A DNA stretch of 64,000 nucleotides from an uncultured bacterium. GTDB lineage: Bacteria > Krumholzibacteriota > Krumholzibacteriia > Krumholzibacteriales > CAZTHK01. Positions 1 to 64,000 of this stretch are shown here, piece after piece; position 1 is the stretch's first letter; each line of letters begins with the position of its first letter. The stretch spans positions 3,966 to 67,965 of the forward strand of contig CAZTHK010000016.1 of the NCBI GenBank assembly GCA_964613215.1, read 5' to 3'. Both the position numbers and the translations under genes were made by a program. The notes below the pieces were generated by a model. The model was given only the letters and a program-made list of their open reading frames with translations, was not told the origin of the DNA and did no database searches.

Positions 1-374
1 AACGGGGCTGGGTGGCTGAAATGGCTGATCCATCCAGGTGCTCCTATGTTCTGCCTTCGGAGGGGTGGAAGCCCCGGGATGTCAGCCGCTGGGTTGCCCT
101 GGATGATAATTTCATAGTTTATCCCAACCCTTCATACGGAGAGATGGTAAATTTCAAATTTGCCTCTCCCGGGGAGGGAGAAGCCCGGCTGGAGATATTA
201 ACGGTTAGCGGAGAGCTGGTGGTGGAAAAGAATAAGCCCTTGAACGGGGGGGAAACGGATGAGTTTTCGGTACGTTTGAGTGAACAGGCCGGGGGGGTTT
301 ATCTTTCCAGGCTAACCGTATTCAGTAATGGGCGAAAGAGTGAAGCATACAGGAAGTTTGCCATAGTACGCTAA
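1..374 (+). CDS. Partial C-terminal end of a secreted protein with a T9SS (Por) C-terminal sorting domain. The gene starts upstream of the window.
   Basis: Track ORF 12..374. The tail ...YPNPSYGEMVNFKFASPGEGEARLEILTVSGELVV...GGVYLSRLTVFSNGRKSEAYRKFAIVR has the conserved block pattern of T9SS CTDs (PNP start, alternating hydrophobics, basic C-terminus). Confidence 0.55.
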   Translation, partial: RGWVAEMADPSRCSYVLPSEGWKPRDVSRWVALDDNFIVYPNPSYGEMVNFKFASPGEGEARLEILTVSGELVVEKNKPLNGGETDEFSVRLSEQAGGVYLSRLTVFSNGRKSEAYRKFAIVR

Positions 375-389
375 CCGTGGGGGATTTGA

Positions 390-1328
390 ATGCTAATCAG
401 ATTTATTGTTTCGATTCCGTTGATTGTTTCCATAATTGCAGCTCCTGTCTGCAGTGCCTCCGGAGGTCACCGGGACGGGGGTGAGGAGAATGGGCAGAGG
501 AAATCAGTGTTTGCCTCGATCTCCGGTTATGATATGGGCAAGGAGTTTGAACGCCCGGTATTGAAGCTGAAGGGCAAGCGTCTGGAATCACCCGGTATTT
601 CCAGGGAGGAATTCATGAGAGGAAGGGATATGGCAACCAGTACGGCTGGGAAAAGAAAGAAGAGGATAGCCATATCCGTGCTTGCCTCCGCAGTGGTGCC
701 CGGCCTGGGACATGCATATCTCTACAGCGGTCAGAGGGATAATTCCATCCTGCTCAGGATCCCCCTGTTCCTCGCAGCAGAGGGATACTTCTGGTACGGC
801 TACTTTCATAACCATAATAAAGGCAAGGATATAAAAGAAGATTACATGAATTATGCAGACCAGCACTGGAGCCTGGACAGATTCCTCGATCAGCATCCCT
901 GTTGTGAGGCGGTGGGCGGTTGTGACAGCTGGCAGCACTATAATGAATATTGCAGTGTGCAGTGCGGCGGGGGTGATTGCATATACTTTCTGTATACCCC
1001 CCGCAGTGTGGATGAGGAGGAGTATTACGAGAATCTGGGTAAATATAAAGCTTTCGTATACGGATGGGATGACTGGGAATCCGGCCAGACTTCGGTTTGG
1101 ACTCCTCACCGCAACTATTACTGGAGCCTCCGGTCGGAGAGCGACGATTATCTTCTCCGGGGAGATCAGTATCTGATGCTTCTGATGGTGAACAGGGTGA
1201 TTTCCATGCTGGATGCCGGCTGGCTGGCTTACCGGATGGGCCAGGGCGAGGGGTATGAGAGAAGCTGGTCACTGGAGGCTGGTAGAGGGATAACCGATCC
1301 CCGGATTACCTTGAATTACAACTTTTAG
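390..1328 (+). CDS. Hypothetical secreted or membrane protein. It has an N-terminal signal peptide, is Cys- and aromatic-rich, and is a tandem paralog of the next gene.
   Basis: The N-terminus MLIRFIVSIPLIVSIIAAPVCSASG is hydrophobic. It shares with ORF 1339..2160 the motifs VPGLGHAYLYSGQR vs LPGLGQYRMGRE and a C-terminal RxxYxxxxxLxxVN/SAxDA block. Confidence 0.45.
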   Translation: MLIRFIVSIPLIVSIIAAPVCSASGGHRDGGEENGQRKSVFASISGYDMGKEFERPVLKLKGKRLESPGISREEFMRGRDMATSTAGKRKKRIAISVLASAVVPGLGHAYLYSGQRDNSILLRIPLFLAAEGYFWYGYFHNHNKGKDIKEDYMNYADQHWSLDRFLDQHPCCEAVGGCDSWQHYNEYCSVQCGGGDCIYFLYTPRSVDEEEYYENLGKYKAFVYGWDDWESGQTSVWTPHRNYYWSLRSESDDYLLRGDQYLMLLMVNRVISMLDAGWLAYRMGQGEGYERSWSLEAGRGITDPRITLNYNF

Positions 1329-1338
1329 GGGGTAAAAT

Positions 1339-2160
1339 TTGAGAAGGATTCTATCTCTGGTATCGATTGTTACAATCACGCTGGCCTGCGGACCGGTTTT
1401 TGGTGGTTCTCCATTCCCTTCCAATCACAGCCATCCGGTATCGGTGGAAATGGAACCGCTCACCCTGAGTATGGGAGTGGGAATATCAGGCCAGCTGATG
1501 GGTGAAGAGATGGCCGGAAGTGGAGCTGGTTCGGCTTATAGAACATACTCGGCATTTCGGGAGGGGGCCTACAGCCTGCTTCTGCCGGGGCTGGGACAGT
1601 ACCGGATGGGGAGAGAGGTAAGAGCCAAGATATACTTCGGGCTGGAAGGAATAGCCTGGATAGCCATGGGAGGATTTCTGTGGCATGGTATGGTCAAGGA
1701 ATCAACTTACAAGGATTATGCAGTTATATATGCAGACGTTTCAGGTACTGAGCATCCCGACAACTACTGGGAAGATGTGGGGCAGTTCCTGAGCAGTGAA
1801 GGGACGGGTGGTTACAATGAATATGTCAGGCGGGAGGCCAGAGATATGTATCCCGATGATAGGGAGGCGATGGAATCTTACTACGATGCCCACAAATACA
1901 CCGGTGAACTTGCCTGGGACTGGCGTTCCGAGGATGAGTATTACCGTTACCGGGCATTGAGGAATGATACCCGGGCGGCTTACCGGAGATCGCTGTATTC
2001 TCTCTTTTTCGCTTTTGCCCTGAGGGTGGTAAGCGCAGTGGATGCGGTCAGAATAGCAAGGAGTGAGAATTCATATTATCAGGGTGATCCCACCTCTGTT
2101 TACCTGAAGTTGGATAGTTTTCATGACGGCTTTTCGCTGGCCATTCAGAAAAGATTCTGA
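1339..2160 (+). CDS. Hypothetical secreted protein or lipoprotein, paralog of 390..1328.
   Basis: Signal peptide MRRILSLVSIVTITLAC. Shares the LPGLGQ motif and the C-terminal aromatic/Arg-rich block with the upstream gene. Confidence 0.45.
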   Translation: MRRILSLVSIVTITLACGPVFGGSPFPSNHSHPVSVEMEPLTLSMGVGISGQLMGEEMAGSGAGSAYRTYSAFREGAYSLLLPGLGQYRMGREVRAKIYFGLEGIAWIAMGGFLWHGMVKESTYKDYAVIYADVSGTEHPDNYWEDVGQFLSSEGTGGYNEYVRREARDMYPDDREAMESYYDAHKYTGELAWDWRSEDEYYRYRALRNDTRAAYRRSLYSLFFAFALRVVSAVDAVRIARSENSYYQGDPTSVYLKLDSFHDGFSLAIQKRF

Positions 2161-3112
2161 CCGGCGGTCAGTGGGAGGGGGGTTGAGATTGTCCGGAGGA
2201 CGGGTCGTTATAATCTCTGTTTTATTGTTCTCTGTTATTATGGTGGTTGATGCCGCTGGTGTGGATAATAAAGCAGATAGCGATACCCTTGCTGTCAGAC
2301 TGGAAGCCACCGGTAGAACTTACGGGAACGGTAAGCTCAGACGGCCGGTAGGGTTATCGGCAGACGGAAGGGGCGGTATTTATACCGCTGATCCGGTCAG
2401 CGGGATGATTTATCGATTCTCCCGGGAGGAAGAGCCGGTTCAGTTCGAGAGGCCTCCCCTTCAGGCTTCCTTCTATCCAATGGACGTTACTGTATATGGT
2501 GCTTACATTTATGTGCTGGAGTATTCGGAGAACAGGCTTCTGAGATATGACCGGAGCGGTTCCTATCTGGATGTACTGATATCATTCCGGCAGATGGAAA
2601 GAATACGGCCGGTATCCCTGAACGCCGCTTTGGATGGCAGGTTGATATCAACGGATATGGAGAACAACCGGGTGAGGGTATGGTCACCCCTTCTGGATAC
2701 CGAATTATCATTCGGGGAGTATGGATGGGCGGGTGGGAATTTCAACAGGCCGGTGGATGGGATTATTTTGCCCGGCGGTGGTATAGCGATAGCCGAAGTG
2801 GGTAACAGCAGGGTGCAGCTATTTTCACCTAACGGTAAGTTCGAGAGGGAGCTGGAGCTGCCGGATACCCTCCAATTCGAAGCTCCCCGGGCATTGGCGG
2901 TGGATCAGGAAGGAAACCTTTTTGCAGGTGACAGCAGAGCAGGAAGAATATTGGTATTCCTTCCCGGGGGTGAATTCGCCGGAAGTTATAACTCATTCGA
3001 CGGGAACGAAATAGTACCGGTTTCTATGGCTTTGGGATGGAATTCATATTTATATGTATCCGATCTTCGCTCGCATTCCATACTGGTATTTCGCATAATC
3101 TACCCCTCCTGA
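2123..3112 (+). CDS. NHL-repeat (six-bladed beta-propeller) protein with an N-terminal membrane anchor.
   Basis: Repeated blades: GGIYTADPVSGMIYRF, YIYVLEYSENRLLRYD, RLISTDMENNRVRVWSP, GIAIAEVGNSRVQLFSP, NLFAGDSRAGRILVF, YLYVSDLRSHSILVF. Hydrophobic N-terminus VVIISVLLFSVIMVV. Confidence 0.6.
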   Translation: MTAFRWPFRKDSDRRSVGGGLRLSGGRVVIISVLLFSVIMVVDAAGVDNKADSDTLAVRLEATGRTYGNGKLRRPVGLSADGRGGIYTADPVSGMIYRFSREEEPVQFERPPLQASFYPMDVTVYGAYIYVLEYSENRLLRYDRSGSYLDVLISFRQMERIRPVSLNAALDGRLISTDMENNRVRVWSPLLDTELSFGEYGWAGGNFNRPVDGIILPGGGIAIAEVGNSRVQLFSPNGKFERELELPDTLQFEAPRALAVDQEGNLFAGDSRAGRILVFLPGGEFAGSYNSFDGNEIVPVSMALGWNSYLYVSDLRSHSILVFRIIYPS

Positions 3113-3117
3113 ATAAG

Positions 3118-6100
3118 ATGCGGTATATCTGCGTAATTTTCCTGGTATTCTTATTATTTTCCGCAGGACTGCCGGGGGAGGCTTTTCCGCAGAAAGACTT
3201 GAGATTCGTATCTCCCAGGGATCAGATAAAGGAGGTGGCCACTTTCAGGCTGGAGGAAGGAACTGCCAGGGTGGAGATGGGTGTGCCGTTTATTGTTCCC
3301 GGCAGTGATTCGCTCTCGCTGGGAGGAGTGCCTCTGAAGAGGGATAAGGATTACCGGATCAATAATCTGAAGGGAGTAATAATCCTTATCAAACCGGTCA
3401 AGCAGCACACTGAACTGAAGGTGTTGTACTCCCGCTACCCTTTTCCATTTTCACCTGTGTTTGCCCGGAGATTCCCGGAGGGGGGAGAAGTATTCCGGCC
3501 CTCCGGTGCTGCAGAGAGAGGACCAGCTCCGGGTAAGGGAAGAACGATCAGCCCACACCGGTTAAGGCTCTTCGGAAGCAAGACGGTGGGTTTTTCCCTG
3601 GGTTCGGGAAGGGGAGTAGGGGTAGATCAGAGTATGCGGGTGGAGATCTCCGGAAAGCTGGCTAGGGATCTGGAGGTGGAAGCGTTCCTGACCGATGATG
3701 ATATGCCCATCCAGCCGGAGGGCAGCACAGAGGAGTTGAGGCATCTGGAGAAAGTTTCCATTCAGATACGCAGCCGGCATACCAGGACACGGCTGGGAGA
3801 TCTCTCCGCCGGTATGGAGTGGGCGCAATTTTCCTCCTACCAGAGAGATTTGAGGGGAATTGTATCAGAAGTTAATGTGGGAAATCAGAAAATTACCGGT
3901 GGTGCTGGAATGACCAAAGGGAGGTTCAGACGGGTGGATTTCTTCGGCAGAGAGGGAGTGCAGGGACCCTATGAATTGCTGGAGGCCCGAAGATTCGATG
4001 CGGTGGTTATTCTCTCGGGTACTGAAACGGTTTATCTCGACGGAAGGCGTCTCAGGAGGGGGAGGGAGAATGATTATACCATAGATTATAACCGGGCCAC
4101 TGTAACCTTCACCGAGGAGAGCCCCGTCACCGCCGATTCGGAGATTGTGGTGGAGTTCCAGACCAGCGAGGATAATTATGAGAGGAACACGGTATTAGGA
4201 GGATGGGAGGCGGGTTGGGGTGACGGCTCGATCTTACTGAATACTTCCCTGTTTCAGGAGTGGGATAACCCTGATGAACCGTTACGGGGCAGTTTAACCG
4301 ATCAGGACATAAGAATAATCGAGCAGGCGGGAGACCGTGAGGAGGATGCCATAGCGGATGGAGTGGAGAGAGTCGGAGAAGGAGGAGGATATTATAATAT
4401 GGACCCGGTGGATTCAGTGTTTGTATTTGCAGAAGATGGAGGGGAGTACAGAGTTAATTTCTACAAGGTTGGTTCAGGAGAGGGAGATTACCGGCTGGAG
4501 GGTCTCACCTCCAGAGGAGTGGTCAAGTACACCTATGTTGGAGAGGGTGAGGGGGATTATGCGGTGGGAAGACCACTTTACCTCCCCCGGAGAAAGAGGA
4601 TATTTTCCATGGGGGCAAGGGCCTCCCGGGATCACCTTTTTCTGGAGTCGGAGGGAAATTTGAGCCTGTACGATCTGAACACCCTTTCCGGCCTGGATGA
4701 TGACGATAACAGGGGTACAGCTGTTATTCTGAAGGGAGGGTTGAGGGATATTCCCGTCAGCTCCTCCAGACTGACTATTACCGGGGAATATTCAAGGCTG
4801 GAGGACCGTTTCGCAGCTCCCGACCAGGTCAGGAGGTCTTACTTCTACAGGGACTGGAACCTGCGGGATGTACCACTGGTGGGAACAGAGAATATAGCCG
4901 GAGCCGCCCTTAACTGGGAGAGTAAGGAGCACTGGCGTTTCAGTGCGGATTCCAGATATCTATCCAGGGGGAATGATCTTTCCGCCACCAAGAATGAAGT
5001 GGATTTTACTCTGGGAGATATCCGGGAGAGGGGGTTGAATCTTACCGGCTTCGATTCCAGGGTCAATGACAGCCGGGACAGAACATTCGGAAGAGGAGAA
5101 ATAAGATACGCCCTGTGGCATATGGTTCCCTCCCTCTCGCTGGAATCGGAGCGGTACCGTAATTTCACCGCCCCCCGTGACACCGGCAGATACTATTACC
5201 AGGGCAGCCTTTCCCTTGGTACCAGAGAGACCGGGAATTTCACCGGCGCTGTCTCATACACCGGAAGAAGGACCGATTACCTCACTCCTGCAGGAGGGGA
5301 ATGGTTCAGGGGAAGGGATAATGATGAGATTTCGGTAAAAGGCACCTACTCGGGTGGTAACAGAACGGTGGAAATTTCCGTCCATCACAGGGAGACCAGC
5401 TATATAACAGACGGGGCATCCAGCACTTACGATTTGGCCGGGATCAGTTACCGGGATGGTACCTCCAGTGGATCGGTGGTATCGGACCTGGATTACCGCC
5501 TCAGTTCGGGTGAGGAGAGAAGGCAGGAAGAAACTGTAATATATGTGGGAGAAAACCAGGGTGACTATGACCGGGAAGGGAGGCAGGTTGGTCAGAAGAG
5601 GGGGGATTACATGGTGATATACCTTCCCGGAAGCGAGAAGGAGGCTCTGCGAAAGGTAGAGTTAAACTGGCATTTGAATCTGGGTGAGGGTATTTACGGT
5701 ATGGGCGACCGGCCTGAGAAGGGACCCGGACTGTTTTCCCTGATACGCAGAAATGTTTCCTGCGATCAGTTCTTTTCGGTGTTAGAGAAGTCTACCACCG
5801 GCGATCTGATCGATCTTTATTTTCTTTCACCTCACATCCTTCAGAGGGATGACGTAACCATCTATGGTAACTGTAAGTTCAGACAGGAGTGGAGCTTTCT
5901 CAATTCGGTCAAGAAGTACGATCTCCGGCTCAGGTTCTACCGCCGGGATGAGGAGGATAACCGTTCACGGGGAGTTCCGATCGAACGCTTTTTACGGAGT
6001 GTGAGAGTGACCGCCGAGGCGGCCCCCTGGTCGCGGTTAACCCTCTCCACGGCGGTGGAATCAGAGCTTAACAGCAGGGAAACACCGCTGTCCGGTGATC

Positions 6101-6507
6101 AGAATTACCGGGTCAGTGAATTTTCAGTATCACAGAGTCTGGACTACCGGTTAAGGACATCCACTCGAATTTCACTGGAGGCGGCTCTGGAAAAGAGGAA
6201 TGACGATGTATCCTCGGCGGTTCAGGATTCCTGGGTATTGAGGCCGTCGCTGAGATCCTCCATAGGTAAAAAGCTCAGCCTTAATGCTTATCTTAAAATC
6301 ACATATACCGATGCAGAATCGAGTGAAAGAAAACCGCTGTTTTTCATGGAGGATGGTTTGCGGGAGGACTGGAGCATTATGGGACAGTACCGGGTGACCA
6401 GGAATGTAAGCTTCGGACTGAATTACACCGGCCGTCATGAGAAGGATTTTACCGGGGAGGTGAAAACGGTACATGATCTCAAGATGGAAAGCCGGGCTTA
6501 TTTTTAG
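3118..6507 (+). CDS. Large (~1130 aa) secreted, beta-rich protein of unknown function with recurring DY-x-(I/L)-x-Y...G-x-V motifs and a C-terminal ...AYF.
   Basis: The likely start ATG 3118 gives MRYICVIFLVFLLFSAGLPGEAF, a signal peptide. The track start 3037 overlaps the upstream gene. Uninterrupted frame of 3.4 kb. The end overlaps the downstream Omp85 gene by 35 nt. Confidence 0.5.
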   Translation: MRYICVIFLVFLLFSAGLPGEAFPQKDLRFVSPRDQIKEVATFRLEEGTARVEMGVPFIVPGSDSLSLGGVPLKRDKDYRINNLKGVIILIKPVKQHTELKVLYSRYPFPFSPVFARRFPEGGEVFRPSGAAERGPAPGKGRTISPHRLRLFGSKTVGFSLGSGRGVGVDQSMRVEISGKLARDLEVEAFLTDDDMPIQPEGSTEELRHLEKVSIQIRSRHTRTRLGDLSAGMEWAQFSSYQRDLRGIVSEVNVGNQKITGGAGMTKGRFRRVDFFGREGVQGPYELLEARRFDAVVILSGTETVYLDGRRLRRGRENDYTIDYNRATVTFTEESPVTADSEIVVEFQTSEDNYERNTVLGGWEAGWGDGSILLNTSLFQEWDNPDEPLRGSLTDQDIRIIEQAGDREEDAIADGVERVGEGGGYYNMDPVDSVFVFAEDGGEYRVNFYKVGSGEGDYRLEGLTSRGVVKYTYVGEGEGDYAVGRPLYLPRRKRIFSMGARASRDHLFLESEGNLSLYDLNTLSGLDDDDNRGTAVILKGGLRDIPVSSSRLTITGEYSRLEDRFAAPDQVRRSYFYRDWNLRDVPLVGTENIAGAALNWESKEHWRFSADSRYLSRGNDLSATKNEVDFTLGDIRERGLNLTGFDSRVNDSRDRTFGRGEIRYALWHMVPSLSLESERYRNFTAPRDTGRYYYQGSLSLGTRETGNFTGAVSYTGRRTDYLTPAGGEWFRGRDNDEISVKGTYSGGNRTVEISVHHRETSYITDGASSTYDLAGISYRDGTSSGSVVSDLDYRLSSGEERRQEETVIYVGENQGDYDREGRQVGQKRGDYMVIYLPGSEKEALRKVELNWHLNLGEGIYGMGDRPEKGPGLFSLIRRNVSCDQFFSVLEKSTTGDLIDLYFLSPHILQRDDVTIYGNCKFRQEWSFLNSVKKYDLRLRFYRRDEEDNRSRGVPIERFLRSVRVTAEAAPWSRLTLSTAVESELNSRETPLSGDQNYRVSEFSVSQSLDYRLRTSTRISLEAALEKRNDDVSSAVQDSWVLRPSLRSSIGKKLSLNAYLKITYTDAESSERKPLFFMEDGLREDWSIMGQYRVTRNVSFGLNYTGRHEKDFTGEVKTVHDLKMESRAYF

Positions 6508-8152
6508 CCTGCTGGCGACTGTTCTTCTAACCGGGAGAGCGGGTTCCGAAACCATTGCCGGGGTTATTTATTCCGGTATGGAGTGGTTGAATGGGGAACA
6601 GCTGCAAGGAAACTCCCTGCTCAAAGAGGGCAAATCCTACTCCGATTCGCTGTTGAGGAGGGAGGTAAGCAGGCTGGATTCCATGTATTTCAACCAGGGC
6701 TTGCTGGACTGGAAGGTCAGTATAGACACATTCAGGGTAGATGAGGGGCTGAAAGTGGAATTCAGGATAGATGAGGGAGAGGCTACTCTGGTGGGGGAGG
6801 TTAATTTGACTGCATCCGGTCCACTGGAGGAGGAGCAGATCATGGAACTCCTGGGTGTGCGGGAGGGAAGCCGTTTCAATCCATCCGCCATCGGCAGGTC
6901 CATGAACAGGGTGCTGCGCAGACTCAATGACAGAGGCTATCCCTATGCACAGGTATGGATTACAGAATACACTTATCAAAAAGGATTAAATCGGGTGGAT
7001 CTCTCCTTCTCGGTATCACCGGGATCCAGGGCCAGGATATCCTCGGTGGTCTTCGATGGTATATCCCGGACCGATACATCCACCGCACTCTCCTTCTCCA
7101 GGTTGAACAGGGGTGAGCTTTACAGTGAATCTGCGGTCAGGAGGGCTGTAGATTATCTCACCGGATCGGGCTATTTCAAATCGGTCGGGGGTGCAAGGGT
7201 GAAGGGGGGATTCCGCGATGGTGTGATTATTAACATACCGTTGGAGGAGAAGGAGAAGAGGGGAAGCTTTGAGGGAGCTTTCGGATTCTCCAGGAAGGAT
7301 AACGGGGATTACCTCCTGAACGGTTCAGTGGATGTTAGGTTGAACAACATAGCGGGAACAGGCAGAAATGTCGATTTCGACTGGTTGAATGATGGAAGAA
7401 ATTATTCCAGGATACGGCTGGAAATATTCGAACCCTTCCTTCTGGGTATGCCGGTTCATCTTAATGCCGAAATTGGTCAGACTGTTCAGGACAGTGTCTA
7501 TACCCGTCATTCCGGCGGCCTGTATTTCAATCTTCCGGTAAGACCGGGGTTTTCAGTCTATCTTGGTACGGCTGCGGACAGGAATATATCCGATACGGGG
7601 GAACTGCTGCGCTCGGTTCGTCAGCGTTACCGGGCCGGGTTAAGTGCCGGCAGTGACCGTAATCTCTCCCTCCGGACCCATCTGGAGGGCGCATACAAGA
7701 AGAAGTACCTCACCGGCTCCAGGTCGGATGAGGACTGGCAGTTGATCTACCGGCTGGAAACCCGAGGCGGCTATGATTTCTTAAAAAACCAGGGCTGCTA
7801 CTGCCGGTTTGTATCAGAGGGAGTGGTCTCCTCCGGAGATATTCACCCTGCAGAAATGTTTCCGCTGGGCGGTGCCTCCACTCTGAGGGGTTACCGGGAG
7901 AATCAGTTCAGAGGCGAGAAGATCGGTTTTCTCAATCTGGAATACAGGCTGGGGAGTACCGACCGCATATTTCTATTTAACGACACAGCAACATATTACC
8001 GGGAGGATACCGGCTGGAAATGGAAGAACGGATTCGGATTCGGGGTAAGATCTGTTTCCCGGGCCGGTACGGTGGTGCTGAGTTTCGGGGTGGGAGACAG
8101 GATTTCACTTAAAGGTACTCATATTCATATTCAGTTGATCGAGAGCTTCTGA
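6473..8152 (+). CDS. Omp85-superfamily outer-membrane protein (BamA/TamA/TpsB-like: POTRA repeats plus a surface-antigen beta-barrel).
   Basis: Signal peptide MISRWKAGLIFSLLATVLLTGRAGS. The C-terminal barrel signature FPLGGASTLRGYRENQFRGEKIGFLNLEYRL and the terminal ...LIESF are typical of Omp85/D15 barrels. Confidence 0.6.
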   Translation: MISRWKAGLIFSLLATVLLTGRAGSETIAGVIYSGMEWLNGEQLQGNSLLKEGKSYSDSLLRREVSRLDSMYFNQGLLDWKVSIDTFRVDEGLKVEFRIDEGEATLVGEVNLTASGPLEEEQIMELLGVREGSRFNPSAIGRSMNRVLRRLNDRGYPYAQVWITEYTYQKGLNRVDLSFSVSPGSRARISSVVFDGISRTDTSTALSFSRLNRGELYSESAVRRAVDYLTGSGYFKSVGGARVKGGFRDGVIINIPLEEKEKRGSFEGAFGFSRKDNGDYLLNGSVDVRLNNIAGTGRNVDFDWLNDGRNYSRIRLEIFEPFLLGMPVHLNAEIGQTVQDSVYTRHSGGLYFNLPVRPGFSVYLGTAADRNISDTGELLRSVRQRYRAGLSAGSDRNLSLRTHLEGAYKKKYLTGSRSDEDWQLIYRLETRGGYDFLKNQGCYCRFVSEGVVSSGDIHPAEMFPLGGASTLRGYRENQFRGEKIGFLNLEYRLGSTDRIFLFNDTATYYREDTGWKWKNGFGFGVRSVSRAGTVVLSFGVGDRISLKGTHIHIQLIESF

Positions 8153-8840
8153 TAAATTATTTAATCACCGGATTGGTTTTCATACTCTCCGGCTGGTTTT
8201 TCTGTGGTACCACCGCTGTCATCTGCATTATATCCGGAACTGCAGATTAAATCCCGTTAATTTGATTTTTATCCACTTCCGGCGTCGGAACAAGATGTCC
8301 GAAAACAGCCTTCCTTTTCAGTCAACACGAACAAAAAATCTCGGCAGGGTGGAATTCGAGGAACCCATGCCAACATGAACTGCTCGGGCTTTTGAAAATA
8401 CCAGTCAACAGATAATAACATATGGAGTTTCCCCGAAAGATTATCCAGGGATTTCATAAAACTATATACAACTGTCAGTTATTAATATTGATAAGTGGAA
8501 TATGTATATGCGGCTTTTTCCCCGGTGCCTGATGTTTCAAAGCCCTCGCCTGGCGAGCGGGCATGGTTTTCTGCCCCCTAAGGGACAGAAAGAGCGAGCC
8601 CGGGGCGCAGAGCTTAAGATTTCCACGCCGGGGAAATCGACAGCGATTTTGAAACACCAGGCACTGGAACCCTGCGGATAGAATAAAACTGGGTAAACTC
8701 CAAATAATAATATAGCTGTTTAAAATGGGAAAAACTGCGGGAGATAATTTTATCTTGATTAAACCCTTCGCCCCGGTTGACAATAGATAGCTTTTTAACA
8801 ATAATGGAAAGTCAAGGTTAAACAGAGGGAGGCGGTAATT

Positions 8841-10118
8841 TTGACTGAGTATCAAAAGGCCAGAAATGGAACTGTTACCCCTGTGCTGGAAGAAACTGCC
8901 GGAATAGAAGGAATAGACAGTGATATACTGCGCAGCAGGGTGGCATCCGGAGAGGTGGTAATACTGGGAATGCGAAGGGATGTCTGCCGGTTGATGGGGA
9001 TAGGCAAGGGTCTCAGGACCAAGGTGAATTCCAATATTGGTACCAGTCCTGACCATGACCGGCTGGATGTGGAGCTGGAGAAGCTTAAGGTCTCGGTGGA
9101 GGCGGGAGCTGATACCGTAATGGATCTCTCCACCGGGGGAGATATAGACAGGGTAAGAAGGATCATACTGGAGCGGTCTGAAATCCCTGTTGGGACGGTT
9201 CCCATCTATCAGGCAGTGGTTGAAGCCGGGAGAAGGGGAAGGGAACTGGTGGATTGTACCGTGGATGAATTCTTCGAGGTAATAGAGAAACAGGCTGAGG
9301 ATGGGGTGGATTTTATGACTGTCCACTGCGGCCTTACCAGAAGGCTGGGTGAGGAGGTGGCCAGAACCAGAACAGCCGGGGTGGTCAGCAGGGGAGGGAG
9401 TTTCCTCCTGCAGTGGATGGTGAAAAATAAACAGGAAAATCCCTATTATCAGTACTACTCCAGGTTGCTGGATATCGCGTATCACTATGATGTGTCCATA
9501 AGCCTGGGGGACGGGTTGCGTCCCGGTGCCATAGCGGATTCCACCGACAGGGCCCAGATAGGCGAGTTGATGGTGGTGGGTGAGCTGGTCAGAAGGGCCA
9601 GGGAGAGGGGGGTGAGTGTGTTCGTGGAGGGGCCCGGACACGTACCACTGGATGAGATTCCATCCAATATGATTCTGCAGAAGAAGGCCTGTGCAGGGGC
9701 GCCCTTCTATGTACTGGGTCCCCTGGTGACGGATGTGGCTGCAGGCTACGATCACATAACAGCCGCCATAGGGGGTGCTGTGGCCTCCTGGTATGGTGCC
9801 GATTTTCTATGTTACGTTACTCCGGCAGAACATCTCAGGCTCCCATCTGTGGATGATGTCAGGGAGGGAGTAATAGCATCCCGGATTGCCGCCCATGCGG
9901 GGGATGTTGCCAAGAATATCCCCGGAGCCTCAGAGTGGGATGCCCGTGTCTCCAGGGCCAGGGCCAAGCTGGACTGGGAGAAGGCCCTTTCGGAGAGCCT
10001 GGACCCGGTGAAGGCCGGTGAGATGTATGACCGGATGGAGAAGGGCTCCGACGAGCTGTGCTCCATGTGCGGCGAGTACTGTGCCATAAGGGGGACCAGG
10101 AGAAGCCGGGAAGAGTAA
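8841..10118 (+). CDS. thiC: Phosphomethylpyrimidine synthase ThiC (short radical-SAM form).
   Basis: Conserved blocks VNSNIGTSP, GADTVMDLSTGGDI, PVGTVPIYQA, and the C-terminal CSMCGEYCAIRG (CX2CX4C). GTG/TTG-type start after RBS gggaggcgg. Confidence 0.85.
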   Translation: MTEYQKARNGTVTPVLEETAGIEGIDSDILRSRVASGEVVILGMRRDVCRLMGIGKGLRTKVNSNIGTSPDHDRLDVELEKLKVSVEAGADTVMDLSTGGDIDRVRRIILERSEIPVGTVPIYQAVVEAGRRGRELVDCTVDEFFEVIEKQAEDGVDFMTVHCGLTRRLGEEVARTRTAGVVSRGGSFLLQWMVKNKQENPYYQYYSRLLDIAYHYDVSISLGDGLRPGAIADSTDRAQIGELMVVGELVRRARERGVSVFVEGPGHVPLDEIPSNMILQKKACAGAPFYVLGPLVTDVAAGYDHITAAIGGAVASWYGADFLCYVTPAEHLRLPSVDDVREGVIASRIAAHAGDVAKNIPGASEWDARVSRARAKLDWEKALSESLDPVKAGEMYDRMEKGSDELCSMCGEYCAIRGTRRSREE

Positions 10119-10134
10119 ATGGGGAGGGGTTGAA

Positions 10135-12519
10135 ATGGGTAAGCAGTCATCTTCGGGGCAGAGCGGCCGGCCGAATGAATCTGTTGGTAGGGATGTTTTG
10201 TCATCCTTCCTGCCCTATAGCTCAAGGGAAGAGGGAGAACCGGCCGCCGGGCATGTAGTGGAGGCGATATCCGGGAGTGCGGTTCCTCCCTCGCTTCTTA
10301 TTAATATAGCCGGAAAGATAGATTTTCCCGGACTTCCTCTGATCAGGCAGGCGGCCGGTCTCTCCGCCAGTAAGATGGAGGGGGGACAGGGGGATATATT
10401 TTCCCGCCCCACTGTACATCCTGTCGGTGACGAAAATGTTAGAGCTCCCTTCACCGGGGATGAAGCGGTTAGATTTATGCGTTCGGGGGAGGTGGAAGAT
10501 GTGGTTGAGGTGCTGTTCGGAAGGATATCCCGGGAGCTGGGGGAGGAGAGGGAGGGGCAGCAGGAGATGGCTTTTCTGGTGCTGGAGGCTATCAGGAATA
10601 ACCGGATAAGTGTAATAGAGGGGGGGACCGGTACCGGAAAGACCCTGGCCTATCTGGTTCCCGCCCTGGTGATGGCGGTGAGGGAGCAGCTCCGGGTGGT
10701 GGTATCAACCCACACCAGGAATCTCCAGGACCAGCTGTTCAGAGGAGAGATGCCCCTGCTTATGAAACTCTCCGGTGTACCTGTGAAGGTGGAGCGGCTC
10801 ACCGGAAGAGAAAATTATCTCTGTTCCAGAAAGATAGTATCAGCGGCTGTTTCGAAGGCGGAGGATAATCCCCGGATGGCTCTGGCAATAGCCATTACTG
10901 CTGCTCTCTCCCCCGAGGGCACTGTGGCATCCCTTCCCCCCGGCGATTACTACAATTATATATCCACCCTGACGGCGCCACCCCGCTGTCCCATGGGAAG
11001 ATGCAACCATGCTTCCTGCTGCCCCCTGGTCCGGGCCAGGAAGAGGGCCAGAAAATCCCGGATACTGTTTGTAAACCATGCCCTGCTGCTTACCGATTAC
11101 CGCCAGGATAACGGTATTCTGGGGTCATATGATGCCGTGATCTTCGATGAGGCTCATCATCTGGAACAGTCGGTGGCGGAGAACCTGTCGGTTACCATAT
11201 CCGGTGATGATCTGGACAGAATAACAGAGGAGCTGTACCCACTGTCGGTGGAGAATGAAAGATGGAAATTTCTGCTGAATGAACTCGGGTGTGGTGAGGA
11301 GCCTGAGCTTGCAGATGCGGTAAGGAAGGGATTGTGGAGATGGTTACCCCGGCTCAGGGGCAGCTATACCAGGTTTTTTGCCGGTCTCAGGGATGAGCTT
11401 AATCCTGATGGCAAATTCAACAACTCCCGCACAAGGTACTACGACGGGAGGGAGGCATTTGCTTCCGTTAACGGTTCAATAAAAAATATCTGGTTATATT
11501 ACAGCAAATTAAAAAGTTCACTTGATAGATTACTTGAAGTAAATATGAAGGGAGAGGCGGGGGAGTTCCTGCTGGAGATAAGGCTTGCCGGCGGGCAGAT
11601 GGAGGAGTTCATGGAGGGGATGAGGTTTCTGCTGGAGGGGGATGATGAAGATTCGGTCTTCTGGATGGAGTGGGGGGAAAGTGGTTCGGCCAGGAGGATC
11701 TGCGGTTCACCCCTGATGGTGGGAAGGCTGTTTGCGGGGTATCTCGAGGATATGGGAGGACCGGCACTGCTGACCTCGGCAACCCTCTCTCAGAATGAGA
11801 GCTTCGAATACACAGTAAAGAGGCTGGGGCTGGATCAGTCGGGAAGGGAGGTGGATACCCGGATAATCGAATCTCCCTTCGATTACCCCGAATGCTGTAG
11901 AATGTTACTGTACCATAACGGTGAAGATCCCAACAGGAAGGGTTTCGGGGAGAGTGTGGGCGAGGTAGTGGAAAAAATAATAAATCGAGTAGGGCGCCGG
12001 ACCATGGTACTGTTCACCTCCTACCGTATGTGTTATGAAACCGCCGGCTATCTCAGGGATGCCGGTCTGAAAGTGCCTGTACTGGTTCAGGGATGGGGAG
12101 ACAGCCGCCATGTACTGGCCGATAAGCTAAGGAACAGCCACTCGGGAGTCCTGCTTGGAGTGGCCAGTTTCTGGGAGGGGGTGGATTTCCCGGGAGAAGA
12201 GCTGGAGATCCTTATTATACCAAAGATTCCCTTCCCGGTACCGGCCGAGCCAATGGTAGAAGCAAGATCGGAGAAGATGCGGGCCAATGGCGAAAATCCC
12301 TTCCAGCAGCTGTTCATGCCTGAGGCTGTTCTGAGATTAAGACAGGGAGTGGGCAGGCTGATCAGGAGCAGGGAGGACCGGGGAGTGGTGGTTTTCATGG
12401 ATCACCGCCTGCAGAGCAGGCCATACGGTGCCAGGATTGTCTCCTCGCTGCCCTCTCCGGTGGAGAACTGCGGGGGGATGGATGAGCTGATAAAAAGGAT
12501 GGTTAACTGGTTCAGTTAG
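10135..12519 (+). CDS. dinG: ATP-dependent DNA helicase, DinG/Rad3 (XPD) family.
   Basis: Walker A GTGTGKTLAYLVPAL, DEAH box VIFDEAHHLEQ, Cys cluster PRCPMGRCNHASCCP (Fe-S), C-terminal helicase motifs. 794 aa. Confidence 0.75.
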   Translation: MGKQSSSGQSGRPNESVGRDVLSSFLPYSSREEGEPAAGHVVEAISGSAVPPSLLINIAGKIDFPGLPLIRQAAGLSASKMEGGQGDIFSRPTVHPVGDENVRAPFTGDEAVRFMRSGEVEDVVEVLFGRISRELGEEREGQQEMAFLVLEAIRNNRISVIEGGTGTGKTLAYLVPALVMAVREQLRVVVSTHTRNLQDQLFRGEMPLLMKLSGVPVKVERLTGRENYLCSRKIVSAAVSKAEDNPRMALAIAITAALSPEGTVASLPPGDYYNYISTLTAPPRCPMGRCNHASCCPLVRARKRARKSRILFVNHALLLTDYRQDNGILGSYDAVIFDEAHHLEQSVAENLSVTISGDDLDRITEELYPLSVENERWKFLLNELGCGEEPELADAVRKGLWRWLPRLRGSYTRFFAGLRDELNPDGKFNNSRTRYYDGREAFASVNGSIKNIWLYYSKLKSSLDRLLEVNMKGEAGEFLLEIRLAGGQMEEFMEGMRFLLEGDDEDSVFWMEWGESGSARRICGSPLMVGRLFAGYLEDMGGPALLTSATLSQNESFEYTVKRLGLDQSGREVDTRIIESPFDYPECCRMLLYHNGEDPNRKGFGESVGEVVEKIINRVGRRTMVLFTSYRMCYETAGYLRDAGLKVPVLVQGWGDSRHVLADKLRNSHSGVLLGVASFWEGVDFPGEELEILIIPKIPFPVPAEPMVEARSEKMRANGENPFQQLFMPEAVLRLRQGVGRLIRSREDRGVVVFMDHRLQSRPYGARIVSSLPSPVENCGGMDELIKRMVNWFS

Positions 12520-12563
12520 AAGATTGTACCTTAATAACAACTGACAGCTTTCCTGGCTCAACA

Positions 12564-14225
12564 TCAGCGCAGAAGGACGAGTTTCCTGGTCCGAGCTCCC
12601 CCCTCCGTAACCAAGGAGCAGAAGTAGATTCCGGAAGCGACCGGACGTCCGGTGTCGCTCTGGCCATCCCAGACTACCTGGCCCCGTCCGGCATGGACCG
12701 TTCCATCCATCAGCGTTCTGACCCTCCTCCCGGCCGTATCGTAGATTACCATTCGAACAGGTGATTCATTCGGAACATAGAACGAAATGGTCGTCGCCGG
12801 GTTGAAGGGATTGGGAACCGCCGGCCCTATCCATGGCAGAGAAAATCTTCCGGGAAGCTCTGAAGAGGTTATCTCTTCTGTGGTTATGGCATATAGGTCC
12901 ACTGCATCCCCCGGGGTCTGCGCCATAACGGGATCGAACCGGAGACGTTTTATTACCCCGGTATAGAGGGGGTGCGAGGAGAGATCCACTTCATAAGAGC
13001 GAACCTCGCCATCCGGAATTACCGGTACTGTCAGGCGCCTGTCGCCGCTGAAAGCACCGTCTGCGCCGGCAAAGAAGAGTTCCGCCTGATCGCCGGCGGT
13101 ATGGTGAGCGCAGGTAATATAGATGACAGGCACATCCTCGGCCTGCCACAGGGAGCGGGGGAGGGTTATCTGCGGGTCATTGGAGTCAAGGATCAGTTGC
13201 CAGAACCCGCTGTAGGGCGGGCTGGTGTCGCTGAGGTTCCCGGGAAGACAATGCTGCCGGTCCCGGTCGAAGACAGGGTCCGGTCCGGGCTCCGGAGCAT
13301 TATTGTAGACATAGCTTCTGATATCATCGTAGAGATCGCCGAGAATCAGAGTGTACTCGTACTCATAGACGATGTTGTGATCCAGAAGTTCTGTGTGAAG
13401 CGGTGCCATGTAACCGGTGTTATTATCAGCAGGTCCGCCGCTTCCGGGAGTGCCATGGAATCCCCCCACGGTCAGGACGGTTCCGGGGTGGTATAGACCC
13501 AACCCCCAGCCCTGATCATTGACCAGAGCCGACCAGCACTCCGTGCTTTTCCAGTATTCCCAGGGAGGGCCGCTGTGGTTAATCTGTGTCAGCAAGCCGC
13601 CGGTGTACGGCTGGTCGCCGGTGTATGTAAGCAGGCGGTGAAGGGTGCCTACAGTGTATACAGCAGGCAGCTCCTGGTGCCTTGCGCTGTAGAGGGTGGA
13701 ATCGCTGCGCGCATTTGTCAGCCGGTTTCGAACGTGAACCCGGTTTGAATCCAGGGTGATCCAGGACTCCATGGTACATTCCGAGTCCACATTGCGAAGA
13801 GCCCACTGCTTGGGAGTGCACCTGACATAGAGCGAGTCGCCATGGTTGGTTGCCTCCAGCACCAGGGAGCGGCATCCATAGACATCTCCTGCCTGGACCG
13901 GGTTCCAGCCCCAGCCATCATACGCCGGATGCTGGTCTGCCCCTTCCGGAATGAAGGGAACAGGGCCGCTGTAGTATGACTGCTGGATATACCGCCCCAG
14001 GTCGCGGATGTTGACCACACTGACACCGGAGCCGCTCTCGCTCAGGTAGTTGATCGCTCCGCCGCGGTCAAGATCTATTCCCACCCGGATGATCCCGTTG
14101 TCAAGGTAGCTTGTCCGGGCCAGGAGCCTGCGCGGCAGAACAGCCGTTGTTACGGCACTGAATGTGATCAGGATTATGAATAGACAGGTGAGATGGCGTT
14201 TTATTATTGAATACATTAAGTTCAT
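12564..14225 (-). CDS. Secreted protein with a T9SS C-terminal sorting domain. The catalytic domain is unassigned.
   Basis: C-terminus VPNPFNPATTISFYVPNESPVRMVIYDTAGRRVRTLMDG...GIYFCSLVTEGGARTRKLVLLR (Por_Secre_tail-like). The likely start ATG at 14225 gives MNLMYSIIKRHLTCLFIILITFSAVTTAV, a signal peptide. The track ORF extends to a TTG at 14294. Confidence 0.6.
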   Translation of the reverse strand: MNLMYSIIKRHLTCLFIILITFSAVTTAVLPRRLLARTSYLDNGIIRVGIDLDRGGAINYLSESGSGVSVVNIRDLGRYIQQSYYSGPVPFIPEGADQHPAYDGWGWNPVQAGDVYGCRSLVLEATNHGDSLYVRCTPKQWALRNVDSECTMESWITLDSNRVHVRNRLTNARSDSTLYSARHQELPAVYTVGTLHRLLTYTGDQPYTGGLLTQINHSGPPWEYWKSTECWSALVNDQGWGLGLYHPGTVLTVGGFHGTPGSGGPADNNTGYMAPLHTELLDHNIVYEYEYTLILGDLYDDIRSYVYNNAPEPGPDPVFDRDRQHCLPGNLSDTSPPYSGFWQLILDSNDPQITLPRSLWQAEDVPVIYITCAHHTAGDQAELFFAGADGAFSGDRRLTVPVIPDGEVRSYEVDLSSHPLYTGVIKRLRFDPVMAQTPGDAVDLYAITTEEITSSELPGRFSLPWIGPAVPNPFNPATTISFYVPNESPVRMVIYDTAGRRVRTLMDGTVHAGRGQVVWDGQSDTGRPVASGIYFCSLVTEGGARTRKLVLLR

Positions 14226-14445
14226 TCCCGTTTCTGTTGGCACTGGTGCCTGGTGTGATAACCTGATTATAAGAGATTCGGCTATTTCTGTCAAAGCAAC
14301 CAGACATTTATATTTTCACCGGGTGGTGATTTCTGAATTAACTTGCCCGTAGTAATTCACACTGATAGAATAATCAAATACATTTAGAAGCATTTTAAGT
14401 GTTTATGAGATATTTCATTTCTCGCGAGATAAAAGGAGGCAGGTT

Positions 14446-16101
14446 ATGAGTACCAGAACTATAAGGGCGCCGAGGGGTTCTGAAATCAGCTGCAAGGGCT
14501 GGTTCCAGGAGGCGGCCCTCCGGATGCTGATGAACAATCTGGATCCGGAGAATGCGGAGAATCCCGGTGAACTGGTGGTGTACGGCGGTACCGGCAAGGC
14601 AGCCCGGAACTGGGAGTGTTATGACAGGATCGTTTCATGTCTGAGGGAGCTGGAGAATGACCAGACCCTGCTGGTTCAGTCGGGCAAGCCGGTGGGGGTG
14701 TTCCAGACTCATCCGGGTGCTCCGCGGGTACTTATCGCCAATTCCCTGCTGGTTCCCAAATGGGCCACCTGGGAACATTTCTGGGAACTGGAGAGCAAGG
14801 GAAAGATGATGTACGGGCAGATGACCGCAGGTTCGTGGATGTACATAGGTACCCAGGGTATCCTTCAGGGCACCTACGAAACATTTTCCGCACTGGCCAG
14901 GAAACATTACCAGGGGGATCTCTCAGGTAAGTTCGTTCTCACTGCGGGGTTGGGAGGAATGGGAGGAGCCCAGCCGCTGGCGGTTACCATGAGCGGAGGC
15001 GCTGTCCTGGCGGTGGAGGTCAATCCCGAGCATGTAGAGAGAAGGATAAAGACCAGGTACTGTGACGAGATGGAGACCGACCTGGACACCGCCCTGGAGA
15101 AGGTGATGTCTGCGGCAGAGGAGAAGAGAGCCTATTCGGTAGGTCTGGTGGGAAATGCAGCTGATATATATCCCGAGATAGTCCGGAGAGGGATAGTCCC
15201 CGATGTGGTGACCGATCAGACCTCCGCCCATGATGCTCTTAACGGTTATATACCATCCGGTTACAGCGTAGAGGAAGCGGCTGAACTTCGCAAAAACGAT
15301 CCGGACGGCTATGTGAACAAGGCCATGGAATCGATCGCCGTCCACACCGAGGCGATGGTGGATCTGCTGGATAAGGGTTCGGTGGTATTCGACTACGGTA
15401 ACAACATCCGCGGCCAGGCGGAAAAGGCCGGTTTCAGCAAAGCGTTCTCCTTCCCCGGCTTCGTTCCCGCATTCATCCGGGATCAGTTCTGTATCGGAAA
15501 GGGCCCCTTCAGGTGGCTGGCCCTCTCCGGTAACCCGGAGGATATCCACAGAACCGACGATCTGGTGCTGGAGCTCTTCCCCGAGAATGAATCTCTGTGC
15601 CGGTGGATCCGGATGGCCCGGGAGAAGGTTGCCTTTCAGGGGCTACCGGCCAGGATATGCTGGCTGGCATACGGAGAGCGGGAGAAACTGGGATTGGCGA
15701 TGAATGATCTGGTAAGAAAGGGAGAGATCGAAGCACCCATCGTAATCGGAAGGGACCATCTGGACAGTGGTTCGGTGGCCTCGCCCTACCGGGAGACGGA
15801 GAGTATGAAGGACGGCACTGATGCGGTGGCCGACTGGCCCATACTCAACGGTCTGCTCAATGCGGTCAGCGGGGCGGCCTGGGTTTCGGTTCATCACGGA
15901 GGGGGAGTGGGAATGGGCCTGTCCATCCATGCCGGGCTGGCTGTGGTGGCCGACGGAACCCCGGAGGGGGAGAAAAAACTTGGCAGATGTCTGAGGAATG
16001 ACCCTGGCACAGGGATTGCAAGACATGTGGACGCCGGCTATGAATTAGCCGTTGATAGAGCTAAAGATGCAGGGCTTGATATTCCGATGATGAATGATTA
16101 G
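14446..16101 (+). CDS. hutU: Urocanate hydratase (urocanase).
   Basis: Full-length 551 aa with the characteristic N-terminus [34 protein letters not shown]...[17 protein letters not shown] and the [13 protein letters not shown]-binding loop. RBS aaaaggagg. Confidence 0.9.
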
Positions 16102-16236
16102 TTCTGCCTGGCAGCAGCCATTTTCCGGTTTTTGCTGTTGGATATACGGAATGAATATGATATTACCATGATTTCCGGAGTGTGCAAAATGCTCGGGCTA
16201 AGTTGGTAAAATGTCTTAATATGCAAGGAGTGGCGC

Positions 16237-17532
16237 TTGGTTGATACTGTAGATCTGTTGCTTCGCGGCGCCGGTCAGCTGATAACCTGCAGGAGTTCCG
16301 GTGGAGGAAGGAAACGCGGCAGGGCGATGGATGATATCTCCCTGATAGAACAGGGAGCTATAGCTGTTTCAGGTGGCAAGATTGTAGCCATAGGGAGTGA
16401 AGAAGAGGTAAACCGCAGTCTGGAATCCTCGCCGGTTGATGAAGAAATGGATCTGGGTGGAAGGGTGGTACTGCCGGGATGGGTAGACCCTCACACCCAT
16501 GTGGTGTTCTCCTCCTTCAGAGCGGATGAGTATGAGGCCAGGCTGAAGGGTGCGGATTACCTGGAGATAGGAAGAAAAGGGGGGGGAATAAAGAGAACCG
16601 TCCGGGAAGTCAGGGATACCGGTGAAGACAGATTGTTTGAGATCGGCAGGAGGCGGATACAGAGAATGTCCCAGGAGGGTATTACTACCGTAGAGATAAA
16701 GAGTGGTTACGGCCTGAATACCGAAAGCGAGTTGAAGATGCTCCGGGTTATCCGGCGGCTGGATGAGGAATCTCCCCTGGATATAGTTCCCACCTTCCTG
16801 GGAGCCCATGAGAAACCTCCGGAGTACAGCAGCCGGGAGTATGTGGGATTGATAATCAATGAGATGATCCCGGCAGTCCGGGACTCCGGGCTCTGCCGGT
16901 TTATCGATGTCTTCTGCGAAGAGGGAGTATTCACTCTGGAAGAGTCCAGGGAGATACTGGAAGCCGGCAGGAAGGCCGGATTCGGGCTCAAGATTCATTC
17001 CGATGAGATGAATGCTCTGGGTGGCACCGAGCTGATTGTGGATATGGGGGGGATTTCTGCGGACCATCTGGTCAAGGTGACCGAAAGGGGTATGGATAAG
17101 CTGGCCGGAAGTGAGACAGTGGCGGTACTCCTTCCCGGAACCACCTTCGGACTGGGAAAGAAGAGCTATGCTCCTGCCAGGGAGATGATAGAGAAGGGAG
17201 TAGCGGTGGCCATAGCCACCGATTTCAATCCGGGAAGTGCTCCCTCCAGCTCCATGTTCCTGGCCATTGCCCTGGCCTGTTCCCAGATGAGGATGACTCC
17301 CTCTGAGGCGATAAATGCCGCAACATACAACGCTGCTTGTGCTGTGGGAATGGAATCTTCGGTTGGCTCTTTAGAAATCGGCAAGAAGGCCGATATAGTA
17401 GTATGTGATGTGGAAGACTACCGGGAGATTCCCTCCCGGGCCGGAATTAACCATGCGGTGATGGTGTTCAAGGAGGGAAAAAGTATATGGGAGAAGGACA
17501 GTTTCAGGGATAGCAGTGAGGTGGGCGTTTGA
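16237..17532 (+). CDS. hutI: Imidazolonepropionase (amidohydrolase superfamily).
   Basis: Metal-binding DPHTHVVFS, KGGGI, HSDEM, AIATDFNPGS motifs. TTG start after RBS aaggag. Directly downstream of hutU. Confidence 0.85.
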   Translation: MVDTVDLLLRGAGQLITCRSSGGGRKRGRAMDDISLIEQGAIAVSGGKIVAIGSEEEVNRSLESSPVDEEMDLGGRVVLPGWVDPHTHVVFSSFRADEYEARLKGADYLEIGRKGGGIKRTVREVRDTGEDRLFEIGRRRIQRMSQEGITTVEIKSGYGLNTESELKMLRVIRRLDEESPLDIVPTFLGAHEKPPEYSSREYVGLIINEMIPAVRDSGLCRFIDVFCEEGVFTLEESREILEAGRKAGFGLKIHSDEMNALGGTELIVDMGGISADHLVKVTERGMDKLAGSETVAVLLPGTTFGLGKKSYAPAREMIEKGVAVAIATDFNPGSAPSSSMFLAIALACSQMRMTPSEAINAATYNAACAVGMESSVGSLEIGKKADIVVCDVEDYREIPSRAGINHAVMVFKEGKSIWEKDSFRDSSEVGV

Positions 17533-19097
17533 GTAAGACCAGCAAGATAAGGCGCAGGGCCCAGGAATTTCTCAAGAAGGGTAAACCGGAAAAGGCGGTG
17601 GTGGAATACAAGCGCCTTCTGGAGAGGGATTCCAAGAACCCTAATATTTTCAACGAGCTGGGGGATGTCTATTTAAGGTTGAATGACAGGATCAAGGCGG
17701 TTTCATGTTTTGAAAAAGCGGTGAATAACTATGAGCGGGTTGCCCTGTATAACAATGCTGCGGCGGTGTGCAAGAAGATTCTGAGGGTGGTGCCGGACCG
17801 CCGGGATACCCTCTTCCAGCTGGGAGAATTGAGAGCCAAACAGCACTTTGGGAGTGATGCGGCGAAATATTTCAGCCAGTATCTCGATTATATACTTACC
17901 GAGCCTTCTTCTGAGGAGGATGTGAGTGAAAAGCTGGAGATCATGCTGGAGTTTATGCCGCAGAACCGGGATATAATTGTAAAGATATCCGATGCTTTTT
18001 ATCAGATGGACCTCAAGATAAAAGCGGGCCAGGCTTTGAATGAGTATATCAAAACTATGAAGAGAAGTGGTAATCTGGACGGACTGGGAATGATACAACA
18101 GAAACTCTCCTCCATAAGATCAGAGCTCAGCGAAGATGAAGCGGGCAAACTGGCCGAAGGGGAAAATGATGAACCGGAGGAAGAAGATGATGCACGAAAG
18201 GCAGTGGAAGAGGTGATAGAACAGTCCCGGGAGGATGAATCACAGGCCCCGCCAGATTTCGGATTCATGGATAACAGTAAGCTTTCCGGGGAGCAGCCGG
18301 ATGAGGTGGTGAGCCGGGAGTCCGGGCCGGAGAGGGAGCCGGCCGGAACAGATACAGGTGAGAGCGATAAATCCTCTGCCGGCCCTGCTCAGCATTATGA
18401 AGAGGACCGGGAGGGGTTAATTGATTCCGGACGAGAGGAAGTATCAGCTGGTGATAAAAGCGGGGTAGAGGGAAATCAGGAGGAAGCTCAGGCGAGTTAT
18501 GAGGGGGGAGCCGGAGTATCAGAAGCTGGAGAAGAAGAGGAACCCGCGGAGTATGTAATTCCTGAGAATAAGGGGGATACAGAAACCGGCCGGGAAGATA
18601 TGAATCCAAAGAGCGGGGTGGATATCTTTTCCTCCGGTGAAGAGAAGGCAGAAGCCACCCAGCAGGGAGAACCCTCCGGTTCGGAGGGAGATAATCTGGC
18701 TGAGGATATTACCAGTGATGTGGAGGAGGATGATTTCAGGAGTCACTACGACCTGGGAATGGCATACCTGGAGATGGCTCTGTTCAAGGAATCCATAAAG
18801 GAATTTCAGATAGCTTCCCGCTCCGACAGGTTGAAACTCAAGAGCCTGGAGATGATAGGGTACTGTTTCCTTCAGCAGAACATGCCCGGTCTGGCGGTAA
18901 AGCAACTCAGGAGGGGTCTGGATATGGCGGATTCCATAGAGGGGGATACCCTGGGGCTTCACTATAATCTGGGATTGGCCTATGAGATGATGGGTGAGAT
19001 GGAGAAGGCCAGGGAACAGTTCGAAGATGTCTATATCGTGGATGTAACCTTTAAGGATATCGAAGAGAAGATGAAGAAGTTTACCACTTCTACCTGA
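17529..19097 (+). CDS. TPR-repeat protein with a long acidic intrinsically disordered central region.
   Basis: N- and C-terminal TPR-like helices (AVVEYKRLLERDSKNPNIFNELGDVYLRL...; HYDLGMAYLEMALFKESIKEF...). About 230 aa of E/D/G/S-rich low-complexity sequence between them. TTG start overlaps the hutI stop (TTGA). Confidence 0.55.
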   Translation: MSKTSKIRRRAQEFLKKGKPEKAVVEYKRLLERDSKNPNIFNELGDVYLRLNDRIKAVSCFEKAVNNYERVALYNNAAAVCKKILRVVPDRRDTLFQLGELRAKQHFGSDAAKYFSQYLDYILTEPSSEEDVSEKLEIMLEFMPQNRDIIVKISDAFYQMDLKIKAGQALNEYIKTMKRSGNLDGLGMIQQKLSSIRSELSEDEAGKLAEGENDEPEEEDDARKAVEEVIEQSREDESQAPPDFGFMDNSKLSGEQPDEVVSRESGPEREPAGTDTGESDKSSAGPAQHYEEDREGLIDSGREEVSAGDKSGVEGNQEEAQASYEGGAGVSEAGEEEEPAEYVIPENKGDTETGREDMNPKSGVDIFSSGEEKAEATQQGEPSGSEGDNLAEDITSDVEEDDFRSHYDLGMAYLEMALFKESIKEFQIASRSDRLKLKSLEMIGYCFLQQNMPGLAVKQLRRGLDMADSIEGDTLGLHYNLGLAYEMMGEMEKAREQFEDVYIVDVTFKDIEEKMKKFTTST

Positions 19098-19110
19098 AAG
19101 CCTCCGTCTG

Positions 19111-19965
19111 GTGAATAATTCTGAAAACAGATGCGATCTGCATGTTCATTCCAGCTTTTCCGACGGAGTGTACTCTCCCGCTAAACTGATAGAGATGGCT
19201 GCGGAGAAGCGGCTGTCGGCAATATCGGTAACCGATCACGACACAGTGGAGGGGCAGCAGGAAGCCCTGGAGACCGGATTCCGGTACGACATTGAGGTAG
19301 TGCCCGGCGTTGAGATCAGCGTTAAGATAGAGGGTAAGGAAATTCATATCCTGGGTTATCTGATCGATTATGAGAACAGTGTTATGCTGGATGAGCTGGA
19401 CGGCCTTAAGAGGCACAGGGAGAACCGGGCCAGAAAGATAGTGGACAAACTCTACCAGCTGGGTATCGAGGTACCCTACCGGGAGGTGGGTGAGATAGCG
19501 GGTGAGGGAGCAGTGGGAAGGCCCCACATAGCCAGGGCCCTGGTTCAGAGGGGAGTGGTGGAAACTCAACAGGAGGCCTTCAACCGTTTTATCGGTTACA
19601 GAAGCAGCGCCTATGTTCCCAGAAAGGTCCTTTCGGTGGAAAGGGTATCGGGTATAATAATGGCGGCAGGTGGAATACCGGTATGGGCGCATCCGGGCAG
19701 GGATATATCAAACCGGAAGATCAGAGAGAGAATCATAGCTTCGGAAGTAAGAGGTGTGGAGGTGTGGCACCCCAATCATGGTCGGGAAACCAGACAGGCC
19801 ATCGAGGAATTCGCCCGCCGGAACGATATGATTATTACCGGCGGGTCGGATTTTCATTCTGATGAGACCATGAAGGCAGGGATAGGTGAATTGCCGGTTT
19901 GTTACTCTTCGGTTATGGCACTGAAGCATGAGCAGGTACTTCTGAACAGTAAGGGGCAGGGTTAA
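19111..19965 (+). CDS. PHP-domain metal-dependent phosphoesterase (TrpH/YciV-like).
   Basis: CDLHVHSSFSDG...ISVTDHDTVEG...HILGY...WAHPGR...GGSDFHS PHP motifs. Confidence 0.75.
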   Translation: MNNSENRCDLHVHSSFSDGVYSPAKLIEMAAEKRLSAISVTDHDTVEGQQEALETGFRYDIEVVPGVEISVKIEGKEIHILGYLIDYENSVMLDELDGLKRHRENRARKIVDKLYQLGIEVPYREVGEIAGEGAVGRPHIARALVQRGVVETQQEAFNRFIGYRSSAYVPRKVLSVERVSGIIMAAGGIPVWAHPGRDISNRKIRERIIASEVRGVEVWHPNHGRETRQAIEEFARRNDMIITGGSDFHSDETMKAGIGELPVCYSSVMALKHEQVLLNSKGQG

Positions 19966-20204
19966 TCTCCGGCTGAACCTGCCTGTCCTGCTGATGCTGA
20001 TTGAGCTGAGAGTAATTTCGTCCCATCCAGTTGAGCATATCCATCGCTGCAGCGGGCCGGGGTTGGATATTATTATCCCCTGAAATGATTTTGCTTGAAC
20101 GCCGCCAGTGGCTTTATTAAAGTCCCTAAATAAATCGATATCTCGTTTATTGTCATGTAAAAACCATATCAGCGAAAGACGGAACAGGCGGGAGAATTAT
20201 AACC

Positions 20205-22094
20205 ATGGTAAAGAAGATTTCGGCACTGCTGTCAATAGTATTGATCATGGGTTTGCTTTCTCAGCCGGTTTCCGGCTCAGCCCCGGATACCTTGCTTGAA
20301 AAAGGAATCAGCCGGTCCGGATTTTATTCCCTGGCCTTTCCCGGAGAAGTTTACGTTATTACTGCGGAACAGTTGAAAAACTATAATATAAATACTTTTC
20401 AGGATATTCTGGATCTGCTTCCGGGAGTTGATTCATGGAGGGAAGGTCCGCCTGCTTCCCCTTCCGGTTGCTCAGTGGATGGAACGGGGGGGGGTGGTAT
20501 TACCCTCTATCTGAATGGACATCCATTCTGTAATATTCAGACCAGTGAACCTCTATCCGGATTCCTGCCTCTCTCCAGACTGACCAGGGTGGAGGTCATT
20601 TACAGCGGTACCCCCATGCTGACTGGCGATGCCTCAGGCAGCGGAGCTATAAATGTGGTAACAGAGGAAGGGGGACGGGAAGCCCCCTTCTCAGAGATGG
20701 ATTTTACCTACGGGAGGAGCAACCGCCGGGCCAGGAGGATATGGTTCTCCACCCCCCGCTCATACATCAGCGGAACCATAGCCTACGATGCCTATCTTCA
20801 GGACGCCTTCGTTCCCACATCCGGGATAGGCAGAATAGGAAAGTATCATTCCAAATCGGTGCTGGCGGATCTTTCCCTGACCGGTGAAGAGGGGGAGAGC
20901 ATAATGTTCCGGCTGCAGCGTTATGAGGATGTTTATGAGGGCACCTATTATTCCGGAAGCGAGGAGGTAAGGCGCGATGGTTTCAGCTCACGTCTGTATT
21001 ACCGCAGGGATAACCTGAGTATAGGAATATTCCAGGATGAGCTGAATAGGAAGGACAGTTCGGGGGAGCTGGCCGGCCTGAAAACGGCCGCCAGAGCCAG
21101 CTACAGGAGCAGAGCGGGAGAGATATTATTGCGCGGCTATCTCCGGGTGGACCATAATTCTCTGGAGAGCTCGCTGAAGAAGATATATACCGATACCACC
21201 TATACCATAATAAATGGCGAGACGCTGTATGTGAATGTGGATAAAAAGAAAAGAAAAGTACCCCGGGAACCTGAGGATATCTATAAGATCGAGGGGGGAG
21301 TTGTTGCGGGGGGCGATATCAGAGAGGGGTTGCGCTGGAGGGCCGGACTTTTCGGGGGAGACCACAGCGAAACCGGCAGGTACTGGGAGGGTGAGGGGGG
21401 CGTGGTGAAGATTCACCAGAGTGGATTGAAGTATTCGGCTATGGTATCTCACCGCACCAGGCTTCCCTCTCCGGTGGAGTTGTTCTACCCGGTAGCGGAT
21501 AGCACCTTTACCGGAGATTATATCACCACCGGAGGAAACAGAAGCCTTGATCCGGAGACCTCCCTGGAGCTGGCCCTGGGAGTGGAGTACCGCTCCGGGG
21601 TATCATTCCACCTGCTGGCTCGAAGGAAGAGCTCGGCCATAACCGGCCGGGAAGATTTTCCCGTGATGGTCAACCGGGGGGAGAGCTTCAATATTGTGGG
21701 ATTGAGGGGAAGATTGAGCAGGGATGGGAAGCTGTGGAGGTTTCAGTGGGGCTGGAAGGGGCATTTCCAGATATTTCCCCATGGATGGGAGGAGGTATAT
21801 GGAATTACCCGGTACCGGATCGGGAGTGATTTTTTCATATCAACAGAGGTATTCAAACAGACAGAAGTGCTACGGTTAAGGTGGAGTGCCGGACTGACCG
21901 GGCGGAGAAACTGGTATGATAACGATCCCGGTTCCTGCATGGTGCACGATGTGGGCCTGTCCATGACAATTCTGGGCGCAGTAATAAGAGGTGAATACAA
22001 GAATGTTCTGGACGAGGAATACGAGACTGTGCCTGGTTTCAGTATGCCGGGAAGGTACTGGATGATGGGGATATACTGGGAGTTCTTCGACTGA
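20205..22094 (+). CDS. TonB-dependent receptor-like outer-membrane protein (plug plus a short beta-barrel).
   Basis: Signal peptide MVKKISALLSIVLIMGLLSQPVSGSA. Plug-domain pattern ITAEQLKNYNINTFQDILDLLPGVDSW...ITLYLNGHPF...LSRVEVIYSGTPMLTGDASGSGAINVVTEEG. Beta-rich remainder. The ending ...WEFFD is atypical for a TBDR. Confidence 0.5.
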   Translation: MVKKISALLSIVLIMGLLSQPVSGSAPDTLLEKGISRSGFYSLAFPGEVYVITAEQLKNYNINTFQDILDLLPGVDSWREGPPASPSGCSVDGTGGGGITLYLNGHPFCNIQTSEPLSGFLPLSRLTRVEVIYSGTPMLTGDASGSGAINVVTEEGGREAPFSEMDFTYGRSNRRARRIWFSTPRSYISGTIAYDAYLQDAFVPTSGIGRIGKYHSKSVLADLSLTGEEGESIMFRLQRYEDVYEGTYYSGSEEVRRDGFSSRLYYRRDNLSIGIFQDELNRKDSSGELAGLKTAARASYRSRAGEILLRGYLRVDHNSLESSLKKIYTDTTYTIINGETLYVNVDKKKRKVPREPEDIYKIEGGVVAGGDIREGLRWRAGLFGGDHSETGRYWEGEGGVVKIHQSGLKYSAMVSHRTRLPSPVELFYPVADSTFTGDYITTGGNRSLDPETSLELALGVEYRSGVSFHLLARRKSSAITGREDFPVMVNRGESFNIVGLRGRLSRDGKLWRFQWGWKGHFQIFPHGWEEVYGITRYRIGSDFFISTEVFKQTEVLRLRWSAGLTGRRNWYDNDPGSCMVHDVGLSMTILGAVIRGEYKNVLDEEYETVPGFSMPGRYWMMGIYWEFFD

Positions 22095-22576
22095 TTTTAT
22101 TATTATTTATAATTAACCTGGATGGAACAGCCTCCCGGAAGGTAATCCGTTTCGTTCTGGAAATTATGCCACTGAAAATTCCAGCTCTCATATGGCAGGC
22201 GTTTTGTCGAGCGTCAGGATCACCGCCAGACTGCAATTATCACCGTACACCGGGTGCAACCGGCGGGGGGTTGCCCCATATTCAGCATGCCGGTTAAATA
22301 GCCCGTGGTAAAAATCACACCAACTGGTGGATATTTTTCTTTATATAAACCCTGAAATATCTGATTTGCATAGTGCAAGATATCTTGCATGCTGCACTTG
22401 CTTGAACCGGATGCGGGGATAGCGGGACTAAAGTTTTGGGGAGATCTGGAACAGCCGAATATTGGGAAGAGAAAGAATAATTCCATCCCTTATCTCTTTT
22501 TTAAATCACCTTTAAAAAGGCACGATTTTCTCTATACCCCTTTAGGAATTAGCATGTTATGGGATTTGTGGTTATG

Positions 22577-22591
22577 TGGCATATTTATTGC
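22577..22591 (+). promoter_or_regulatory. Sigma-54 (RpoN) -24/-12 promoter upstream of pilB.
   Basis: TGGCATatttaTTGC matches TGGCAC-N5-TTGC(A/T) with correct GG-N10-GC spacing. It lies ~112 nt upstream of the pilB GTG. The 16-mer is identical to the one upstream of pilA. Confidence 0.6.
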
Positions 22592-22703
22592 GCCGGAAAT
22601 TTTTGATTAACAATGCGAAAAATCTTCCGAAGAGGGTACCGGTGCCCGGTTTGACAGTTCGCGTGCCAATCATACGGATTCAGTAAGAGGGTGGAGGAAA
22701 TCT

Positions 22704-24383
22704 GTGAAAGATAATATCGCCGATCAGCTTCTGGAATCCAGTCTGATTTCACGGGATCAGCTGGAAATTGCTCTGGGTGAGCAGGGGAAGTCGGGTGGAA
22801 GCCTGGGATTTAATCTGGTAAAAACAGGAGCAATATCGGAGAAGGCCTTCTCCGAATTTCTCTCCCAGGTATATCAGGTCCCGGCTGTGGATCTGGATGA
22901 GATCGAATCGGATGAAAATGCGGTAGAGCTAATTCCTTCCGAGGTGGCCACCAAATTCCAGGTGGTTCCGGTAAAGCGGGAGGGAAGGCTGCTCACCCTG
23001 GCTATGGCCAATCCCGACAATATATTCGCCATAGATGACATCAAGTTTATCACCGGCCTGGAGGTTTCACCGGTGGTGGCCAGCGAGACCTCCATCAAGA
23101 AGGCTATCGACCGGTTCTACGACTCCGCCGACTCGCTGGCTGAAGTGATGAAGGATATGGAGGATGATTTCGAAATCGTGGAGGAGGTGGAAGAGGATCT
23201 GGGTCTGGAGGAAGCCCAGAGTGAAGACGCTCCGGTAGTGAAACTGGTTAATTCCCTTATCGCCGATGCGGTCAACAAGGAGGCCAGTGATATCCATATC
23301 GAACCATTCGAGAAGAAGCTGAGGGTACGTTTCAGGATCGACGGGGTTCTGCACGAGATGATGTCTCCTCCTCACAAGATGAAGGGGGCTATTACCTCCA
23401 GATTGAAGATAATGGCCGAACTGGACATAGCGGAGAAGAGGATTCCACAGGACGGAAGAATAAAGATCCGGATAGGGCGAAAGAAGATAGATCTGCGTGT
23501 CAGTACCCTTCCCACCGTATTCGGTGAAAAGGTAGTGATGAGAATACTGGATGCCAGCAACCTGGAGATAGATCTGACCAAACTGGGATTTCAGCCGGAT
23601 GCACTGGATAAATTTATCCGGGCCGTAGAATCACCGTACGGTATGGTACTGGTCACCGGGCCTACCGGAAGCGGTAAAACCACCACTCTGTATTCAGCCT
23701 TGAATAAGATTAATGTTCCCGAGAAAAATATTATGACCGCCGAGGATCCGGTGGAATACAATCTGCACGGAATCAACCAGGTCAATGTGCACGAGAGTAT
23801 CGGATTGAGTTTCGCCTCCGCCCTGAAGGCATTTCTGCGGCAGGATCCCAATATTGTGATGGTTGGAGAGATTCGGGATCTGGAAACCGCCTCCATAGCA
23901 GTCAAGGCCGCACTTACCGGGCACCTGGTTCTAAGCACCCTCCACACCAACGATGCCCCCAGTACCATTAACCGTATGATCGATATGGGGGTAGAGCCGT
24001 TTCTGGTTTCCAGCTCGGTAAATATGATTCTGGCTCAGAGACTGGTAAGAAAACTGTGCACCAATTGCAAGAAGGAGGAGGAGGTTCATCCTGAAGCTCT
24101 CAGGGAACTGGGGCTGTCAGAGGATGAGAAGTTTACTATCAATGAGCCGCAGGGGTGTCCCAAGTGTTCAGGAACCGGTTACTCCGGAAGAATCGGTCTG
24201 TATGAGGTTCTGCCGGTTTCGGAGCAGATCAGGGATATGGTTCTCAACCGTGCTTCCTCTACAGAGATCAAGAGGGCAGCGGTGGAGGAGGGGATGTATA
24301 CACTCAGGCAGGATGGAATTCTTAAACTCAAGAGCGGAATTACATCTGTGGAAGAGGTTCTGAAGGAGACTTCAGCGGAATAA
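22704..24383 (+). CDS. pilB: Type IV pilus assembly ATPase PilB (GspE family).
   Basis: N-terminal T2SSE_N-like domain, Walker A VTGPTGSGKTTTLYS, Asp/His boxes, tetra-Cys CTNCK...CPKCSGTGYSGRIGLYE. Confidence 0.85.
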   Translation: MKDNIADQLLESSLISRDQLEIALGEQGKSGGSLGFNLVKTGAISEKAFSEFLSQVYQVPAVDLDEIESDENAVELIPSEVATKFQVVPVKREGRLLTLAMANPDNIFAIDDIKFITGLEVSPVVASETSIKKAIDRFYDSADSLAEVMKDMEDDFEIVEEVEEDLGLEEAQSEDAPVVKLVNSLIADAVNKEASDIHIEPFEKKLRVRFRIDGVLHEMMSPPHKMKGAITSRLKIMAELDIAEKRIPQDGRIKIRIGRKKIDLRVSTLPTVFGEKVVMRILDASNLEIDLTKLGFQPDALDKFIRAVESPYGMVLVTGPTGSGKTTTLYSALNKINVPEKNIMTAEDPVEYNLHGINQVNVHESIGLSFASALKAFLRQDPNIVMVGEIRDLETASIAVKAALTGHLVLSTLHTNDAPSTINRMIDMGVEPFLVSSSVNMILAQRLVRKLCTNCKKEEEVHPEALRELGLSEDEKFTINEPQGCPKCSGTGYSGRIGLYEVLPVSEQIRDMVLNRASSTEIKRAAVEEGMYTLRQDGILKLKSGITSVEEVLKETSAE

Positions 24384-24411
24384 AAGGAAATTAAGATCGG
24401 GGGTTGATGGA

Positions 24412-25500
24412 ATGTTAAACTTGAGGGATCTTCTGCAGGAGATGATAGACAACGGGGCCAGCGACCTGCATATAACCGCAGGCGTTCCGCCAATGCTGAG
24501 GGTAGACGGGGTTATGAAAAAGACCTCTCATCCGGTGGTAACACCTGAGGTGAGCAAGCAGATAGCCTACAGTGTATTAACCGAAGAACAGCAGAAAAGA
24601 TTCGAGAACGAGAAGGAACTGGATTTCTCCTTCGGAGTACAGGGATTGTCCCGTTTCAGAGCCAATGTGTTTCAGCAGCGGGGAGTTACCAGCCTGGCCA
24701 TCCGGCAGATTCCCTTTGAAATTCTGGATTTCAAGAGCCTGGGACTTCCTCCCATTGTTTCCGACTTTTCAAAAAAACAGAAGGGGCTTGTCCTGGTAAC
24801 CGGACCGACCGGCAGCGGAAAATCAACCACCCTGGCCAGTATTATCGATAAGATCAATTCAGAGAGAAATGCCCATGTAATTACCATAGAGGATCCCATA
24901 GAGTACATTCACAAGCACAAAAAATGCATAGTCAACCAGAGAGAGGTAAAGGCAGATACCGAAAACTTTGCTACCGCACTGAAGCATGTGTTAAGACAGG
25001 ATCCCGATGTCATCCTGATAGGGGAGATGCGCGACCTGGAGACCATGCAGGCAGCTCTTACCATCGCGGAGACCGGCCATCTGGCCCTGGCCACCCTCCA
25101 TACCAACTCCACCTTCGAATCGATAAACCGTATCGTGGATAACTTTCCTCCCACCCAGCAGGCCCAGGTAAGAGCCCAGCTGGCCTTCGTGCTGGAGGGT
25201 GTGATCACCCAGCAGCTGGTACCTCGTATTTCCGGCAAGGGCAGAATTCTGCTATCGGAGGTGATGGTATGTACACCCGCCATCAGCGCGGTTATCCGGG
25301 ATGATAAGATACATCAGATATACGGACTGATGCAGGCGGGACACAAATACGGTATGCAGACCATGAACCAGTCTATTTTCAGAGCATATACAAACAGGCA
25401 GATATCACGGGGGGAGGCTTTAAGGAGGAGTTCGGATCCGCTGGAGCTTCAGCAGATGCTGGGGGAGAAGGCGGATATGCCGGGACACTGTATAAGGTAA
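24412..25500 (+). CDS. pilT: Twitching-motility retraction ATPase PilT.
   Basis: MLNLRDLLQEMIDNGASDLHITAGVPPMLRVDG, Walker A VTGPTGSGKSTTLAS, AHKYGMQTMNQS PilT signature. 362 aa. Confidence 0.9.
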   Translation: MLNLRDLLQEMIDNGASDLHITAGVPPMLRVDGVMKKTSHPVVTPEVSKQIAYSVLTEEQQKRFENEKELDFSFGVQGLSRFRANVFQQRGVTSLAIRQIPFEILDFKSLGLPPIVSDFSKKQKGLVLVTGPTGSGKSTTLASIIDKINSERNAHVITIEDPIEYIHKHKKCIVNQREVKADTENFATALKHVLRQDPDVILIGEMRDLETMQAALTIAETGHLALATLHTNSTFESINRIVDNFPPTQQAQVRAQLAFVLEGVITQQLVPRISGKGRILLSEVMVCTPAISAVIRDDKIHQIYGLMQAGHKYGMQTMNQSIFRAYTNRQISRGEALRRSSDPLELQQMLGEKADMPGHCIR

Positions 25501-25522
25501 TGATAATTCAGGGGGAATAAAA

Positions 25523-26731
25523 ATGGCCACTACATTTGTATGGAAGGGAAGAACACCAGCCGGAGAGACCCTGTCCGGTGAATATGATGCAGAGAACAAG
25601 AGTGAACTGCTCAACTATCTGCGAAAACGCAAGATAATAGTCACCCAGGTGCGTCATAAACCCAAGGAGCTGAATATCGATTTCGGCCTGGGTAACAGGA
25701 TAAAGACCAAGGACCTGGGTGTGTTTACCAGACAGTTCGCCACCATGATCAATGCCGGGCTGCCCATGGTTCAGTGTCTGGACATTCTATCCAGCCAGCT
25801 GGATAATCCCAAGTTCAAGTCTATCGTGGAAACGGTGATGAGTGATGTGGAGGGTGGCAGCACCCTGGCGGAGGCATTGAACAAACATGACTGCTTCACC
25901 GAACTTTACGTAAATATGGTGGATGCGGGTGAGGCGGGAGGTATTCTGGATATAATCCTGAACAGGCTGGCGGTATATCTGGAGAAAGCGGACGCGCTTA
26001 AAAGGAAGATAAAGGGTGCCATGATGTATCCCGCCATAGTATTTACCGTAGCCATGGGAGCCACCGTATTCATGCTGATGTTCATCATTCCCACCTTTGC
26101 CAAGATGTTTTCCGATTTCGGGGGGACCCTTCCCCTTCCTACCAGGATAGTGATGGGATTGAGTGACTTCCTCAGAGCAAACTGGTGGGTGCTGCTGCTG
26201 TTCGGGGGAGGAATCGTATTCGGGTTGAAGAGGTTTTATAAGACGGATAATGGAAAGCGCAGATTAGACAGGTTGATGCTCAGCGTTCCGGTGATTGGCA
26301 ATGTTATCAGAAAGGGTGCGGTGGCCAGGTTTACCAGAACCCTGGGTACTCTGGTAGCCAGTGGTGTGCCCATTCTGGACGGGCTGGATATTACCGCCAG
26401 AACATCGGGAAACAAGGTGGTTGAGGATGCGGTAATGCAGACCCGCTCGAGTATAAGTGAGGGTAACACCATCGCTGAACCGCTGAAGCAATGTGAAGTA
26501 TTCCCACCCATGGTGGTACAGATGATCGGGGTGGGAGAGCAGACCGGTGCTCTGGATGAGATGCTGGAGAAGGTGGCCGACTTCTACGATGACGAGGTGG
26601 ACACCGCAGTGGATGCGCTTACCTCGGTGATAGAACCGATCATGATAGTATTGATGGGGGGAGTTGTAGGTGGAATGCTGGTAGCCATGTACCTGCCCAT
26701 GTTCAAGCTTATCAGCGTGGTTTCCGGGTAG
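25523..26731 (+). CDS. pilC: Type IV pilus inner-membrane platform protein PilC (GspF family).
   Basis: ~400 aa with two GspF repeats, FTRQFATMINAGLPMVQCLDIL and ARFTRTLGTLVASGVPILDGLDI, plus predicted TM helices. Confidence 0.85.
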   Translation: MATTFVWKGRTPAGETLSGEYDAENKSELLNYLRKRKIIVTQVRHKPKELNIDFGLGNRIKTKDLGVFTRQFATMINAGLPMVQCLDILSSQLDNPKFKSIVETVMSDVEGGSTLAEALNKHDCFTELYVNMVDAGEAGGILDIILNRLAVYLEKADALKRKIKGAMMYPAIVFTVAMGATVFMLMFIIPTFAKMFSDFGGTLPLPTRIVMGLSDFLRANWWVLLLFGGGIVFGLKRFYKTDNGKRRLDRLMLSVPVIGNVIRKGAVARFTRTLGTLVASGVPILDGLDITARTSGNKVVEDAVMQTRSSISEGNTIAEPLKQCEVFPPMVVQMIGVGEQTGALDEMLEKVADFYDDEVDTAVDALTSVIEPIMIVLMGGVVGGMLVAMYLPMFKLISVVSG

Positions 26732-26947
26732 AATTGACCGGATGGGAAATATATTTGAGCAGAACGGATTAAGTGTTCGGAGAAGATACCGCATTTTGCC
26801 ATGAACATTAATATAACCGGTGGATTGGTTCCTGCCGGTGGGAGAACCAGTATATTGGAAATGATCGGCTGTAATCCTGGCAGGAGGGCGGGGTCGTCTC
26901 CCTGCCGCTTTGAAGGAGCCGTTTTTTTCCGGGGAGGTTAAACCGGA

Positions 26948-28696
26948 ATGAACCTGATTTCGCGTGCGTTCTCCGGTGAGGAAGAAGAAAAGCTCAGGAA
27001 GCTGACCTTTATCCGCCTGGTGGCAGCTACCGTTATGGTGGGTGCCGCCATCATGGTACTTCAGATAGAGGGAAGCCCCACCTCCATGGCAGCTCTGTAC
27101 AGCCTGCTGGGGGTAATATATCTCAGCAGTGGTTCAGCTTATGTGATTTTCAGATCAGGGGTTCCTTTCAAGCCCCTGGTATGGATCCTTACCCTGGTGG
27201 ACCTGGCTGTGCTTACCCTGATCGTCCATTACAGTGGAGGAAGCGGATCATTCTTTACCATTCTGTATCTACTGCCTATTGTTATGGCGGGGGTATACTT
27301 CCAGCTGACCGGAGGGGTGATAGCCGCCGCCCTGGCAGCATCGGCATACATCATATATGCCTTCCTGGAGTATTCGGGACAACTCTATCCCATCGGGTCC
27401 ACTCAGTGGAACAGTTCGTATCCGGGAACATTCATGCCTCTGCTGAGGGGATACCTTCACATCGCCGTATTCATATTCACCGGGCTTATCAGCGGTTATG
27501 TCTCCCGCCGGATCAAAAGGAAGAGAGAGGAACTGGAGATAAGGGAGAGGGAGCTCAAGAGTGTCCGGCTGAACACCGACAGTATTATCAGAAACATAAG
27601 CAGCGGGCTGGTGGTTATCGGCCTGGATGGCGAAATACTATCCCTCAACCCGGCGGCGGTGGAGATACTGGGACTGGACCAGAGGGTGATGGATTACCGG
27701 GGCAGGCTGGTTAGTGATATCCTTGAACATATGCCGGAGCTGTTGCATGAGATCGAAGGGGCACTCAGAGACAAGAAGCCCAGGAGGCGCCAGGAGGTGG
27801 AGGTCGAGCGGGAGGATGGAAAGAAGCTTTCTCTGGGTATCAGCGTATCCCTTCTCCGCAGGGAGGGGAATGAGATAAGCGGAGCAATCGCCCTGTTTCA
27901 GGATCTAACCGAGGTAATAGGTATGAGGAAGAGGATCAGACAGGCCGACAGGATGGCCGCCATTGGAGAGCTTTCCGCCTCCATCGCTCACGAGATAAGA
28001 GCACCCCTGGCTTCCATTTGCGGATCAATAGAGATGCTGCAGGGGGAGATAGAGACCACCGGGGAGAACAGGGACCTGATGAACCTGATAATGGAGGAAT
28101 CCGACCGGCTGGATGCACTGATCACCGATTTTCTGGAATTTGCCCGGATGAAGAAACCATCCCTCTCCAGCGTTGATATAACCGCCTGTATCAGGGATGT
28201 TTTAACCCTTCTCAGTAATTCTCCGGAGGTGGGAAGGGGGATTTCATTCGATCTCCGCAACCGGGGAGCTGTGCTGAATGTCCGGGTGGATGATGAACAG
28301 ATCAAGCAGGTGTTGCTGAATTTGGGGATGAATGCCTGCGAGGCAATGGGGGAGTGTGGAAAGCTGGATATTGCAGTAGACCGGGAGAGGGTGGCCCTGA
28401 AGGAGGGAGAAGACCCGGTGGATTGCGTGAAAATCGAGTTTGCCAACGACGGGCCTCACATAGAAGAGGAAGATATGCCCCGGATCTTCGAACCATTCTT
28501 CACCACCAGGGATGAGGGGACCGGGCTGGGGCTGGCCACAGCAGCCAGGATAATCGAGAATCACGGAGGAATTATAAAGGCGGAGAACCGGGATGGAAAA
28601 GGAACGGTGTTTACTGTTCTTATACCTGAAGTGGAAAAGGCGGTGGAGCGGGAGATTTCTATACATGAAAGAGTAGCAGTCAACCAGAATATTTAA
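26948..28696 (+). CDS. pilS: Sensor histidine kinase, PilS-like (multi-TM N-terminus, PAS, HisKA, HATPase).
   Basis: About 6 N-terminal hydrophobic helices, the H-box AASIAHEIRAPLASI, G-boxes DEGTGLGLA. Immediately upstream of the sigma-54 response regulator. The pilS assignment is inferred from context. Confidence 0.65.
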   Translation: MNLISRAFSGEEEEKLRKLTFIRLVAATVMVGAAIMVLQIEGSPTSMAALYSLLGVIYLSSGSAYVIFRSGVPFKPLVWILTLVDLAVLTLIVHYSGGSGSFFTILYLLPIVMAGVYFQLTGGVIAAALAASAYIIYAFLEYSGQLYPIGSTQWNSSYPGTFMPLLRGYLHIAVFIFTGLISGYVSRRIKRKREELEIRERELKSVRLNTDSIIRNISSGLVVIGLDGEILSLNPAAVEILGLDQRVMDYRGRLVSDILEHMPELLHEIEGALRDKKPRRRQEVEVEREDGKKLSLGISVSLLRREGNEISGAIALFQDLTEVIGMRKRIRQADRMAAIGELSASIAHEIRAPLASICGSIEMLQGEIETTGENRDLMNLIMEESDRLDALITDFLEFARMKKPSLSSVDITACIRDVLTLLSNSPEVGRGISFDLRNRGAVLNVRVDDEQIKQVLLNLGMNACEAMGECGKLDIAVDRERVALKEGEDPVDCVKIEFANDGPHIEEEDMPRIFEPFFTTRDEGTGLGLATAARIIENHGGIIKAENRDGKGTVFTVLIPEVEKAVEREISIHERVAVNQNI

Positions 28697-28705
28697 CCGC
28701 GGGAG

Positions 28706-30094
28706 TTGAATTTAATGGCAGGCGAAAAGATACTGATAGTAGACGATGAGAAGAGCATGTGCCAGTACATGTCCATTATGCTCAAGAAGGAGGGGTATGA
28801 GGTAACCACGGTCAAGAACGGCAAGAAGGCGGTGAAGGAGGTGAAGAACTCCAACTATGATGTGGTTATTACCGACATCAAGATGAAGGGTATGGATGGA
28901 ATAGATGTGCTTTCGGAGGTAAAGAATATAAACCCCAGTACTCCCGTAATTATGATGACAGCATACGCCTCCCAGAAGACTGCCATTCAGGCGCTGAACA
29001 ATGGTGCCTTCTACTATCTGATAAAGAGGGCCAAGAATGAAGAGATAAAGATGGTGGTGCGGAACGCCCTTCAGATGCACAGGGTAAAGAGCGAAAACGA
29101 CTTTCTCAAAAAGGAGCTCAAACGCAAGGACAAGTTCAAGAAGATCATCGGCAAGAGCGACCAGATAGAGAATGTTTTCAGGCGGATCGACAAGGTGGCC
29201 GATACCGACAGCACTATACTTATATGCGGCGAAAGCGGTACCGGCAAGGAACTTATCGCCAGGGAGATACACTACCGCAGCTCCCGCTCCAGCAATCCCT
29301 TTGTATCCATCAACTGCGGAGCACTGCCGGAGAACCTGCTGGAAAGCGAGCTTTTCGGGCATATCAAAGGCTCATTTACCGGGGCCATCAGGGACAAGGA
29401 GGGCCTGTTCAAGGTGGCCAGCGGAGGCACCTTCCTGCTGGACGAGGTGGGAGAGACCTCCCCCGCCATTCAGGTGAAGCTGCTGCGGGTGCTGCAGGAG
29501 AGGGAGATAATTCCGGTGGGAGGAACCAAGCCCATTCCGGTGGATGCCAGGCTCATAGCCGCCACCAACTCCGATCTGGAGAAGGCGGTGAACGAGGGCG
29601 GCTTCAGAGCGGATCTGTACTACCGGCTTAATGTAATACCCGTCAATATTCCGCCCCTTCGAATGAGGCGGGATGATATTACCCTGCTGGTGGATCATTT
29701 TCTCAAAATTGCCAGCGAGAAGAGCGGCACCGAGAAGACCATATCCATGGATGCCATGAAACTGCTCACCGAGTATGACTGGCCGGGGAATGTAAGGGAG
29801 CTGGAGAATATCATAGAGAGGGCGGTTATCCTGCAGGATGGCAATAAGATAACCAGGGAGGACCTCCCCGACAAGATCAAGCATCACTCCCGCAAGAGGA
29901 CCAGGGTGGTTATGGAGAATGCCCAGATGACCCTGGAGGAACTGGAGAAGGAATACCTGGTATCGGTTCTGGATGAGACCAACTGGCAGAAGAAGAAGGC
30001 CAGTGAGATCCTGGGAATCAACGCCTCCACCCTCTATCGCAAGATACAGCGCTATGATCTCGAGCGTGAGAAGGAGAAGGTGGGGCAGAGTTGA
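28706..30094 (+). CDS. pilR: Sigma-54-dependent response regulator (NtrC family), PilR-like.
   Basis: REC domain (DDE...TDIKM), AAA+ sigma-54 activator with [21 protein letters not shown] variant GSFTGA, ESELFGH, and a C-terminal Fis-type HTH ([16 protein letters not shown]). Confidence 0.8.
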
Positions 30095-30226
30095 TATTTG
30101 GCCTGAAATTGCATATGGAACACCGGTCTGGCAAATTACAACTGCAAGAACTGCAGCATGAAAGGATGCAATTATATAATATCAAGAAACTTAAAGAGTT
30201 ATGCGATACTATATATATGATAAAAC

Positions 30227-30241
30227 TGGCATATTTATTGC
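30227..30241 (+). promoter_or_regulatory. Sigma-54 -24/-12 promoter upstream of pilA.
   Basis: TGGCATatttaTTGC, ~125 nt upstream of the pilA ATG at 30366. Identical to the pilB-upstream element. The adjacent pilR encodes a sigma-54 activator. Confidence 0.65.
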
Positions 30242-30365
30242 GGAAAAAACAATTGAGCCGGCAATGCGGCCGGCCTTAAACAACGGTTTATGAGAATAAC
30301 CGTTACTTTCAGTGAAGGTGGTCAAGGCGTACGATGCTTTGATATCTAAATCGAGGAGGTGTCCG

Positions 30366-30803
30366 ATGAATAACAAGGGTTTCACCCTTATCGAGCTTAT
30401 GATCGTTGTGGTCATTATTGGTATTCTCGCAGCGATCGCTATCCCTAACTTCATCAACATGCAGGCGAGAGCCAAGGAGGCTTCAGTAAAGTCGAACTGC
30501 CACACGGTTCAGCTGGCCTCCGAGGACTTCGCCGTCCAGAATGATGGAGTGTATGCGACAGATAATACTGACGCACTACCCAGCGGTGATACAATGGTCG
30601 ACTTACTGCCCGGCGGCGCTCTGCTGGAAAACCCCTTCACCAAGGCTGCTACCGAGCCTGCCGTGTGGGGCGGAGCTGCCAACAACCCCGGTGAGATTGG
30701 TTACGACCCCGAGGTTCAGGGTGGTGTAAACGTAGGCTACTCCATTACCGGTGTTGGAAAGACCGCCGGTACCACCGTTATCACCCTTACCAGTGGTCAG
30801 TAA
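30366..30803 (+). CDS. pilA: Type IVa major pilin (class III prepilin signal).
   Basis: MNNKGFTLIELMIVVVIIGILAAIAIPNF: the G-1/F+1 cleavage site with E+5, preceded by RBS gaggagg. The track ORF starts earlier at 30312. Confidence 0.85.
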   Translation: MNNKGFTLIELMIVVVIIGILAAIAIPNFINMQARAKEASVKSNCHTVQLASEDFAVQNDGVYATDNTDALPSGDTMVDLLPGGALLENPFTKAATEPAVWGGAANNPGEIGYDPEVQGGVNVGYSITGVGKTAGTTVITLTSGQ

Positions 30804-30829
30804 GCTGATAGATAACTTTGACCTTTACA

Positions 30830-30857
30830 GGGGCGGCACTGCCGCCCCTTTTTATTT
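30830..30857 (+). terminator. Rho-independent terminator after pilA.
   Basis: GGGGCGGC-act-GCCGCCCC stem followed by TTTTTATTT. Confidence 0.7.
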
Positions 30858-31470
30858 GGCCCGGATTTTTAAAGCGTTTTAACCCGGATAATCAATAAAA
30901 ATAACATTTTTCTCAATCAACGGGATGCCAACTGATACAGTACTAATTATGCCGTTACAATTACTGTTTGCCTGGTTACCTCTAAAAATTAATAGATTTG
31001 GCCGGCGAAGTCATATTTCTTTCGCCAATAGCCCGGAAGACTGGAATGACTTTATGAATTAATTCTTAAAAAAGTAGAAACTTAGAAAGATCTTCCTGCT
31101 TCTCTTCATTACCGGCACTGAACTTATGTTTGTATTGTATGATATTAACTGACTTTTATCCACTCTCAGCGCTGGGACCAGTTGTCCGATAAGATACTTA
31201 ATCTGCTGGTTAACAGGAAATTACTCCTTCCACCAGATATCATTTCAGTTCCGACGTCGGAACTGGAAGCCGGATAAGATAAAGAATTCGTTGATTAACC
31301 GCAAAGTTGTGTTTAAGAATTAAACTCCGCCTGTTCATCACTTTCAACATATCAAAAATTTTTTCACCTGATCAGGTTAGGAACAGTTTCTGCATAATTA
31401 TACTCCAGTAGAAAAGATTACTTATATATGAATAAAAAATATCCCCCCCCGGGGGTAGTAAAGGGTAAAA

Positions 31471-32481
31471 ATGTTGCAATTTTCAATGCAGGACCGGTGT
31501 ATGATGGCAGTTTTAAGTGTAGAAGAGATACGGAAATCATTTCGTGAGGATATGACTCTTAAGAGGAGAGAGGTACTCCACGGGGTCTCGTTTCAGGCCT
31601 GCCGGGGAGAGGTACTCGGTTTCCTCGGTCCCAACGGAGCGGGGAAGTCTACTACTATCAAGATAATACTGGGGCTGGTAAGGCCCGACTCGGGCCGTGC
31701 GCTCCTGTTCGGAAAACCGGCCAGTGAGAAGGAGGCCCGCCGGAGGATCGGGTACCTGCCCGAGAATCCCTACTTCTTCCCCCATCTGACACTTAAGGAG
31801 TTTCTTAATTTCTGTGGCAGGTTGAATGGCCTCCGAAAGGACGAACTGGCCGGCAGGCGGGAGCGGATGATATCCGGTCTGGACCTGCAGGGGGCAGCGG
31901 ACGTGAGATTGAAGAGTTTCTCCAAGGGTATGATCCAGAGGGCCGGGCTGGCCCAGGCCATCCTCCATGATCCCGACCTGCTTATACTGGATGAGCCATT
32001 CTCGGGGCTCGATCCCCTGGGCAGGGCAAAGGTGAGGGATATACTGACGGAGCTGAAGAAGAGGGGAAAAACCATATTCTTCTCATCCCACATCCTCCCC
32101 GACATGGAGGATCTATGCGACCGTGCATGCATTATCAAGAATGGAAGGGTGGTAAATACGGTGGGCCTGGATGAGCTGATCCGGATGGGTGAGGGGAAGG
32201 TGGAGGTAACCGCCCGGTGTGATCAGAGCAGCTGCATTGAAGATATAATGGATTATCTGGACAGTTACGACAGCAGTGGTGATGAAGTGATGCTGGTGGT
32301 GAGGGAGCAGAAGTATGTGCGAACGGTGATCCAGCATCTCTACAACAGGGGAGCTGAGGTGCTCAAGGTTATAAACCAGCACCGGTCGCTGGAGAAACTT
32401 TTTCTGCGGGAGATCTCCGGGGAAGGGGAAAACAAGAGCAGAGAAATCGAGGAAGAGAAGGCTTCATTCATAGGATTCTAG
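31471..32481 (+). CDS. ABC transporter ATP-binding protein.
   Basis: Walker A GPNGAGKST, ABC signature, Walker B LLILDEP, H-loop. An alternative start is at 31501/31504 (MMAVLSVEEIRKSF). Confidence 0.75.
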   Translation: MLQFSMQDRCMMAVLSVEEIRKSFREDMTLKRREVLHGVSFQACRGEVLGFLGPNGAGKSTTIKIILGLVRPDSGRALLFGKPASEKEARRRIGYLPENPYFFPHLTLKEFLNFCGRLNGLRKDELAGRRERMISGLDLQGAADVRLKSFSKGMIQRAGLAQAILHDPDLLILDEPFSGLDPLGRAKVRDILTELKKRGKTIFFSSHILPDMEDLCDRACIIKNGRVVNTVGLDELIRMGEGKVEVTARCDQSSCIEDIMDYLDSYDSSGDEVMLVVREQKYVRTVIQHLYNRGAEVLKVINQHRSLEKLFLREISGEGENKSREIEEEKASFIGF

Positions 32482-32492
32482 GAGTAACCGAT

Positions 32493-33260
32493 ATGGAGGC
32501 AATATCAGGAATAGCGGTTAATACATTCAGGGAAACAGTGAGGGAGAAGCTTCTGTATGTGGCTGTCTCCTTCGGAGTGATACTGATAGCCAGTACCTAT
32601 GTGCTATCCCCCCTGGCGGTGGGAGCCAGGGATAAGATGGTGGTGGATGTGGGACTGGGGGGGATATCCATCCTGGCGGTTGTTACAGCCATATTCGTGG
32701 GGAGCACCCTGGTTAACAAGGAGATCAGAAAGAGGGCGGTACATATAATACTGACCAGGCCGGTCAACCGTCTGCAGTATATCCTGGGCAAGTTTGCCGG
32801 GGTGTTGACCGCCCTGTATATGATGATGCTGATAATGGCGGCCATACTTTCGGCCACCATACTGATAAGCAGGGGTGGAATAGAGACAGCCGTGCTGGCG
32901 GCGGTATACATGTCCATGCTGGAGGCGGCGGTGATGTGTTCGGTGGTAATATTCTTCAGCTCATTTACTTCCCCTGTGCTGACCATGTTCTTCTCGGTAT
33001 GTGTGTTTGTAGCTGGCAGCCTCAGCGGCGACCTGAGAGCCTTCACTGAGCGGTTCGGAGGTGTGGCGGTTAAGTTCATAATGGATGTGTTCTATTACAT
33101 ATTGCCCAACCTGAGTGTCTTCAACCTCCGCCACCAGGCGGTACACAATCTTGGTTTCAGCGCCGGGGATGTGGGGATGGCATCGCTGTACGCCTTGGCA
33201 TACTGCGGGGTGCTGCTCTACTTCGCCTATCTGCTGTTCAGCAGGAGGGAGTTTGCTTAG
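32493..33260 (+). CDS. ABC-2 family transporter permease.
   Basis: 255 aa, six predicted TM helices. Directly downstream of the ABC ATPase with a 11-nt gap. Confidence 0.65.
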   Translation: MEAISGIAVNTFRETVREKLLYVAVSFGVILIASTYVLSPLAVGARDKMVVDVGLGGISILAVVTAIFVGSTLVNKEIRKRAVHIILTRPVNRLQYILGKFAGVLTALYMMMLIMAAILSATILISRGGIETAVLAAVYMSMLEAAVMCSVVIFFSSFTSPVLTMFFSVCVFVAGSLSGDLRAFTERFGGVAVKFIMDVFYYILPNLSVFNLRHQAVHNLGFSAGDVGMASLYALAYCGVLLYFAYLLFSRREFA

Positions 33261-33344
33261 CGAATTATGAATTATTTCAAGCTCCATTGCAGGCACAGAG
33301 GATGTATGAACGATAAACACCGGATTAGGTAGAGATAAATAATT

Positions 33345-34046
33345 TTGACCATGGAACGGAACGATAAAATAAAAATCATAAAAATTGCAGCGGTTCTGGC
33401 AGCGCTTCTGGTTCTGTACGCCTCCGCCTCCACGGTGGAGGATATTGCCGCCCGCAATCTTGAGACTGAGGTTCTTTACCTCCCCTCCGGTGAATTTCTC
33501 CGGCAGGCTGCGCTGGGATATAAGAACCTGGCCGCCGACCTGCTTTGGCTGAGGACGGTTCAGTACTACGGGGGCTACAAGCTGGGGGAGAACAGCCTGG
33601 AGCTTTTCCGTCACCTGGTGGATGTAACCACCCGGCTGGATCCCAGGTTCAGGTTCGCCTATATATTCGGCGCGCTGATCATCGCCGAAGACCTGGGCTA
33701 TGTGGAACAGGGGGTGGAGATACTGGACCGGGGGATAGAAAACAATCCGGAGGACTGGTGGCTGGTCTTCGAGAAGGGATTTCTCCACTACGTATATCAG
33801 CGTGATTATGAAAGAGCACTGCAGTGTTTCAGGGAAGCTGCCCGGATGCCGGGGGCGGAAAGCATCACCAGAAGGTTCGCCGCCTATGTGGCCATGAAGG
33901 CGGGCCACCGCCAGACCAGTATACAGATGTGGAGGGAGCTGGCCAGAAAGAGCAATAATCCCGATATGAAGAAGCTGGCGGAGAGATATATTCAGAAATA
34001 CAGTGAGGGCGGGGATGAGGGGAACAGAAAAGAGGGCAAGAAATAG
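33345..34046 (+). CDS. TPR-repeat protein with an N-terminal membrane anchor or signal peptide.
   Basis: KIIKIAAVLAALLVLYASAS hydrophobic segment, then TPR-like helices (AALGYKNLAADLLWLRTVQYYG...). Ends 2 nt before the pilD start. Confidence 0.55.
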   Translation: MTMERNDKIKIIKIAAVLAALLVLYASASTVEDIAARNLETEVLYLPSGEFLRQAALGYKNLAADLLWLRTVQYYGGYKLGENSLELFRHLVDVTTRLDPRFRFAYIFGALIIAEDLGYVEQGVEILDRGIENNPEDWWLVFEKGFLHYVYQRDYERALQCFREAARMPGAESITRRFAAYVAMKAGHRQTSIQMWRELARKSNNPDMKKLAERYIQKYSEGGDEGNRKEGKK

Positions 34047-34048
34047 AC

Positions 34049-34813
34049 ATGGATTATTATTATCACACCCTGGCGGTAGTATTCGGGCTGATGGCGGGCT
34101 CCTTTCTAAATGTGGTGATACACCGCCTGCCCAGGGGGCAGTCGGTGATTAAACCCCGGTCGGCCTGTCCCGCCTGCGGAAGGACCATCCGCTGGTATGA
34201 GAATATCCCGGTACTCAGTTATCTGTTTCTGGGGGGCAGGTGTGCCGGCTGCGGGGAGAGAATATCATTGACCTATCCGGCTGTAGAATTTTCGGGCGGC
34301 CTGCTGGCTCTGGGAGTAAGCAGATATTTCGGTTTTACCTTGGATGCTCTTTTCCTGTACGCCTTCCTTATGGCTCTGCTGGCGATAACGGTAATCGACT
34401 GGAGACACCGGATAATACCCGATCCGATAAGTATCTCATTTATTCTGGCAGGAGTGGCCTGGAGTTTTGTTACCGGCAGGATCGATCCGGTCTCCTCTGT
34501 TCTGGGAGCTGTTGCCGGAGGCGGCGGACTGTACCTGATTGGAAGAATCTACCGGCTGATCAGGCATGCCGAAGGAATGGGAGGGGGGGATGTGAAGCTG
34601 ATGGCCATGATCGGCGCCTTTGTGGGGGTAAAACTTCTCCTGCCGGTTCTCCTGCTGGCCTCCTTCTTCGGGTCGATGTATGGGGTATATCTGATCAAAA
34701 GAGGGGGAGGTGGCAAGACATACGTGGCATTCGGTTCCTTCCTGGCACCGGCGGCGGCGGTGTGTGTTTTCTGGGGAAGCCATCTGGTGGGATGGTATCT
34801 GGGACAGCTCTGA
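34049..34813 (+). CDS. pilD: Prepilin peptidase / N-methyltransferase PilD.
   Basis: Tetra-Cys CPACGRTIRWYENIPVLSYLFLGGRCAGCGERIS, multiple TM helices, catalytic Asp-containing GGGDVKLMAMIGAFVG. Confidence 0.85.
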   Translation: MDYYYHTLAVVFGLMAGSFLNVVIHRLPRGQSVIKPRSACPACGRTIRWYENIPVLSYLFLGGRCAGCGERISLTYPAVEFSGGLLALGVSRYFGFTLDALFLYAFLMALLAITVIDWRHRIIPDPISISFILAGVAWSFVTGRIDPVSSVLGAVAGGGGLYLIGRIYRLIRHAEGMGGGDVKLMAMIGAFVGVKLLLPVLLLASFFGSMYGVYLIKRGGGGKTYVAFGSFLAPAAAVCVFWGSHLVGWYLGQL

Positions 34814-34935
34814 ACGGTTGGCACTTTGCACATATATCTTGCACATGTACCGTTATGCAGGTTTGGAGATTATATAAGGTGGCTCCTAATGGACTGATAA
34901 AGCATGAGTTATACGGACCTCTTATAACAGGGGGT

Positions 34936-34950
34936 TGGCACATTTGTTGC
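34936..34950 (+). promoter_or_regulatory. Sigma-54 -24/-12 promoter upstream of pilM.
   Basis: TGGCACatttgTTGC is a perfect match to TGGCAC-N5-TTGC, ~113 nt upstream of the pilM ATG at 35064. Confidence 0.65.
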
Positions 34951-35063
34951 GTCCAAGGGTGGTTGAGGTTGTGGATTTAGTTCACTGAGTATGAAGGTAA
35001 GCAAGCAAGAAATTAAAAAATAATGATCAGATTTCGTCACAGGCGAAGAAGGTTGGTATAGAG

Positions 35064-36134
35064 ATGATCTCATTACCTTTCAAGAAGAAAGCTAACACGG
35101 TGGGGTTGGACGTGGGGTCCAGTCAGATCAAGGTGTTTGAGATAGACAATTCCGGCGAGGTTCCCAGGGTGGTTCATTTCGGTCTTACCAAACTGCTGCC
35201 CGATGCCATAGTGGAGGGTGAAATAATGGACCGGAATCTGGTTATCGAGGGAATCCAGGAGTGTATCGAACAGGCCGGGGTATCCGGCAAAGAAGTAGTA
35301 TCGGCTGTTTCAGGCAGAGCTGTGATTGTAAAGAAGATTGTTATGGATAAGATGGCTCCCGAAGATGCCCAGGAGGCCATATTCTGGGAAGCGGAACAGC
35401 ATGTTCCCTTCGACATTGACGATGTCTGCCTGGATTTTCAGATACTCAAGGATGATATAGGAGCCGGCCAGATGGAAGTGCTTCTGGTGGCGGCCAAGAA
35501 GGATATGGTAAACATGCATTCCACCCTGCTCAGGGATGCCGGACTAAGGCCGGTGGTGGTGGATGTAGACTCTTTCGCCGTGCAGAACTGTTTCGAACAG
35601 AGCAGGGGAATGGCAGAGGGAGACGGAAGCAAGGTAATCGGCCTTATCAATGTGGGCAGTGAAGTGACCAATATCAACCTGATCCAGAATAAGGTCCCCC
35701 TGTTTACCCGGGATATCAGTGTGGGTTGTGAGAGCTTCATAGAGAAGCTTCAGAAGGAGCTGAACATAACCTACGAGGAGGGACAGGAGATTATCAGGGG
35801 GGATACCGGGGAGAGGGATGACAAGGATATCAAGAGAATCATAGCCGAATCGGTGGGGGATCTTTCCACCGGAATAGAGAGAAGTATCTCCTTCCTCAAG
35901 GCAGGGGAAGATGCGGATAAGATAGATGAAATCGTATTGAGCGGCGGAGGGGCTCATATTCCCTTCCTGGAAGAAATACTGGCTGAGAAGTATGAAATAG
36001 AGATATCTGTTCATGATCCCCTGTCCGGGATCGAAACCGAAGAGGGTGTCTTCGGGGAATATGAAGAGGAGATCGACAAGATTGCCCCATTGCTGGCAGT
36101 AGGAATTGGTCTCGCTTTGAGAAAGGCGGGTTAA
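35064..36134 (+). CDS. pilM: Type IV pilus assembly protein PilM (actin-like ATPase fold).
   Basis: 356 aa, N-terminal VGLDVGSSQIKVFEI, central INVGSEVTNINL (FtsA/PilM pattern). First gene of the pilMNOPQ block. Confidence 0.85.
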   Translation: MISLPFKKKANTVGLDVGSSQIKVFEIDNSGEVPRVVHFGLTKLLPDAIVEGEIMDRNLVIEGIQECIEQAGVSGKEVVSAVSGRAVIVKKIVMDKMAPEDAQEAIFWEAEQHVPFDIDDVCLDFQILKDDIGAGQMEVLLVAAKKDMVNMHSTLLRDAGLRPVVVDVDSFAVQNCFEQSRGMAEGDGSKVIGLINVGSEVTNINLIQNKVPLFTRDISVGCESFIEKLQKELNITYEEGQEIIRGDTGERDDKDIKRIIAESVGDLSTGIERSISFLKAGEDADKIDEIVLSGGGAHIPFLEEILAEKYEIEISVHDPLSGIETEEGVFGEYEEEIDKIAPLLAVGIGLALRKAG

Positions 36135-36137
36135 GTA

Positions 36138-36692
36138 ATGATTAGAATAAATCTTCTTCCACCGGAAGACAGAATCCAGAAACGCGAATTCAAATTGCCG
36201 GAGATGTCCAATATATATCCGGTAGCGGGGGTAGTCCTGTTTATAGCCGCCATGGTGATAACAGGTGCGCTGCAACAGCACAAGATCGGTGAATTGAATG
36301 ATAAGATAGAGTTGGCCAGAAAGGAATCCAAGAAACTGGCTCCCCAGCTCAAGAGGATAAAGAAGATCACCAGGGAGAGGGAAGAGGTGGACAAGAGGCT
36401 CTCTCTTATCACTACCCTGGACAGAAACCGTTACTTCAGAGTCAAGCTGCTCAACGATGTAAGTTTCAAGCTTCCGGGGAACTGCTGGCTGACCGATATC
36501 TCCGAAGTTACCCGGACCAGCTTCAATATCGACGGCATAGCATTCGATAATTACAAGATAGCTGATTTCATGAGCAATCTAAATTCTTCCACAATGGTAT
36601 CCAATGTGGATCTGAAAATAGCCGAGAAGGGCAAGGTGGAGAAGAGGGAAGTGATGAAATTCAGGTTGAGCGCGGACGTCGTGCCTCAATAG
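36138..36692 (+). CDS. pilN: Type IV pilus assembly protein PilN.
   Basis: MIRINLLP N-terminus, single TM, coiled-coil. Position between pilM and pilO. Confidence 0.75.
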   Translation: MIRINLLPPEDRIQKREFKLPEMSNIYPVAGVVLFIAAMVITGALQQHKIGELNDKIELARKESKKLAPQLKRIKKITREREEVDKRLSLITTLDRNRYFRVKLLNDVSFKLPGNCWLTDISEVTRTSFNIDGIAFDNYKIADFMSNLNSSTMVSNVDLKIAEKGKVEKREVMKFRLSADVVPQ

Positions 36693-36709
36693 AGAAGAGA
36701 GGTAATGGA

Positions 36710-37336
36710 ATGGATTTGAAAGATCCTAAGATACAGAAGATTATAATCGTGGGTATCATGGTAGTGATAGTGGGTTATCTCTATTTCTTCACCTCATTCA
36801 TGCCCTTCTTCTACCAGCCCAAGAAAGCAGAGATCGAATCACTGGCCACCGAATATGAGAAGATGAGTGCGGAACTGGAAAAGGCCAGAAGAACGGTTGG
36901 AAAACTGGAGAAACTGGAGAAGCAATATCAGAAGCTGCACAAGAAGTGGGTGGCTGCTCAATCCATGCTTCCGGAAGAGAAGGAGGTCGACCGGCTGCTC
37001 AGGAAGGTTACCAGGGCGGGTAACCAGGCGGGGGTTGATTTCACCCTGTTCCAGCCTAAGGGAACGGTCAGGAAGCAGTACATTATGGAAAATCCCGTGA
37101 GTGTGAAGATCAGGGGAGAGTACCATCAACTGGGGGCTTTTCTCTCCAAGGTGGCCAATCTGGACAGGATAGTCAATGTCTCCGGCCTTAATATAAAAAC
37201 TATCGAAGAGAGCAGGGGAAGAGACAGGAACAAGGTAGGCAGAAGTTATACCATAGAAGCGGAGATGACCCTTAAAGCCTTTACACTTCTGGAAGGTGGT
37301 GAGGTTGCCGATGAGACAGAAAAAGCGAGTTCATAA
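36710..37336 (+). CDS. pilO: Type IV pilus assembly protein PilO.
   Basis: Single N-terminal TM, coiled-coil, ~200 aa. Position in the pilMNOPQ block. Confidence 0.7.
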   Translation: MDLKDPKIQKIIIVGIMVVIVGYLYFFTSFMPFFYQPKKAEIESLATEYEKMSAELEKARRTVGKLEKLEKQYQKLHKKWVAAQSMLPEEKEVDRLLRKVTRAGNQAGVDFTLFQPKGTVRKQYIMENPVSVKIRGEYHQLGAFLSKVANLDRIVNVSGLNIKTIEESRGRDRNKVGRSYTIEAEMTLKAFTLLEGGEVADETEKASS

Positions 37337-37754
37337 TATGAGATATATTGCAGGAATCCTGATGGTAGCAGTAGTTGCGGCTTTCCTCGGTGACGCTGTT
37401 GCGGGGGATCATTCCTCTGACCGCAGTCTGAGGGATAAGAGATACTACTATAAGGCATTCGGAAGAAGGGATCCCTTCAAGAGCCTGATGGCGGGTGAGT
37501 ACGAAGAGGTGCAGGGAGACCTTCTGGATATATATTCGGTAAAGCTGGTAGGCATACTTTCAGGTGGTGTGGAGAAGTATGCCATGCTCGAAGATAAAAA
37601 CGGATTAGGATATATAATTAAGTCCGGCACTCCCATACAACACGGAAGCATAGTCTCAGTGGGGGAGCGTTCCGTGATTGCCAGAGTGACAATGTTCGGA
37701 CAGACTAGCAGTGTAACCCTCCGTCTGGAGAATGATAAATCGAAAGGGAGATAG
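37296..37754 (+). CDS. pilP: Type IV pilus assembly (lipo)protein PilP. Start uncertain: 37296, 37311 or 37338.
   Basis: Small protein with a signal/anchor (MRYIAGILMVAVVAAFLG) between pilO and the secretin gene. Confidence 0.55.
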   Translation: MVRLPMRQKKRVHNMRYIAGILMVAVVAAFLGDAVAGDHSSDRSLRDKRYYYKAFGRRDPFKSLMAGEYEEVQGDLLDIYSVKLVGILSGGVEKYAMLEDKNGLGYIIKSGTPIQHGSIVSVGERSVIARVTMFGQTSSVTLRLENDKSKGR

Positions 37755-37756
37755 AG

Positions 37757-39775
37757 ATGGCAGGCAAGCGTAAACTCGGAGTGACTTTGATTTCCATCCT
37801 TATACTGTCAGCACTGGGCTTTTCATCACTCGCTGCCGGGAATATGATCAACGATATAGAGGTTATCCGGAAGAGTAATTCGTTGACCCTGGAAATAACC
37901 AAGACCGGCCAGGTCAACTTCAACGCATTTCTGCTGGATGATCCCGCCCGCCTGGTGGTAGACTGTGTAGGGGCGGCTCACAATGTGGAATGGAGGGAGA
38001 AAGAGGTAAATAGTGGAATAGCACACCGGGTCAGAACCAATCAGTTCCAGCTGGAACCGGTGATGATAAGCCGGATCGTGGTGGATCTGAAGGGAAAATC
38101 TGACTACCGGATGTGGCAGGATGGGGACATCCAGTTCCTGGAATTGACCCAGGCGGATATAAAAGAAAATGCTTCCGGTGGAACCGGGGAGATGGGTCCG
38201 GTAGTAGCAGAGACCGAGAAGGAGACCTCCGGAAATAAAAAGGTCTCCGGCAGCACTGCTGCCGAGAATCTCTTCCCCGCAGCTGCGGGTCCTGTTCTGC
38301 CAGTGGTGGAACAGAAAGAGGAAAATCAGGAATCGGTGAAGCCTCAAACGGAAAAGAAGGATAAAGCCAGTTCCGATTCCCCTGAAAGCACCTCTCCTGA
38401 TACCGGGCAGCCGGAAGAGCAGGATTCCCCCTGGCTGGATGTAACCACCAGCGAACAGGAATCCAACGATGTTAAGACCGGGGAGGAAGATACCAGCCAA
38501 AAGATAATTCCCGCTCCGGTATCACAGAGGGTATCTCAGGATGCCAGGCAGGTTGTGCCCTGGAGCCAGAGCTATATGAGAGGTGCTCCGGCCGGTGGTG
38601 GCGGAACCGGAATGGGTGCCCGCAGAATAAATATTGATGCTCAGGGAGCGGATATAAAAACGGTACTCAGAACCATATCTGAGTTCGCCGGGATTAATAT
38701 AGTGGCAGGGAACAGGGTTGAGGGTGAAGTATTCTTGCATATAAAGGATGCCCCCTGGGAGGAGGCTCTGGAGGTTCTGCTGAGGGCTAACGGATACGGT
38801 TACCGGAGGGAATTCGGAATGATCAGGGTAGCTGAGGCGGCCAGTTTGAGGAAAGAAGAACTGGATAAGCAGACTGCCGAGAAGAAGAAGGAAGATCTCC
38901 TTCCTCTGGTAAACGAGATAATCTTTGTTAACAACTCCAATGCCGAAGAGATAGCTGAAGCCATGGAGAAGATACTGAGCGACCGGGGCAAGATAAGTGT
39001 GGACCGTGGCAGTAACGCTATCGTAGTAAAGGATATCGAGAAGAGAATAGCCAAAGTAAGAAAGATGGTGGAGCAGCTGGACCAGAAGAGCTTCCAGGTG
39101 GATATAAACGCCAAACTGGTAGAGGTGGATGTGGATGCGTCCCGGGAACTGGGAATAAACTGGAGCATGCTCAACCTTCACAGTTCGGATGTCAGCGGTA
39201 CCGGTAGTATAGAAGTGGACGAAAGTCTTCCCCTGTCGTCAGGTACGGTAAAGTTCGGCACGGTGAAGTCGTGGGGTGAACTGACCGCCATACTGCAGGT
39301 TATGGAGAAGAGGAATAAGGCCAATATAATCTCCAATCCACGGATAACCACCATGGATAACCGGGAAGCCGAGATTATCGTGGGTAAGGAAATTCCGTTG
39401 ATAGTTTCAGATGAAGCGGGTAACCCCATCACCGAGCTTACCAAGATCGGGATTATGCTCAAGGTCATCCCTCATGTTAATTCTGACCGCACCGTCACTC
39501 TGGATCTGCATCCTGAGGTGAGTGAACTTCAGTCAGAGTCGACCGAGCAGGGTGGAGTAATTATTGCCACCAGTGAAGCTGATACCAGGGTAGTGGTGGA
39601 TGATGGCGAAACTGCTGTTATCGGTGGTCTGATCAAGAATGTGGAATCGACAGTACATCAGGGCATTCCATTTCTCAAGGACCTGCCCATACTGGGTGGC
39701 CTGTTCTCGTCCACTTCCACAGCCAGCAGCAAACAGGAGCTGGTAATATTTGTAACACCCACTATCGTTGAATAG
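37757..39775 (+). CDS. pilQ: Type IV pilus secretin PilQ (AMIN domain, N-domains and secretin domain).
   Basis: N-terminal AMIN-like region (IEVIRKSNSLTLEITKTG...ARLVVDCVGA). C-terminal secretin signature NPRITTMDNREAEIIVGKEIP...VVVDDGETAVIGGLIKN...GIPFLKDLPILGGLFS...LVIFVTPTIV. Confidence 0.85.
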   Translation: MAGKRKLGVTLISILILSALGFSSLAAGNMINDIEVIRKSNSLTLEITKTGQVNFNAFLLDDPARLVVDCVGAAHNVEWREKEVNSGIAHRVRTNQFQLEPVMISRIVVDLKGKSDYRMWQDGDIQFLELTQADIKENASGGTGEMGPVVAETEKETSGNKKVSGSTAAENLFPAAAGPVLPVVEQKEENQESVKPQTEKKDKASSDSPESTSPDTGQPEEQDSPWLDVTTSEQESNDVKTGEEDTSQKIIPAPVSQRVSQDARQVVPWSQSYMRGAPAGGGGTGMGARRINIDAQGADIKTVLRTISEFAGINIVAGNRVEGEVFLHIKDAPWEEALEVLLRANGYGYRREFGMIRVAEAASLRKEELDKQTAEKKKEDLLPLVNEIIFVNNSNAEEIAEAMEKILSDRGKISVDRGSNAIVVKDIEKRIAKVRKMVEQLDQKSFQVDINAKLVEVDVDASRELGINWSMLNLHSSDVSGTGSIEVDESLPLSSGTVKFGTVKSWGELTAILQVMEKRNKANIISNPRITTMDNREAEIIVGKEIPLIVSDEAGNPITELTKIGIMLKVIPHVNSDRTVTLDLHPEVSELQSESTEQGGVIIATSEADTRVVVDDGETAVIGGLIKNVESTVHQGIPFLKDLPILGGLFSSTSTASSKQELVIFVTPTIVE

Positions 39776-39800
39776 ATTTTGCCCCTCCACTCACCGTCGT

Positions 39801-39844
39801 ATTCCCCGGGGGTCCTACCTGTAACCCCGGGGAATTCTTTTTTT
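39801..39844 (+). terminator. Rho-independent terminator after pilQ.
   Basis: 11-bp stem ATTCCCCGGGG / CCCCGGGGAAT with a 13-nt loop, followed by TCTTTTTTT. Confidence 0.7.
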
Positions 39845-40231
39845 AACCGGTATTATTCATGGATATTAACCTCAATCCGTCAAAATCCTGGTGACCGCAA
39901 CAGCGATTCTTACCCTCCATACGCCAACCCGTCCGGATTATACCTTCTCTTATTACTCCACAGCTGGTGGCGTTTGCGAATTAGAGAAATGGCAGAAAAA
40001 GTATCACCAGTCAGCCGCATGACCCGAAGGGGCAGGTTTTAATAATAGTGCCGGCACGTCTTGATATTGACTGGATGTGATCAAGCAGAATCAACCTGGT
40101 TTTGGAAGAAGTTCTGTTGATCGATGCGATTAAACTTGCCAGATACCTTTTCCCTTGTTAGCAGCAGAACCATTACTTATGCTCAAAACGGACGGTAAAT
40201 TTATATTATTTTCCGATAAAGGGAGGTTACT

Positions 40232-40789
40232 CTGAGGGTTATTGCAGGCACAAGAAAGGGCACCAGACTCCGGGGGGTGAAGAGCCCGAATCTCAAACCC
40301 ACTACCCAGCTGGTCAAGGGTTCGCTTTTCGATACCCTCGGTGAAGTGGTAGGAGACGAGATCTTCATAGATCTGTTTGCGGGATCGGGGGGAATGGGAA
40401 TAGAGGCACTCAGCCGGGGGGCAAAGCGGGCAGTTATGGTAGAGAGTGACCGGCAGATGCTGGGAGTGATAAGGGAGAACCTCAAAACCTGCCGGTTCGG
40501 GGAGGAGGCCGAGGTAAGAAGGGAGAATGCGCTTGAGTTTCTCGGGAGGTTCATAGGTGAAAGCAAATTCGCCCATATTATATTTGCCGATCCTCCATAT
40601 TCTGGAGATTATTGCGGCAAGATAATCGAGATGGTCGGAGAGGGGGAGCAGTGTCCCTGCAGAGTGCTTATACTGGAGCACCGGGACGGGCTGAAACTGG
40701 AGGGTAGAGGCAAACTGGATAAATGGCGTACCAGGGCTTTCGGGCAGACCGCCCTTTCATATTTTTTATGTAATGATGAAAATAGATAG
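40232..40789 (+). CDS. rsmD: 16S rRNA (guanine966-N2)-methyltransferase RsmD. The 5' end is uncertain and no canonical start was found upstream of the conserved N-terminus.
   Basis: DLFAGSGGMGIEALSRGA SAM motif and FADPPY. The conserved RsmD N-terminus LRVIAGTRKGTRLRGVKSP...SLFDTLG lies upstream of the first GTG (40277) in the same frame. RBS aaagggagg at 40218-40226. Confidence 0.7.
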   Translation: MRVIAGTRKGTRLRGVKSPNLKPTTQLVKGSLFDTLGEVVGDEIFIDLFAGSGGMGIEALSRGAKRAVMVESDRQMLGVIRENLKTCRFGEEAEVRRENALEFLGRFIGESKFAHIIFADPPYSGDYCGKIIEMVGEGEQCPCRVLILEHRDGLKLEGRGKLDKWRTRAFGQTALSYFLCNDENR

Positions 40790-40862
40790 GATACTTGTTT
40801 TTTTGCTGTAGTTATTGTATTTATATATAATTATTGATAGTAATTAAGGGAGGTTCTTAAAA

Positions 40863-41345
40863 TTGAGTGAGAAAGTTGCCCTCTATCCCGGCACCTTCGA
40901 TCCAATAACCAACGGCCATATGGACCTTATCAATAGAACCACCGGAATCTTCGACAGGGTTATTGTGGCTATAGCGGCGGGCGCACACAAATCCCCCCTT
41001 CTGACCCTGGAGCAGAGAGCGGAGCTGGTGAGGGAGAGTGTGAAGGAGCTGGGGGATGTGGAAGTGGTAACCTTCGATGGCCTGCTGGTGGATGAATTCA
41101 AGTCCCGGGATGTAAGTGTTGTTATCCGGGGACTGAGGGCTGTTTCGGATTTCGAGTACGAGTTGATGATAGCATTGATGAACCGGAAGCTTAACCCCGA
41201 CTTCGAGACGGTATTCCTGATGCCCAGCGAACAGTATATCTACCTTCACAGCTCGCCTATAAAGGAGATATACAATATGGGAGGAGATATAAGCTGTCTG
41301 GTACCGCCGCCGGTGATGAAGAAGATGAAGGAGTGGAATATTTAA
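40863..41345 (+). CDS. coaD: Phosphopantetheine adenylyltransferase.
   Basis: VALYPGTFDPITNGHMDLI, 160 aa, TTG start. Confidence 0.9.
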   Translation: MSEKVALYPGTFDPITNGHMDLINRTTGIFDRVIVAIAAGAHKSPLLTLEQRAELVRESVKELGDVEVVTFDGLLVDEFKSRDVSVVIRGLRAVSDFEYELMIALMNRKLNPDFETVFLMPSEQYIYLHSSPIKEIYNMGGDISCLVPPPVMKKMKEWNI

Positions 41346-41620
41346 TATATTCCGGTAGTTATAAACCTTCGCTTATCGCCGGCATCCCCGGATGCTCTGA
41401 CTGGATATGGGAGATTTCTGCATAATCCGGTCAGCGGTATTAATGCTTGAATTCATCGGGGTAATCGAAATACGCAGAGTTATAGTTATAATTAATTAGC
41501 AGCCAGTGTGCAGCATTAAGAAATATTTTTTATTAATTGCCAGGCTTGATCAGCAAACGGCCATGATAGTTATCTGCAGTTTTCAGAATTGTTCGGATTA
41601 AATACAGAGAGGAGTAAAAA

Positions 41621-42814
41621 GTGGGGAAATCGTTAAGTAAGAGGGCAGGTTCCCTGGAACCATCGGTAACCCTTACCCTCAATACCAAAGCCAATGAGTT
41701 GAAGGAGAAGGGTGAGGATGTGGTGGGTCTGGCTGCGGGCGAGCCGGATTTTGACACTCCGGATGTGATCAAGGAGGCTGCAATTAAAGCGATCCGGGAG
41801 GGCAAGACCAACTACACCCCGGCAGCCGGTATCGCTCCCCTGCGGGAGGAGGTTGCCCGGGCCTATTCCCAGAGGCTGGGGGTTGATTATTCATCCCGGG
41901 AGGTGGTCATCTCCAACGGAGCCAAGCATTCCATCTTTGATGCCCTGTACGTGCTTACCGATCCGGGGGATGAGGTGTTGATAACCACGCCCTACTGGGT
42001 GAGCTATCCGGAGATGGTCAAGCTGGTGGGGGCCACCCCCAGGATAATCGAAACGGACAAGGAGAATGGTTATAAACTGGCTCCTGAGCAGCTGGAGGAG
42101 GAACTCTCCCGGGGCAACCCCGGGGCAATTCTTTTCAACTCGCCCAATAATCCCGCCGGGATTGTCTACAGCAGGGAGGAGATCGAGGATATCGGGCGTC
42201 TCTGCCTTGAGGCGGGGATTTCCATAATCAGCGACGAGATCTATGAATTTCTGGTGTACGGTGATCACAGGCACTATTCGCCGGTACAACTGATTGCGGA
42301 GCTGAAGGAGAGCTCTGTGGTGATCACCGGAGTGTCCAAAAGCTATGCCATGACCGGCTGGCGGATCGGATTCGGACTGGCGGAGAGAGAGGTAGCCTAT
42401 GGAATGGGCGCCTATCAGGCTCATGCTACCGGGTGCCCCAACTCCATTTCACAGTGGGCTGCCCTGACCGCCCTCAAGGAGGGTGCTCCGGACAGGGACA
42501 GGATGCGCACGGAGTTTGAGAAGAGAAGGGACATGTTCGCAGATATGCTATCCCAAATACCACAGATAGATTTTCCCATGCCGGGGGGTGCATTCTATTT
42601 CCTGGCCGATGTCTCCAGTCTGTATGAGCCCTGCGGGGTTTCGGGAAGCGCAGACTTCTGTGAAAAGCTGCTGGATGAGCGGGGACTGCTGCTTATCCCG
42701 GGAGGACCATTCGGATGCGATGACACCGTCAGGTTTTCATTCGCAGTCAGCCGGGAGGAGCTGGAGGGAGCCTTCCAGAGGTTTCAGACTTTCGTCAATG
42801 ATTATGCCGGATAA
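41621..42814 (+). CDS. Class I/II pyridoxal-phosphate aminotransferase (aspartate/aromatic type).
   Basis: The PLP-lysine motif SKSYAMTGWRIG, NPAG, ISDEIY. 397 aa, GTG start. Confidence 0.8.
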   Translation: MGKSLSKRAGSLEPSVTLTLNTKANELKEKGEDVVGLAAGEPDFDTPDVIKEAAIKAIREGKTNYTPAAGIAPLREEVARAYSQRLGVDYSSREVVISNGAKHSIFDALYVLTDPGDEVLITTPYWVSYPEMVKLVGATPRIIETDKENGYKLAPEQLEEELSRGNPGAILFNSPNNPAGIVYSREEIEDIGRLCLEAGISIISDEIYEFLVYGDHRHYSPVQLIAELKESSVVITGVSKSYAMTGWRIGFGLAEREVAYGMGAYQAHATGCPNSISQWAALTALKEGAPDRDRMRTEFEKRRDMFADMLSQIPQIDFPMPGGAFYFLADVSSLYEPCGVSGSADFCEKLLDERGLLLIPGGPFGCDDTVRFSFAVSREELEGAFQRFQTFVNDYAG

Positions 42815-43056
42815 GTGATCAGCCGCTTGAAATGAAACAGACAGCACCAGGTGATCAACCAAGGTAACCAGAATGGCGGGGTTTTGATTATCAGAACGTG
42901 GCTGAGTGGAGTCCGAACTGATGGTTTCTGCCTGAGGGGGGGGTTGTTATAGCCGGTGTTACGGCTTTTATGGTGTTTGCATTCAGGATAACCGGGTGGG
43001 GGATATCGGATCAGTGCTTACATCTGCCATCCTGCAATAGTTGAACACCGCACCAT

Positions 43057-44466
43057 ATGGGTAAATATTGGCGGTTCAAAAGTGACGTATTAATGAAAGA
43101 TACTATTTCCAGAATAAAAAGCATGGCCCGGGAGCTGAAAGATATCGGGATATTCACAGATCTCCGTTACCGGATCTCCTATTCCTACGATTCCACCGGC
43201 CTGAGGGGAGAGTGCGGGGGAGTGGCATTTCCGGAGTCTCTGGATCAGTTGGGCAGGTTGATAGGGGAATCACACCGCCGGGAGGTACCGGTGGTGGTCA
43301 GGGGAGCCGGTACCGGGTTTTCGGGGGGATCGGTTCCCCGGCGTGGAGCCCTGGTGATATCCACGGAACAGATTAACAGCGTCCTCGGCCTTTCCGCTCG
43401 ATCTCTGGAGGTTGAGGTGGAGGCGGGTATGGTGAATCAGGATCTTCAGAATCTGCTGGAGGTAAAGGGGCTTTTCTATCCCCCAGATCCGGCCAGTCTG
43501 AAGTTCTCCACCCTGGGCGGGAATGTAGCCGAAAATGCAGGCGGCCCCAGAGCATACAAGTACGGAGTAACCAGACGGTATGTCAGGGCCATTACCTGGG
43601 TATCTTCTTGTGGTGAGGTGTATACTACTCCGGCGGAAGGACTGGCTGCACTGCTGATCGGGGCAGAGGGAACCCTGGGGGCCATATACTCCATAAGACT
43701 GGCCCTGCTGGAACTTCCCCGTGCGGCCAGAACATCCCTGATTGCAGCCGGTCCGGATGAGAGGGCTCTGGAAATAGCCTCACAACTGATAAGCAGGGGA
43801 TTTGCACCGTCGGTTATGGAGTACATCGATTCCAGGACTATAAGATGTGTTACCGAATACTGTAAAATGGAGCATCTGGACAGAAACTCCAGCTATCTTT
43901 TCGTGGAGGTGGATGGTTCAGAGGGTGAAGTGGAGGAACAGCAGGTAAAGCTCGAAGATTTCTGCAGCAGTAACAGGCTGGAACGGATTACCGCCCATAA
44001 TGAAGAGGAGATGGAGGAGCTCTGGGAGGTCCGCCGTTCCATAAGTCCCAGCCTGGCCAGGAGGGGTATAACCAAGGTGAACGAAGATGTTTCCCTTCCC
44101 CTGGGAAGTTTGACCGGAGCAGTCTCGTTTATTCATGCTCAGGCGGATGAACTCGGGCTGGACTGCTACATATTCGGACACAGCGGTGACGGGAACCTGC
44201 ATGTAAATATTATGACCGACCGGAGGAAGAGGGAAGAGATGGGGCGGGTGAAGCTCTTTGTAGACAGGCTGTTTCACAGGGTGGTAGAACTTGGCGGAAC
44301 CATCAGCGGGGAGCACGGGATAGGTCTAACCAAATCGGAGTATCTGGATTTGATGTTCAGCCGGGAGGAGATGGAGATTCAGAGGGAAACAGGGGCCACT
44401 TTTGATCCCGCCGGTATTATGAATCCTTCAAAGTATTTTGATATTGCCGGAATTGAGGGGAAATAA
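43057..44466 (+). CDS. FAD-binding oxidoreductase, GlcD / D-lactate dehydrogenase family.
   Basis: FAD-binding PCMH pattern VVVRGAGTGFSGGSVP, C-terminal HGDGNLHVN and GEHGIG motifs. 469 aa. Confidence 0.75.
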   Translation: MGKYWRFKSDVLMKDTISRIKSMARELKDIGIFTDLRYRISYSYDSTGLRGECGGVAFPESLDQLGRLIGESHRREVPVVVRGAGTGFSGGSVPRRGALVISTEQINSVLGLSARSLEVEVEAGMVNQDLQNLLEVKGLFYPPDPASLKFSTLGGNVAENAGGPRAYKYGVTRRYVRAITWVSSCGEVYTTPAEGLAALLIGAEGTLGAIYSIRLALLELPRAARTSLIAAGPDERALEIASQLISRGFAPSVMEYIDSRTIRCVTEYCKMEHLDRNSSYLFVEVDGSEGEVEEQQVKLEDFCSSNRLERITAHNEEEMEELWEVRRSISPSLARRGITKVNEDVSLPLGSLTGAVSFIHAQADELGLDCYIFGHSGDGNLHVNIMTDRRKREEMGRVKLFVDRLFHRVVELGGTISGEHGIGLTKSEYLDLMFSREEMEIQRETGATFDPAGIMNPSKYFDIAGIEGK

Positions 44467-44550
44467 AGCGGGGATTATTATAAATCATGAAATTGCCCCG
44501 GCGGTTTAACAGGCTGGGGGCAGTATTTACTGAAAAGGCTGTTATTAATT

Positions 44551-45537
44551 ATGTTTGTAGACAGGGTCAGAATCAGGGTCAGGGCAGGAAAGGGCGGGGA
44601 TGGGGCAGTTAGTTTCAGGCGGCGCAAGTATATCCCCAAGGGGGGGCCGGACGGAGGTAATGGGGGTAAGGGTGGAGATGTGATCATCCGGGTGGATGAG
44701 AAGATGAAGACCCTGATCGATCTGCGGTACAAAGATACCTATGTAGCTGAAAACGGCAAACCGGGCGGGGGGGATAAGAAAACCGGCCGGAGCGGATCGG
44801 ATGTGATAGTGAGAGTTCCCCCGGGCTCTGTGGTGGAGGATCTCCAGAGCGGTGATACACTGGCGGACTTCGAAGGGGATGAAGGAAGCCTGGTAGCTGC
44901 CGGGGGAGGTAGAGGGGGAAGGGGTAATTTTACCTTCCGGTCATCCACCAATCAGGCTCCCCGTCAATTTACCAGGGGGAAGAAGGGGGAGCAGAGGGAA
45001 CTTCGGATTACTCTCAAACTGATTGCGGACGTAGGCCTGGTGGGTTTGCCCAATTCCGGTAAATCCACCCTGCTGGCTTCTCTGAGCCGAGCTCATCCTG
45101 CCATAGCTTCATATCCCTTCTCCACGGTGTATCCGGTGCTGGGAATTGTATCTGTAGATGTGGCTGCCTCTTACTGTATGGTGGATATTCCGGGGCTTAT
45201 AGAGGGGGCTCACCGGGGAAGGGGCCTGGGTCTGGAATTTCTCAGGCATGTGGAACGTTGCCGGGTGCTGCTGTTTGTGATAGATTCGGCCGGCCAGACC
45301 GAACCTGCTGATGCCTACCGCCAGCTGACGGAGGAGCTGAGCCGGTACAGCCCCGGGCTTCTGGAGAGGCCATGCTGTATTGCCCTGAATAAGATGGATC
45401 TCAAGGAAAGCAGGGAAAGAGGGATCGAACCGGGAGAAACTCACTGCAGAAGAATATTCAGAATATCCGCACTTACCGGGGAGGGGGTCAGGGAAATGTC
45501 AGGGAAGCTGTACCAGATGATCAGGGAGCAGGGATGA
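44551..45537 (+). CDS. obg: GTPase Obg/CgtA.
   Basis: Obg fold N-terminus MFVDRVRIRVRAGKGGDGAVSFRRRKYIPKGGPDGGNGGKGGDV. G-motifs GLPNSGKSTLL and DIPGLIEGA. Confidence 0.9.
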   Translation: MFVDRVRIRVRAGKGGDGAVSFRRRKYIPKGGPDGGNGGKGGDVIIRVDEKMKTLIDLRYKDTYVAENGKPGGGDKKTGRSGSDVIVRVPPGSVVEDLQSGDTLADFEGDEGSLVAAGGGRGGRGNFTFRSSTNQAPRQFTRGKKGEQRELRITLKLIADVGLVGLPNSGKSTLLASLSRAHPAIASYPFSTVYPVLGIVSVDVAASYCMVDIPGLIEGAHRGRGLGLEFLRHVERCRVLLFVIDSAGQTEPADAYRQLTEELSRYSPGLLERPCCIALNKMDLKESRERGIEPGETHCRRIFRISALTGEGVREMSGKLYQMIREQG

Positions 45538-45996
45538 TTATTACTTGATACTTATAAAAATTATCTCTTAAAAAGAAGATAATCTGCAGGTTTCGCAGTT
45601 GACTATCCCCTTATTATATGATAACATACGCCCGGTCAAGGAAGAGCAGAAGCGCATTTTATTATTTCAGGTAATTGTCAGATATTAAACTGGAAAGGGA
45701 AAGTATGGAAAATAGGCTAAAGTAGTATCATCTTTAGTTCATACATTCTATTCACCGGGAAAATTGATTTTATTTGGAGAGAAAACTCTATCTGGAGCGT
45801 TAATATCTATAGAGACAAGAGGTTAGTATAATCTGTAAGTTAAGCTGCTTATTCTAACCAAAAATATTATGAAAATGGAAAGCTGACTGGGGTCAGCATT
45901 CCAGATTTATCGTTAATTGTATGTGGTCACAAATAACGAATAGAGGGGATATGTTCGTCTCTGAATTGGGGTTACTGCCGAAAGCTCAAGGGAAGT

Positions 45997-48900
45997 ATGA
46001 ATAAAGATCCGAGAAATCCGGACAGGGGCAGTCTTTCATCGGCCAAGAGGGAACTTCTGAGGCGCAGGCTGAGGGGTAAATCAAAAAGTGTCTCTGCCCG
46101 GGGTGATATCATTCCCGGATCTGACAGGGAGAGTGCTCCCCTCTCGTCAGCTCAACAGAGATTGTGGTTCCTGGACCGGTATGAGACCGAGCAGCCGGTA
46201 TACAATCTGCCGGCGGCATACCGGATCAGAGGCGCCCTCAGGCCGGATATACTGCGGCGATGCCTGAACCATATCGCCCTCAGGCACCAGGTTCTGCGTA
46301 CCGTATTCAGACAGGTGGATGGTGAACCCCGCCAGGTTATAATGGAAGATATGGTGATAGAGATGCCGGTAGTGGATCTGAGCGGTTTTCACCCGGAGGA
46401 GAGGGAGAGGAAATCCATGGAGCTGGCTGAACAGGTAGCACAGCGGCGGTTTGACCTTTCCCGGGGCCCGCTGATAAGAGCTTCTCTGTTCAAACTGGAC
46501 CGCCGTGAATACATGCTGGTATTCTGTCTTCATCATATCATTTCGGATGGATGGTCCAATCATATCCTGATAGGCGAGCTGACCGAACTGTATGAGGCAT
46601 TCAGTGAAGGGAGGGAGCCGGAACTTCCTGAACTACCGGTTCAGTATGCTGATTTCGCCGCCTGGCAGAGAGAGAGGCTCAACCATGAGCAACTCCGTAA
46701 ACAGCTCCATTACTGGGAGGAGAAGTTGAAGGGTGCACCACCGGTTCTTCATCTTCCCACTGACACCACCAGGCCGCCGGTTCAGAGCTTCAGGGGGGAG
46801 TATCTTGAATTCGATCTGGAGGGGTACACTGCAGAAGCCCTACGGCAGCTCAGCAGGGAGGAAAATGCCACCCTGTTCATGACCCTCTTATCCGGCTTTG
46901 CTGTGCTGCTGTCCCGCTATTCCGGCCAGAAGGATCTGGTTATAGGTACCCCCATAGCCAACAGGAATCTCTATCAGGTGGAGAAACTGATCGGGTTCTT
47001 TGTCAACACTCTGGCCATAAGAGCGGATCTTACCGGTGACCCCGCTTTCCGTCAGTTAGTCGGAAGGATCAGGGAGACCGCCCTGGATGCTTTCTCACAT
47101 CAGGATATCCCCTTCGAAAGAATTGTGGAGGAGCTCAGACCGGAGAGAGACCTGAGCCGGACCCCTGTATTCCAGGTTATGTACGGTCATCAGAATATGC
47201 CGTTTCTCCAGATGGAACTGACCGGCCTGAAGATAGAATCGATAAAGATGCTCAGCTCTACAGCAAAATTCGACCTCATCATTACCACCTACAGTGATCC
47301 CCGTGGAATACATGGCTATGTTAATTACAACTCCGACCTGTTCAGCGGCACTACTGTAAAGAGGATGATTTCCCACCTTAAGAATATCCTGGTCAATGCT
47401 GCAGATAACCCTGATCTGAATATATCGCGTATTCCCATGATGACCGGGGAGGAGAAGTCCAGAATAGTATATAAATGGAATGATACAGGGGAATCAGATT
47501 ACACCGGAAAATTAATGCACCTGATGTTTGAACAGCAGGTCCGGGAGAGGCCCGGAGAAATGGCAGTGGTTTATCCCGGGGGAGAGCTGACATACCGGCA
47601 GCTTAATTCCAGGGTCAACCATCTGGCCCATTATCTCATCCGGAAGGGGGTGAAACCGGAGACCCGGGTGGGAATATGTATGGAACGTTCCCACCAGGCC
47701 CTTACCGGCCTGTTGGCGATATTAAAGTGCGGAGGCGTGTATATACCACTGGATCCATCCTATCCCTCCAGGAGGCTGAGTTTCATGATGGCTGACAGCG
47801 GGCTGAATATCATACTGACCGGTGATGAGACCGGTGAGATAGATGGAGTGGAAGGGAAGATGGTCATAAATATTGATAAGGAGTGGAAAAATATCGGCAA
47901 AGAAGATGACAGTAATCCGGATGTAAATATCAGCCCGGGCAATCTGGCTTATATAATATATACCTCCGGTTCAACCGGGCAGCCCAAAGGGGTGATGCTG
48001 ACTCACCGGGGGCTGGCCAACCTGGTATGCTGGCACCGGGATGAGTACCGGGTAAAACCGGATGACCGGGTTACCCATATGGGAAATCTCTCCTTCGATC
48101 TCTCCATCTGGGAGGTATGTCCCTGCCTGGCGGCAGGAGCTTGTATATTCATTCCCCCCGGGGAGGTAAGGTTGTCTCCAACCCGGCTGGTAGAGTGGCT
48201 GGAGAGCAGGGATATCGCCCTTTGCACCCTTCCCACCCCCATGGCGGAGGAGGTGATGGAGGAGGAGTGGCCGGGGGATATTCACCTCCGGGCGGTTTTT
48301 ACCGGTGGCGACAGGCTTACCAAGAGACCGGGGGAGGATCTGCCCTTCAGGTTGTTCAATCATTATGGCCCCACCGAGATAACTGTACTGGCAACCTCAG
48401 GAGAGGTCACTTCCCGACAGGGGGAAGGATATTCTCCTCCCTCCATAGGAAGAGCGGTGAGCAACACCGGTGTGTATATCCTGGATGAGAATATGCAGCC
48501 GGTACCACCGGGGGTGCCTGGCGAGATATGTATATCGGGTGCCGGACTGGCCAGGGGATACTGGAACCGCCCAGCTGTTACCGCTTCCAGCTTCGTGCCC
48601 CATCCCCTGAATGGAGGGGGGGGAGAGAGATTGTACCGGAGTGGGGACCGTGGCCGTTTTCTGGAGGATGGGAGCATTGAGTTCATGGGCCGGCTGGATG
48701 ATCAGATAAAGATAAGGGGTTACCGGATTGAACCATCCGGAATAGAAGTGGTACTTAATGATCATCCCGGTATCAGGGACGCTGCAGTATTGTTGAAGGA
48801 TAGCAGGAAAACCGGTGATAAGATACTGTCATGTTATGTGGTTCCCGAAGAAGGTAGCGAGCCCGGGGCGGATGAGATCCGGTCTTATCTGGGGGAACGG

Positions 48901-49383
48901 CTTCCCCGGTATATGATCCCATCTGTTTTTATAATCATGATTAATCTCCCCCTTACCGAGAATGGGAAGCTGGACCGGGATTCTCTGCCTCATCCGGATA
49001 GTGTGGAGCTGGAACGCAGCAGTGAATATGTTGCTCCCCGGGATGAACTGGAGAGAAAAATTGTCTCCCTGTGGGAAGAATTACTGCAGGTGGATAAGAT
49101 CGGAGTGGATGATAATTTCTTTGATATAGGGGGACATTCCCTTCTGCTGGTTAAGGTCAACCAGAGACTGGAAGATATGTTCAACCGGAAGATACCGGTA
49201 GTGGATATGTTCAAGTATCCCACCGTGGCGGCACTGACCCGCTACCTTTCCGGAGAGGGCGGTGGAGAGCCCGGGTTCCAATCGAGCAGGAAGAGGGGAG
49301 AGGCAAGAAGAAAATCACTCCGCAGAAGGAGTCTGCGCCGTAAGAGCAGCAGGGGCAGCAGAAGAGAGGATAAGCATGGATGA
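45997..49383 (+). CDS. Non-ribosomal peptide synthetase module: C-A-T (1128 aa).
   Basis: C domain: SSAQQRLWFLD (C1) and HHIISDGWS (C3). A domain: LAYIIYTSGSTGQPKGV, NHYGPTE, YRSGD, GRLDDQIKIRGYRIE, NGKLDR. T domain: FFDIGGHSLL. A 50-aa basic leader precedes the C domain and the C-terminal tail is basic and RS-rich. The stop overlaps the start of the next gene. Confidence 0.9.
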   Translation: MNKDPRNPDRGSLSSAKRELLRRRLRGKSKSVSARGDIIPGSDRESAPLSSAQQRLWFLDRYETEQPVYNLPAAYRIRGALRPDILRRCLNHIALRHQVLRTVFRQVDGEPRQVIMEDMVIEMPVVDLSGFHPEERERKSMELAEQVAQRRFDLSRGPLIRASLFKLDRREYMLVFCLHHIISDGWSNHILIGELTELYEAFSEGREPELPELPVQYADFAAWQRERLNHEQLRKQLHYWEEKLKGAPPVLHLPTDTTRPPVQSFRGEYLEFDLEGYTAEALRQLSREENATLFMTLLSGFAVLLSRYSGQKDLVIGTPIANRNLYQVEKLIGFFVNTLAIRADLTGDPAFRQLVGRIRETALDAFSHQDIPFERIVEELRPERDLSRTPVFQVMYGHQNMPFLQMELTGLKIESIKMLSSTAKFDLIITTYSDPRGIHGYVNYNSDLFSGTTVKRMISHLKNILVNAADNPDLNISRIPMMTGEEKSRIVYKWNDTGESDYTGKLMHLMFEQQVRERPGEMAVVYPGGELTYRQLNSRVNHLAHYLIRKGVKPETRVGICMERSHQALTGLLAILKCGGVYIPLDPSYPSRRLSFMMADSGLNIILTGDETGEIDGVEGKMVINIDKEWKNIGKEDDSNPDVNISPGNLAYIIYTSGSTGQPKGVMLTHRGLANLVCWHRDEYRVKPDDRVTHMGNLSFDLSIWEVCPCLAAGACIFIPPGEVRLSPTRLVEWLESRDIALCTLPTPMAEEVMEEEWPGDIHLRAVFTGGDRLTKRPGEDLPFRLFNHYGPTEITVLATSGEVTSRQGEGYSPPSIGRAVSNTGVYILDENMQPVPPGVPGEICISGAGLARGYWNRPAVTASSFVPHPLNGGGGERLYRSGDRGRFLEDGSIEFMGRLDDQIKIRGYRIEPSGIEVVLNDHPGIRDAAVLLKDSRKTGDKILSCYVVPEEGSEPGADEIRSYLGERLPRYMIPSVFIIMINLPLTENGKLDRDSLPHPDSVELERSSEYVAPRDELERKIVSLWEELLQVDKIGVDDNFFDIGGHSLLLVKVNQRLEDMFNRKIPVVDMFKYPTVAALTRYLSGEGGGEPGFQSSRKRGEARRKSLRRRSLRRKSSRGSRREDKHG

Positions 49384-52300
49384 ATCCAGTGAATATACCG
49401 GACTGGATGATATTGCCGTCATAGCAATGGATGGACGTTTTCCGGAGGCTTCAGGAATCGAACAGTTCTGGAAGAACCTCTGCCAGGGCAGGGAATCGGT
49501 ATCATTCTTTTCCGATCAGGAGCTGCTGGAAAGCGGGGTGGATCCGGAAATGATAAACCATCCGGACTATGTCAAGGCAGGCGCGGTGCTGGATGATATC
49601 TATGACTTCGATGCCCCCTTCTTCGGTATAAGTCCCCGGAATGCGGAGTTGATGGATCCGCAGCAGCGGCTGTTTCTTCAGTGCTGCTGGGCTGTTCTGG
49701 AGAAGGCGGGTTATAACGGTGGAGATTGGGGGGAAGGGGTGGGGGTTTTTGCCGGGGTAGGGCCGGATAATTATTACCGCAACAATATCATGGCAAACCG
49801 GGAGGTCTTCCGGTCGGCCGGAAGCCTTCAGCCACTGCTGGGCAATGACCGTAACTTTCTCTCCACCATGGTGTCCTACCGGATGGATCTGAGAGGTCCT
49901 TCCCTTACCCTTCAGACAGCCTGCTCAACCTCCCTGGTGGCGGTGCATCTGGCCTGCCAGAGCCTGCTGAACGGGGAGTGTGATCTGGCCATGGCGGGAG
50001 GGGTGACCATAAATATACCTCAGAAGACCGGATATCTTTACAGGGAGGGTGGAATTCCCTCCCGGGATGGACACTGCCGGACCTTCGACCGGGATGCCAG
50101 CGGCACGGTTTTCGGTAACGGAGCGGCGGTGGTGGCTCTGAAGCGGCTGGAGGATGCTGTCCAGGATGGCGATTTCATTTATACGGTGATAAAGGGCTCT
50201 GCGGTTAACAATGATGGATCGTTCAAGGTAGGTTATACTGCTCCCGGCGTGAGGGGTCAGTCGGGGGCCATCACCGAGGCAATATCTGTATCGGGAGTGG
50301 ATCCGGCTAGCATTTCCATGGTGGAAGCCCACGGTACCGGCACCGTACTGGGTGATCCCATAGAGATAGAAGCACTCACCCAGGCATTTAGTCAGTTCAC
50401 CGGCAGAAAACAGTACTGTGCGGTAGGCTCGGTAAAGACCAATGTAGGACACCTGGACACTGCCGCCGGGGTAACCGGGCTGATCAAAGCGGCCCTCTCC
50501 CTGTACCATGGCAAGATTCCTCCCAGTCTCAACTACTCCCGTCCCAATCCCAAGATAGATTTCGAGAATAGTCCCTTCTTCGTCAATACGGAATTAATGG
50601 ATTGGGATGGGGGGGGAGTGCCCAGGAGGGCGGGAGTGAGTTCCTTCGGGCTGGGCGGAACCAATGCCCATATAGTGATGGAGGAACCTCCCCGGAGGGA
50701 GGAATCCAGCAGTTCGGAGAGGGCATATCAGCTGATTACCCTCTCCGCAGCCAGTGACACCGCCCTGGATAGTTATGCCGCCGGTCTGTTGGATTATCTG
50801 CATGAAAATGAAGAGGTAAAAGCTGAGGATGTAGCCTTTACCCTGCAGAAGGGCCGCAGAAGGATGCCTCATAGGTTGGCTGTAGTATCGCGTTCCTCCG
50901 GAGGGGCAGTGGAGATAATGGAGGGTAGTTCTTCAGCTGGAGTTTTAAAGAGGGTGGAAGACAGCAGCAACCGGGAGGTGGTGTTCATGTTTCCCGGCCA
51001 GGGTGCTCAGTATGTCAACATGGGTGCCGGACTGTATCATTCGGAGCCATCTTTTCGCCGGCAGGTGGACCATTGCGCAGAGCTGCTGAAGGGTAGTCTT
51101 GGTTTTGATATCAGGAGTATTATATATCCCGGTAATGTAGAGAAGGATAAGGCATCGGAGAAGCTTACCCAGACTGAGATCACCCAGCCGGCTCTTTTCG
51201 TGGTGGAATATTCCCTGGCCCGGCTCTGGATGGAGTGGGGGATTGAACCCTCTGCCATGACCGGACATAGTATCGGAGAATTTGTAGCGGCCTGCCTGGC
51301 GGGGGTGTTCTCCCTGGAGGATTGCCTCAAGCTGGTGGTAGAGAGGGGCAGGCTGATGCAGCAGATGCCTCCGGGAAGGATGCTGGCGGTATTTCTGCCT
51401 GAACAGGAGGTGATCCCCCTCCTGCCGGATAAAGTTTCTCTGGCGGCGGTCAACCGTCCCGATGTAACTGTGATATCTGGAACTGTCCAGGATATGAATA
51501 AAATGGAGGAGAAGCTCAAGGCTGCCGGTACCGGATACAGAAGGCTGCATACCTCTCATGCCTTTCATTCCCACATGATGGATCCCATTCTGGAACCCTT
51601 TACCAGAGCGGTCAGCGGAGCCAATCCTTCCCCTCCATCCATACCATATATATCCAATATCACCGGAACCTGGATGGAACCTGAACGGGCGGAGGATCCG
51701 GCCTGCTGGGCCCGCCAGCTGAGGCGTACAGTGAGATTCTCCGACGGTCTAAGGGAGCTGTTTCGGAGACCGGAGAGACTCCTCCTGGAGGTGGGTCCGG
51801 GGAGGACTCTGACCACCCTGTCCGGACAGCATCCCGACAGGGATAAACAGCAGGAGGTGCTGAATTGTATCCGCCATCCCAGGGAGGAGAAGCCGGACCA
51901 CCTGTTTCTGATGGAGACATTGGGGAAGTTATGGATGAGGGGAGTGGATATAAACTGGTCCGGGATTTATCAGGATGAAAAAAGACAGATTGTTCCTCTG
52001 CCCTCCTATCCCTTCCAGGGAAAGACCTACCGGATAGAGCCGGATAAACCGGGGAAGAGAACCAGCGCTTTAACCCGGCGGAGGGAGCGGGAAGATGGGT
52101 CGGCAGGCTGGATATACCGGGAGGCGTGGTATCCCTTACCCCTGAGGAATTCAGCGGGGAAAGATGTGGGGAAGAATGTGAAAGATCCTGTGATGATATT
52201 CTATTACAAGAATCCCATGGTAGAGAGGCTGGTGGAAGAATTTTCCAGGAGGGGATATCCGGTGATAAGGATAACCGGGGGAAGCAACTTTACCCGGGAG

Positions 52301-55066
52301 GGGAAGGACGGATATGTTATAGATTATCACAATCCGGAGGATTACCTTGAATTGATCAGGGAGCTCCGATCGGATGAAATGATTCCCGGAACGGTTATTT
52401 TTCCGGTTATTGATGGTAGTAGCGGCGAAGCTGATCCGGCCCCGGGCAGGGTGGAACATTGTTTGGCGAGGGGTTTCTTCGCCCCGGTATTTATGGCCCG
52501 GGCATGGGGAGAAGAGGGCAGGGAGGGGAATATCAGGATGGTTTTTCTCTCCTCTGATACTCATGTGACCGGAGGTGAAAAGGATTCCAATCCCCTTGGT
52601 TCGGTTGCTATGGGCCCGGCCATGGTGATTCCCCTGGAGTATCCCAACATTAAATGCCGCAGTGTGGATGTGGATATACCCCCGGAGGGGAGCTGGTATC
52701 AGGAAAGGCTCTGCCGGATGGTGGCGGATGACATGATATCCGGAGATGACGAGCAGGTGGTGGCCTACCGGAATAACAACAGGCTGGCCAGGGAGTTCAG
52801 GATAGTCCCTCCTTCACCCGCAGATGACTCCGGGCCGGGTTTAAAAGATAAGGGAGTTTACCTGATAACCGGAGGTATGGGGGGTATGGGTATGGCCCTG
52901 GCTTCATATCTGGCCGGCCGGTTCGGGGCCAAGCTGGTACTTACCGGAAGGTCTGAGCTTCTGCCCCGGAAGAAGTGGGATAGCTGGCTGAATGAGAATA
53001 ACCGGGAGGATAGGGTCTCGGTCATAATCAGGGGGATCAGGGAGATGGAGGATAAGGGGGGGGAGGTAGTGGTGGAGAGTGTGGATGCAGCTGACCTGGA
53101 GGGTATGAAGTCATTGAAGAAGAGGGTGGAGCAGAGATGGGGCAGGGTGGACGGAGTGATACATGCCGCCGGGGTGGAGGGAAGCGGAATAATACAGACC
53201 AAAACCAGGGAGATGGCAGAGAAGGTTTTTTCGCCCAAGATTGTGGGCACCCTGGTTCTTCATCAGGTATTCCCACCGGGGACCCTGGATTTTATGGCTG
53301 TATGTTCATCCCTTAACTCGGTTGTTCCTGTGGTGGGACAGTCGGATTACTGTACCGCCAGTGTATTTCAGGACAGGTTTGCCTCCTGCCGGAGTGCTCT
53401 CAGCGGAGACAACACTGTAGCCATAGGATGGGACCGGTGGAAGGAGACCGGTATGGCGGTGAAAGCTGAAAGTCCCCTCTGGCTGAGGGCTGCCGCGAGT
53501 GGATCAGCTGACCGGGTAGAGGGAGCTCCACTGGTGGAAAGAAGTGTTTCCACCGGAGGGGAGGATAGAATCTACTCCACCATAATGAAGGTAGAAGATT
53601 TCTGGATACTTGATGAACACAGGATCGGGGGAAAGAGTGTGGTGCCAGGTACCGCCTTCCTGGAGATGGCGGTAGAAGCATTTACCCGGGGTGAAGAAAG
53701 CAGAATGGTGGAGATAGAAGATGCATCATTCATGTCTCCCCTGGTTGTGGGGGAGGATGAGAGCAGGGAGGTGCTGACTGTACTTACCGGGGAGGGGGAC
53801 TGGACTGAATTTAATATTTCCAGCAGGGAAAAGAGGGGGCGGGGTGAAAGGGCGGAGTATATCCGCCACGCATCCGGCAGGATCAGATTCGCCGGTGAAG
53901 GAGAGGAGATCGAAGAGCCGGATCTGTCCGCCATAATGAACAGATGCAGCCGGAGAAGGGAGAAGCAGAAGAAGAGGGAGGGCAGTGATGAAGGTATAAT
54001 TGCCCAGTACGGTCCCCGCTGGGATGTGCTGGAGAAGATTAAACTGGGAGAGGGGGAGGCTATTGCCTCTCTGAAATTACCTGAAAATTTCAGGAGCGAT
54101 CTGGATGATTACTATCTGCATCCATCCCTTCTGGATATTGCCACAGGATTTGCCGCGGGATATGCCAAGAGGGGTAATTATCTCCCCTTCTGGTACCGGA
54201 GATTGAGGGTGTTGAAGCCCCTCACTGCTGAGATCTACAGCCATGCAAGATTCAGGGAGGGGGGAGAGGAATCAGGAGAAACGGTTAGCCTGGATGTGGC
54301 AATAATGGATAAGGGGGGAAATCTTCTGGCTGTTATCGATGAGTATACCATGAAGCGGGTGGAGCGATTCGGCCTTAACCAGGAAGGCAGATCAGATGAA
54401 GGGGAGGCTATTACCGGGAAGGATGCCCGGGGTAAAATGGGGGAGAGTGACCCTGCCGGAAAGGGAGGCGGAGGATTATCGAACCGGGAGGGGATAGAAA
54501 TATTCCGGAGGGTTATACAGGAAGGCATATCTCCTCAGGCTCTTGTTTCCAGGGAGAAGCTGAACCGGAGGGTGGAGGAGGCCGGGCAATTTACCATCAC
54601 CAGGATAGAGGAGGAGGTGGAAGCACTTCACCGCAGGGAAGGAGGACATTCCCGTCCACCCAACCTGGGTGAGTATGTAGAACCAAACAATCCGGTGGAG
54701 GAGAAGCTGGCCGAAATATGGCAGCATCTGCTGGGTATAGACCGGGTGGGGATAAGGGATAACTTCTTCGATCTGGGCGGGGATTCGGTGATAGGCCTGC
54801 GTATAGTGGTAAAAGCCAAGGAGAATTCGATTATACTGACTCCTCCCCAGCTATTCGAACATCAGACCATAGAAGAACTGGCCGGGGTGGCAGGCAGCAG
54901 GAGAGAGGATGCGGTAAAGCCGCAGGAACCGGAAGAGGAGGAAGCCGGCGAAGGGGAGAAAAAGGAGCTGAGTCCGGAGAATCTTCCCGGTGCCGAACTT
55001 AATCAGGAGGAGCTGAAGAAATTACTGAACAGGATTGACCGGGAGGGTAAGGATCAGGATCAATGA
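49376..55066 (+). CDS. Type I polyketide synthase module, KS-AT-KR-DH-ACP (~1897 aa).
   Basis: KS: TACSTSLVAVHLACQSLLNGECDLAMAGG, EAHGTGT, GSVKTNVGHL. AT: GHSIGEFVAACLAG and HAFHS (malonyl-type motif). KR Rossmann fold GVYLITGGMGGMGMAL plus SDYCTAS. DH: LDEHRIGGKSVVPG (HxxxGxxxxP) and HPSLLD. ACP: FFDLGGDSV. ATG 49376 overlaps the upstream stop by 8 nt; the track ORF started at an internal upstream Met (49262). Confidence 0.85.
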   Translation: MDESSEYTGLDDIAVIAMDGRFPEASGIEQFWKNLCQGRESVSFFSDQELLESGVDPEMINHPDYVKAGAVLDDIYDFDAPFFGISPRNAELMDPQQRLFLQCCWAVLEKAGYNGGDWGEGVGVFAGVGPDNYYRNNIMANREVFRSAGSLQPLLGNDRNFLSTMVSYRMDLRGPSLTLQTACSTSLVAVHLACQSLLNGECDLAMAGGVTINIPQKTGYLYREGGIPSRDGHCRTFDRDASGTVFGNGAAVVALKRLEDAVQDGDFIYTVIKGSAVNNDGSFKVGYTAPGVRGQSGAITEAISVSGVDPASISMVEAHGTGTVLGDPIEIEALTQAFSQFTGRKQYCAVGSVKTNVGHLDTAAGVTGLIKAALSLYHGKIPPSLNYSRPNPKIDFENSPFFVNTELMDWDGGGVPRRAGVSSFGLGGTNAHIVMEEPPRREESSSSERAYQLITLSAASDTALDSYAAGLLDYLHENEEVKAEDVAFTLQKGRRRMPHRLAVVSRSSGGAVEIMEGSSSAGVLKRVEDSSNREVVFMFPGQGAQYVNMGAGLYHSEPSFRRQVDHCAELLKGSLGFDIRSIIYPGNVEKDKASEKLTQTEITQPALFVVEYSLARLWMEWGIEPSAMTGHSIGEFVAACLAGVFSLEDCLKLVVERGRLMQQMPPGRMLAVFLPEQEVIPLLPDKVSLAAVNRPDVTVISGTVQDMNKMEEKLKAAGTGYRRLHTSHAFHSHMMDPILEPFTRAVSGANPSPPSIPYISNITGTWMEPERAEDPACWARQLRRTVRFSDGLRELFRRPERLLLEVGPGRTLTTLSGQHPDRDKQQEVLNCIRHPREEKPDHLFLMETLGKLWMRGVDINWSGIYQDEKRQIVPLPSYPFQGKTYRIEPDKPGKRTSALTRRREREDGSAGWIYREAWYPLPLRNSAGKDVGKNVKDPVMIFYYKNPMVERLVEEFSRRGYPVIRITGGSNFTREGKDGYVIDYHNPEDYLELIRELRSDEMIPGTVIFPVIDGSSGEADPAPGRVEHCLARGFFAPVFMARAWGEEGREGNIRMVFLSSDTHVTGGEKDSNPLGSVAMGPAMVIPLEYPNIKCRSVDVDIPPEGSWYQERLCRMVADDMISGDDEQVVAYRNNNRLAREFRIVPPSPADDSGPGLKDKGVYLITGGMGGMGMALASYLAGRFGAKLVLTGRSELLPRKKWDSWLNENNREDRVSVIIRGIREMEDKGGEVVVESVDAADLEGMKSLKKRVEQRWGRVDGVIHAAGVEGSGIIQTKTREMAEKVFSPKIVGTLVLHQVFPPGTLDFMAVCSSLNSVVPVVGQSDYCTASVFQDRFASCRSALSGDNTVAIGWDRWKETGMAVKAESPLWLRAAASGSADRVEGAPLVERSVSTGGEDRIYSTIMKVEDFWILDEHRIGGKSVVPGTAFLEMAVEAFTRGEESRMVEIEDASFMSPLVVGEDESREVLTVLTGEGDWTEFNISSREKRGRGERAEYIRHASGRIRFAGEGEEIEEPDLSAIMNRCSRRREKQKKREGSDEGIIAQYGPRWDVLEKIKLGEGEAIASLKLPENFRSDLDDYYLHPSLLDIATGFAAGYAKRGNYLPFWYRRLRVLKPLTAEIYSHARFREGGEESGETVSLDVAIMDKGGNLLAVIDEYTMKRVERFGLNQEGRSDEGEAITGKDARGKMGESDPAGKGGGGLSNREGIEIFRRVIQEGISPQALVSREKLNRRVEEAGQFTITRIEEEVEALHRREGGHSRPPNLGEYVEPNNPVEEKLAEIWQHLLGIDRVGIRDNFFDLGGDSVIGLRIVVKAKENSIILTPPQLFEHQTIEELAGVAGSRREDAVKPQEPEEEEAGEGEKKELSPENLPGAELNQEELKKLLNRIDREGKDQDQ

Positions 55067-58000
55067 TTGATAAATCAAAGATAAAGGATATTTATACCCT
55101 TTCCCCCCTTCAGGAGGGAATACTGTTTCACTGCCTCTACGATCCCGGCTCGGGGGTATATATCAACCAGTATGTAATGCCTCTGGGCGGGGATACTGAT
55201 TTCGATTCTCTGGAGCGAGCCTGGCAGATGGTGGTAAATCGCCATCCGGTGCTCCGCACCTCCTTTCACTGGGAAGAAATGGAGAGGCCTCATCAGGTGG
55301 TATACCGCAGTGCCGGCCTCCGGATGGAGAAACTGGACTGGAGTGATATATCACCCCGGGATAGGGAGGGAAAACTGGAGGAGTTTCTGAAGAGGGACCG
55401 GAGAAGAGGGTTCGATCTTTCCAGTGTCCCCCTGATGAGACTGATACTTATAAAAATGGGCCGGGATGACTACAGGCTGGTATGGGACAGCCACCATATC
55501 GTAATCGATGCCTGGTCCGGATCACTGATATGGCGGGAGGTTTTAAGCTATTACCGGTCCTTCATCACCGGAGAAGAGATCAGCCTGGAGAAGCCCAGGC
55601 CTTACCGGGACTACATCATGTGGTTGAGGGAACGGGATCTCTCCAGGGCGGAACAGTACTGGAGGGAGGAACTCAAGGGGTTTACCCAGCCTAACATTCT
55701 GGAAGGGGAATCTCCATCTTCCGGTATGGATGAGCAGAAGGGAGAGGAGGGATACGGCGATCAGTCAATTAACCTATCCTCCCATCTGACCAGAAGGCTT
55801 AAGGAATTCGCCCGACGGAACAGGCTGACCCTTAATACCCTGATTCAGGGAGCATGGGCTGTACTGCTGAGCCGGTACAGCGGACAGGAAGATGTAGTTT
55901 ATGGATCCACCACTTCGGGAAGACCGGCTGAACTGGAGGGGGTGGATTCCATGGTGGGCCTGTTCATCAATACCCTGCCGGTAAGGATAAGAGTAGAGGG
56001 CGACCGGGAGGTGGTTTCGTGGCTCAGGGAGCTCCAGGGCAAACTGACCAGGGTGAGGGAGTATGAGTATTCCCCCCTGATAAAGGTGATGGAGTGGAGC
56101 GAGGTACCATCCGGTCAGCAGTTATTCCAGACTATCGTGGTATTCGAGAATGTCCCCTCCGGGGGAGAAGATTCCGGAGGGGAAGGAGGGATTTCTTCCG
56201 GGCGGAGCAGGTTCCTGTTCAGCACCAACTATCCGGTTACCCTGGTGATAAATCCAATGTCGGTAATGGGGCTGAGAGTGGTGTATGACCATAATCTGTT
56301 CGGTGATTCCCTGATGGAGGGGTTGCTGGAGCATCTGGAGGTTTTGCTGGGTGGTGTGGCGGAGGATGAGGGGAGGAGGCTGAGGGATCTGGATATCATG
56401 GGGGATGAGGAGAGGGAGCGGATACTGTACCGCTGGAATGACACCGGTTGTGAGTATGGGGGCAGTGAGAGCCTGGCCGGTATGTTCCGTGAGGCTGCCG
56501 GGAGGTACGGTGAGAGGGAGGCGGTTGTCTGCGGGGATGAATCGATCAGCTATAGTGAGCTGGATGAACGTTCGGACTGTCTGGCTGGTTATCTCCGGGG
56601 TCTGGGTGTGGGGTTTGAGGATCAGGTGGGTGTATATATGCACCGGGGATTGGATATGATGGTATCGGTTCTGGGGATATTGAAGGGGGGAGGAGCCTAT
56701 GTGCCCCTGGACCGGGAGTATCCGGTGGAGAGGTTAAGCTATATGGTGGAGTGCAGCGGGATAGAGGTTGTACTGGTGAGTGGTGGCGGAGGTGGTTTGA
56801 TACCCGGGATCCGGGAGACAGATGTGCTGGGGGATTGGGATGAGATATCGGTCTGCCGGGACAGCTGTCCCGGAGATGGGGTGAGTGGGGATAGTGTTGG
56901 GTATGTACTGTACACCTCCGGGTCCACGGGCAGGCCCAAGGGGGTATTGATGCCGGTGGGCAGTCTGGTGAATCTGATAAGGTGGCAGGTGGATGAGTTT
57001 GGAGATGAGGGAGCGGGTAGGAGGGTGTTGCAGTTTGCCTCGTTGAGTTTTGATGTATCGTTTCAGGAGATGTTTTCCACCTGGGTAAGCGGGGGAGTGG
57101 TGGATGTGGTTTCGTCTGAGGTTAAGAAGGATCCGGAGAGGTTGTGGGGGCATATAGCTGAGAGGGGTATAGAGAGGGTATTTTTGCCCTTTGTGGCGTT
57201 ACAGCAGCTGGCCGGGGTGTCGGGAGGAGGTATGAGGGGGAGTGAGTTGAAGGAGGTAATAACGGCTGGGGAGCAGTTGAGGGTGACTGAGTCTGTACGG
57301 GAGATGTTCCGCGGCAGTGGTTGCCGGCTGATAAATCAGTACGGGCCTACCGAGACGCATGTGGTTACGGCGGAGTGGCTGGGGGATGATGTGGATAGCT
57401 GGGAGGTATTGCCGTCGATAGGTGCTCCGGTTTCCAATGTGAGGTTATATCTTCTGGATGGGGATCTGGAGCCGGTACCGGTGGGAGTTGAGGGGGAGTT
57501 GTATGTGGGGGGTTCAGCTGTTTCGAGGGGGTATGGAGGGGAGGGAGGCAGGACGGCTGAGAGTTATCTGCCGGACCGGTATGGGGGAGGTGGCGGGAGG
57601 TTGTATGCTACCGGTGATATTGGCAGGTATCGTCCGGACGGGCGTATTGATTTTATTGGCAGGAGGGATGATCAGGTAAAGGTCAGGGGCTACCGGGTGG
57701 AGTTGGGAGAGGTTGAGAGTGTGTTGTGCGGATATGAGGGGGTCAGGGATGCGGTGGTGGTGAGCAGGGAGTATGAGGGCACCGGGGTTGGATTGACCGG
57801 GTATCTGATTATGGATGGAGATATTGAGGTGGATGGTTTGCGGGATTATCTGGGGGACCGTTTACCCGGCTATATGATACCGGCGGAATTTATCCGGGTG
57901 GATGAGTTTCCTCTGACCCCCAGCGGGAAGGTTGACCGTTCCGGGCTGCCTGAGCCGGAGGGGAGGAGGATCAGCAGGGGAGGGGAGTATGTTGCGCCGG

Positions 58001-58356
58001 AGACGGAGGTGGAGGAGGCGCTGGCTTCAGTTTGGTCGGAGATACTGGGTTTGGACCGGGTTGGCGTGGAGGACAACTTTTTTGAGCTGGGAGGGCATTC
58101 CCTTCTGGCTACCCGGGTGGTGTCGAGGGTGAGGGAGATGTTCCAGATAGAGCTTCCCCTGAGAACCCTGTTCGAGAAACCGGAACTCAAAAATCTGGCC
58201 GGAGAGATAGAGAAAATAGTGGAGGGGGGAGAGAGCAAATCTGCTCCGGAGATAAAACCGCTGGCCAGGGAGAAGAGGATAATAGATGAACTGGATGAGA
58301 TTACGGATGAAAAGGCAGGAAAAAGACTTAATCAGGAAGATAGAACAAATGAATAG
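55063..58356 (+). CDS. NRPS module C-A-T (1097 aa).
   Basis: C domain LSPLQEGILFH (C1) and HHIVIDAWS. A domain YVLYTSGSTGRPKGV, NQYGPTETHV, YATGDIGRY, GRRDDQVKVRGYRVE, PSGKVDR. T domain FFELGGHSLL. ATGA overlap with the PKS stop. Confidence 0.9.
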   Translation: MIDKSKIKDIYTLSPLQEGILFHCLYDPGSGVYINQYVMPLGGDTDFDSLERAWQMVVNRHPVLRTSFHWEEMERPHQVVYRSAGLRMEKLDWSDISPRDREGKLEEFLKRDRRRGFDLSSVPLMRLILIKMGRDDYRLVWDSHHIVIDAWSGSLIWREVLSYYRSFITGEEISLEKPRPYRDYIMWLRERDLSRAEQYWREELKGFTQPNILEGESPSSGMDEQKGEEGYGDQSINLSSHLTRRLKEFARRNRLTLNTLIQGAWAVLLSRYSGQEDVVYGSTTSGRPAELEGVDSMVGLFINTLPVRIRVEGDREVVSWLRELQGKLTRVREYEYSPLIKVMEWSEVPSGQQLFQTIVVFENVPSGGEDSGGEGGISSGRSRFLFSTNYPVTLVINPMSVMGLRVVYDHNLFGDSLMEGLLEHLEVLLGGVAEDEGRRLRDLDIMGDEERERILYRWNDTGCEYGGSESLAGMFREAAGRYGEREAVVCGDESISYSELDERSDCLAGYLRGLGVGFEDQVGVYMHRGLDMMVSVLGILKGGGAYVPLDREYPVERLSYMVECSGIEVVLVSGGGGGLIPGIRETDVLGDWDEISVCRDSCPGDGVSGDSVGYVLYTSGSTGRPKGVLMPVGSLVNLIRWQVDEFGDEGAGRRVLQFASLSFDVSFQEMFSTWVSGGVVDVVSSEVKKDPERLWGHIAERGIERVFLPFVALQQLAGVSGGGMRGSELKEVITAGEQLRVTESVREMFRGSGCRLINQYGPTETHVVTAEWLGDDVDSWEVLPSIGAPVSNVRLYLLDGDLEPVPVGVEGELYVGGSAVSRGYGGEGGRTAESYLPDRYGGGGGRLYATGDIGRYRPDGRIDFIGRRDDQVKVRGYRVELGEVESVLCGYEGVRDAVVVSREYEGTGVGLTGYLIMDGDIEVDGLRDYLGDRLPGYMIPAEFIRVDEFPLTPSGKVDRSGLPEPEGRRISRGGEYVAPETEVEEALASVWSEILGLDRVGVEDNFFELGGHSLLATRVVSRVREMFQIELPLRTLFEKPELKNLAGEIEKIVEGGESKSAPEIKPLAREKRIIDELDEITDEKAGKRLNQEDRTNE
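56294..57328 (+). repeat. Copy 1 of a >=1035-bp perfect direct repeat (A-domain coding segment of the 55063..58356 NRPS).
   Basis: Identical to 62966..64000 at an offset of 6672 nt (a multiple of 3). Spot-checked at several positions. Identical peptides in all frames of the ORF track (e.g. 56405..56659 equals 63077..63331). Confidence 0.9.
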
Positions 58357-58374
58357 ATCAGGAATTAAGTAGAA

Positions 58375-61300
58375 ATGACTGATAAATCATATATGTTTCC
58401 CCTTTCATTTGCCCAGCAGAGGCTCTGGTTCATGGAGCAGCTGGCTCCGGGTAAGCCCTTCTACAATCTGCCGTCGGCTCTGGATATAGAAGGGCCTCTG
58501 GAGGCAGAGATAATTAAGAAGAGCCTGAATGAGATAGTGAGTAGACACGAAACACTGCGTACCTGCTTTAAGAATGTGGATGGTGAACCCAGACAGGTGG
58601 TGCTGGATGCGGTGGAATTTGAAATGCCTCTGATCGATCTTTCCGGTATTCCTCCGGAGGAGCGCAGCAGAAAGGCTGATTCAATCTGCGCAGAGGAGGG
58701 GGTGAAACCGTTCCATCTTTCCTCTCCTCCGCTGTTCAGGGCCAGGCTGTTAAGAATGAACCGGCTGGAGCATATTCTGATATTCAATATACACCATATA
58801 ATAGCAGACGGCTGGTCTATGGGGGTGCTGATGGATGAAATCAAGAAGCTGTACAATATATTTTCAGGTGATAGCGGGGGCAAGCTGCCCTCTCTCCCCA
58901 TCCAGTACGCAGATTATGCGGTATGGCAGAGGAGGCATCTCAGGGGAAGGGTGATGGAATTGCATCTGGAGTACTGGAAGAAGAAGCTGGAGGGAGCTCC
59001 ACCTGTTCTGAGTCTCCCTTCGGACAGGCCCAGACCACCGGTTCCCAGCTTTACCGGGGACAACTATAATTTCCGGCTATCCGGCCATATCCATGATAGG
59101 GTTATCAGAATCTCGCGGGATCAGGGAGTTACCAGCTATATGATATTCATGGCTGCATTTGCTGCTCTGCTCTCCCGTTACAGCTGCCAGGATGATATGG
59201 TGGTAGGTTTTCCCATCGCCAACAGAACCAGGGCGGAGCTGGAAAAACTGATAGGATTCTTCGTCAATACCCTGGTTCTGCGTATCGGCCTCTCCGGCGA
59301 TCCCACCCTGAAGGAACTGATCCGAAGGGTCAGGGAGGTGGCTCTGGATGCTTACCAGCACCAGGATCTGCCCTTCGAGGTGCTGGTAAGGGAGTTGAGC
59401 CCGGAGAGGGATATCAGCATGAATCCCATCTGTCAGGTAGTGCTGGCCATGCAGAACACACCCCCCGATACAGAGGAGATCGAGGGACTGGAGATACATC
59501 ACCGGGAGATAAAGACCGGGACCACCCGCTTCGACATCGCTCTGCATATAAGGGAGGAGAAAGATGGAGGAGGGGTATTCACCGGCAACTGCATATACAG
59601 CACCGATCTGTTCGACCGTTCCACCATAGCCGGGATGGTGGATAACCTGGTAAAACTGCTGGAGCAGGGATTATCGGATCCCGGCCTTCCCCTCTCCAAC
59701 ATATCCCTGATGGATGCTGAAGAGGAAAGAAAGATTCTGATTGATTGGAACAGCACCGGGCGAGAATTATCCGGTCCGGGTACCATCCACGGAATGGTGG
59801 AGAAAGCGGTGGCTGTACATCCCGATGATACTGCGGTGGAGTGTATGGGTGATGACAGCAGGTTATCATACCGTGAGCTCGATTCAATGGCCGGACGGAT
59901 AGCCGCATTTCTGATCAGAAGAGAGCTGGGGAGGGAGGCTGCAGTGGGGGTATGTATGAGGCGTTCACCCGGTATGGTGGCTGCAGTACTGGGTATCCTC
60001 AGGGCGGGGATGGCATTTGTGCCAATGGATCCCGGCTATCCGGAGGAGCGCCTGAAATATATCACCGGCGATTCCGGTTCGGAGATTGTGATAACAGATA
60101 TCCTTCCGGCGGATTGCCGGTTGGGTGAAGGGACAGAGGTGGTTAAAATTGATACAATAGTGGAAAATCAGCATCCTGCCCGGGAACCCGCCGCCATTCC
60201 GGTTAAGGGAGATAACCTGGCTTACATTCTGTATACTTCCGGTACCACCGGAAGGCCCAAGGGGGTTATGATACAGCATTCCAGTGTGGTCAATTATACA
60301 AGCTGGGTATTGGAGAACCTCACCGGTGAGGGCTGTGTTATCCCCCTCTCCACCGGCCTGGTCTTCGATGCCTCCCTTAAGCAACTGTTTGGTTCACTGG
60401 CCTCCGGCAGGGGGGTGAAGATAGTTTCGGAAGAGGACCTCCTCGATCCGGAGGAGCTGTGCCGCTATTTGAGCAGTTTCAGCTCTGTTGCCTTCAACTG
60501 CGTACCATCCCTGTGGGAGACATTGATCGGAACACTGCAGGATCGGCGGGATAAAAATATGGATATGCCTGTAGACAGGCTGCTGCTGGGGGGAGAGAGC
60601 CTGAGCAGTGATCTGGTGGATAGAACCAGGGAAGTTCTGCCCGGTACGGAGATATGGAACCTTTACGGTCCCACCGAAACAACCGCCAATGTTACCGCAG
60701 CCATTCTGAACCGGAGGGGAGGGGTACCCATAGGGAGACCCCTTTGGAATACCCGGGTCTATGTACTGGATTGGGAGATGAAGCCTGTTGGCAGGGGTAT
60801 TCCCGGAGAACTTTATGTGGGTGGAATGGGAGTGGCAAGAGGATATCTAAACCGCCCCGCCCTGACCGCGGAAAGATTTGTTCCCCATCCCTTCGGTGAG
60901 GGGGAGAGGCTCTACCGCACCGGTGATCTGGTAAGATGGAATGAGGATGGAGAACTCGAATTTATCCGCCGGCTGGATGATCAGATAAAATTGAGAGGAT
61001 TTAGAATAGAACCTCAGGAGATAGAATCGGTACTGAGGAATTACCAGGGGGTGAAAGATTCATATGTAACACTCTGGGAAGGGGATGCAGGGGAGAGTAT
61101 GCTTGCGGCCTATATTTCGGGACCTTCCGGAATCTCCGGGGATAAGTTGAGGAGTTACCTGGCCGGGGAGCTTCCCTCCTATATGATTCCATCTGCTTAT
61201 GTATGGATGGAAGAATTACCGCGTGATAGTGCGGGCAGGTTAAACCGGGAACAGCTTCCCCCGCCCGGAATAGAGGGAACCGCCGAAGAGAAGGATCAGC

Positions 61301-61629
61301 ATCCCAGAAACGAGGTAGAGGAGGTTATCTCCGGAATATTCGGGGAGGTGGCGGGTGTGGACAGGGTGGGGATACATCAGGATTTCTTCACTCAACTGGG
61401 AGGTCATTCCCTGCTGGCCACTCAGCTGATGCTGCGTTTGAGGGATATACTCAGGTTCGAGGTGGATCTGCAGAATATCTTCCGCAGGCCCACAGTAGCG
61501 GGCCTGGCCGAACTGGCTGTGGAAGATCCCCGCAACCGGGAGAGGGTCAGAAAGGTGGCCCGGCATCTGATTGCCATAAGTAAACTCACAGATGAAGAAG
61601 TTGACCGAATGCTGTCGGAGGACCAGTGA
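58375..61629 (+). CDS. NRPS module C-A-T (1084 aa).
   Basis: C: SFAQQRLWFMEQ, HHIIADGWS. A: LAYILYTSGTTGRPKGV, NLYGPTETT, YRTGDLVRW, RRLDDQIKLRGFRIE, SAGRLNR. T: FFTQLGGHSLL. Confidence 0.9.
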   Translation: MTDKSYMFPLSFAQQRLWFMEQLAPGKPFYNLPSALDIEGPLEAEIIKKSLNEIVSRHETLRTCFKNVDGEPRQVVLDAVEFEMPLIDLSGIPPEERSRKADSICAEEGVKPFHLSSPPLFRARLLRMNRLEHILIFNIHHIIADGWSMGVLMDEIKKLYNIFSGDSGGKLPSLPIQYADYAVWQRRHLRGRVMELHLEYWKKKLEGAPPVLSLPSDRPRPPVPSFTGDNYNFRLSGHIHDRVIRISRDQGVTSYMIFMAAFAALLSRYSCQDDMVVGFPIANRTRAELEKLIGFFVNTLVLRIGLSGDPTLKELIRRVREVALDAYQHQDLPFEVLVRELSPERDISMNPICQVVLAMQNTPPDTEEIEGLEIHHREIKTGTTRFDIALHIREEKDGGGVFTGNCIYSTDLFDRSTIAGMVDNLVKLLEQGLSDPGLPLSNISLMDAEEERKILIDWNSTGRELSGPGTIHGMVEKAVAVHPDDTAVECMGDDSRLSYRELDSMAGRIAAFLIRRELGREAAVGVCMRRSPGMVAAVLGILRAGMAFVPMDPGYPEERLKYITGDSGSEIVITDILPADCRLGEGTEVVKIDTIVENQHPAREPAAIPVKGDNLAYILYTSGTTGRPKGVMIQHSSVVNYTSWVLENLTGEGCVIPLSTGLVFDASLKQLFGSLASGRGVKIVSEEDLLDPEELCRYLSSFSSVAFNCVPSLWETLIGTLQDRRDKNMDMPVDRLLLGGESLSSDLVDRTREVLPGTEIWNLYGPTETTANVTAAILNRRGGVPIGRPLWNTRVYVLDWEMKPVGRGIPGELYVGGMGVARGYLNRPALTAERFVPHPFGEGERLYRTGDLVRWNEDGELEFIRRLDDQIKLRGFRIEPQEIESVLRNYQGVKDSYVTLWEGDAGESMLAAYISGPSGISGDKLRSYLAGELPSYMIPSAYVWMEELPRDSAGRLNREQLPPPGIEGTAEEKDQHPRNEVEEVISGIFGEVAGVDRVGIHQDFFTQLGGHSLLATQLMLRLRDILRFEVDLQNIFRRPTVAGLAELAVEDPRNRERVRKVARHLIAISKLTDEEVDRMLSEDQ

Positions 61630-61650
61630 GTCATAAGAAGGAGAGAGATT

Positions 61651-64000
61651 TTGAACCGTTTCGATCTGTCCGATAAGGAGCGCCGTTTACTGGAGAAGAT
61701 GCTCGAAGCGGATGGGGTGGAAGCTTCAGCCGGAAGTATCAAACCCGGAGACAAGGAGGGTGAAATCCCCCTCTCCTATGCCCAGGAGAGACTCTGGTTC
61801 ATGGATCAGCTTATGCCGGAAAGTCCCTTCTACAATGAGATATCCGCATTCAGGACAGGAATGCCGGTAGACCGCTCCGCCATGGAACGAAGTATTAACA
61901 TGATCGTCCGGCGTCACCAGGTGCTCAGAACCTCCTTTCAGTCCAGGGAGGGCAGGCCCTATCAGAAGATACTGCCCCGGCTTGAGATAAAACTGGAGTA
62001 TACCGACCTCAGTGCATTGAGTGAACAGGAGCGGGAGGAGAGAGTACAGTCTATTGCCACCGAAGAGGTAAGAAAGCCCTTTGAACTGAGCAGCCCGCCC
62101 CGTATCAGAACCAGGTTGATCAAAACGGATGAACAGAGTTACGTGCTGTTGATAACCAAACATCATATTATTTCGGATGCCTGGTCCATCGGCGTTTTTA
62201 TCAGGGAATTATCTCAACTTTACCGTTCCTGTATCCGGAAGGAAGAACCATCTCTGCCCCGGCTTCCCATCCAGTATGCCGATTATGCCATCTGGCAGAG
62301 GGAATGGCTGGAAGGGGAGCTGCTGGAGAAACAGCTGTCATACTGGAGAAACAAGCTGGAAGGAGCCCCCTCCCGCTATACTCTTCCCCTCTCCGGAAAG
62401 AGGCCCCCGGTGGAGACATTCAGGGGAAGGAGGGTGAAAAGGAAGCTTTCCGGCCAGTTGGTTTCTTCGCTGAGATCCCTGTGCAGCAGGGAGAATGTTA
62501 CCATGTTCATGCTGATGATGGCGGCTTTCCAGACATTACTGTACCGGTACACCGGCCGGGGTGACACAGTGGTGGGTACCGGCATAGCCAACCGGAACAG
62601 GCCGGAGCTGGAGAATCTGATTGGCTTTTTTGTCAATACTCTGGTAATAAGGGTGGATATGTCGGATAATCCCACCTTCTCCGGGCTGCTCCGGAGGGTC
62701 AGGGAGACCACCCTGGAGGCATACCAGAATCAGGATGTTCCTTTCGAGAAACTGGTGGAAGAGATCCGGCCGGAGCGGGATCTGAGCAGCTCCCCACTGT
62801 TCCAGATAGCCCTCTTTTTCGAAAGCAATATGGCGCCCCGGGTGGATCTGGCCCGGTTAAACTTCGAGCCGATGGAGGTGGAGAGGGGCACCTCCAAGTT
62901 CGACCTTATTCTGTTTGTAACCGAGCAGGAAGAAAACATTACCTTCACCGCCGAGTACAACGTGGATCTGTTCGGTGATTCCCTGATGGAGGGGTTGCTG
63001 GAGCATCTGGAGGTTTTGCTGGGTGGTGTGGCGGAGGATGAGGGGAGGAGGCTGAGGGATCTGGATATCATGGGGGATGAGGAGAGGGAGCGGATACTGT
63101 ACCGCTGGAATGACACCGGTTGTGAGTATGGGGGCAGTGAGAGCCTGGCCGGTATGTTCCGTGAGGCTGCCGGGAGGTACGGTGAGAGGGAGGCGGTTGT
63201 CTGCGGGGATGAATCGATCAGCTATAGTGAGCTGGATGAACGTTCGGACTGTCTGGCTGGTTATCTCCGGGGTCTGGGTGTGGGGTTTGAGGATCAGGTG
63301 GGTGTATATATGCACCGGGGATTGGATATGATGGTATCGGTTCTGGGGATATTGAAGGGGGGAGGAGCCTATGTGCCCCTGGACCGGGAGTATCCGGTGG
63401 AGAGGTTAAGCTATATGGTGGAGTGCAGCGGGATAGAGGTTGTACTGGTGAGTGGTGGCGGAGGTGGTTTGATACCCGGGATCCGGGAGACAGATGTGCT
63501 GGGGGATTGGGATGAGATATCGGTCTGCCGGGACAGCTGTCCCGGAGATGGGGTGAGTGGGGATAGTGTTGGGTATGTACTGTACACCTCCGGGTCCACG
63601 GGCAGGCCCAAGGGGGTATTGATGCCGGTGGGCAGTCTGGTGAATCTGATAAGGTGGCAGGTGGATGAGTTTGGAGATGAGGGAGCGGGTAGGAGGGTGT
63701 TGCAGTTTGCCTCGTTGAGTTTTGATGTATCGTTTCAGGAGATGTTTTCCACCTGGGTAAGCGGGGGAGTGGTGGATGTGGTTTCGTCTGAGGTTAAGAA
63801 GGATCCGGAGAGGTTGTGGGGGCATATAGCTGAGAGGGGTATAGAGAGGGTATTTTTGCCCTTTGTGGCGTTACAGCAGCTGGCCGGGGTGTCGGGAGGA
63901 GGTATGAGGGGGAGTGAGTTGAAGGAGGTAATAACGGCTGGGGAGCAGTTGAGGGTGACTGAGTCTGTACGGGAGATGTTCCGCGGCAGTGGTTGCCGGC
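61651..64000 (+). CDS. NRPS module, 5' partial (C domain plus the start of an A domain). Continues beyond the window.
   Basis: TTG at 61651 after RBS aaggagagag. An alternative ATG is at 61696. C domain: LSYAQERLWFMDQ, HHIISDAWS. The open frame continues into an A domain (YVLYTSGSTGRPKGV) and runs to the window edge. It is absent from the ORF track because it is truncated. Confidence 0.85.
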   Translation, partial: MNRFDLSDKERRLLEKMLEADGVEASAGSIKPGDKEGEIPLSYAQERLWFMDQLMPESPFYNEISAFRTGMPVDRSAMERSINMIVRRHQVLRTSFQSREGRPYQKILPRLEIKLEYTDLSALSEQEREERVQSIATEEVRKPFELSSPPRIRTRLIKTDEQSYVLLITKHHIISDAWSIGVFIRELSQLYRSCIRKEEPSLPRLPIQYADYAIWQREWLEGELLEKQLSYWRNKLEGAPSRYTLPLSGKRPPVETFRGRRVKRKLSGQLVSSLRSLCSRENVTMFMLMMAAFQTLLYRYTGRGDTVVGTGIANRNRPELENLIGFFVNTLVIRVDMSDNPTFSGLLRRVRETTLEAYQNQDVPFEKLVEEIRPERDLSSSPLFQIALFFESNMAPRVDLARLNFEPMEVERGTSKFDLILFVTEQEENITFTAEYNVDLFGDSLMEGLLEHLEVLLGGVAEDEGRRLRDLDIMGDEERERILYRWNDTGCEYGGSESLAGMFREAAGRYGEREAVVCGDESISYSELDERSDCLAGYLRGLGVGFEDQVGVYMHRGLDMMVSVLGILKGGGAYVPLDREYPVERLSYMVECSGIEVVLVSGGGGGLIPGIRETDVLGDWDEISVCRDSCPGDGVSGDSVGYVLYTSGSTGRPKGVLMPVGSLVNLIRWQVDEFGDEGAGRRVLQFASLSFDVSFQEMFSTWVSGGVVDVVSSEVKKDPERLWGHIAERGIERVFLPFVALQQLAGVSGGGMRGSELKEVITAGEQLRVTESVREMFRGSGCR
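62966..64000 (+). repeat. Copy 2 of the perfect direct repeat, truncated by the window edge.
   Basis: See copy 1. The identity begins exactly at the C-A linker (…DLFGDSLMEGLLEHLEVLLGG) of the last NRPS gene. Confidence 0.9.

Follow-up and report, generated by a model that had tools for sequence, protein, structure and literature searches.

The 64,000-nt stretch of DNA analysed here (the window) carries on its plus strand, from position 45997 to its end at 64000, five tightly packed genes that read in order as C-A-T / KS-AT-KR-DH-ACP / C-A-T / C-A-T / C-A(-T). Pfam assigned the domains with E-values of 1e-10 to 1e-117 (C-A-T / KS-AT-(psiKR)KR-DH-ACP / C-A-T / C-A-T / C-A...), and the catalytic motifs agree with these assignments, so that the hybrid NRPS-PKS cluster proposed with this domain order in the first-pass annotation is borne out. 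Gene 1 (45997..49383, +) encodes a C-A-T NRPS of 1128 aa, gene 2 (49376..55066, +) a type I PKS of 1896 aa with the composition KS-AT-psiKR/KR-DH-ACP, gene 3 (55063..58356, +) and gene 4 (58375..61629, +) C-A-T NRPSs of 1097 and 1084 aa, and gene 5 (61651..64000, +) a C-A(-T) NRPS cut by the window end. The reading frames are uninterrupted over 18 kb and the genes are tightly coupled: genes 1 and 2 overlap by 8 nt and genes 2 and 3 by 4 nt (ATGA), whereas gaps of 18 and 21 nt separate gene 3 from gene 4 and gene 4 from gene 5, just as had been described (overlaps of 4-8 nt or gaps of 18-21 nt). The left boundary of the cluster is the GTPase gene obg (44551..45537, +; Pfam GTP1_OBG and MMR_HSR1), and the AT-rich region of ~460 bp noted earlier between obg and gene 1 measures 459 bp (45538..45996), with a GC content of 34.6% compared with ~50-55% in the flanks. 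This region is presumed to hold the promoter and leader of the operon. It contains only ORFs of up to 46 aa; consensus promoter- or terminator-like sites in it were not clearly above shuffled expectation, and no Rfam match better than E = 0.97 was obtained. As in the first reading, no TE, PPTase, MbtH, tailoring or transporter domain was found by Pfam in 45997-64000, and no loading module, exporter or release domain (TE, R or terminal C) was seen in the window; within the window the cluster is incomplete.

The active-site motifs of the C, A, carrier, KS, AT and DH domains are present throughout, save for a Ser in place of the Asn of the KR tetrad and an Arg at A10 of gene 4. All four condensation domains (Pfam E-values of 1e-89 to 1e-117) contain the HHxxxD(G/A) motif, which reads HHIISDG in gene 1, HHIVIDA in gene 3, HHIIADG in gene 4, and HHIISDA in gene 5. 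The carrier motif GG(H/D)S(L/V) is found as GGHSL in genes 1, 3, 4, and 5 and as GGDSV in the ACP. All four A domains score above the TIGR01733 cut-off, with the A3-A10 core motifs complete in genes 1, 3, and 5 and deviations at A8 and A10 in gene 4.

The ten genes upstream of the cluster are syntenic with GCA_016933255.1 (Krumholzibacteriota), obg being the last gene of the block, and the order pilMNO-x-pilQ-rsmD-coaD-aminotransferase-FAD oxidase-obg is kept in both this genome and ERZ27256778 at 41-75% amino acid identity. In these two relatives no NRPS or PKS gene follows obg and ordinary genes are found there, which places the cluster at a break in synteny. Obg itself is 58-59% identical to Krumholzibacteriota and Latescibacteria proteins and 64% identical to its best match overall. 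Marker similarity and synteny thus suggest a Krumholzibacteriota-like host, an assignment that is approximate at the level of the phylum. The T9SS-sorted proteins previously reported for the genome find support as well, as the product of 12564-14294(-) carries a type A sorting domain (TIGR04183, 32.1 bits versus a cut-off of 23; the Pfam equivalent stays under its own cut-off), which supports an FCB-like host carrying T9SS cargo.

The gene 1 product is extended by 45 aa at its N-terminus, ends in a very basic tail and shows the motifs HHIISDG, A3, A5, A8, A10, and GGHSL. Its A-domain code is DLWTFGHVLK, which is not known to match an established specificity code; this code, like those given below, was read against a GrsA segment, for which the numbering control reproduced DAWTIAAICK. 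The best PDB matches of the gene 1 C domain are the elongation domains Txo1 (364 bits), Txo2 (355 bits), and TycC6 (279 bits), whereas the solved starter domain RzmA-C1 reaches only 69 bits, and genes 4 and 5, whose C domains are internal, give the same ranking. With classes taken from the ranking of PDB matches and not from phylogeny, the gene 1 C domain is accordingly classed as an ordinary elongation domain of the LCL-like type, not a lipo-starter, and the 'lipo' part of the product predicted at first is unsupported because of this grouping. We also considered that gene 1 could be a real initiation module whose C domain N-acylates amino acid 1 from a fatty acyl-CoA or acyl-ACP, giving rise to a lipopeptide-polyketide. 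Gene 1 does come first after the 459-bp non-coding region and the conserved housekeeping block, an A-T loading module is absent upstream of it, and a C domain also opens the closest related cluster, L080 (Logan SRR7614767 contig 88876); that opening C domain, however, is of another type (LTPVQEGILFH), and the gene 1 equivalent of L080 forms the second module of a two-module protein, with an extra module fused ahead of it that has no counterpart here, in agreement with gene 1 as an elongation module. In view of this second-module position, the bit scores and the ranking shared with genes 4 and 5, we regard initiation at gene 1 as unlikely, and the true start of the assembly line is probably encoded outside the window.

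Gene 2 contains, in order, a KS domain (49406..50536, +) with the Cys motif TACSTS, HGTGT, and NVGH, an AT domain (50981..51817, +) with GHSIG and HAFH, a KR structural subdomain followed by the catalytic KR (52187..53446, +), a DH domain (53528..54367, +) with HRIGGKSVVP (HxxxGxxxxP), YGPRW, and HPSLLDIAT, and an ACP (54701..54886, +) with DLGGDSV. The features of a cis-AT PKS, namely the KS Cys-His-His triad, AT GHSxG and a carrier protein, are all found here, and HAFH in an AT domain is the malonyl-CoA signature. In the KR domain the Rossmann motif and the catalytic Lys, Ser, and Tyr are present, but YCTAS stands where the family has YxxAN, with Ser replacing an Asn that occurs in 12 of 12 family members; judging from this exchange, KR activity could be lower. 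Besides, the module departs from the canonical order KS-AT-DH-KR-ACP, since the DH (residues 1385-1664), whose best PDB matches are DH domains of trans-AT PKSs and CurF, follows the KR (residues 1160-1357). KR before DH is a ClbB-like order and a widespread module type rather than a special one: in a set of the 149 best non-self 50%-cluster representatives, about 80 give a single unbroken alignment across KR-DH-ACP. Pfam detected no ER domain in gene 2, so an enoyl and not a saturated unit is expected from it. The identical gene 2 protein is found in the Logan assembly and at NCBI.

The C domain of gene 3, a protein identical to P0002, finds its best PDB matches in McyB, PvdL, SrfA-C, and TycB1, which suggests a DCL-like class that would receive the ACP-bound chain, while the C domains of genes 4 and 5 appear LCL-like from their match ranking. 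The A domains of genes 3 and 5 share the code DVQFIAQVVK, which we take to be proline-like by comparison with known codes, and that of gene 4 reads DAKNLGLANR; a literature search for the A-domain codes returned nothing. In gene 4, whose exact protein is present in the Logan assembly, Arg replaces the invariant Lys of A10 (AGRLNR) and the A8 motif RRLDDQIKLRG has RR where GR is usual, so that on sequence grounds its activity could be lower. The same Lys-to-Arg exchange at A10 was seen in three of 105 A9-A10 segments across the comparison loci, two of them in L060, an intact NRPS locus. The full product of gene 5 (P0001, 1101 aa, C-A-T) would end near 64956 in extended window coordinates, after the T domain and with no release domain, and its C-terminal tail is acidic and of the same kind as in genes 2-4.

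The identical codes of genes 3 and 5 lie in a perfect direct repeat of ~1.9 kb. Copy 1, in gene 3 (56294..58212, +; right edge placed from the start of Logan contig L001), starts ~45 aa before the end of the C domain and continues through the complete A domain and the T domain, and copy 2, in gene 5 (62966..64000, +), runs off the window and would end near 64884. The copies are 100% identical in DNA over the 1035 nt visible in the window and, at the protein level, between residues ~411-1050 of gene 3 and ~439-1078 of gene 5. This identity suggests that modules 3 and 5 came to share their A-T unit very recently, by duplication or gene conversion within the cluster. As the repeat is perfect over ~1.9 kb, short reads do not fix the copy number and order of the repeated unit; the first estimate of at least four amino acids rests on this contig and is not a firm count.

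The best homologues of the cluster proteins are 43-50% identical and none of the proteins reaches an NCBIfam equivalog cut-off for a named synthetase family, which sustains the earlier view of the cluster as uncharacterised and leaves it with no near match to a characterised family among these equivalogs. L080 is colinear with genes 1-3 (47% identity to gene 1, 46% to gene 2, and 50% to the N-terminus of gene 3) and adjoins T9SS cargo and PorP-like genes. Both L080 and L081 (GCA_964425365.1) have the same PKS architecture at the same residue positions, and in both the PKS stands between C-A-T modules with 4-nt overlaps, whereas in some other relatives (P0400) the PKS bears at its C-terminal end a luciferase-like monooxygenase that is absent here. 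No product is assigned to any of these environmental NRPS-[KS-AT-KR-DH-ACP]-NRPS relatives. Among known systems, ClbB from colibactin biosynthesis (E. coli pks island; C-A-T-KS-AT-KR-DH-ER-T) has the same succession of C-A-T, malonyl KS-AT, KR before DH, and a final carrier. In tblastn searches the domains of gene 1 fall colinearly on CFT073 clbB at 46-1443 (C), 1507-2916 (A), and 2992-3195 (T), followed by those of gene 2 at 3259-4512 (KS, 46%), 4792-5565 (AT, 42%), 6629-7120 and 7202-7978 (KR and DH, in one 25% alignment), and 9269-9484 (ACP), a layout that agrees with the ClbB domain order in the literature (PMC5490422). Nevertheless, ClbB is a single polypeptide where two genes with an 8-nt overlap are found here, it has an ER that gene 2 does not, and clbB is followed by the clbC-clbQ set whereas gene 2 is followed by three C-A-T genes. 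The sequence relationship is likewise distant (25-46% identity), and the ClbB equivalog is absent among the best NCBIfam matches listed for the cluster proteins.

Taken together, we consider it very probable that the locus represents the 5' portion of an operon for a hybrid NRPS / cis-AT type I PKS thiotemplate assembly line, located in a Krumholzibacteriota-like host immediately behind obg, where synteny is broken. In the proposed pathway, the LCL-type C domain of gene 1 would condense an aminoacyl or peptidyl donor from an upstream component, not encoded in the window, with amino acid 1; the chain would then pass to the KS, one malonate would be added, and KR followed by DH would convert the beta-keto to the alpha,beta-enoyl group. 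Such processing would yield a vinylogous (gamma-amino-alpha,beta-unsaturated) residue, which the DCL-like C domain of gene 3 may link to a proline-like residue before gene 4 adds one further residue and gene 5 a second proline-like one. Since gene 5 has no release domain and an acidic tail like those of genes 2-4, the line would continue in genes past the window. Vinylogous amino acids are made by pathways of the syrbactin (syringolin/glidobactin) and gallinamide types, in which an amino acid and one malonate are turned by KR and DH into an alpha,beta-unsaturated gamma-amino acyl unit within a peptide. The predicted enoyl logic would be the same here, while domain order, downstream modules and host differ from those systems.

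A decaying relic that no longer makes a product would account for the Arg at A10 and the RR at A8 of gene 4, for YCTAS in the KR, and for the lack of visible accessory genes in the window. We hold this to be very improbable, because 18 kb of unbroken and tightly coupled frames and otherwise intact catalytic motifs speak against decay, the A10 exchange recurs in other intact NRPS loci, and the perfect repeat implies recent recombination in a locus that is maintained.

At 45.5 kb the contig is no chimera: neither a compositional nor an assembly break was detected there when the possibility raised in the first-pass annotation was checked. In the independent Logan assembly, a contig of 16,456 bp present in 4 samples (L003) matches 39868-56323 at 100% identity, crossing obg, the intergenic region, genes 1 and 2, and the start of gene 3, and L001, likewise at 100% identity, joins the tail of gene 3, gene 4 and the C domain of gene 5. 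The tetranucleotide signature is uniform, with r = 0.86-0.96 between any two chunks, and GC3 amounts to 0.58-0.73 upstream versus 0.60-0.66 in the cluster. An assembly artefact, be it a foreign cluster joined at ~45.5 kb or an order of genes 3, 4, and 5 invented when the repeat was resolved, is therefore a highly remote prospect: although the ~1.9-kb repeat is 100% identical and the Logan contigs stop exactly 30 nt into either copy, where short reads cannot count copies, L003 is 100% identical right across the junction, GC3 is as uniform there as composition, and both entries to and both exits from the repeat are observed in L003 and L001, which makes the arrangement in the window the only linear path that uses them all.

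With the locus read as a genuine hybrid assembly line, a bolder interpretation would see in it the first such pathway of a Krumholzibacteriota-like lineage, its product carrying a vinylogous amino acid (a Michael acceptor) followed by a Pro-X-Pro segment and acting as a possible covalent protease or proteasome inhibitor, and would make of the KR-before-DH module of the ClbB-like kind an undescribed building block of environmental hybrid lines that is distinct and widespread; we find this unlikely. Thousands of comparable orphan clusters are held in MAG catalogues, and current understanding is thus unchanged by one more. Environmental genomes commonly contain such clusters, which makes the present one a routine genome-mining lead and not a surprise. 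As to the notion that they are rare in T9SS-bearing, FCB-like lineages, the literature already lists PKS-NRPS hybrids from FCB candidate phyla (PMC11361885), and related clusters occur in other T9SS-bearing organisms.

What the locus adds to the candidate phylum of the host is a concrete orphan hybrid cluster whose boundaries are defined, together with three predictions: that one residue is a vinylogous enoyl unit, that two of the modules are identical and proline-like, and that the start module is encoded elsewhere. To our knowledge, this phylum has neither cultured members nor known natural products. The perfect A-T repeat, in turn, is a clean natural case of the duplication of part of a module, and it bears on the diversification of NRPSs and on the choice of recombination points in their engineering.

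The five genes at the right-hand end of the window constitute a real orphan hybrid NRPS-PKS cluster, incomplete but apparently intact, in a Krumholzibacteriota-like genome. Four complete ORFs on the + strand, the NRPS gene g1 (45997-49383), the PKS gene g2 (49376-55066) and the NRPS genes g3 (55063-58356) and g4 (58375-61629), are followed on the same strand by a fifth, the NRPS gene g5, which extends from 61651 onward and is truncated by the window end. By Pfam, with E-values down to 1e-117, the domains read C-A-T / KS-AT-(psiKR)KR-DH-ACP / C-A-T / C-A-T / C-A..., and the genes are joined by overlaps of 8 nt (g1/g2) and 4 nt (g2/g3) and then by gaps of 18 nt (g3/g4) and 21 nt (g4/g5). ORF calling and Pfam thus reproduced all of the ORFs, the domain order and the junction lengths proposed in the first-pass annotation. 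The C-terminal tail of g1 (49170-49383) is strongly basic and rich in Arg/Lys/Ser, RRKSLRRRSLRRKSSRGSRRE, and the N-terminus of g2 (49376-49420) is an acidic stretch, MDESSEYTGLDD; the two may form an electrostatic docking pair.

Upstream, obg ends at 45537 and is separated from g1 by a 459-bp spacer of 34.6% GC, compared with 50-55% around it. Rfam gave no match in the spacer or the whole window except a chance-level viral element in the spacer, where promoter-like counts equalled the shuffled expectation, terminator-like counts were modestly above it, and no convincing site of either kind was found. The gene order pilM-pilN-pilO-x-pilQ-rsmD-coaD-aminotransferase-FAD oxidase-obg is kept at 41-75% amino acid identity in two relatives, the Krumholzibacteriota genome GCA_016933255.1 and a contig of ENA assembly ERZ27256778, and in both of them the genes after obg are ordinary and unrelated, with no NRPS-like sequence within 8 kb. 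Because this synteny up to obg occurs without the cluster, we place the left boundary of the cluster in the obg-g1 spacer. The aminotransferase and FAD oxidase were considered as tailoring genes and rejected for the same reason; they are host genes.

The named relatives of the Obg protein belong to Candidatus Krumholzibacteriota and Latescibacteria (58-59% identity; 64% for the best relative overall); none was confirmed among species-representative genomes. The product of 12564-14294 on the - strand carries a T9SS type A sorting domain above the NCBIfam cut-off, which supports the earlier remark that the host encodes T9SS cargo; this is the single clear - strand gene, nearly all long ORFs of window 1-64000 lying on the + strand. 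A complete type IV pilus block (pilB, pilT-like, pilC, pilS, pilR, candidate pilins and pilMNO-x-pilQ) occupies 22704-39775, and its 3' portion is syntenic with Krumholzibacteriota genomes (loci L077 and L078). The 1156-aa ORF at 3037-6507, preceded by an NHL-repeat protein (2123-3112) and followed by a POTRA-domain protein (6473-8152), has no match in Pfam or NCBIfam, and adjacent ORFs of 312 and 273 aa at 390-2160 each show only a weak, sub-threshold DUF5683 match.

A chimeric contig, for example with a break at about 45.5 kb, is the alternative named in the first-pass annotation itself, and was ruled out. The NCBI contig containing the window is 97,217 bp long, and run SRR7048228, as assembled independently by Logan, yields a 16,456-bp contig 100% identical to window 39868-56323, which spans rsmD, obg, the spacer, g1 and g2 and reaches into g3; another Logan contig is identical to 58183-62995. 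Composition is equally even, as tetranucleotide signatures correlate at r = 0.86-0.96 among all 9-kb chunks, cluster chunks behaving as the rest, and the GC3 of the cluster, 0.60-0.66, falls within the 0.58-0.73 seen upstream.

The cluster also contains a direct repeat of ~1.9 kb, with copy 1 in g3 (56294-58212) and copy 2 in g5 (62966-64000, on to about 64884). Window 56294-57328 and 62966-64000 are 100% identical, and at the protein level g3 residues ~411-1050 are identical to g5 residues ~439-1078, so that the repeat takes in the final ~45 aa of the C domain together with the A and T domains, the A-T units being identical. The Logan contigs end exactly 30 nt inside each repeat copy; with k = 31 assumed for the Logan graph, such a stop fits a genuine repeat. 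Since both entries and both exits are seen in Logan contigs, the window arrangement is the sole linear path through them, the copy number of the loop itself not being set by short reads. Judging from its sequence identity, the repeat most plausibly arose through very recent duplication or gene conversion. GC skew is above 0 across the window (0.05-0.46) and peaks at 56-59 kb, within the glycine-rich repeat unit.

The PKS encoded by g2 carries the KS motifs Cys, HGTGT and NVGH, the AT motifs GHSIG and HAFH, the latter being a malonyl signature, and the DH motifs HxxxGxxxxP, YGP and HPxLLD. Its KR contains the Rossmann motif and the Lys, Ser and Tyr residues, and reads YCTAS at 53340-53360, with Ser at the position occupied by the Asn of YxxAN in 12/12 aligned KS-AT-KR-DH-ACP relatives. 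The KR-DH order prompted us to consider a PfaA or enediyne-type iterative PKS, which was rejected because the carrier is C-terminal, NRPS genes lie on both sides, and the best relatives in the full-length search are modular KS-AT-KR-ACP synthases (40-47% identity, aligned only over KS-AT-KR). When 1.84 billion representatives were scanned with the KR-DH-ACP part, without a profile, ~80 of the best 149 non-self matches aligned over it as a single block, usually around residues ~1150-1850 in proteins of ~1860 or ~2330 aa, and the same architecture was present in all four relatives examined. Likewise, when the g1 and g2 domains were searched against CFT073 clbB by tblastn, C, A, T, KS, AT, KR, DH and ACP came out colinear, so that the characterised ClbB has KR before DH as g2 does. 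Given these numerous one-piece relatives and ClbB, the KR-before-DH order is a known, widespread variant and no novelty; with the string KS-AT-KR-DH-ACP-TE, one paper appears to list functions and not the primary order. In the database protein P0400, one of these four, a MupA/Atu3671-type luciferase-like monooxygenase stands at the C-terminus of a KS-AT-KR-DH-ACP module, and the representative proteins P0388, P0398 and P0404 resemble it in length (all ~2320-2370 aa). This likeness in length suggests that such a tail on this module is a recurrent sub-architecture.

Among the NRPS domains, HHxxxD(G/A) is present in all four C domains and the serine motif in every carrier. C-domain classes were assigned by ranking of solved structures: those of g1, g4 and g5 are predicted to be LCL-like, as their best matches are Txo1, Txo2, 5U89 and TycC6 (250-364 bits), and that of g3 DCL-like, as its best matches are McyB, PvdL, SrfA-C and TycB1, which would fit acceptance of a chain from an ACP. 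Against the starter domain RzmA-C1, the g1 C domain reaches no more than 69 bits. In the nearest related cluster (L080, Logan run SRR7614767 contig 88876, 3399-16710), which matches g1-g2-g3 colinearly (46-50% identity), a two-module protein carries the g1 homologue as its second module, and the opening C domain is not LCL-like but belongs to the LTPVQEGILFH type. The "lipo" initiation initially proposed is therefore not supported by the predicted class of the g1 C domain, nor by the place of its L080 homologue as a second module.

A-domain codes were read on GrsA-PheA numbering, for which a self-check gave back DAWTIAAICK. The codes are DLWTFGHVLK (g1), DVQFIAQVVK (g3 and g5) and DAKNLGLANR (g4), and the g3/g5 code equals the Pro code, DVQLIAHVVK, at 8/10 positions; a literature search for the three strings found no occurrence. 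In g4, the A8 motif is RRLDDQIKLRG, with RR instead of GR, and the A10 motif (61200-61260, residues ~945-965) is AGRLNR, in which Arg replaces the invariant catalytic lysine. This change is rare, yet not unique, because 3/105 distinct A9-A10 segments of the loci compared carry it, g4 included and two of them in an unrelated metagenome locus (L060).

We surmise that a donor from outside the window would be condensed with amino acid 1 on g1, after which the PKS would add one malonate, reduced and dehydrated to an enoyl unit, giving a vinylogous amino acid, and g3, g4 and g5 would add Pro-like, X and Pro-like residues in turn. The full g5 product (P0001) is C-A-T, lacks a release domain and has an acidic C-terminal tail of the SEEEARRLL type, with similar tails on g2-g4. 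The assembly line must thus carry on downstream of g5, in agreement with the earlier claim that the cluster continues there.

As for related clusters, L080 adjoins a T9SS-sorted S8 protease and a PorP/SprF-like gene, and in a second environmental cluster (L081, GCA_964425365.1) two-module NRPS genes flank the same PKS, and two hydrolases come next. Other g5 relatives reach at most 48% identity, except for one short 56% fragment, and in JGI metagenomes the best is 47%, this fragment apart; the database protein P0036 was rejected as a possible orthologue since it sits in a different, all-NRPS cluster. No equivalog cut-off was reached in the NCBIfam search of the cluster proteins, and our literature search found no paper on a Krumholzibacteriota compound made by an NRPS or PKS. 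Catalogues of FCB candidate phyla, e.g., KSB1, already include PKS-NRPS hybrids (PMC11361885). The cluster is a reasonable genome-mining lead, and one that would come as no surprise to a specialist.

Follow-up and report, generated by a model that had tools for sequence, protein, structure and literature searches.

A 1,919-nt direct repeat with GRINS-like composition in two single-module NRPS genes of an uncultivated bacterium

The window examined here (the whole stretch of DNA that was analysed, 64,000 nt) contains a hybrid NRPS-PKS line of an uncultivated Gram-negative bacterium, in which two separately encoded single-module C-A-T proteins, the products of g3 and g5, share a 1,919-nt exact direct repeat. 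This repeat probably arose when a cassette of GRINS-like composition was recently copied, non-reciprocally, from one module to the other. The genes and their parts are listed below; an Rfam search of the window returned no matches.

45997-49383, + strand: g1, NRPS module C-A-T with an N-terminal docking-like extension (Pfam Condensation, AMP-binding, AMP-binding_C and PP-binding; gene also on a Logan contig)
49376-55066, + strand: g2, PKS module KS, AT, KR, DH, ACP, from Pfam coordinates (start as called on a Logan contig; the longest ORF would start at 49262)
55063-56293, + strand: unique part of g3, C domain up to the repeat edge, residues 1-410 plus the first base of codon 411 (Pfam Condensation covers residues 8-455)
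56294-58212, + strand: repeat copy 1, 1,919 nt, in g3 (from identity, motif landmarks, skew change-points and Logan contig ends)
58213-58356, + strand: C-terminal tail of g3, KIVEGGESK...NQEDRTNE, a putative docking region unlike the g5 tail
58375-61629, + strand: g4, NRPS module C-A-T between the copies and outside the repeat (Pfam; whole gene on Logan contig L001)
61666-62965, + strand: unique part of g5, N-terminal docking-like extension and C domain up to the repeat edge (start MNRFDLS of protein P0001; Pfam Condensation)
62966-64000, + strand: visible part of repeat copy 2, in g5 (from nucleotide identity and a composition change-point)

Positions 56294-57328 and 62966-64000 match at all 1035 bases, and the offset between the copies (6672 nt) is divisible by three, as the initial annotation had reported along with the abrupt divergence upstream, where same-offset identity falls to approximately 25-45% just 5' of the repeat. 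The full-length g5 product, P0001, carries the comparison further: its residues 440-1078 are the same as residues 412-1050 of g3 (639/639), which sets copy 1 at 56294-58212 and its length at 1,919 nt, with nucleotide identity directly visible over 1035 of these 1,919 nt and the remaining 3' part taken from protein identity. Alignment of the two modules had been proposed as a means of finding the 3' breakpoint, and in g3 the identity to P0001 stops at nt 58212. Copy 2 is predicted from P0001 to extend past the window to approximately nt 64884, followed by a 23-residue tail, GILTREIENMSEEEARRLLDQDD. Because the other A-T units of the cluster share only approximately 50% nucleotide and 39% amino-acid identity, neither chance nor ordinary paralogy accounts for the match of 1035 out of 1035 bases. 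The C domains of g3 and g5, previously described as unrelated in DNA, are indeed divergent but are distant homologues (33% amino-acid and 45% nucleotide identity). Both repeat edges are in register in a four-module alignment, and the breakpoints are in-frame and at homologous positions. An exact in-frame duplication adjoining divergent C domains is still best explained by recombination or gene conversion, and exact identity, compared with approximately 50% at the nucleotide level for other A-T units, is consistent with the earlier suggestion that the event was recent. Simple tandem duplication was ruled out, since the g5 tail following copy 2 is unlike the g3 tail following copy 1.

The duplication of A-domain DNA over at least 1 kb, as first described, stands, but the unit is larger than an A-domain segment: besides the complete A domain, the repeat codes for the final ~44 C-domain residues, the C-A linker and the complete T domain, with landmarks in copy 1 at nt 56434 (WNDTG), 56911 (A3), 57925 (A10) and 58078 (FFELGGHS). 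The breakpoint had been placed exactly at the C-A linker; the 5' edge instead falls inside the C domain, at residue 411/412 of g3 and at a conserved Y-x-x-[D/N]-L-F motif, while the Pfam Condensation match continues up to residue 455 and AMP-binding begins at residue 475. The W-NATE linker site (WNDTG, g3 residue 458) comes 46 residues after this edge, and the 5' junction does not coincide with the XU-type W]-[NATE breakpoint of the C-A linker. The 5' junction lacks visible long stretches of flanking homology, so that classical RecA-type conversion is at most a candidate mechanism. The 3' edge coincides with the start of the putative C-terminal docking tails; identity runs 45 residues past FFxxGGxS to the end of the T domain, and the composition signal fades near FFxxGGxS. 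A search for the core motifs of a C-A-T module (C3 HHxxxD, A3, A5, A7, A8, the A10 Lys and the serine of T-domain GGHS) found all of them (HHIVIDAWS or HHIISDAWS, YTSGSTGRPKG, NQYGPTE, YATGD, GRRDDQVKVRGYRVELGEVE, PSGKVDR and FFELGGHSL), and judged by these motifs the g3 and g5 modules would both be functional NRPS elongation modules.

A close known parallel is mcyB1/mcyC, where within-cluster recombination has produced A domains that are up to 97% alike next to C domains that are 26-28% identical (Fewer et al. 2007; PMC2174460), and where the recombined area of microcystin mcy extends from A1 to A10 and into the T domain (PMC2174460). Similarly, the A-T regions described here are 100% identical, compared with 33% amino-acid identity between the C domains, and the breakpoints are in-frame and homologous. 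However, the present tract takes in the entire T domain and ~44 C-domain residues at 100% identity, and no related strains are available; for mcy, no skew has been reported. Boundaries of natural and engineered A-domain exchange have been described by Calcott et al. 2020 (PMC7486941), Baunach et al. 2021 (PMC8097286) and Bozhuyuk et al. (2022 preprint, 10.1101/2022.12.02.518901). The last of these includes a T-domain breakpoint at FFxxGGxS, whereas the identity in g3 and g5 continues for 45 residues beyond that motif.

The A domain of the cassette has a proline-like specificity code, from which its putative substrate is inferred. Among solved structures, the two best matches to the pocket segment are TycB1 and GrsB1, which we take, from what is known of tyrocidine and gramicidin S, to load Pro. 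The code DVQFIAQVVK equals that of TycB1 (DVQLIAHVVK) at 8 of 10 positions, differing at 278 (F for L) and 322 (Q for H). LgrA was the best PDB match by score (711 bits) and was set aside, as this score is the sum of two A domains (342 + 368 bits) and is uninformative on specificity. Since the repeat spans the selecting domain, both modules are predicted to choose the same building block, in agreement with the initial prediction of one residue at two positions of the product.

The arrangement of the copies was also examined in an independent assembly. In the Logan de Bruijn assembly of SRR7048228, contigs break at 56323, 58183 and 62995, each lying 30 nt within the repeat from one of its edges, the distance predicted by k=31; the breaks mark three of the four repeat junctions, and identical contigs were found in four samples. 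One unbroken contig runs from the g3 tail through g4 into the g5 C domain, which leaves A-R-BC-R-D as the sole linear arrangement. It is possible, although we regard it as somewhat unlikely, that this arrangement is real and that the perfect identity is a product of assembly, in which small bubbles between near-identical copies collapsed and the event is older than it appears. The Logan breaks indicate that both copies follow one common path in the k=31 graph, and a short-read graph assembler that passes through the loop A-R-BC-R-D derives the two copies from one edge, so that a few real differences could be hidden and the identity of the copies may have been built in by the assembly. Additionally, the source, being a 97-kb contig of an uncultivated organism, is probably a metagenome assembly, and identity between GRINS copies in PKSs is usually 75-98% rather than 100% (PMC8256042). 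However, the edges are razor-sharp and in-frame, the data give no sign of a variant, and 100% A-T duplicates have been deposited in other NRPS proteins: in a baseline of 150 large NRPSs (an exhaustive representative search yielding 846 A-T units, dominated by giant multi-module NRPSs), 22 within-protein A-T pairs are at least 95% identical, including five at 100%. A-T pairs of full or nearly full identity are common, and A-T duplication is by itself routine. The same representative search contained no near relatives of the block.

A chimeric mis-join, in which conserved NRPS motifs served as the splice points for metagenome sequence of another organism in both genes, is very improbable. Such motifs can mislead metagenome assemblers and the block is unlike all of its surroundings in composition, but a mis-join would depend on k-mers shared exactly at each of four junctions, in sequences whose identity elsewhere is ~50%. 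In addition, both genes read in-frame as full C-A-T modules in which every core motif is present, contigs break at the same positions in four samples, and homologues offer no alternative native A-T for either g3 or g5.

The most unusual property of the block is an extreme G+T skew, which was absent from the initial annotation. G makes up 42.5% of the block and G+T 66%; its GC skew is 0.48, compared with 0.172 +/- 0.053 (maximum 0.313) for stretches of the same length elsewhere in the window, and its G+T content lies at z = 7.1 against such stretches. The unique parts have GC skews of 0.17 (g3 C domain) and 0.07 (g5). Third codon positions of the block have skews of 0.55 (GC) and 0.44 (TA), versus 0.11-0.17 and 0.01-0.17, respectively, in the neighbouring domains, and codon usage is shifted and differs from that of the whole remaining cluster. 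The protein is affected as well: relative to 224 homologous A-T segments, Gly is raised (15.3% versus 7.6 +/- 1.4%), as is the sum of Gly, Val, Cys and Trp (28.8% versus 17.8 +/- 2.4%, z = 4.6), while Pro, Thr, His and Gln together are depleted (8.9% versus 17.7 +/- 2.1%, z = -4.2); Cys and Trp are just slightly elevated (z = 0.9 each). Composition change-points at the 5' side were located at 56316 (support 56235-56351) and 62985 (support 62953-63010), and the respective identity edges, 56294 and 62966, fall within these supports. The 3' change-point, at 57855 (support 57829-58156), lies ahead of the identity edge at 58212. None of the 846 baseline A-T units is as skewed as the block. G-runs are approximately twice as frequent in the block as in other A-T units, and no canonical G-quadruplex motifs (four G3+ runs) were found in it. 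Under a tautomer/transition model (coding-strand A>G and C>T), the proportion among replacements relative to the homologue consensus is 0.62 in the block compared with 0.41 +/- 0.13 (z = 1.6, not significant); the same test gives 0.86 (z = 3.4) for P0125, the nearest relative. Many replacements in the block are of the C>G type (L>V, A>G and P>G).

GRINS were defined by Nivina et al. (2021) as duplicated regions of >500 bp with >80% DNA identity to another region of the same cluster and with mean absolute GC and TA skews each >0.15, in 150-nt windows at a 30-nt step. The block is 1,919 nt long and 100% identical over the visible 1035 nt, the remainder being identical as protein; its mean absolute GC skew is 0.494 in copy 1 and 0.512 in visible copy 2, compared with 0.178 in the rest of the cluster. 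The block matches the GRINS pattern except in TA skew, where the mean absolute values of 0.138 (copy 1) and 0.141 (copy 2) fall just under the threshold of 0.15. The sign of the TA skew is nevertheless flipped relative to background (+0.135 in the block, -0.056 outside). In GRINS, GC and TA skews are typically correlated (r about 0.7), a feature outside the formal definition (Nivina et al. 2021; PMC8256042); this window-to-window correlation is absent inside the block (r = -0.02), although both skews are shifted toward G+T relative to the flanks. Positively skewed GRINS have more Gly, Val, Cys and Trp and less Pro, Thr, His and Gln, with skews that are strongest at third positions (PMC8256042), and the block carries these third-position and amino-acid biases. 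Like GRINS, it is a long, nearly perfect repeat shared by paralogous modules of an assembly-line cluster, is intensely GC-skewed, with G and T raised together and a third-position maximum, is rich in Gly and Val and poor in Pro, Thr, His and Gln, and spans the domain that selects the building block. Unlike GRINS, it lies in NRPS rather than PKS DNA, it comes from a 52%-GC, uncultivated Gram-negative lineage rather than from Streptomyces, its skew is uniformly positive without abrupt sign changes or window-to-window GC-TA correlation, and it occurs in two copies only, which are 100% identical.

The composition also bears on where the cassette came from, and it is conceivable, though doubtful, that it is foreign to both modules, having replaced the resident A-T in g3 and g5 from a third source in another cluster or organism. 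The composition shifts at the 5' edge in both genes, neither C domain has the cassette signature, codon usage is unlike that of the whole rest of the cluster, and P0125, which is 52-54% identical and comes from a metagenomic organism of 68% GC, is similarly skewed. However, neither a third copy nor a donor candidate above 52% identity was found in a search of 5.8 billion protein clusters, which cover the remainder of this assembly as well. To our knowledge, a GC skew of 0.48 is the genomic norm of no organism, and transfer alone would leave it unexplained. Two independent insertions with identical edges are also less parsimonious than one insertion followed by an internal copy, and P0125 itself has an unskewed C domain beside a skewed A-T, indicating that such a juxtaposition can be stable in a single module. 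The databases searched contained no orthologous cluster (best non-self matches 43-52% identity), and a scan of GTDB representative genomes with g4 returned only Paenibacillus loci at 33-34% identity and no close relatives. When donor and recipient were compared by the type of C-domain partner, both C types were found to pair with this A-domain class (42-48% identity).

The reading we prefer is that the cassette was copied recently and non-reciprocally between the two single-module genes, which could have occurred by gene conversion or template switching. Such a swap would replace everything that selects and carries the monomer while leaving the C-domain bodies and the order-setting tails intact, and the product would then contain the same proline-like residue at two positions with one residue between them.

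Skewed A-T regions were observed in other proteins. In P0125/L006, the skew spans the C-A linker to FFxxGGxS next to the unskewed C domain, and P0434 contains a skewed A-T pair that is 95% identical. A broader idea, which we offer tentatively and consider unlikely as stated, is that intense G+T skew marks mobile linker-A-T cassettes in NRPS genes of unrelated bacteria, as an NRPS counterpart of PKS GRINS, with skew edges on natural recombination hotspots. The instances behind this idea are three (the present block, P0125/L006 and the P0434 pair), and the hotspots in question are the C-domain end or C-A linker on the 5' side and FFxxGGxS or the T-domain end on the 3' side. If the idea proved general, skew profiles of DNA could map the exchange units that are used in nature, and the G-rich skew of the non-template strand might help to drive the copying.

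The repeat in g3 and g5 illustrates how an entire linker-A-T unit can pass from one separately encoded module to another with the C-domain bodies and the docking tails kept in place, and such movement is an empirical guide to boundaries for NRPS engineering. From a perfect direct repeat of 1.9 kb, one would also expect a variant in which an in-frame deletion has removed two modules, and this variant should be detectable in reads. GRINS have been described almost entirely in Streptomyces PKS genes; their occurrence in some NRPS modules has been mentioned in passing and no more than that (Nivina et al. 2021; PMC8256042). A sharp NRPS case in a distant uncultivated lineage, together with the skewed cassette of P0125, which belongs to the same A-domain class but to an unrelated, high-GC organism, suggests that the process is neither PKS-specific nor actinomycete-specific.

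The region codes for a hybrid NRPS-PKS assembly line laid out in five consecutive genes (g1 to g5, domains assigned with Pfam):

45997-49383, + strand: g1, NRPS, C-A-T
49376-55066, + strand: g2, PKS, with KS, AT, KR, DH and ACP
55063-58356, + strand: g3, NRPS, C-A-T (residues: Condensation 8-455, AMP-binding 475-824, AMP-binding_C 883-956, PP-binding 986-1047)
58375-61629, + strand: g4, NRPS, C-A-T
61666 to past the window end, + strand: g5, NRPS module

Coding regions overlap by 8 nt between g1 and g2 (49376-49383) and by 4 nt between g2 and g3 (55063-55066), which suggests possible translational coupling; gaps of 18 nt and 36 nt separate g3/g4 and g4/g5, respectively. By Pfam coordinates the domains of g2 run KS, AT, KR (residues 1198-1395), DH-type (1423-1702), ACP, unlike the usual cis-AT PKS order, in which the dehydratase does not follow the ketoreductase. 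The A10 motif of g4, near residue 954, has Arg in place of the conserved Lys (LPRDSAGRLNREQLP versus PLTxxGKxDR in the other modules), its A4 region reads FDASLKQ, and no AMP-binding_C match was found in g4 with Pfam at E<=1e-5; this A domain may be non-canonical or impaired. The host belongs to an uncultivated Gram-negative lineage (~52% GC), and upstream of the cluster lie a type IV pilus system (PilB-like ATPase, PilM, PilN, secretin, PilS/PilR-like two-component pair, prepilin peptidase) and genes for a POTRA protein, a TonB-dependent receptor, urocanase and Obg. The closest matches to this Obg share at most 64% identity with it, and those that carry names are MAGs of Krumholzibacteriota and Latescibacteria. 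Two long + strand ORFs, 390-1328 (312 aa) and 3037-6507 (1156 aa), had no Pfam match at E<=1e-5. Nearly all long ORFs with Pfam support in window 1-64000 are on the + strand, GC skew is positive throughout and cumulative skew climbs monotonically, a pattern that fits a leading-strand segment in which genes strongly favour one strand. Skews are also elevated in a stretch of g2 (~52.1-54.5 kb), with GC skew up to 0.31.

The identity that the initial annotation described between g3 and g5 holds base for base: 56294-57328 and 62966-64000 match at 1035 of 1035 positions, while sequence directly upstream of both copies, at the same offset, is just 25-45% identical. The copies are offset by 6672 nt, which is divisible by three, so the frame is preserved. 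The duplicated unit had been described as an A-domain segment of at least 1 kb, a size that stands as a minimum; the unit is larger and extends beyond the A domain. When the truncated g5 was searched against proteins, the complete g5 protein (P0001, 1101 aa) was recovered along with g3 itself (P0002), each listed on an NCBI contig 97,217 nt long, and residues 440-1078 of P0001 are identical to g3 residues 412-1050 (639/639). Because protein identity ends at nt 58212 of g3, beyond which the C-terminal tails are wholly unlike (KIVEGGESK... in g3, GILTREIENM... in g5), the repeat (hereafter the block) measures 1,919 nt, covering 56294-58212 and 62966 to ~64884, with copy 2 beyond nt 64000 taken from protein identity. 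Its 5' edge falls at g3 residue 411/412, at a Y-x-x-[D/N]-L-F motif conserved in 4/4 aligned modules; from there the Pfam C-domain match continues for another 44 residues. [quoted passage not shown] The breakpoint is thus inside the C domain, and its earlier placement exactly at the linker was close but incorrect. The 3' edge falls just after LAGEIE, past the last T-domain helix and 45 residues after FFELGGHS. The block thus comprises the last part of the C domain together with the C-A linker and the entire A and T domains, and the C-domain bodies and docking tails remain untouched outside it.

Two copies are also supported by independent Logan assemblies of run SRR7048228, in which the locus is split into separate contigs, the same in four samples:

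window 39868-56323: Logan contig ending 30 nt inside the 5' edge of the repeat
window 58183-62995: Logan contig with each end 30 nt inside a repeat edge

In a k=31 de Bruijn graph, a two-copy repeat yields contigs that end 30 nt inside the repeat edges, and the repeat end at 58212 was forecast from the start of the second contig and afterwards borne out by the protein comparison. Since this contig runs unbroken from the tail of g3 through g4 into the C domain of g5, the sole linear arrangement is C(g3)-R-[tail, g4, C(g5)]-R-tail(g5), where R is the repeat. At the read level the perfect identity could be partly assembler-made, hiding a small number of true differences, because an assembler walking the C(g3)-R-...-R loop takes both copies from one graph edge.

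Within the cluster the block is a clear local outlier: other A-T units share 39% amino-acid and 50% nucleotide identity, and the C domains of g3 and g5 are 33% identical. This combination of identical A-T units and divergent C domains bears out, in kind, the recombination reading proposed earlier. Across NRPSs the block does not stand apart in this respect. Among 846 A-T units extracted from 150 large NRPS proteins in exhaustive search results, 22 within-protein pairs were at least 95% identical, and five of these, in P0463, P0424 (three copies) and P0414, were 100% identical over the whole unit (~620-640 residues) and of ordinary composition; perfect A-T duplicates are therefore not rare in deposited NRPS sequences, and duplication by itself is ordinary. 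A-domain replacement within a cluster is well documented, as in mcyB1/mcyC, where A domains reach 97% identity against 26-28% for C domains, with a recombined tract that starts at A1 and reaches into the T domain (PMC2174460). Baunach et al. found exchanges mostly inside the A-core, with the linker, A-sub domain and T interface retained (PMC8097286). Judged against these cases, the block ranks among the larger exchange units. No orthologous cluster was found in database searches.

All A and T core motifs of the block read as intact. Among solved domains, its specificity-pocket segment best matches TycB module 1 and GrsB module 1, both Pro-activating, and its code, DVQFIAQVVK, equals that of TycB1 (DVQLIAHVVK) at 8/10 positions. 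From the pocket match and code, the product is predicted to contain one and the same proline-like residue twice, the two occurrences being separated by a single residue.

The notable feature of the block, not remarked in the initial annotation, is an extreme G+T skew confined to it. GC skew is 0.48 (G = 42.5%), compared to 0.172 +/- 0.053 (maximum 0.313) in same-length stretches of the rest of the window; TA skew is +0.13 (background -0.06), and G+T is 66.5% (background 53.1 +/- 1.9%, z = 7.1). Third codon positions show the strongest skews (GC 0.55 and TA 0.44, versus 0.11-0.17 and 0.01-0.17 in neighbouring domains), and GAG and TTG make up 64/68 Glu and 20/65 Leu codons in the block compared to 275/438 and 31/479 in the rest of the cluster. 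Maximum-likelihood G-versus-C change-points on the 5' side lie at 56316 in g3 (support 56235-56351) and 62985 in g5 (support 62953-63010), both intervals bracketing the points where identity begins (56294 and 62966). On the 3' side of the g3 copy, the change-point at 57855 (support 57829-58156) comes somewhat ahead of the identity end, so the signal fades near the T-domain motif. Relative to 224 homologous A-T segments, the block is rich in Gly (15.3% vs 7.6 +/- 1.4%, z = 5.6) and in G+V+C+W (28.8% vs 17.8%, z = 4.6) and poor in P+T+H+Q (8.9% vs 17.7%, z = -4.2), and none of the 846 baseline units (0/846) was as extreme in composition. Compared to other A-T units, G-runs are about twice as frequent (G3+, 83 vs 41-49; G4+, 34 vs 17-18) and C-runs fewer (12 vs 28-38); no canonical four-tract G-quadruplex motif was found in 56294-58212.

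Most duplicated baseline pairs are unskewed, so duplication does not in general bring skew with it. Duplication (95%) and clear skew coincide in just one baseline pair, that of P0434, a large NRPS (residues ~2700-3615 and ~4814-5729; Gly/Val-rich, Pro/Thr/His/Gln-poor, index 0.16-0.17), although its exchange unit differs from the block in starting at the C-domain HHxxxD motif and stopping just past FFxxGGxS. Among 5.8 billion protein clusters there was no third copy of the block and no relative above about 52% identity. The closest relative, P0125 (52-54% identity, same A-domain class, FDVSFQE...NQYGPTESHVV), is encoded on a 4.9-kb, ~68% GC contig (JGI metagenome 3300057013, Ga0568886_0035885). 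Its C domain is without skew (GC skew 0.04), whereas nt 2298-3991 are skewed by 0.55 (GC) and 0.20 (TA), with mean absolute values of 0.552 and 0.214, above both thresholds used for GRINS, the skewed repeats of PKS genes. This segment begins 20 residues ahead of WNETD, within the C-A linker (support 2294-2308), and ends at the FFxxGGxS motif (support 3947-4063).

[quoted passage not shown] Their skews are reported to be strongest at third positions; they were found mainly in Streptomyces PKS genes and rarely in Proteobacteria and Bacteroidetes, and the occurrence of some in NRPS modules is mentioned (Nivina et al., PMC8256042). The block exceeds the cut-offs for length, identity and GC skew (mean absolute 0.494) and narrowly misses that for TA skew (0.138 and 0.141), and its amino-acid shifts are those reported for GRINS (PMC8256042). 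Window-to-window GC-TA correlation is absent inside the block (r = -0.02) because it is skewed uniformly, without sign alternation, and the transition model of Nivina et al. is weakly supported (z = 1.6). Given the TA value, the absent correlation and the concentration of GRINS in Streptomyces PKS genes, the block is termed GRINS-type rather than a certified member. Its skew may come from a GRINS-like process or from the history of a foreign cassette. The extreme G+T skew sets the block beside GRINS as a new case, one from an NRPS and from a new lineage.
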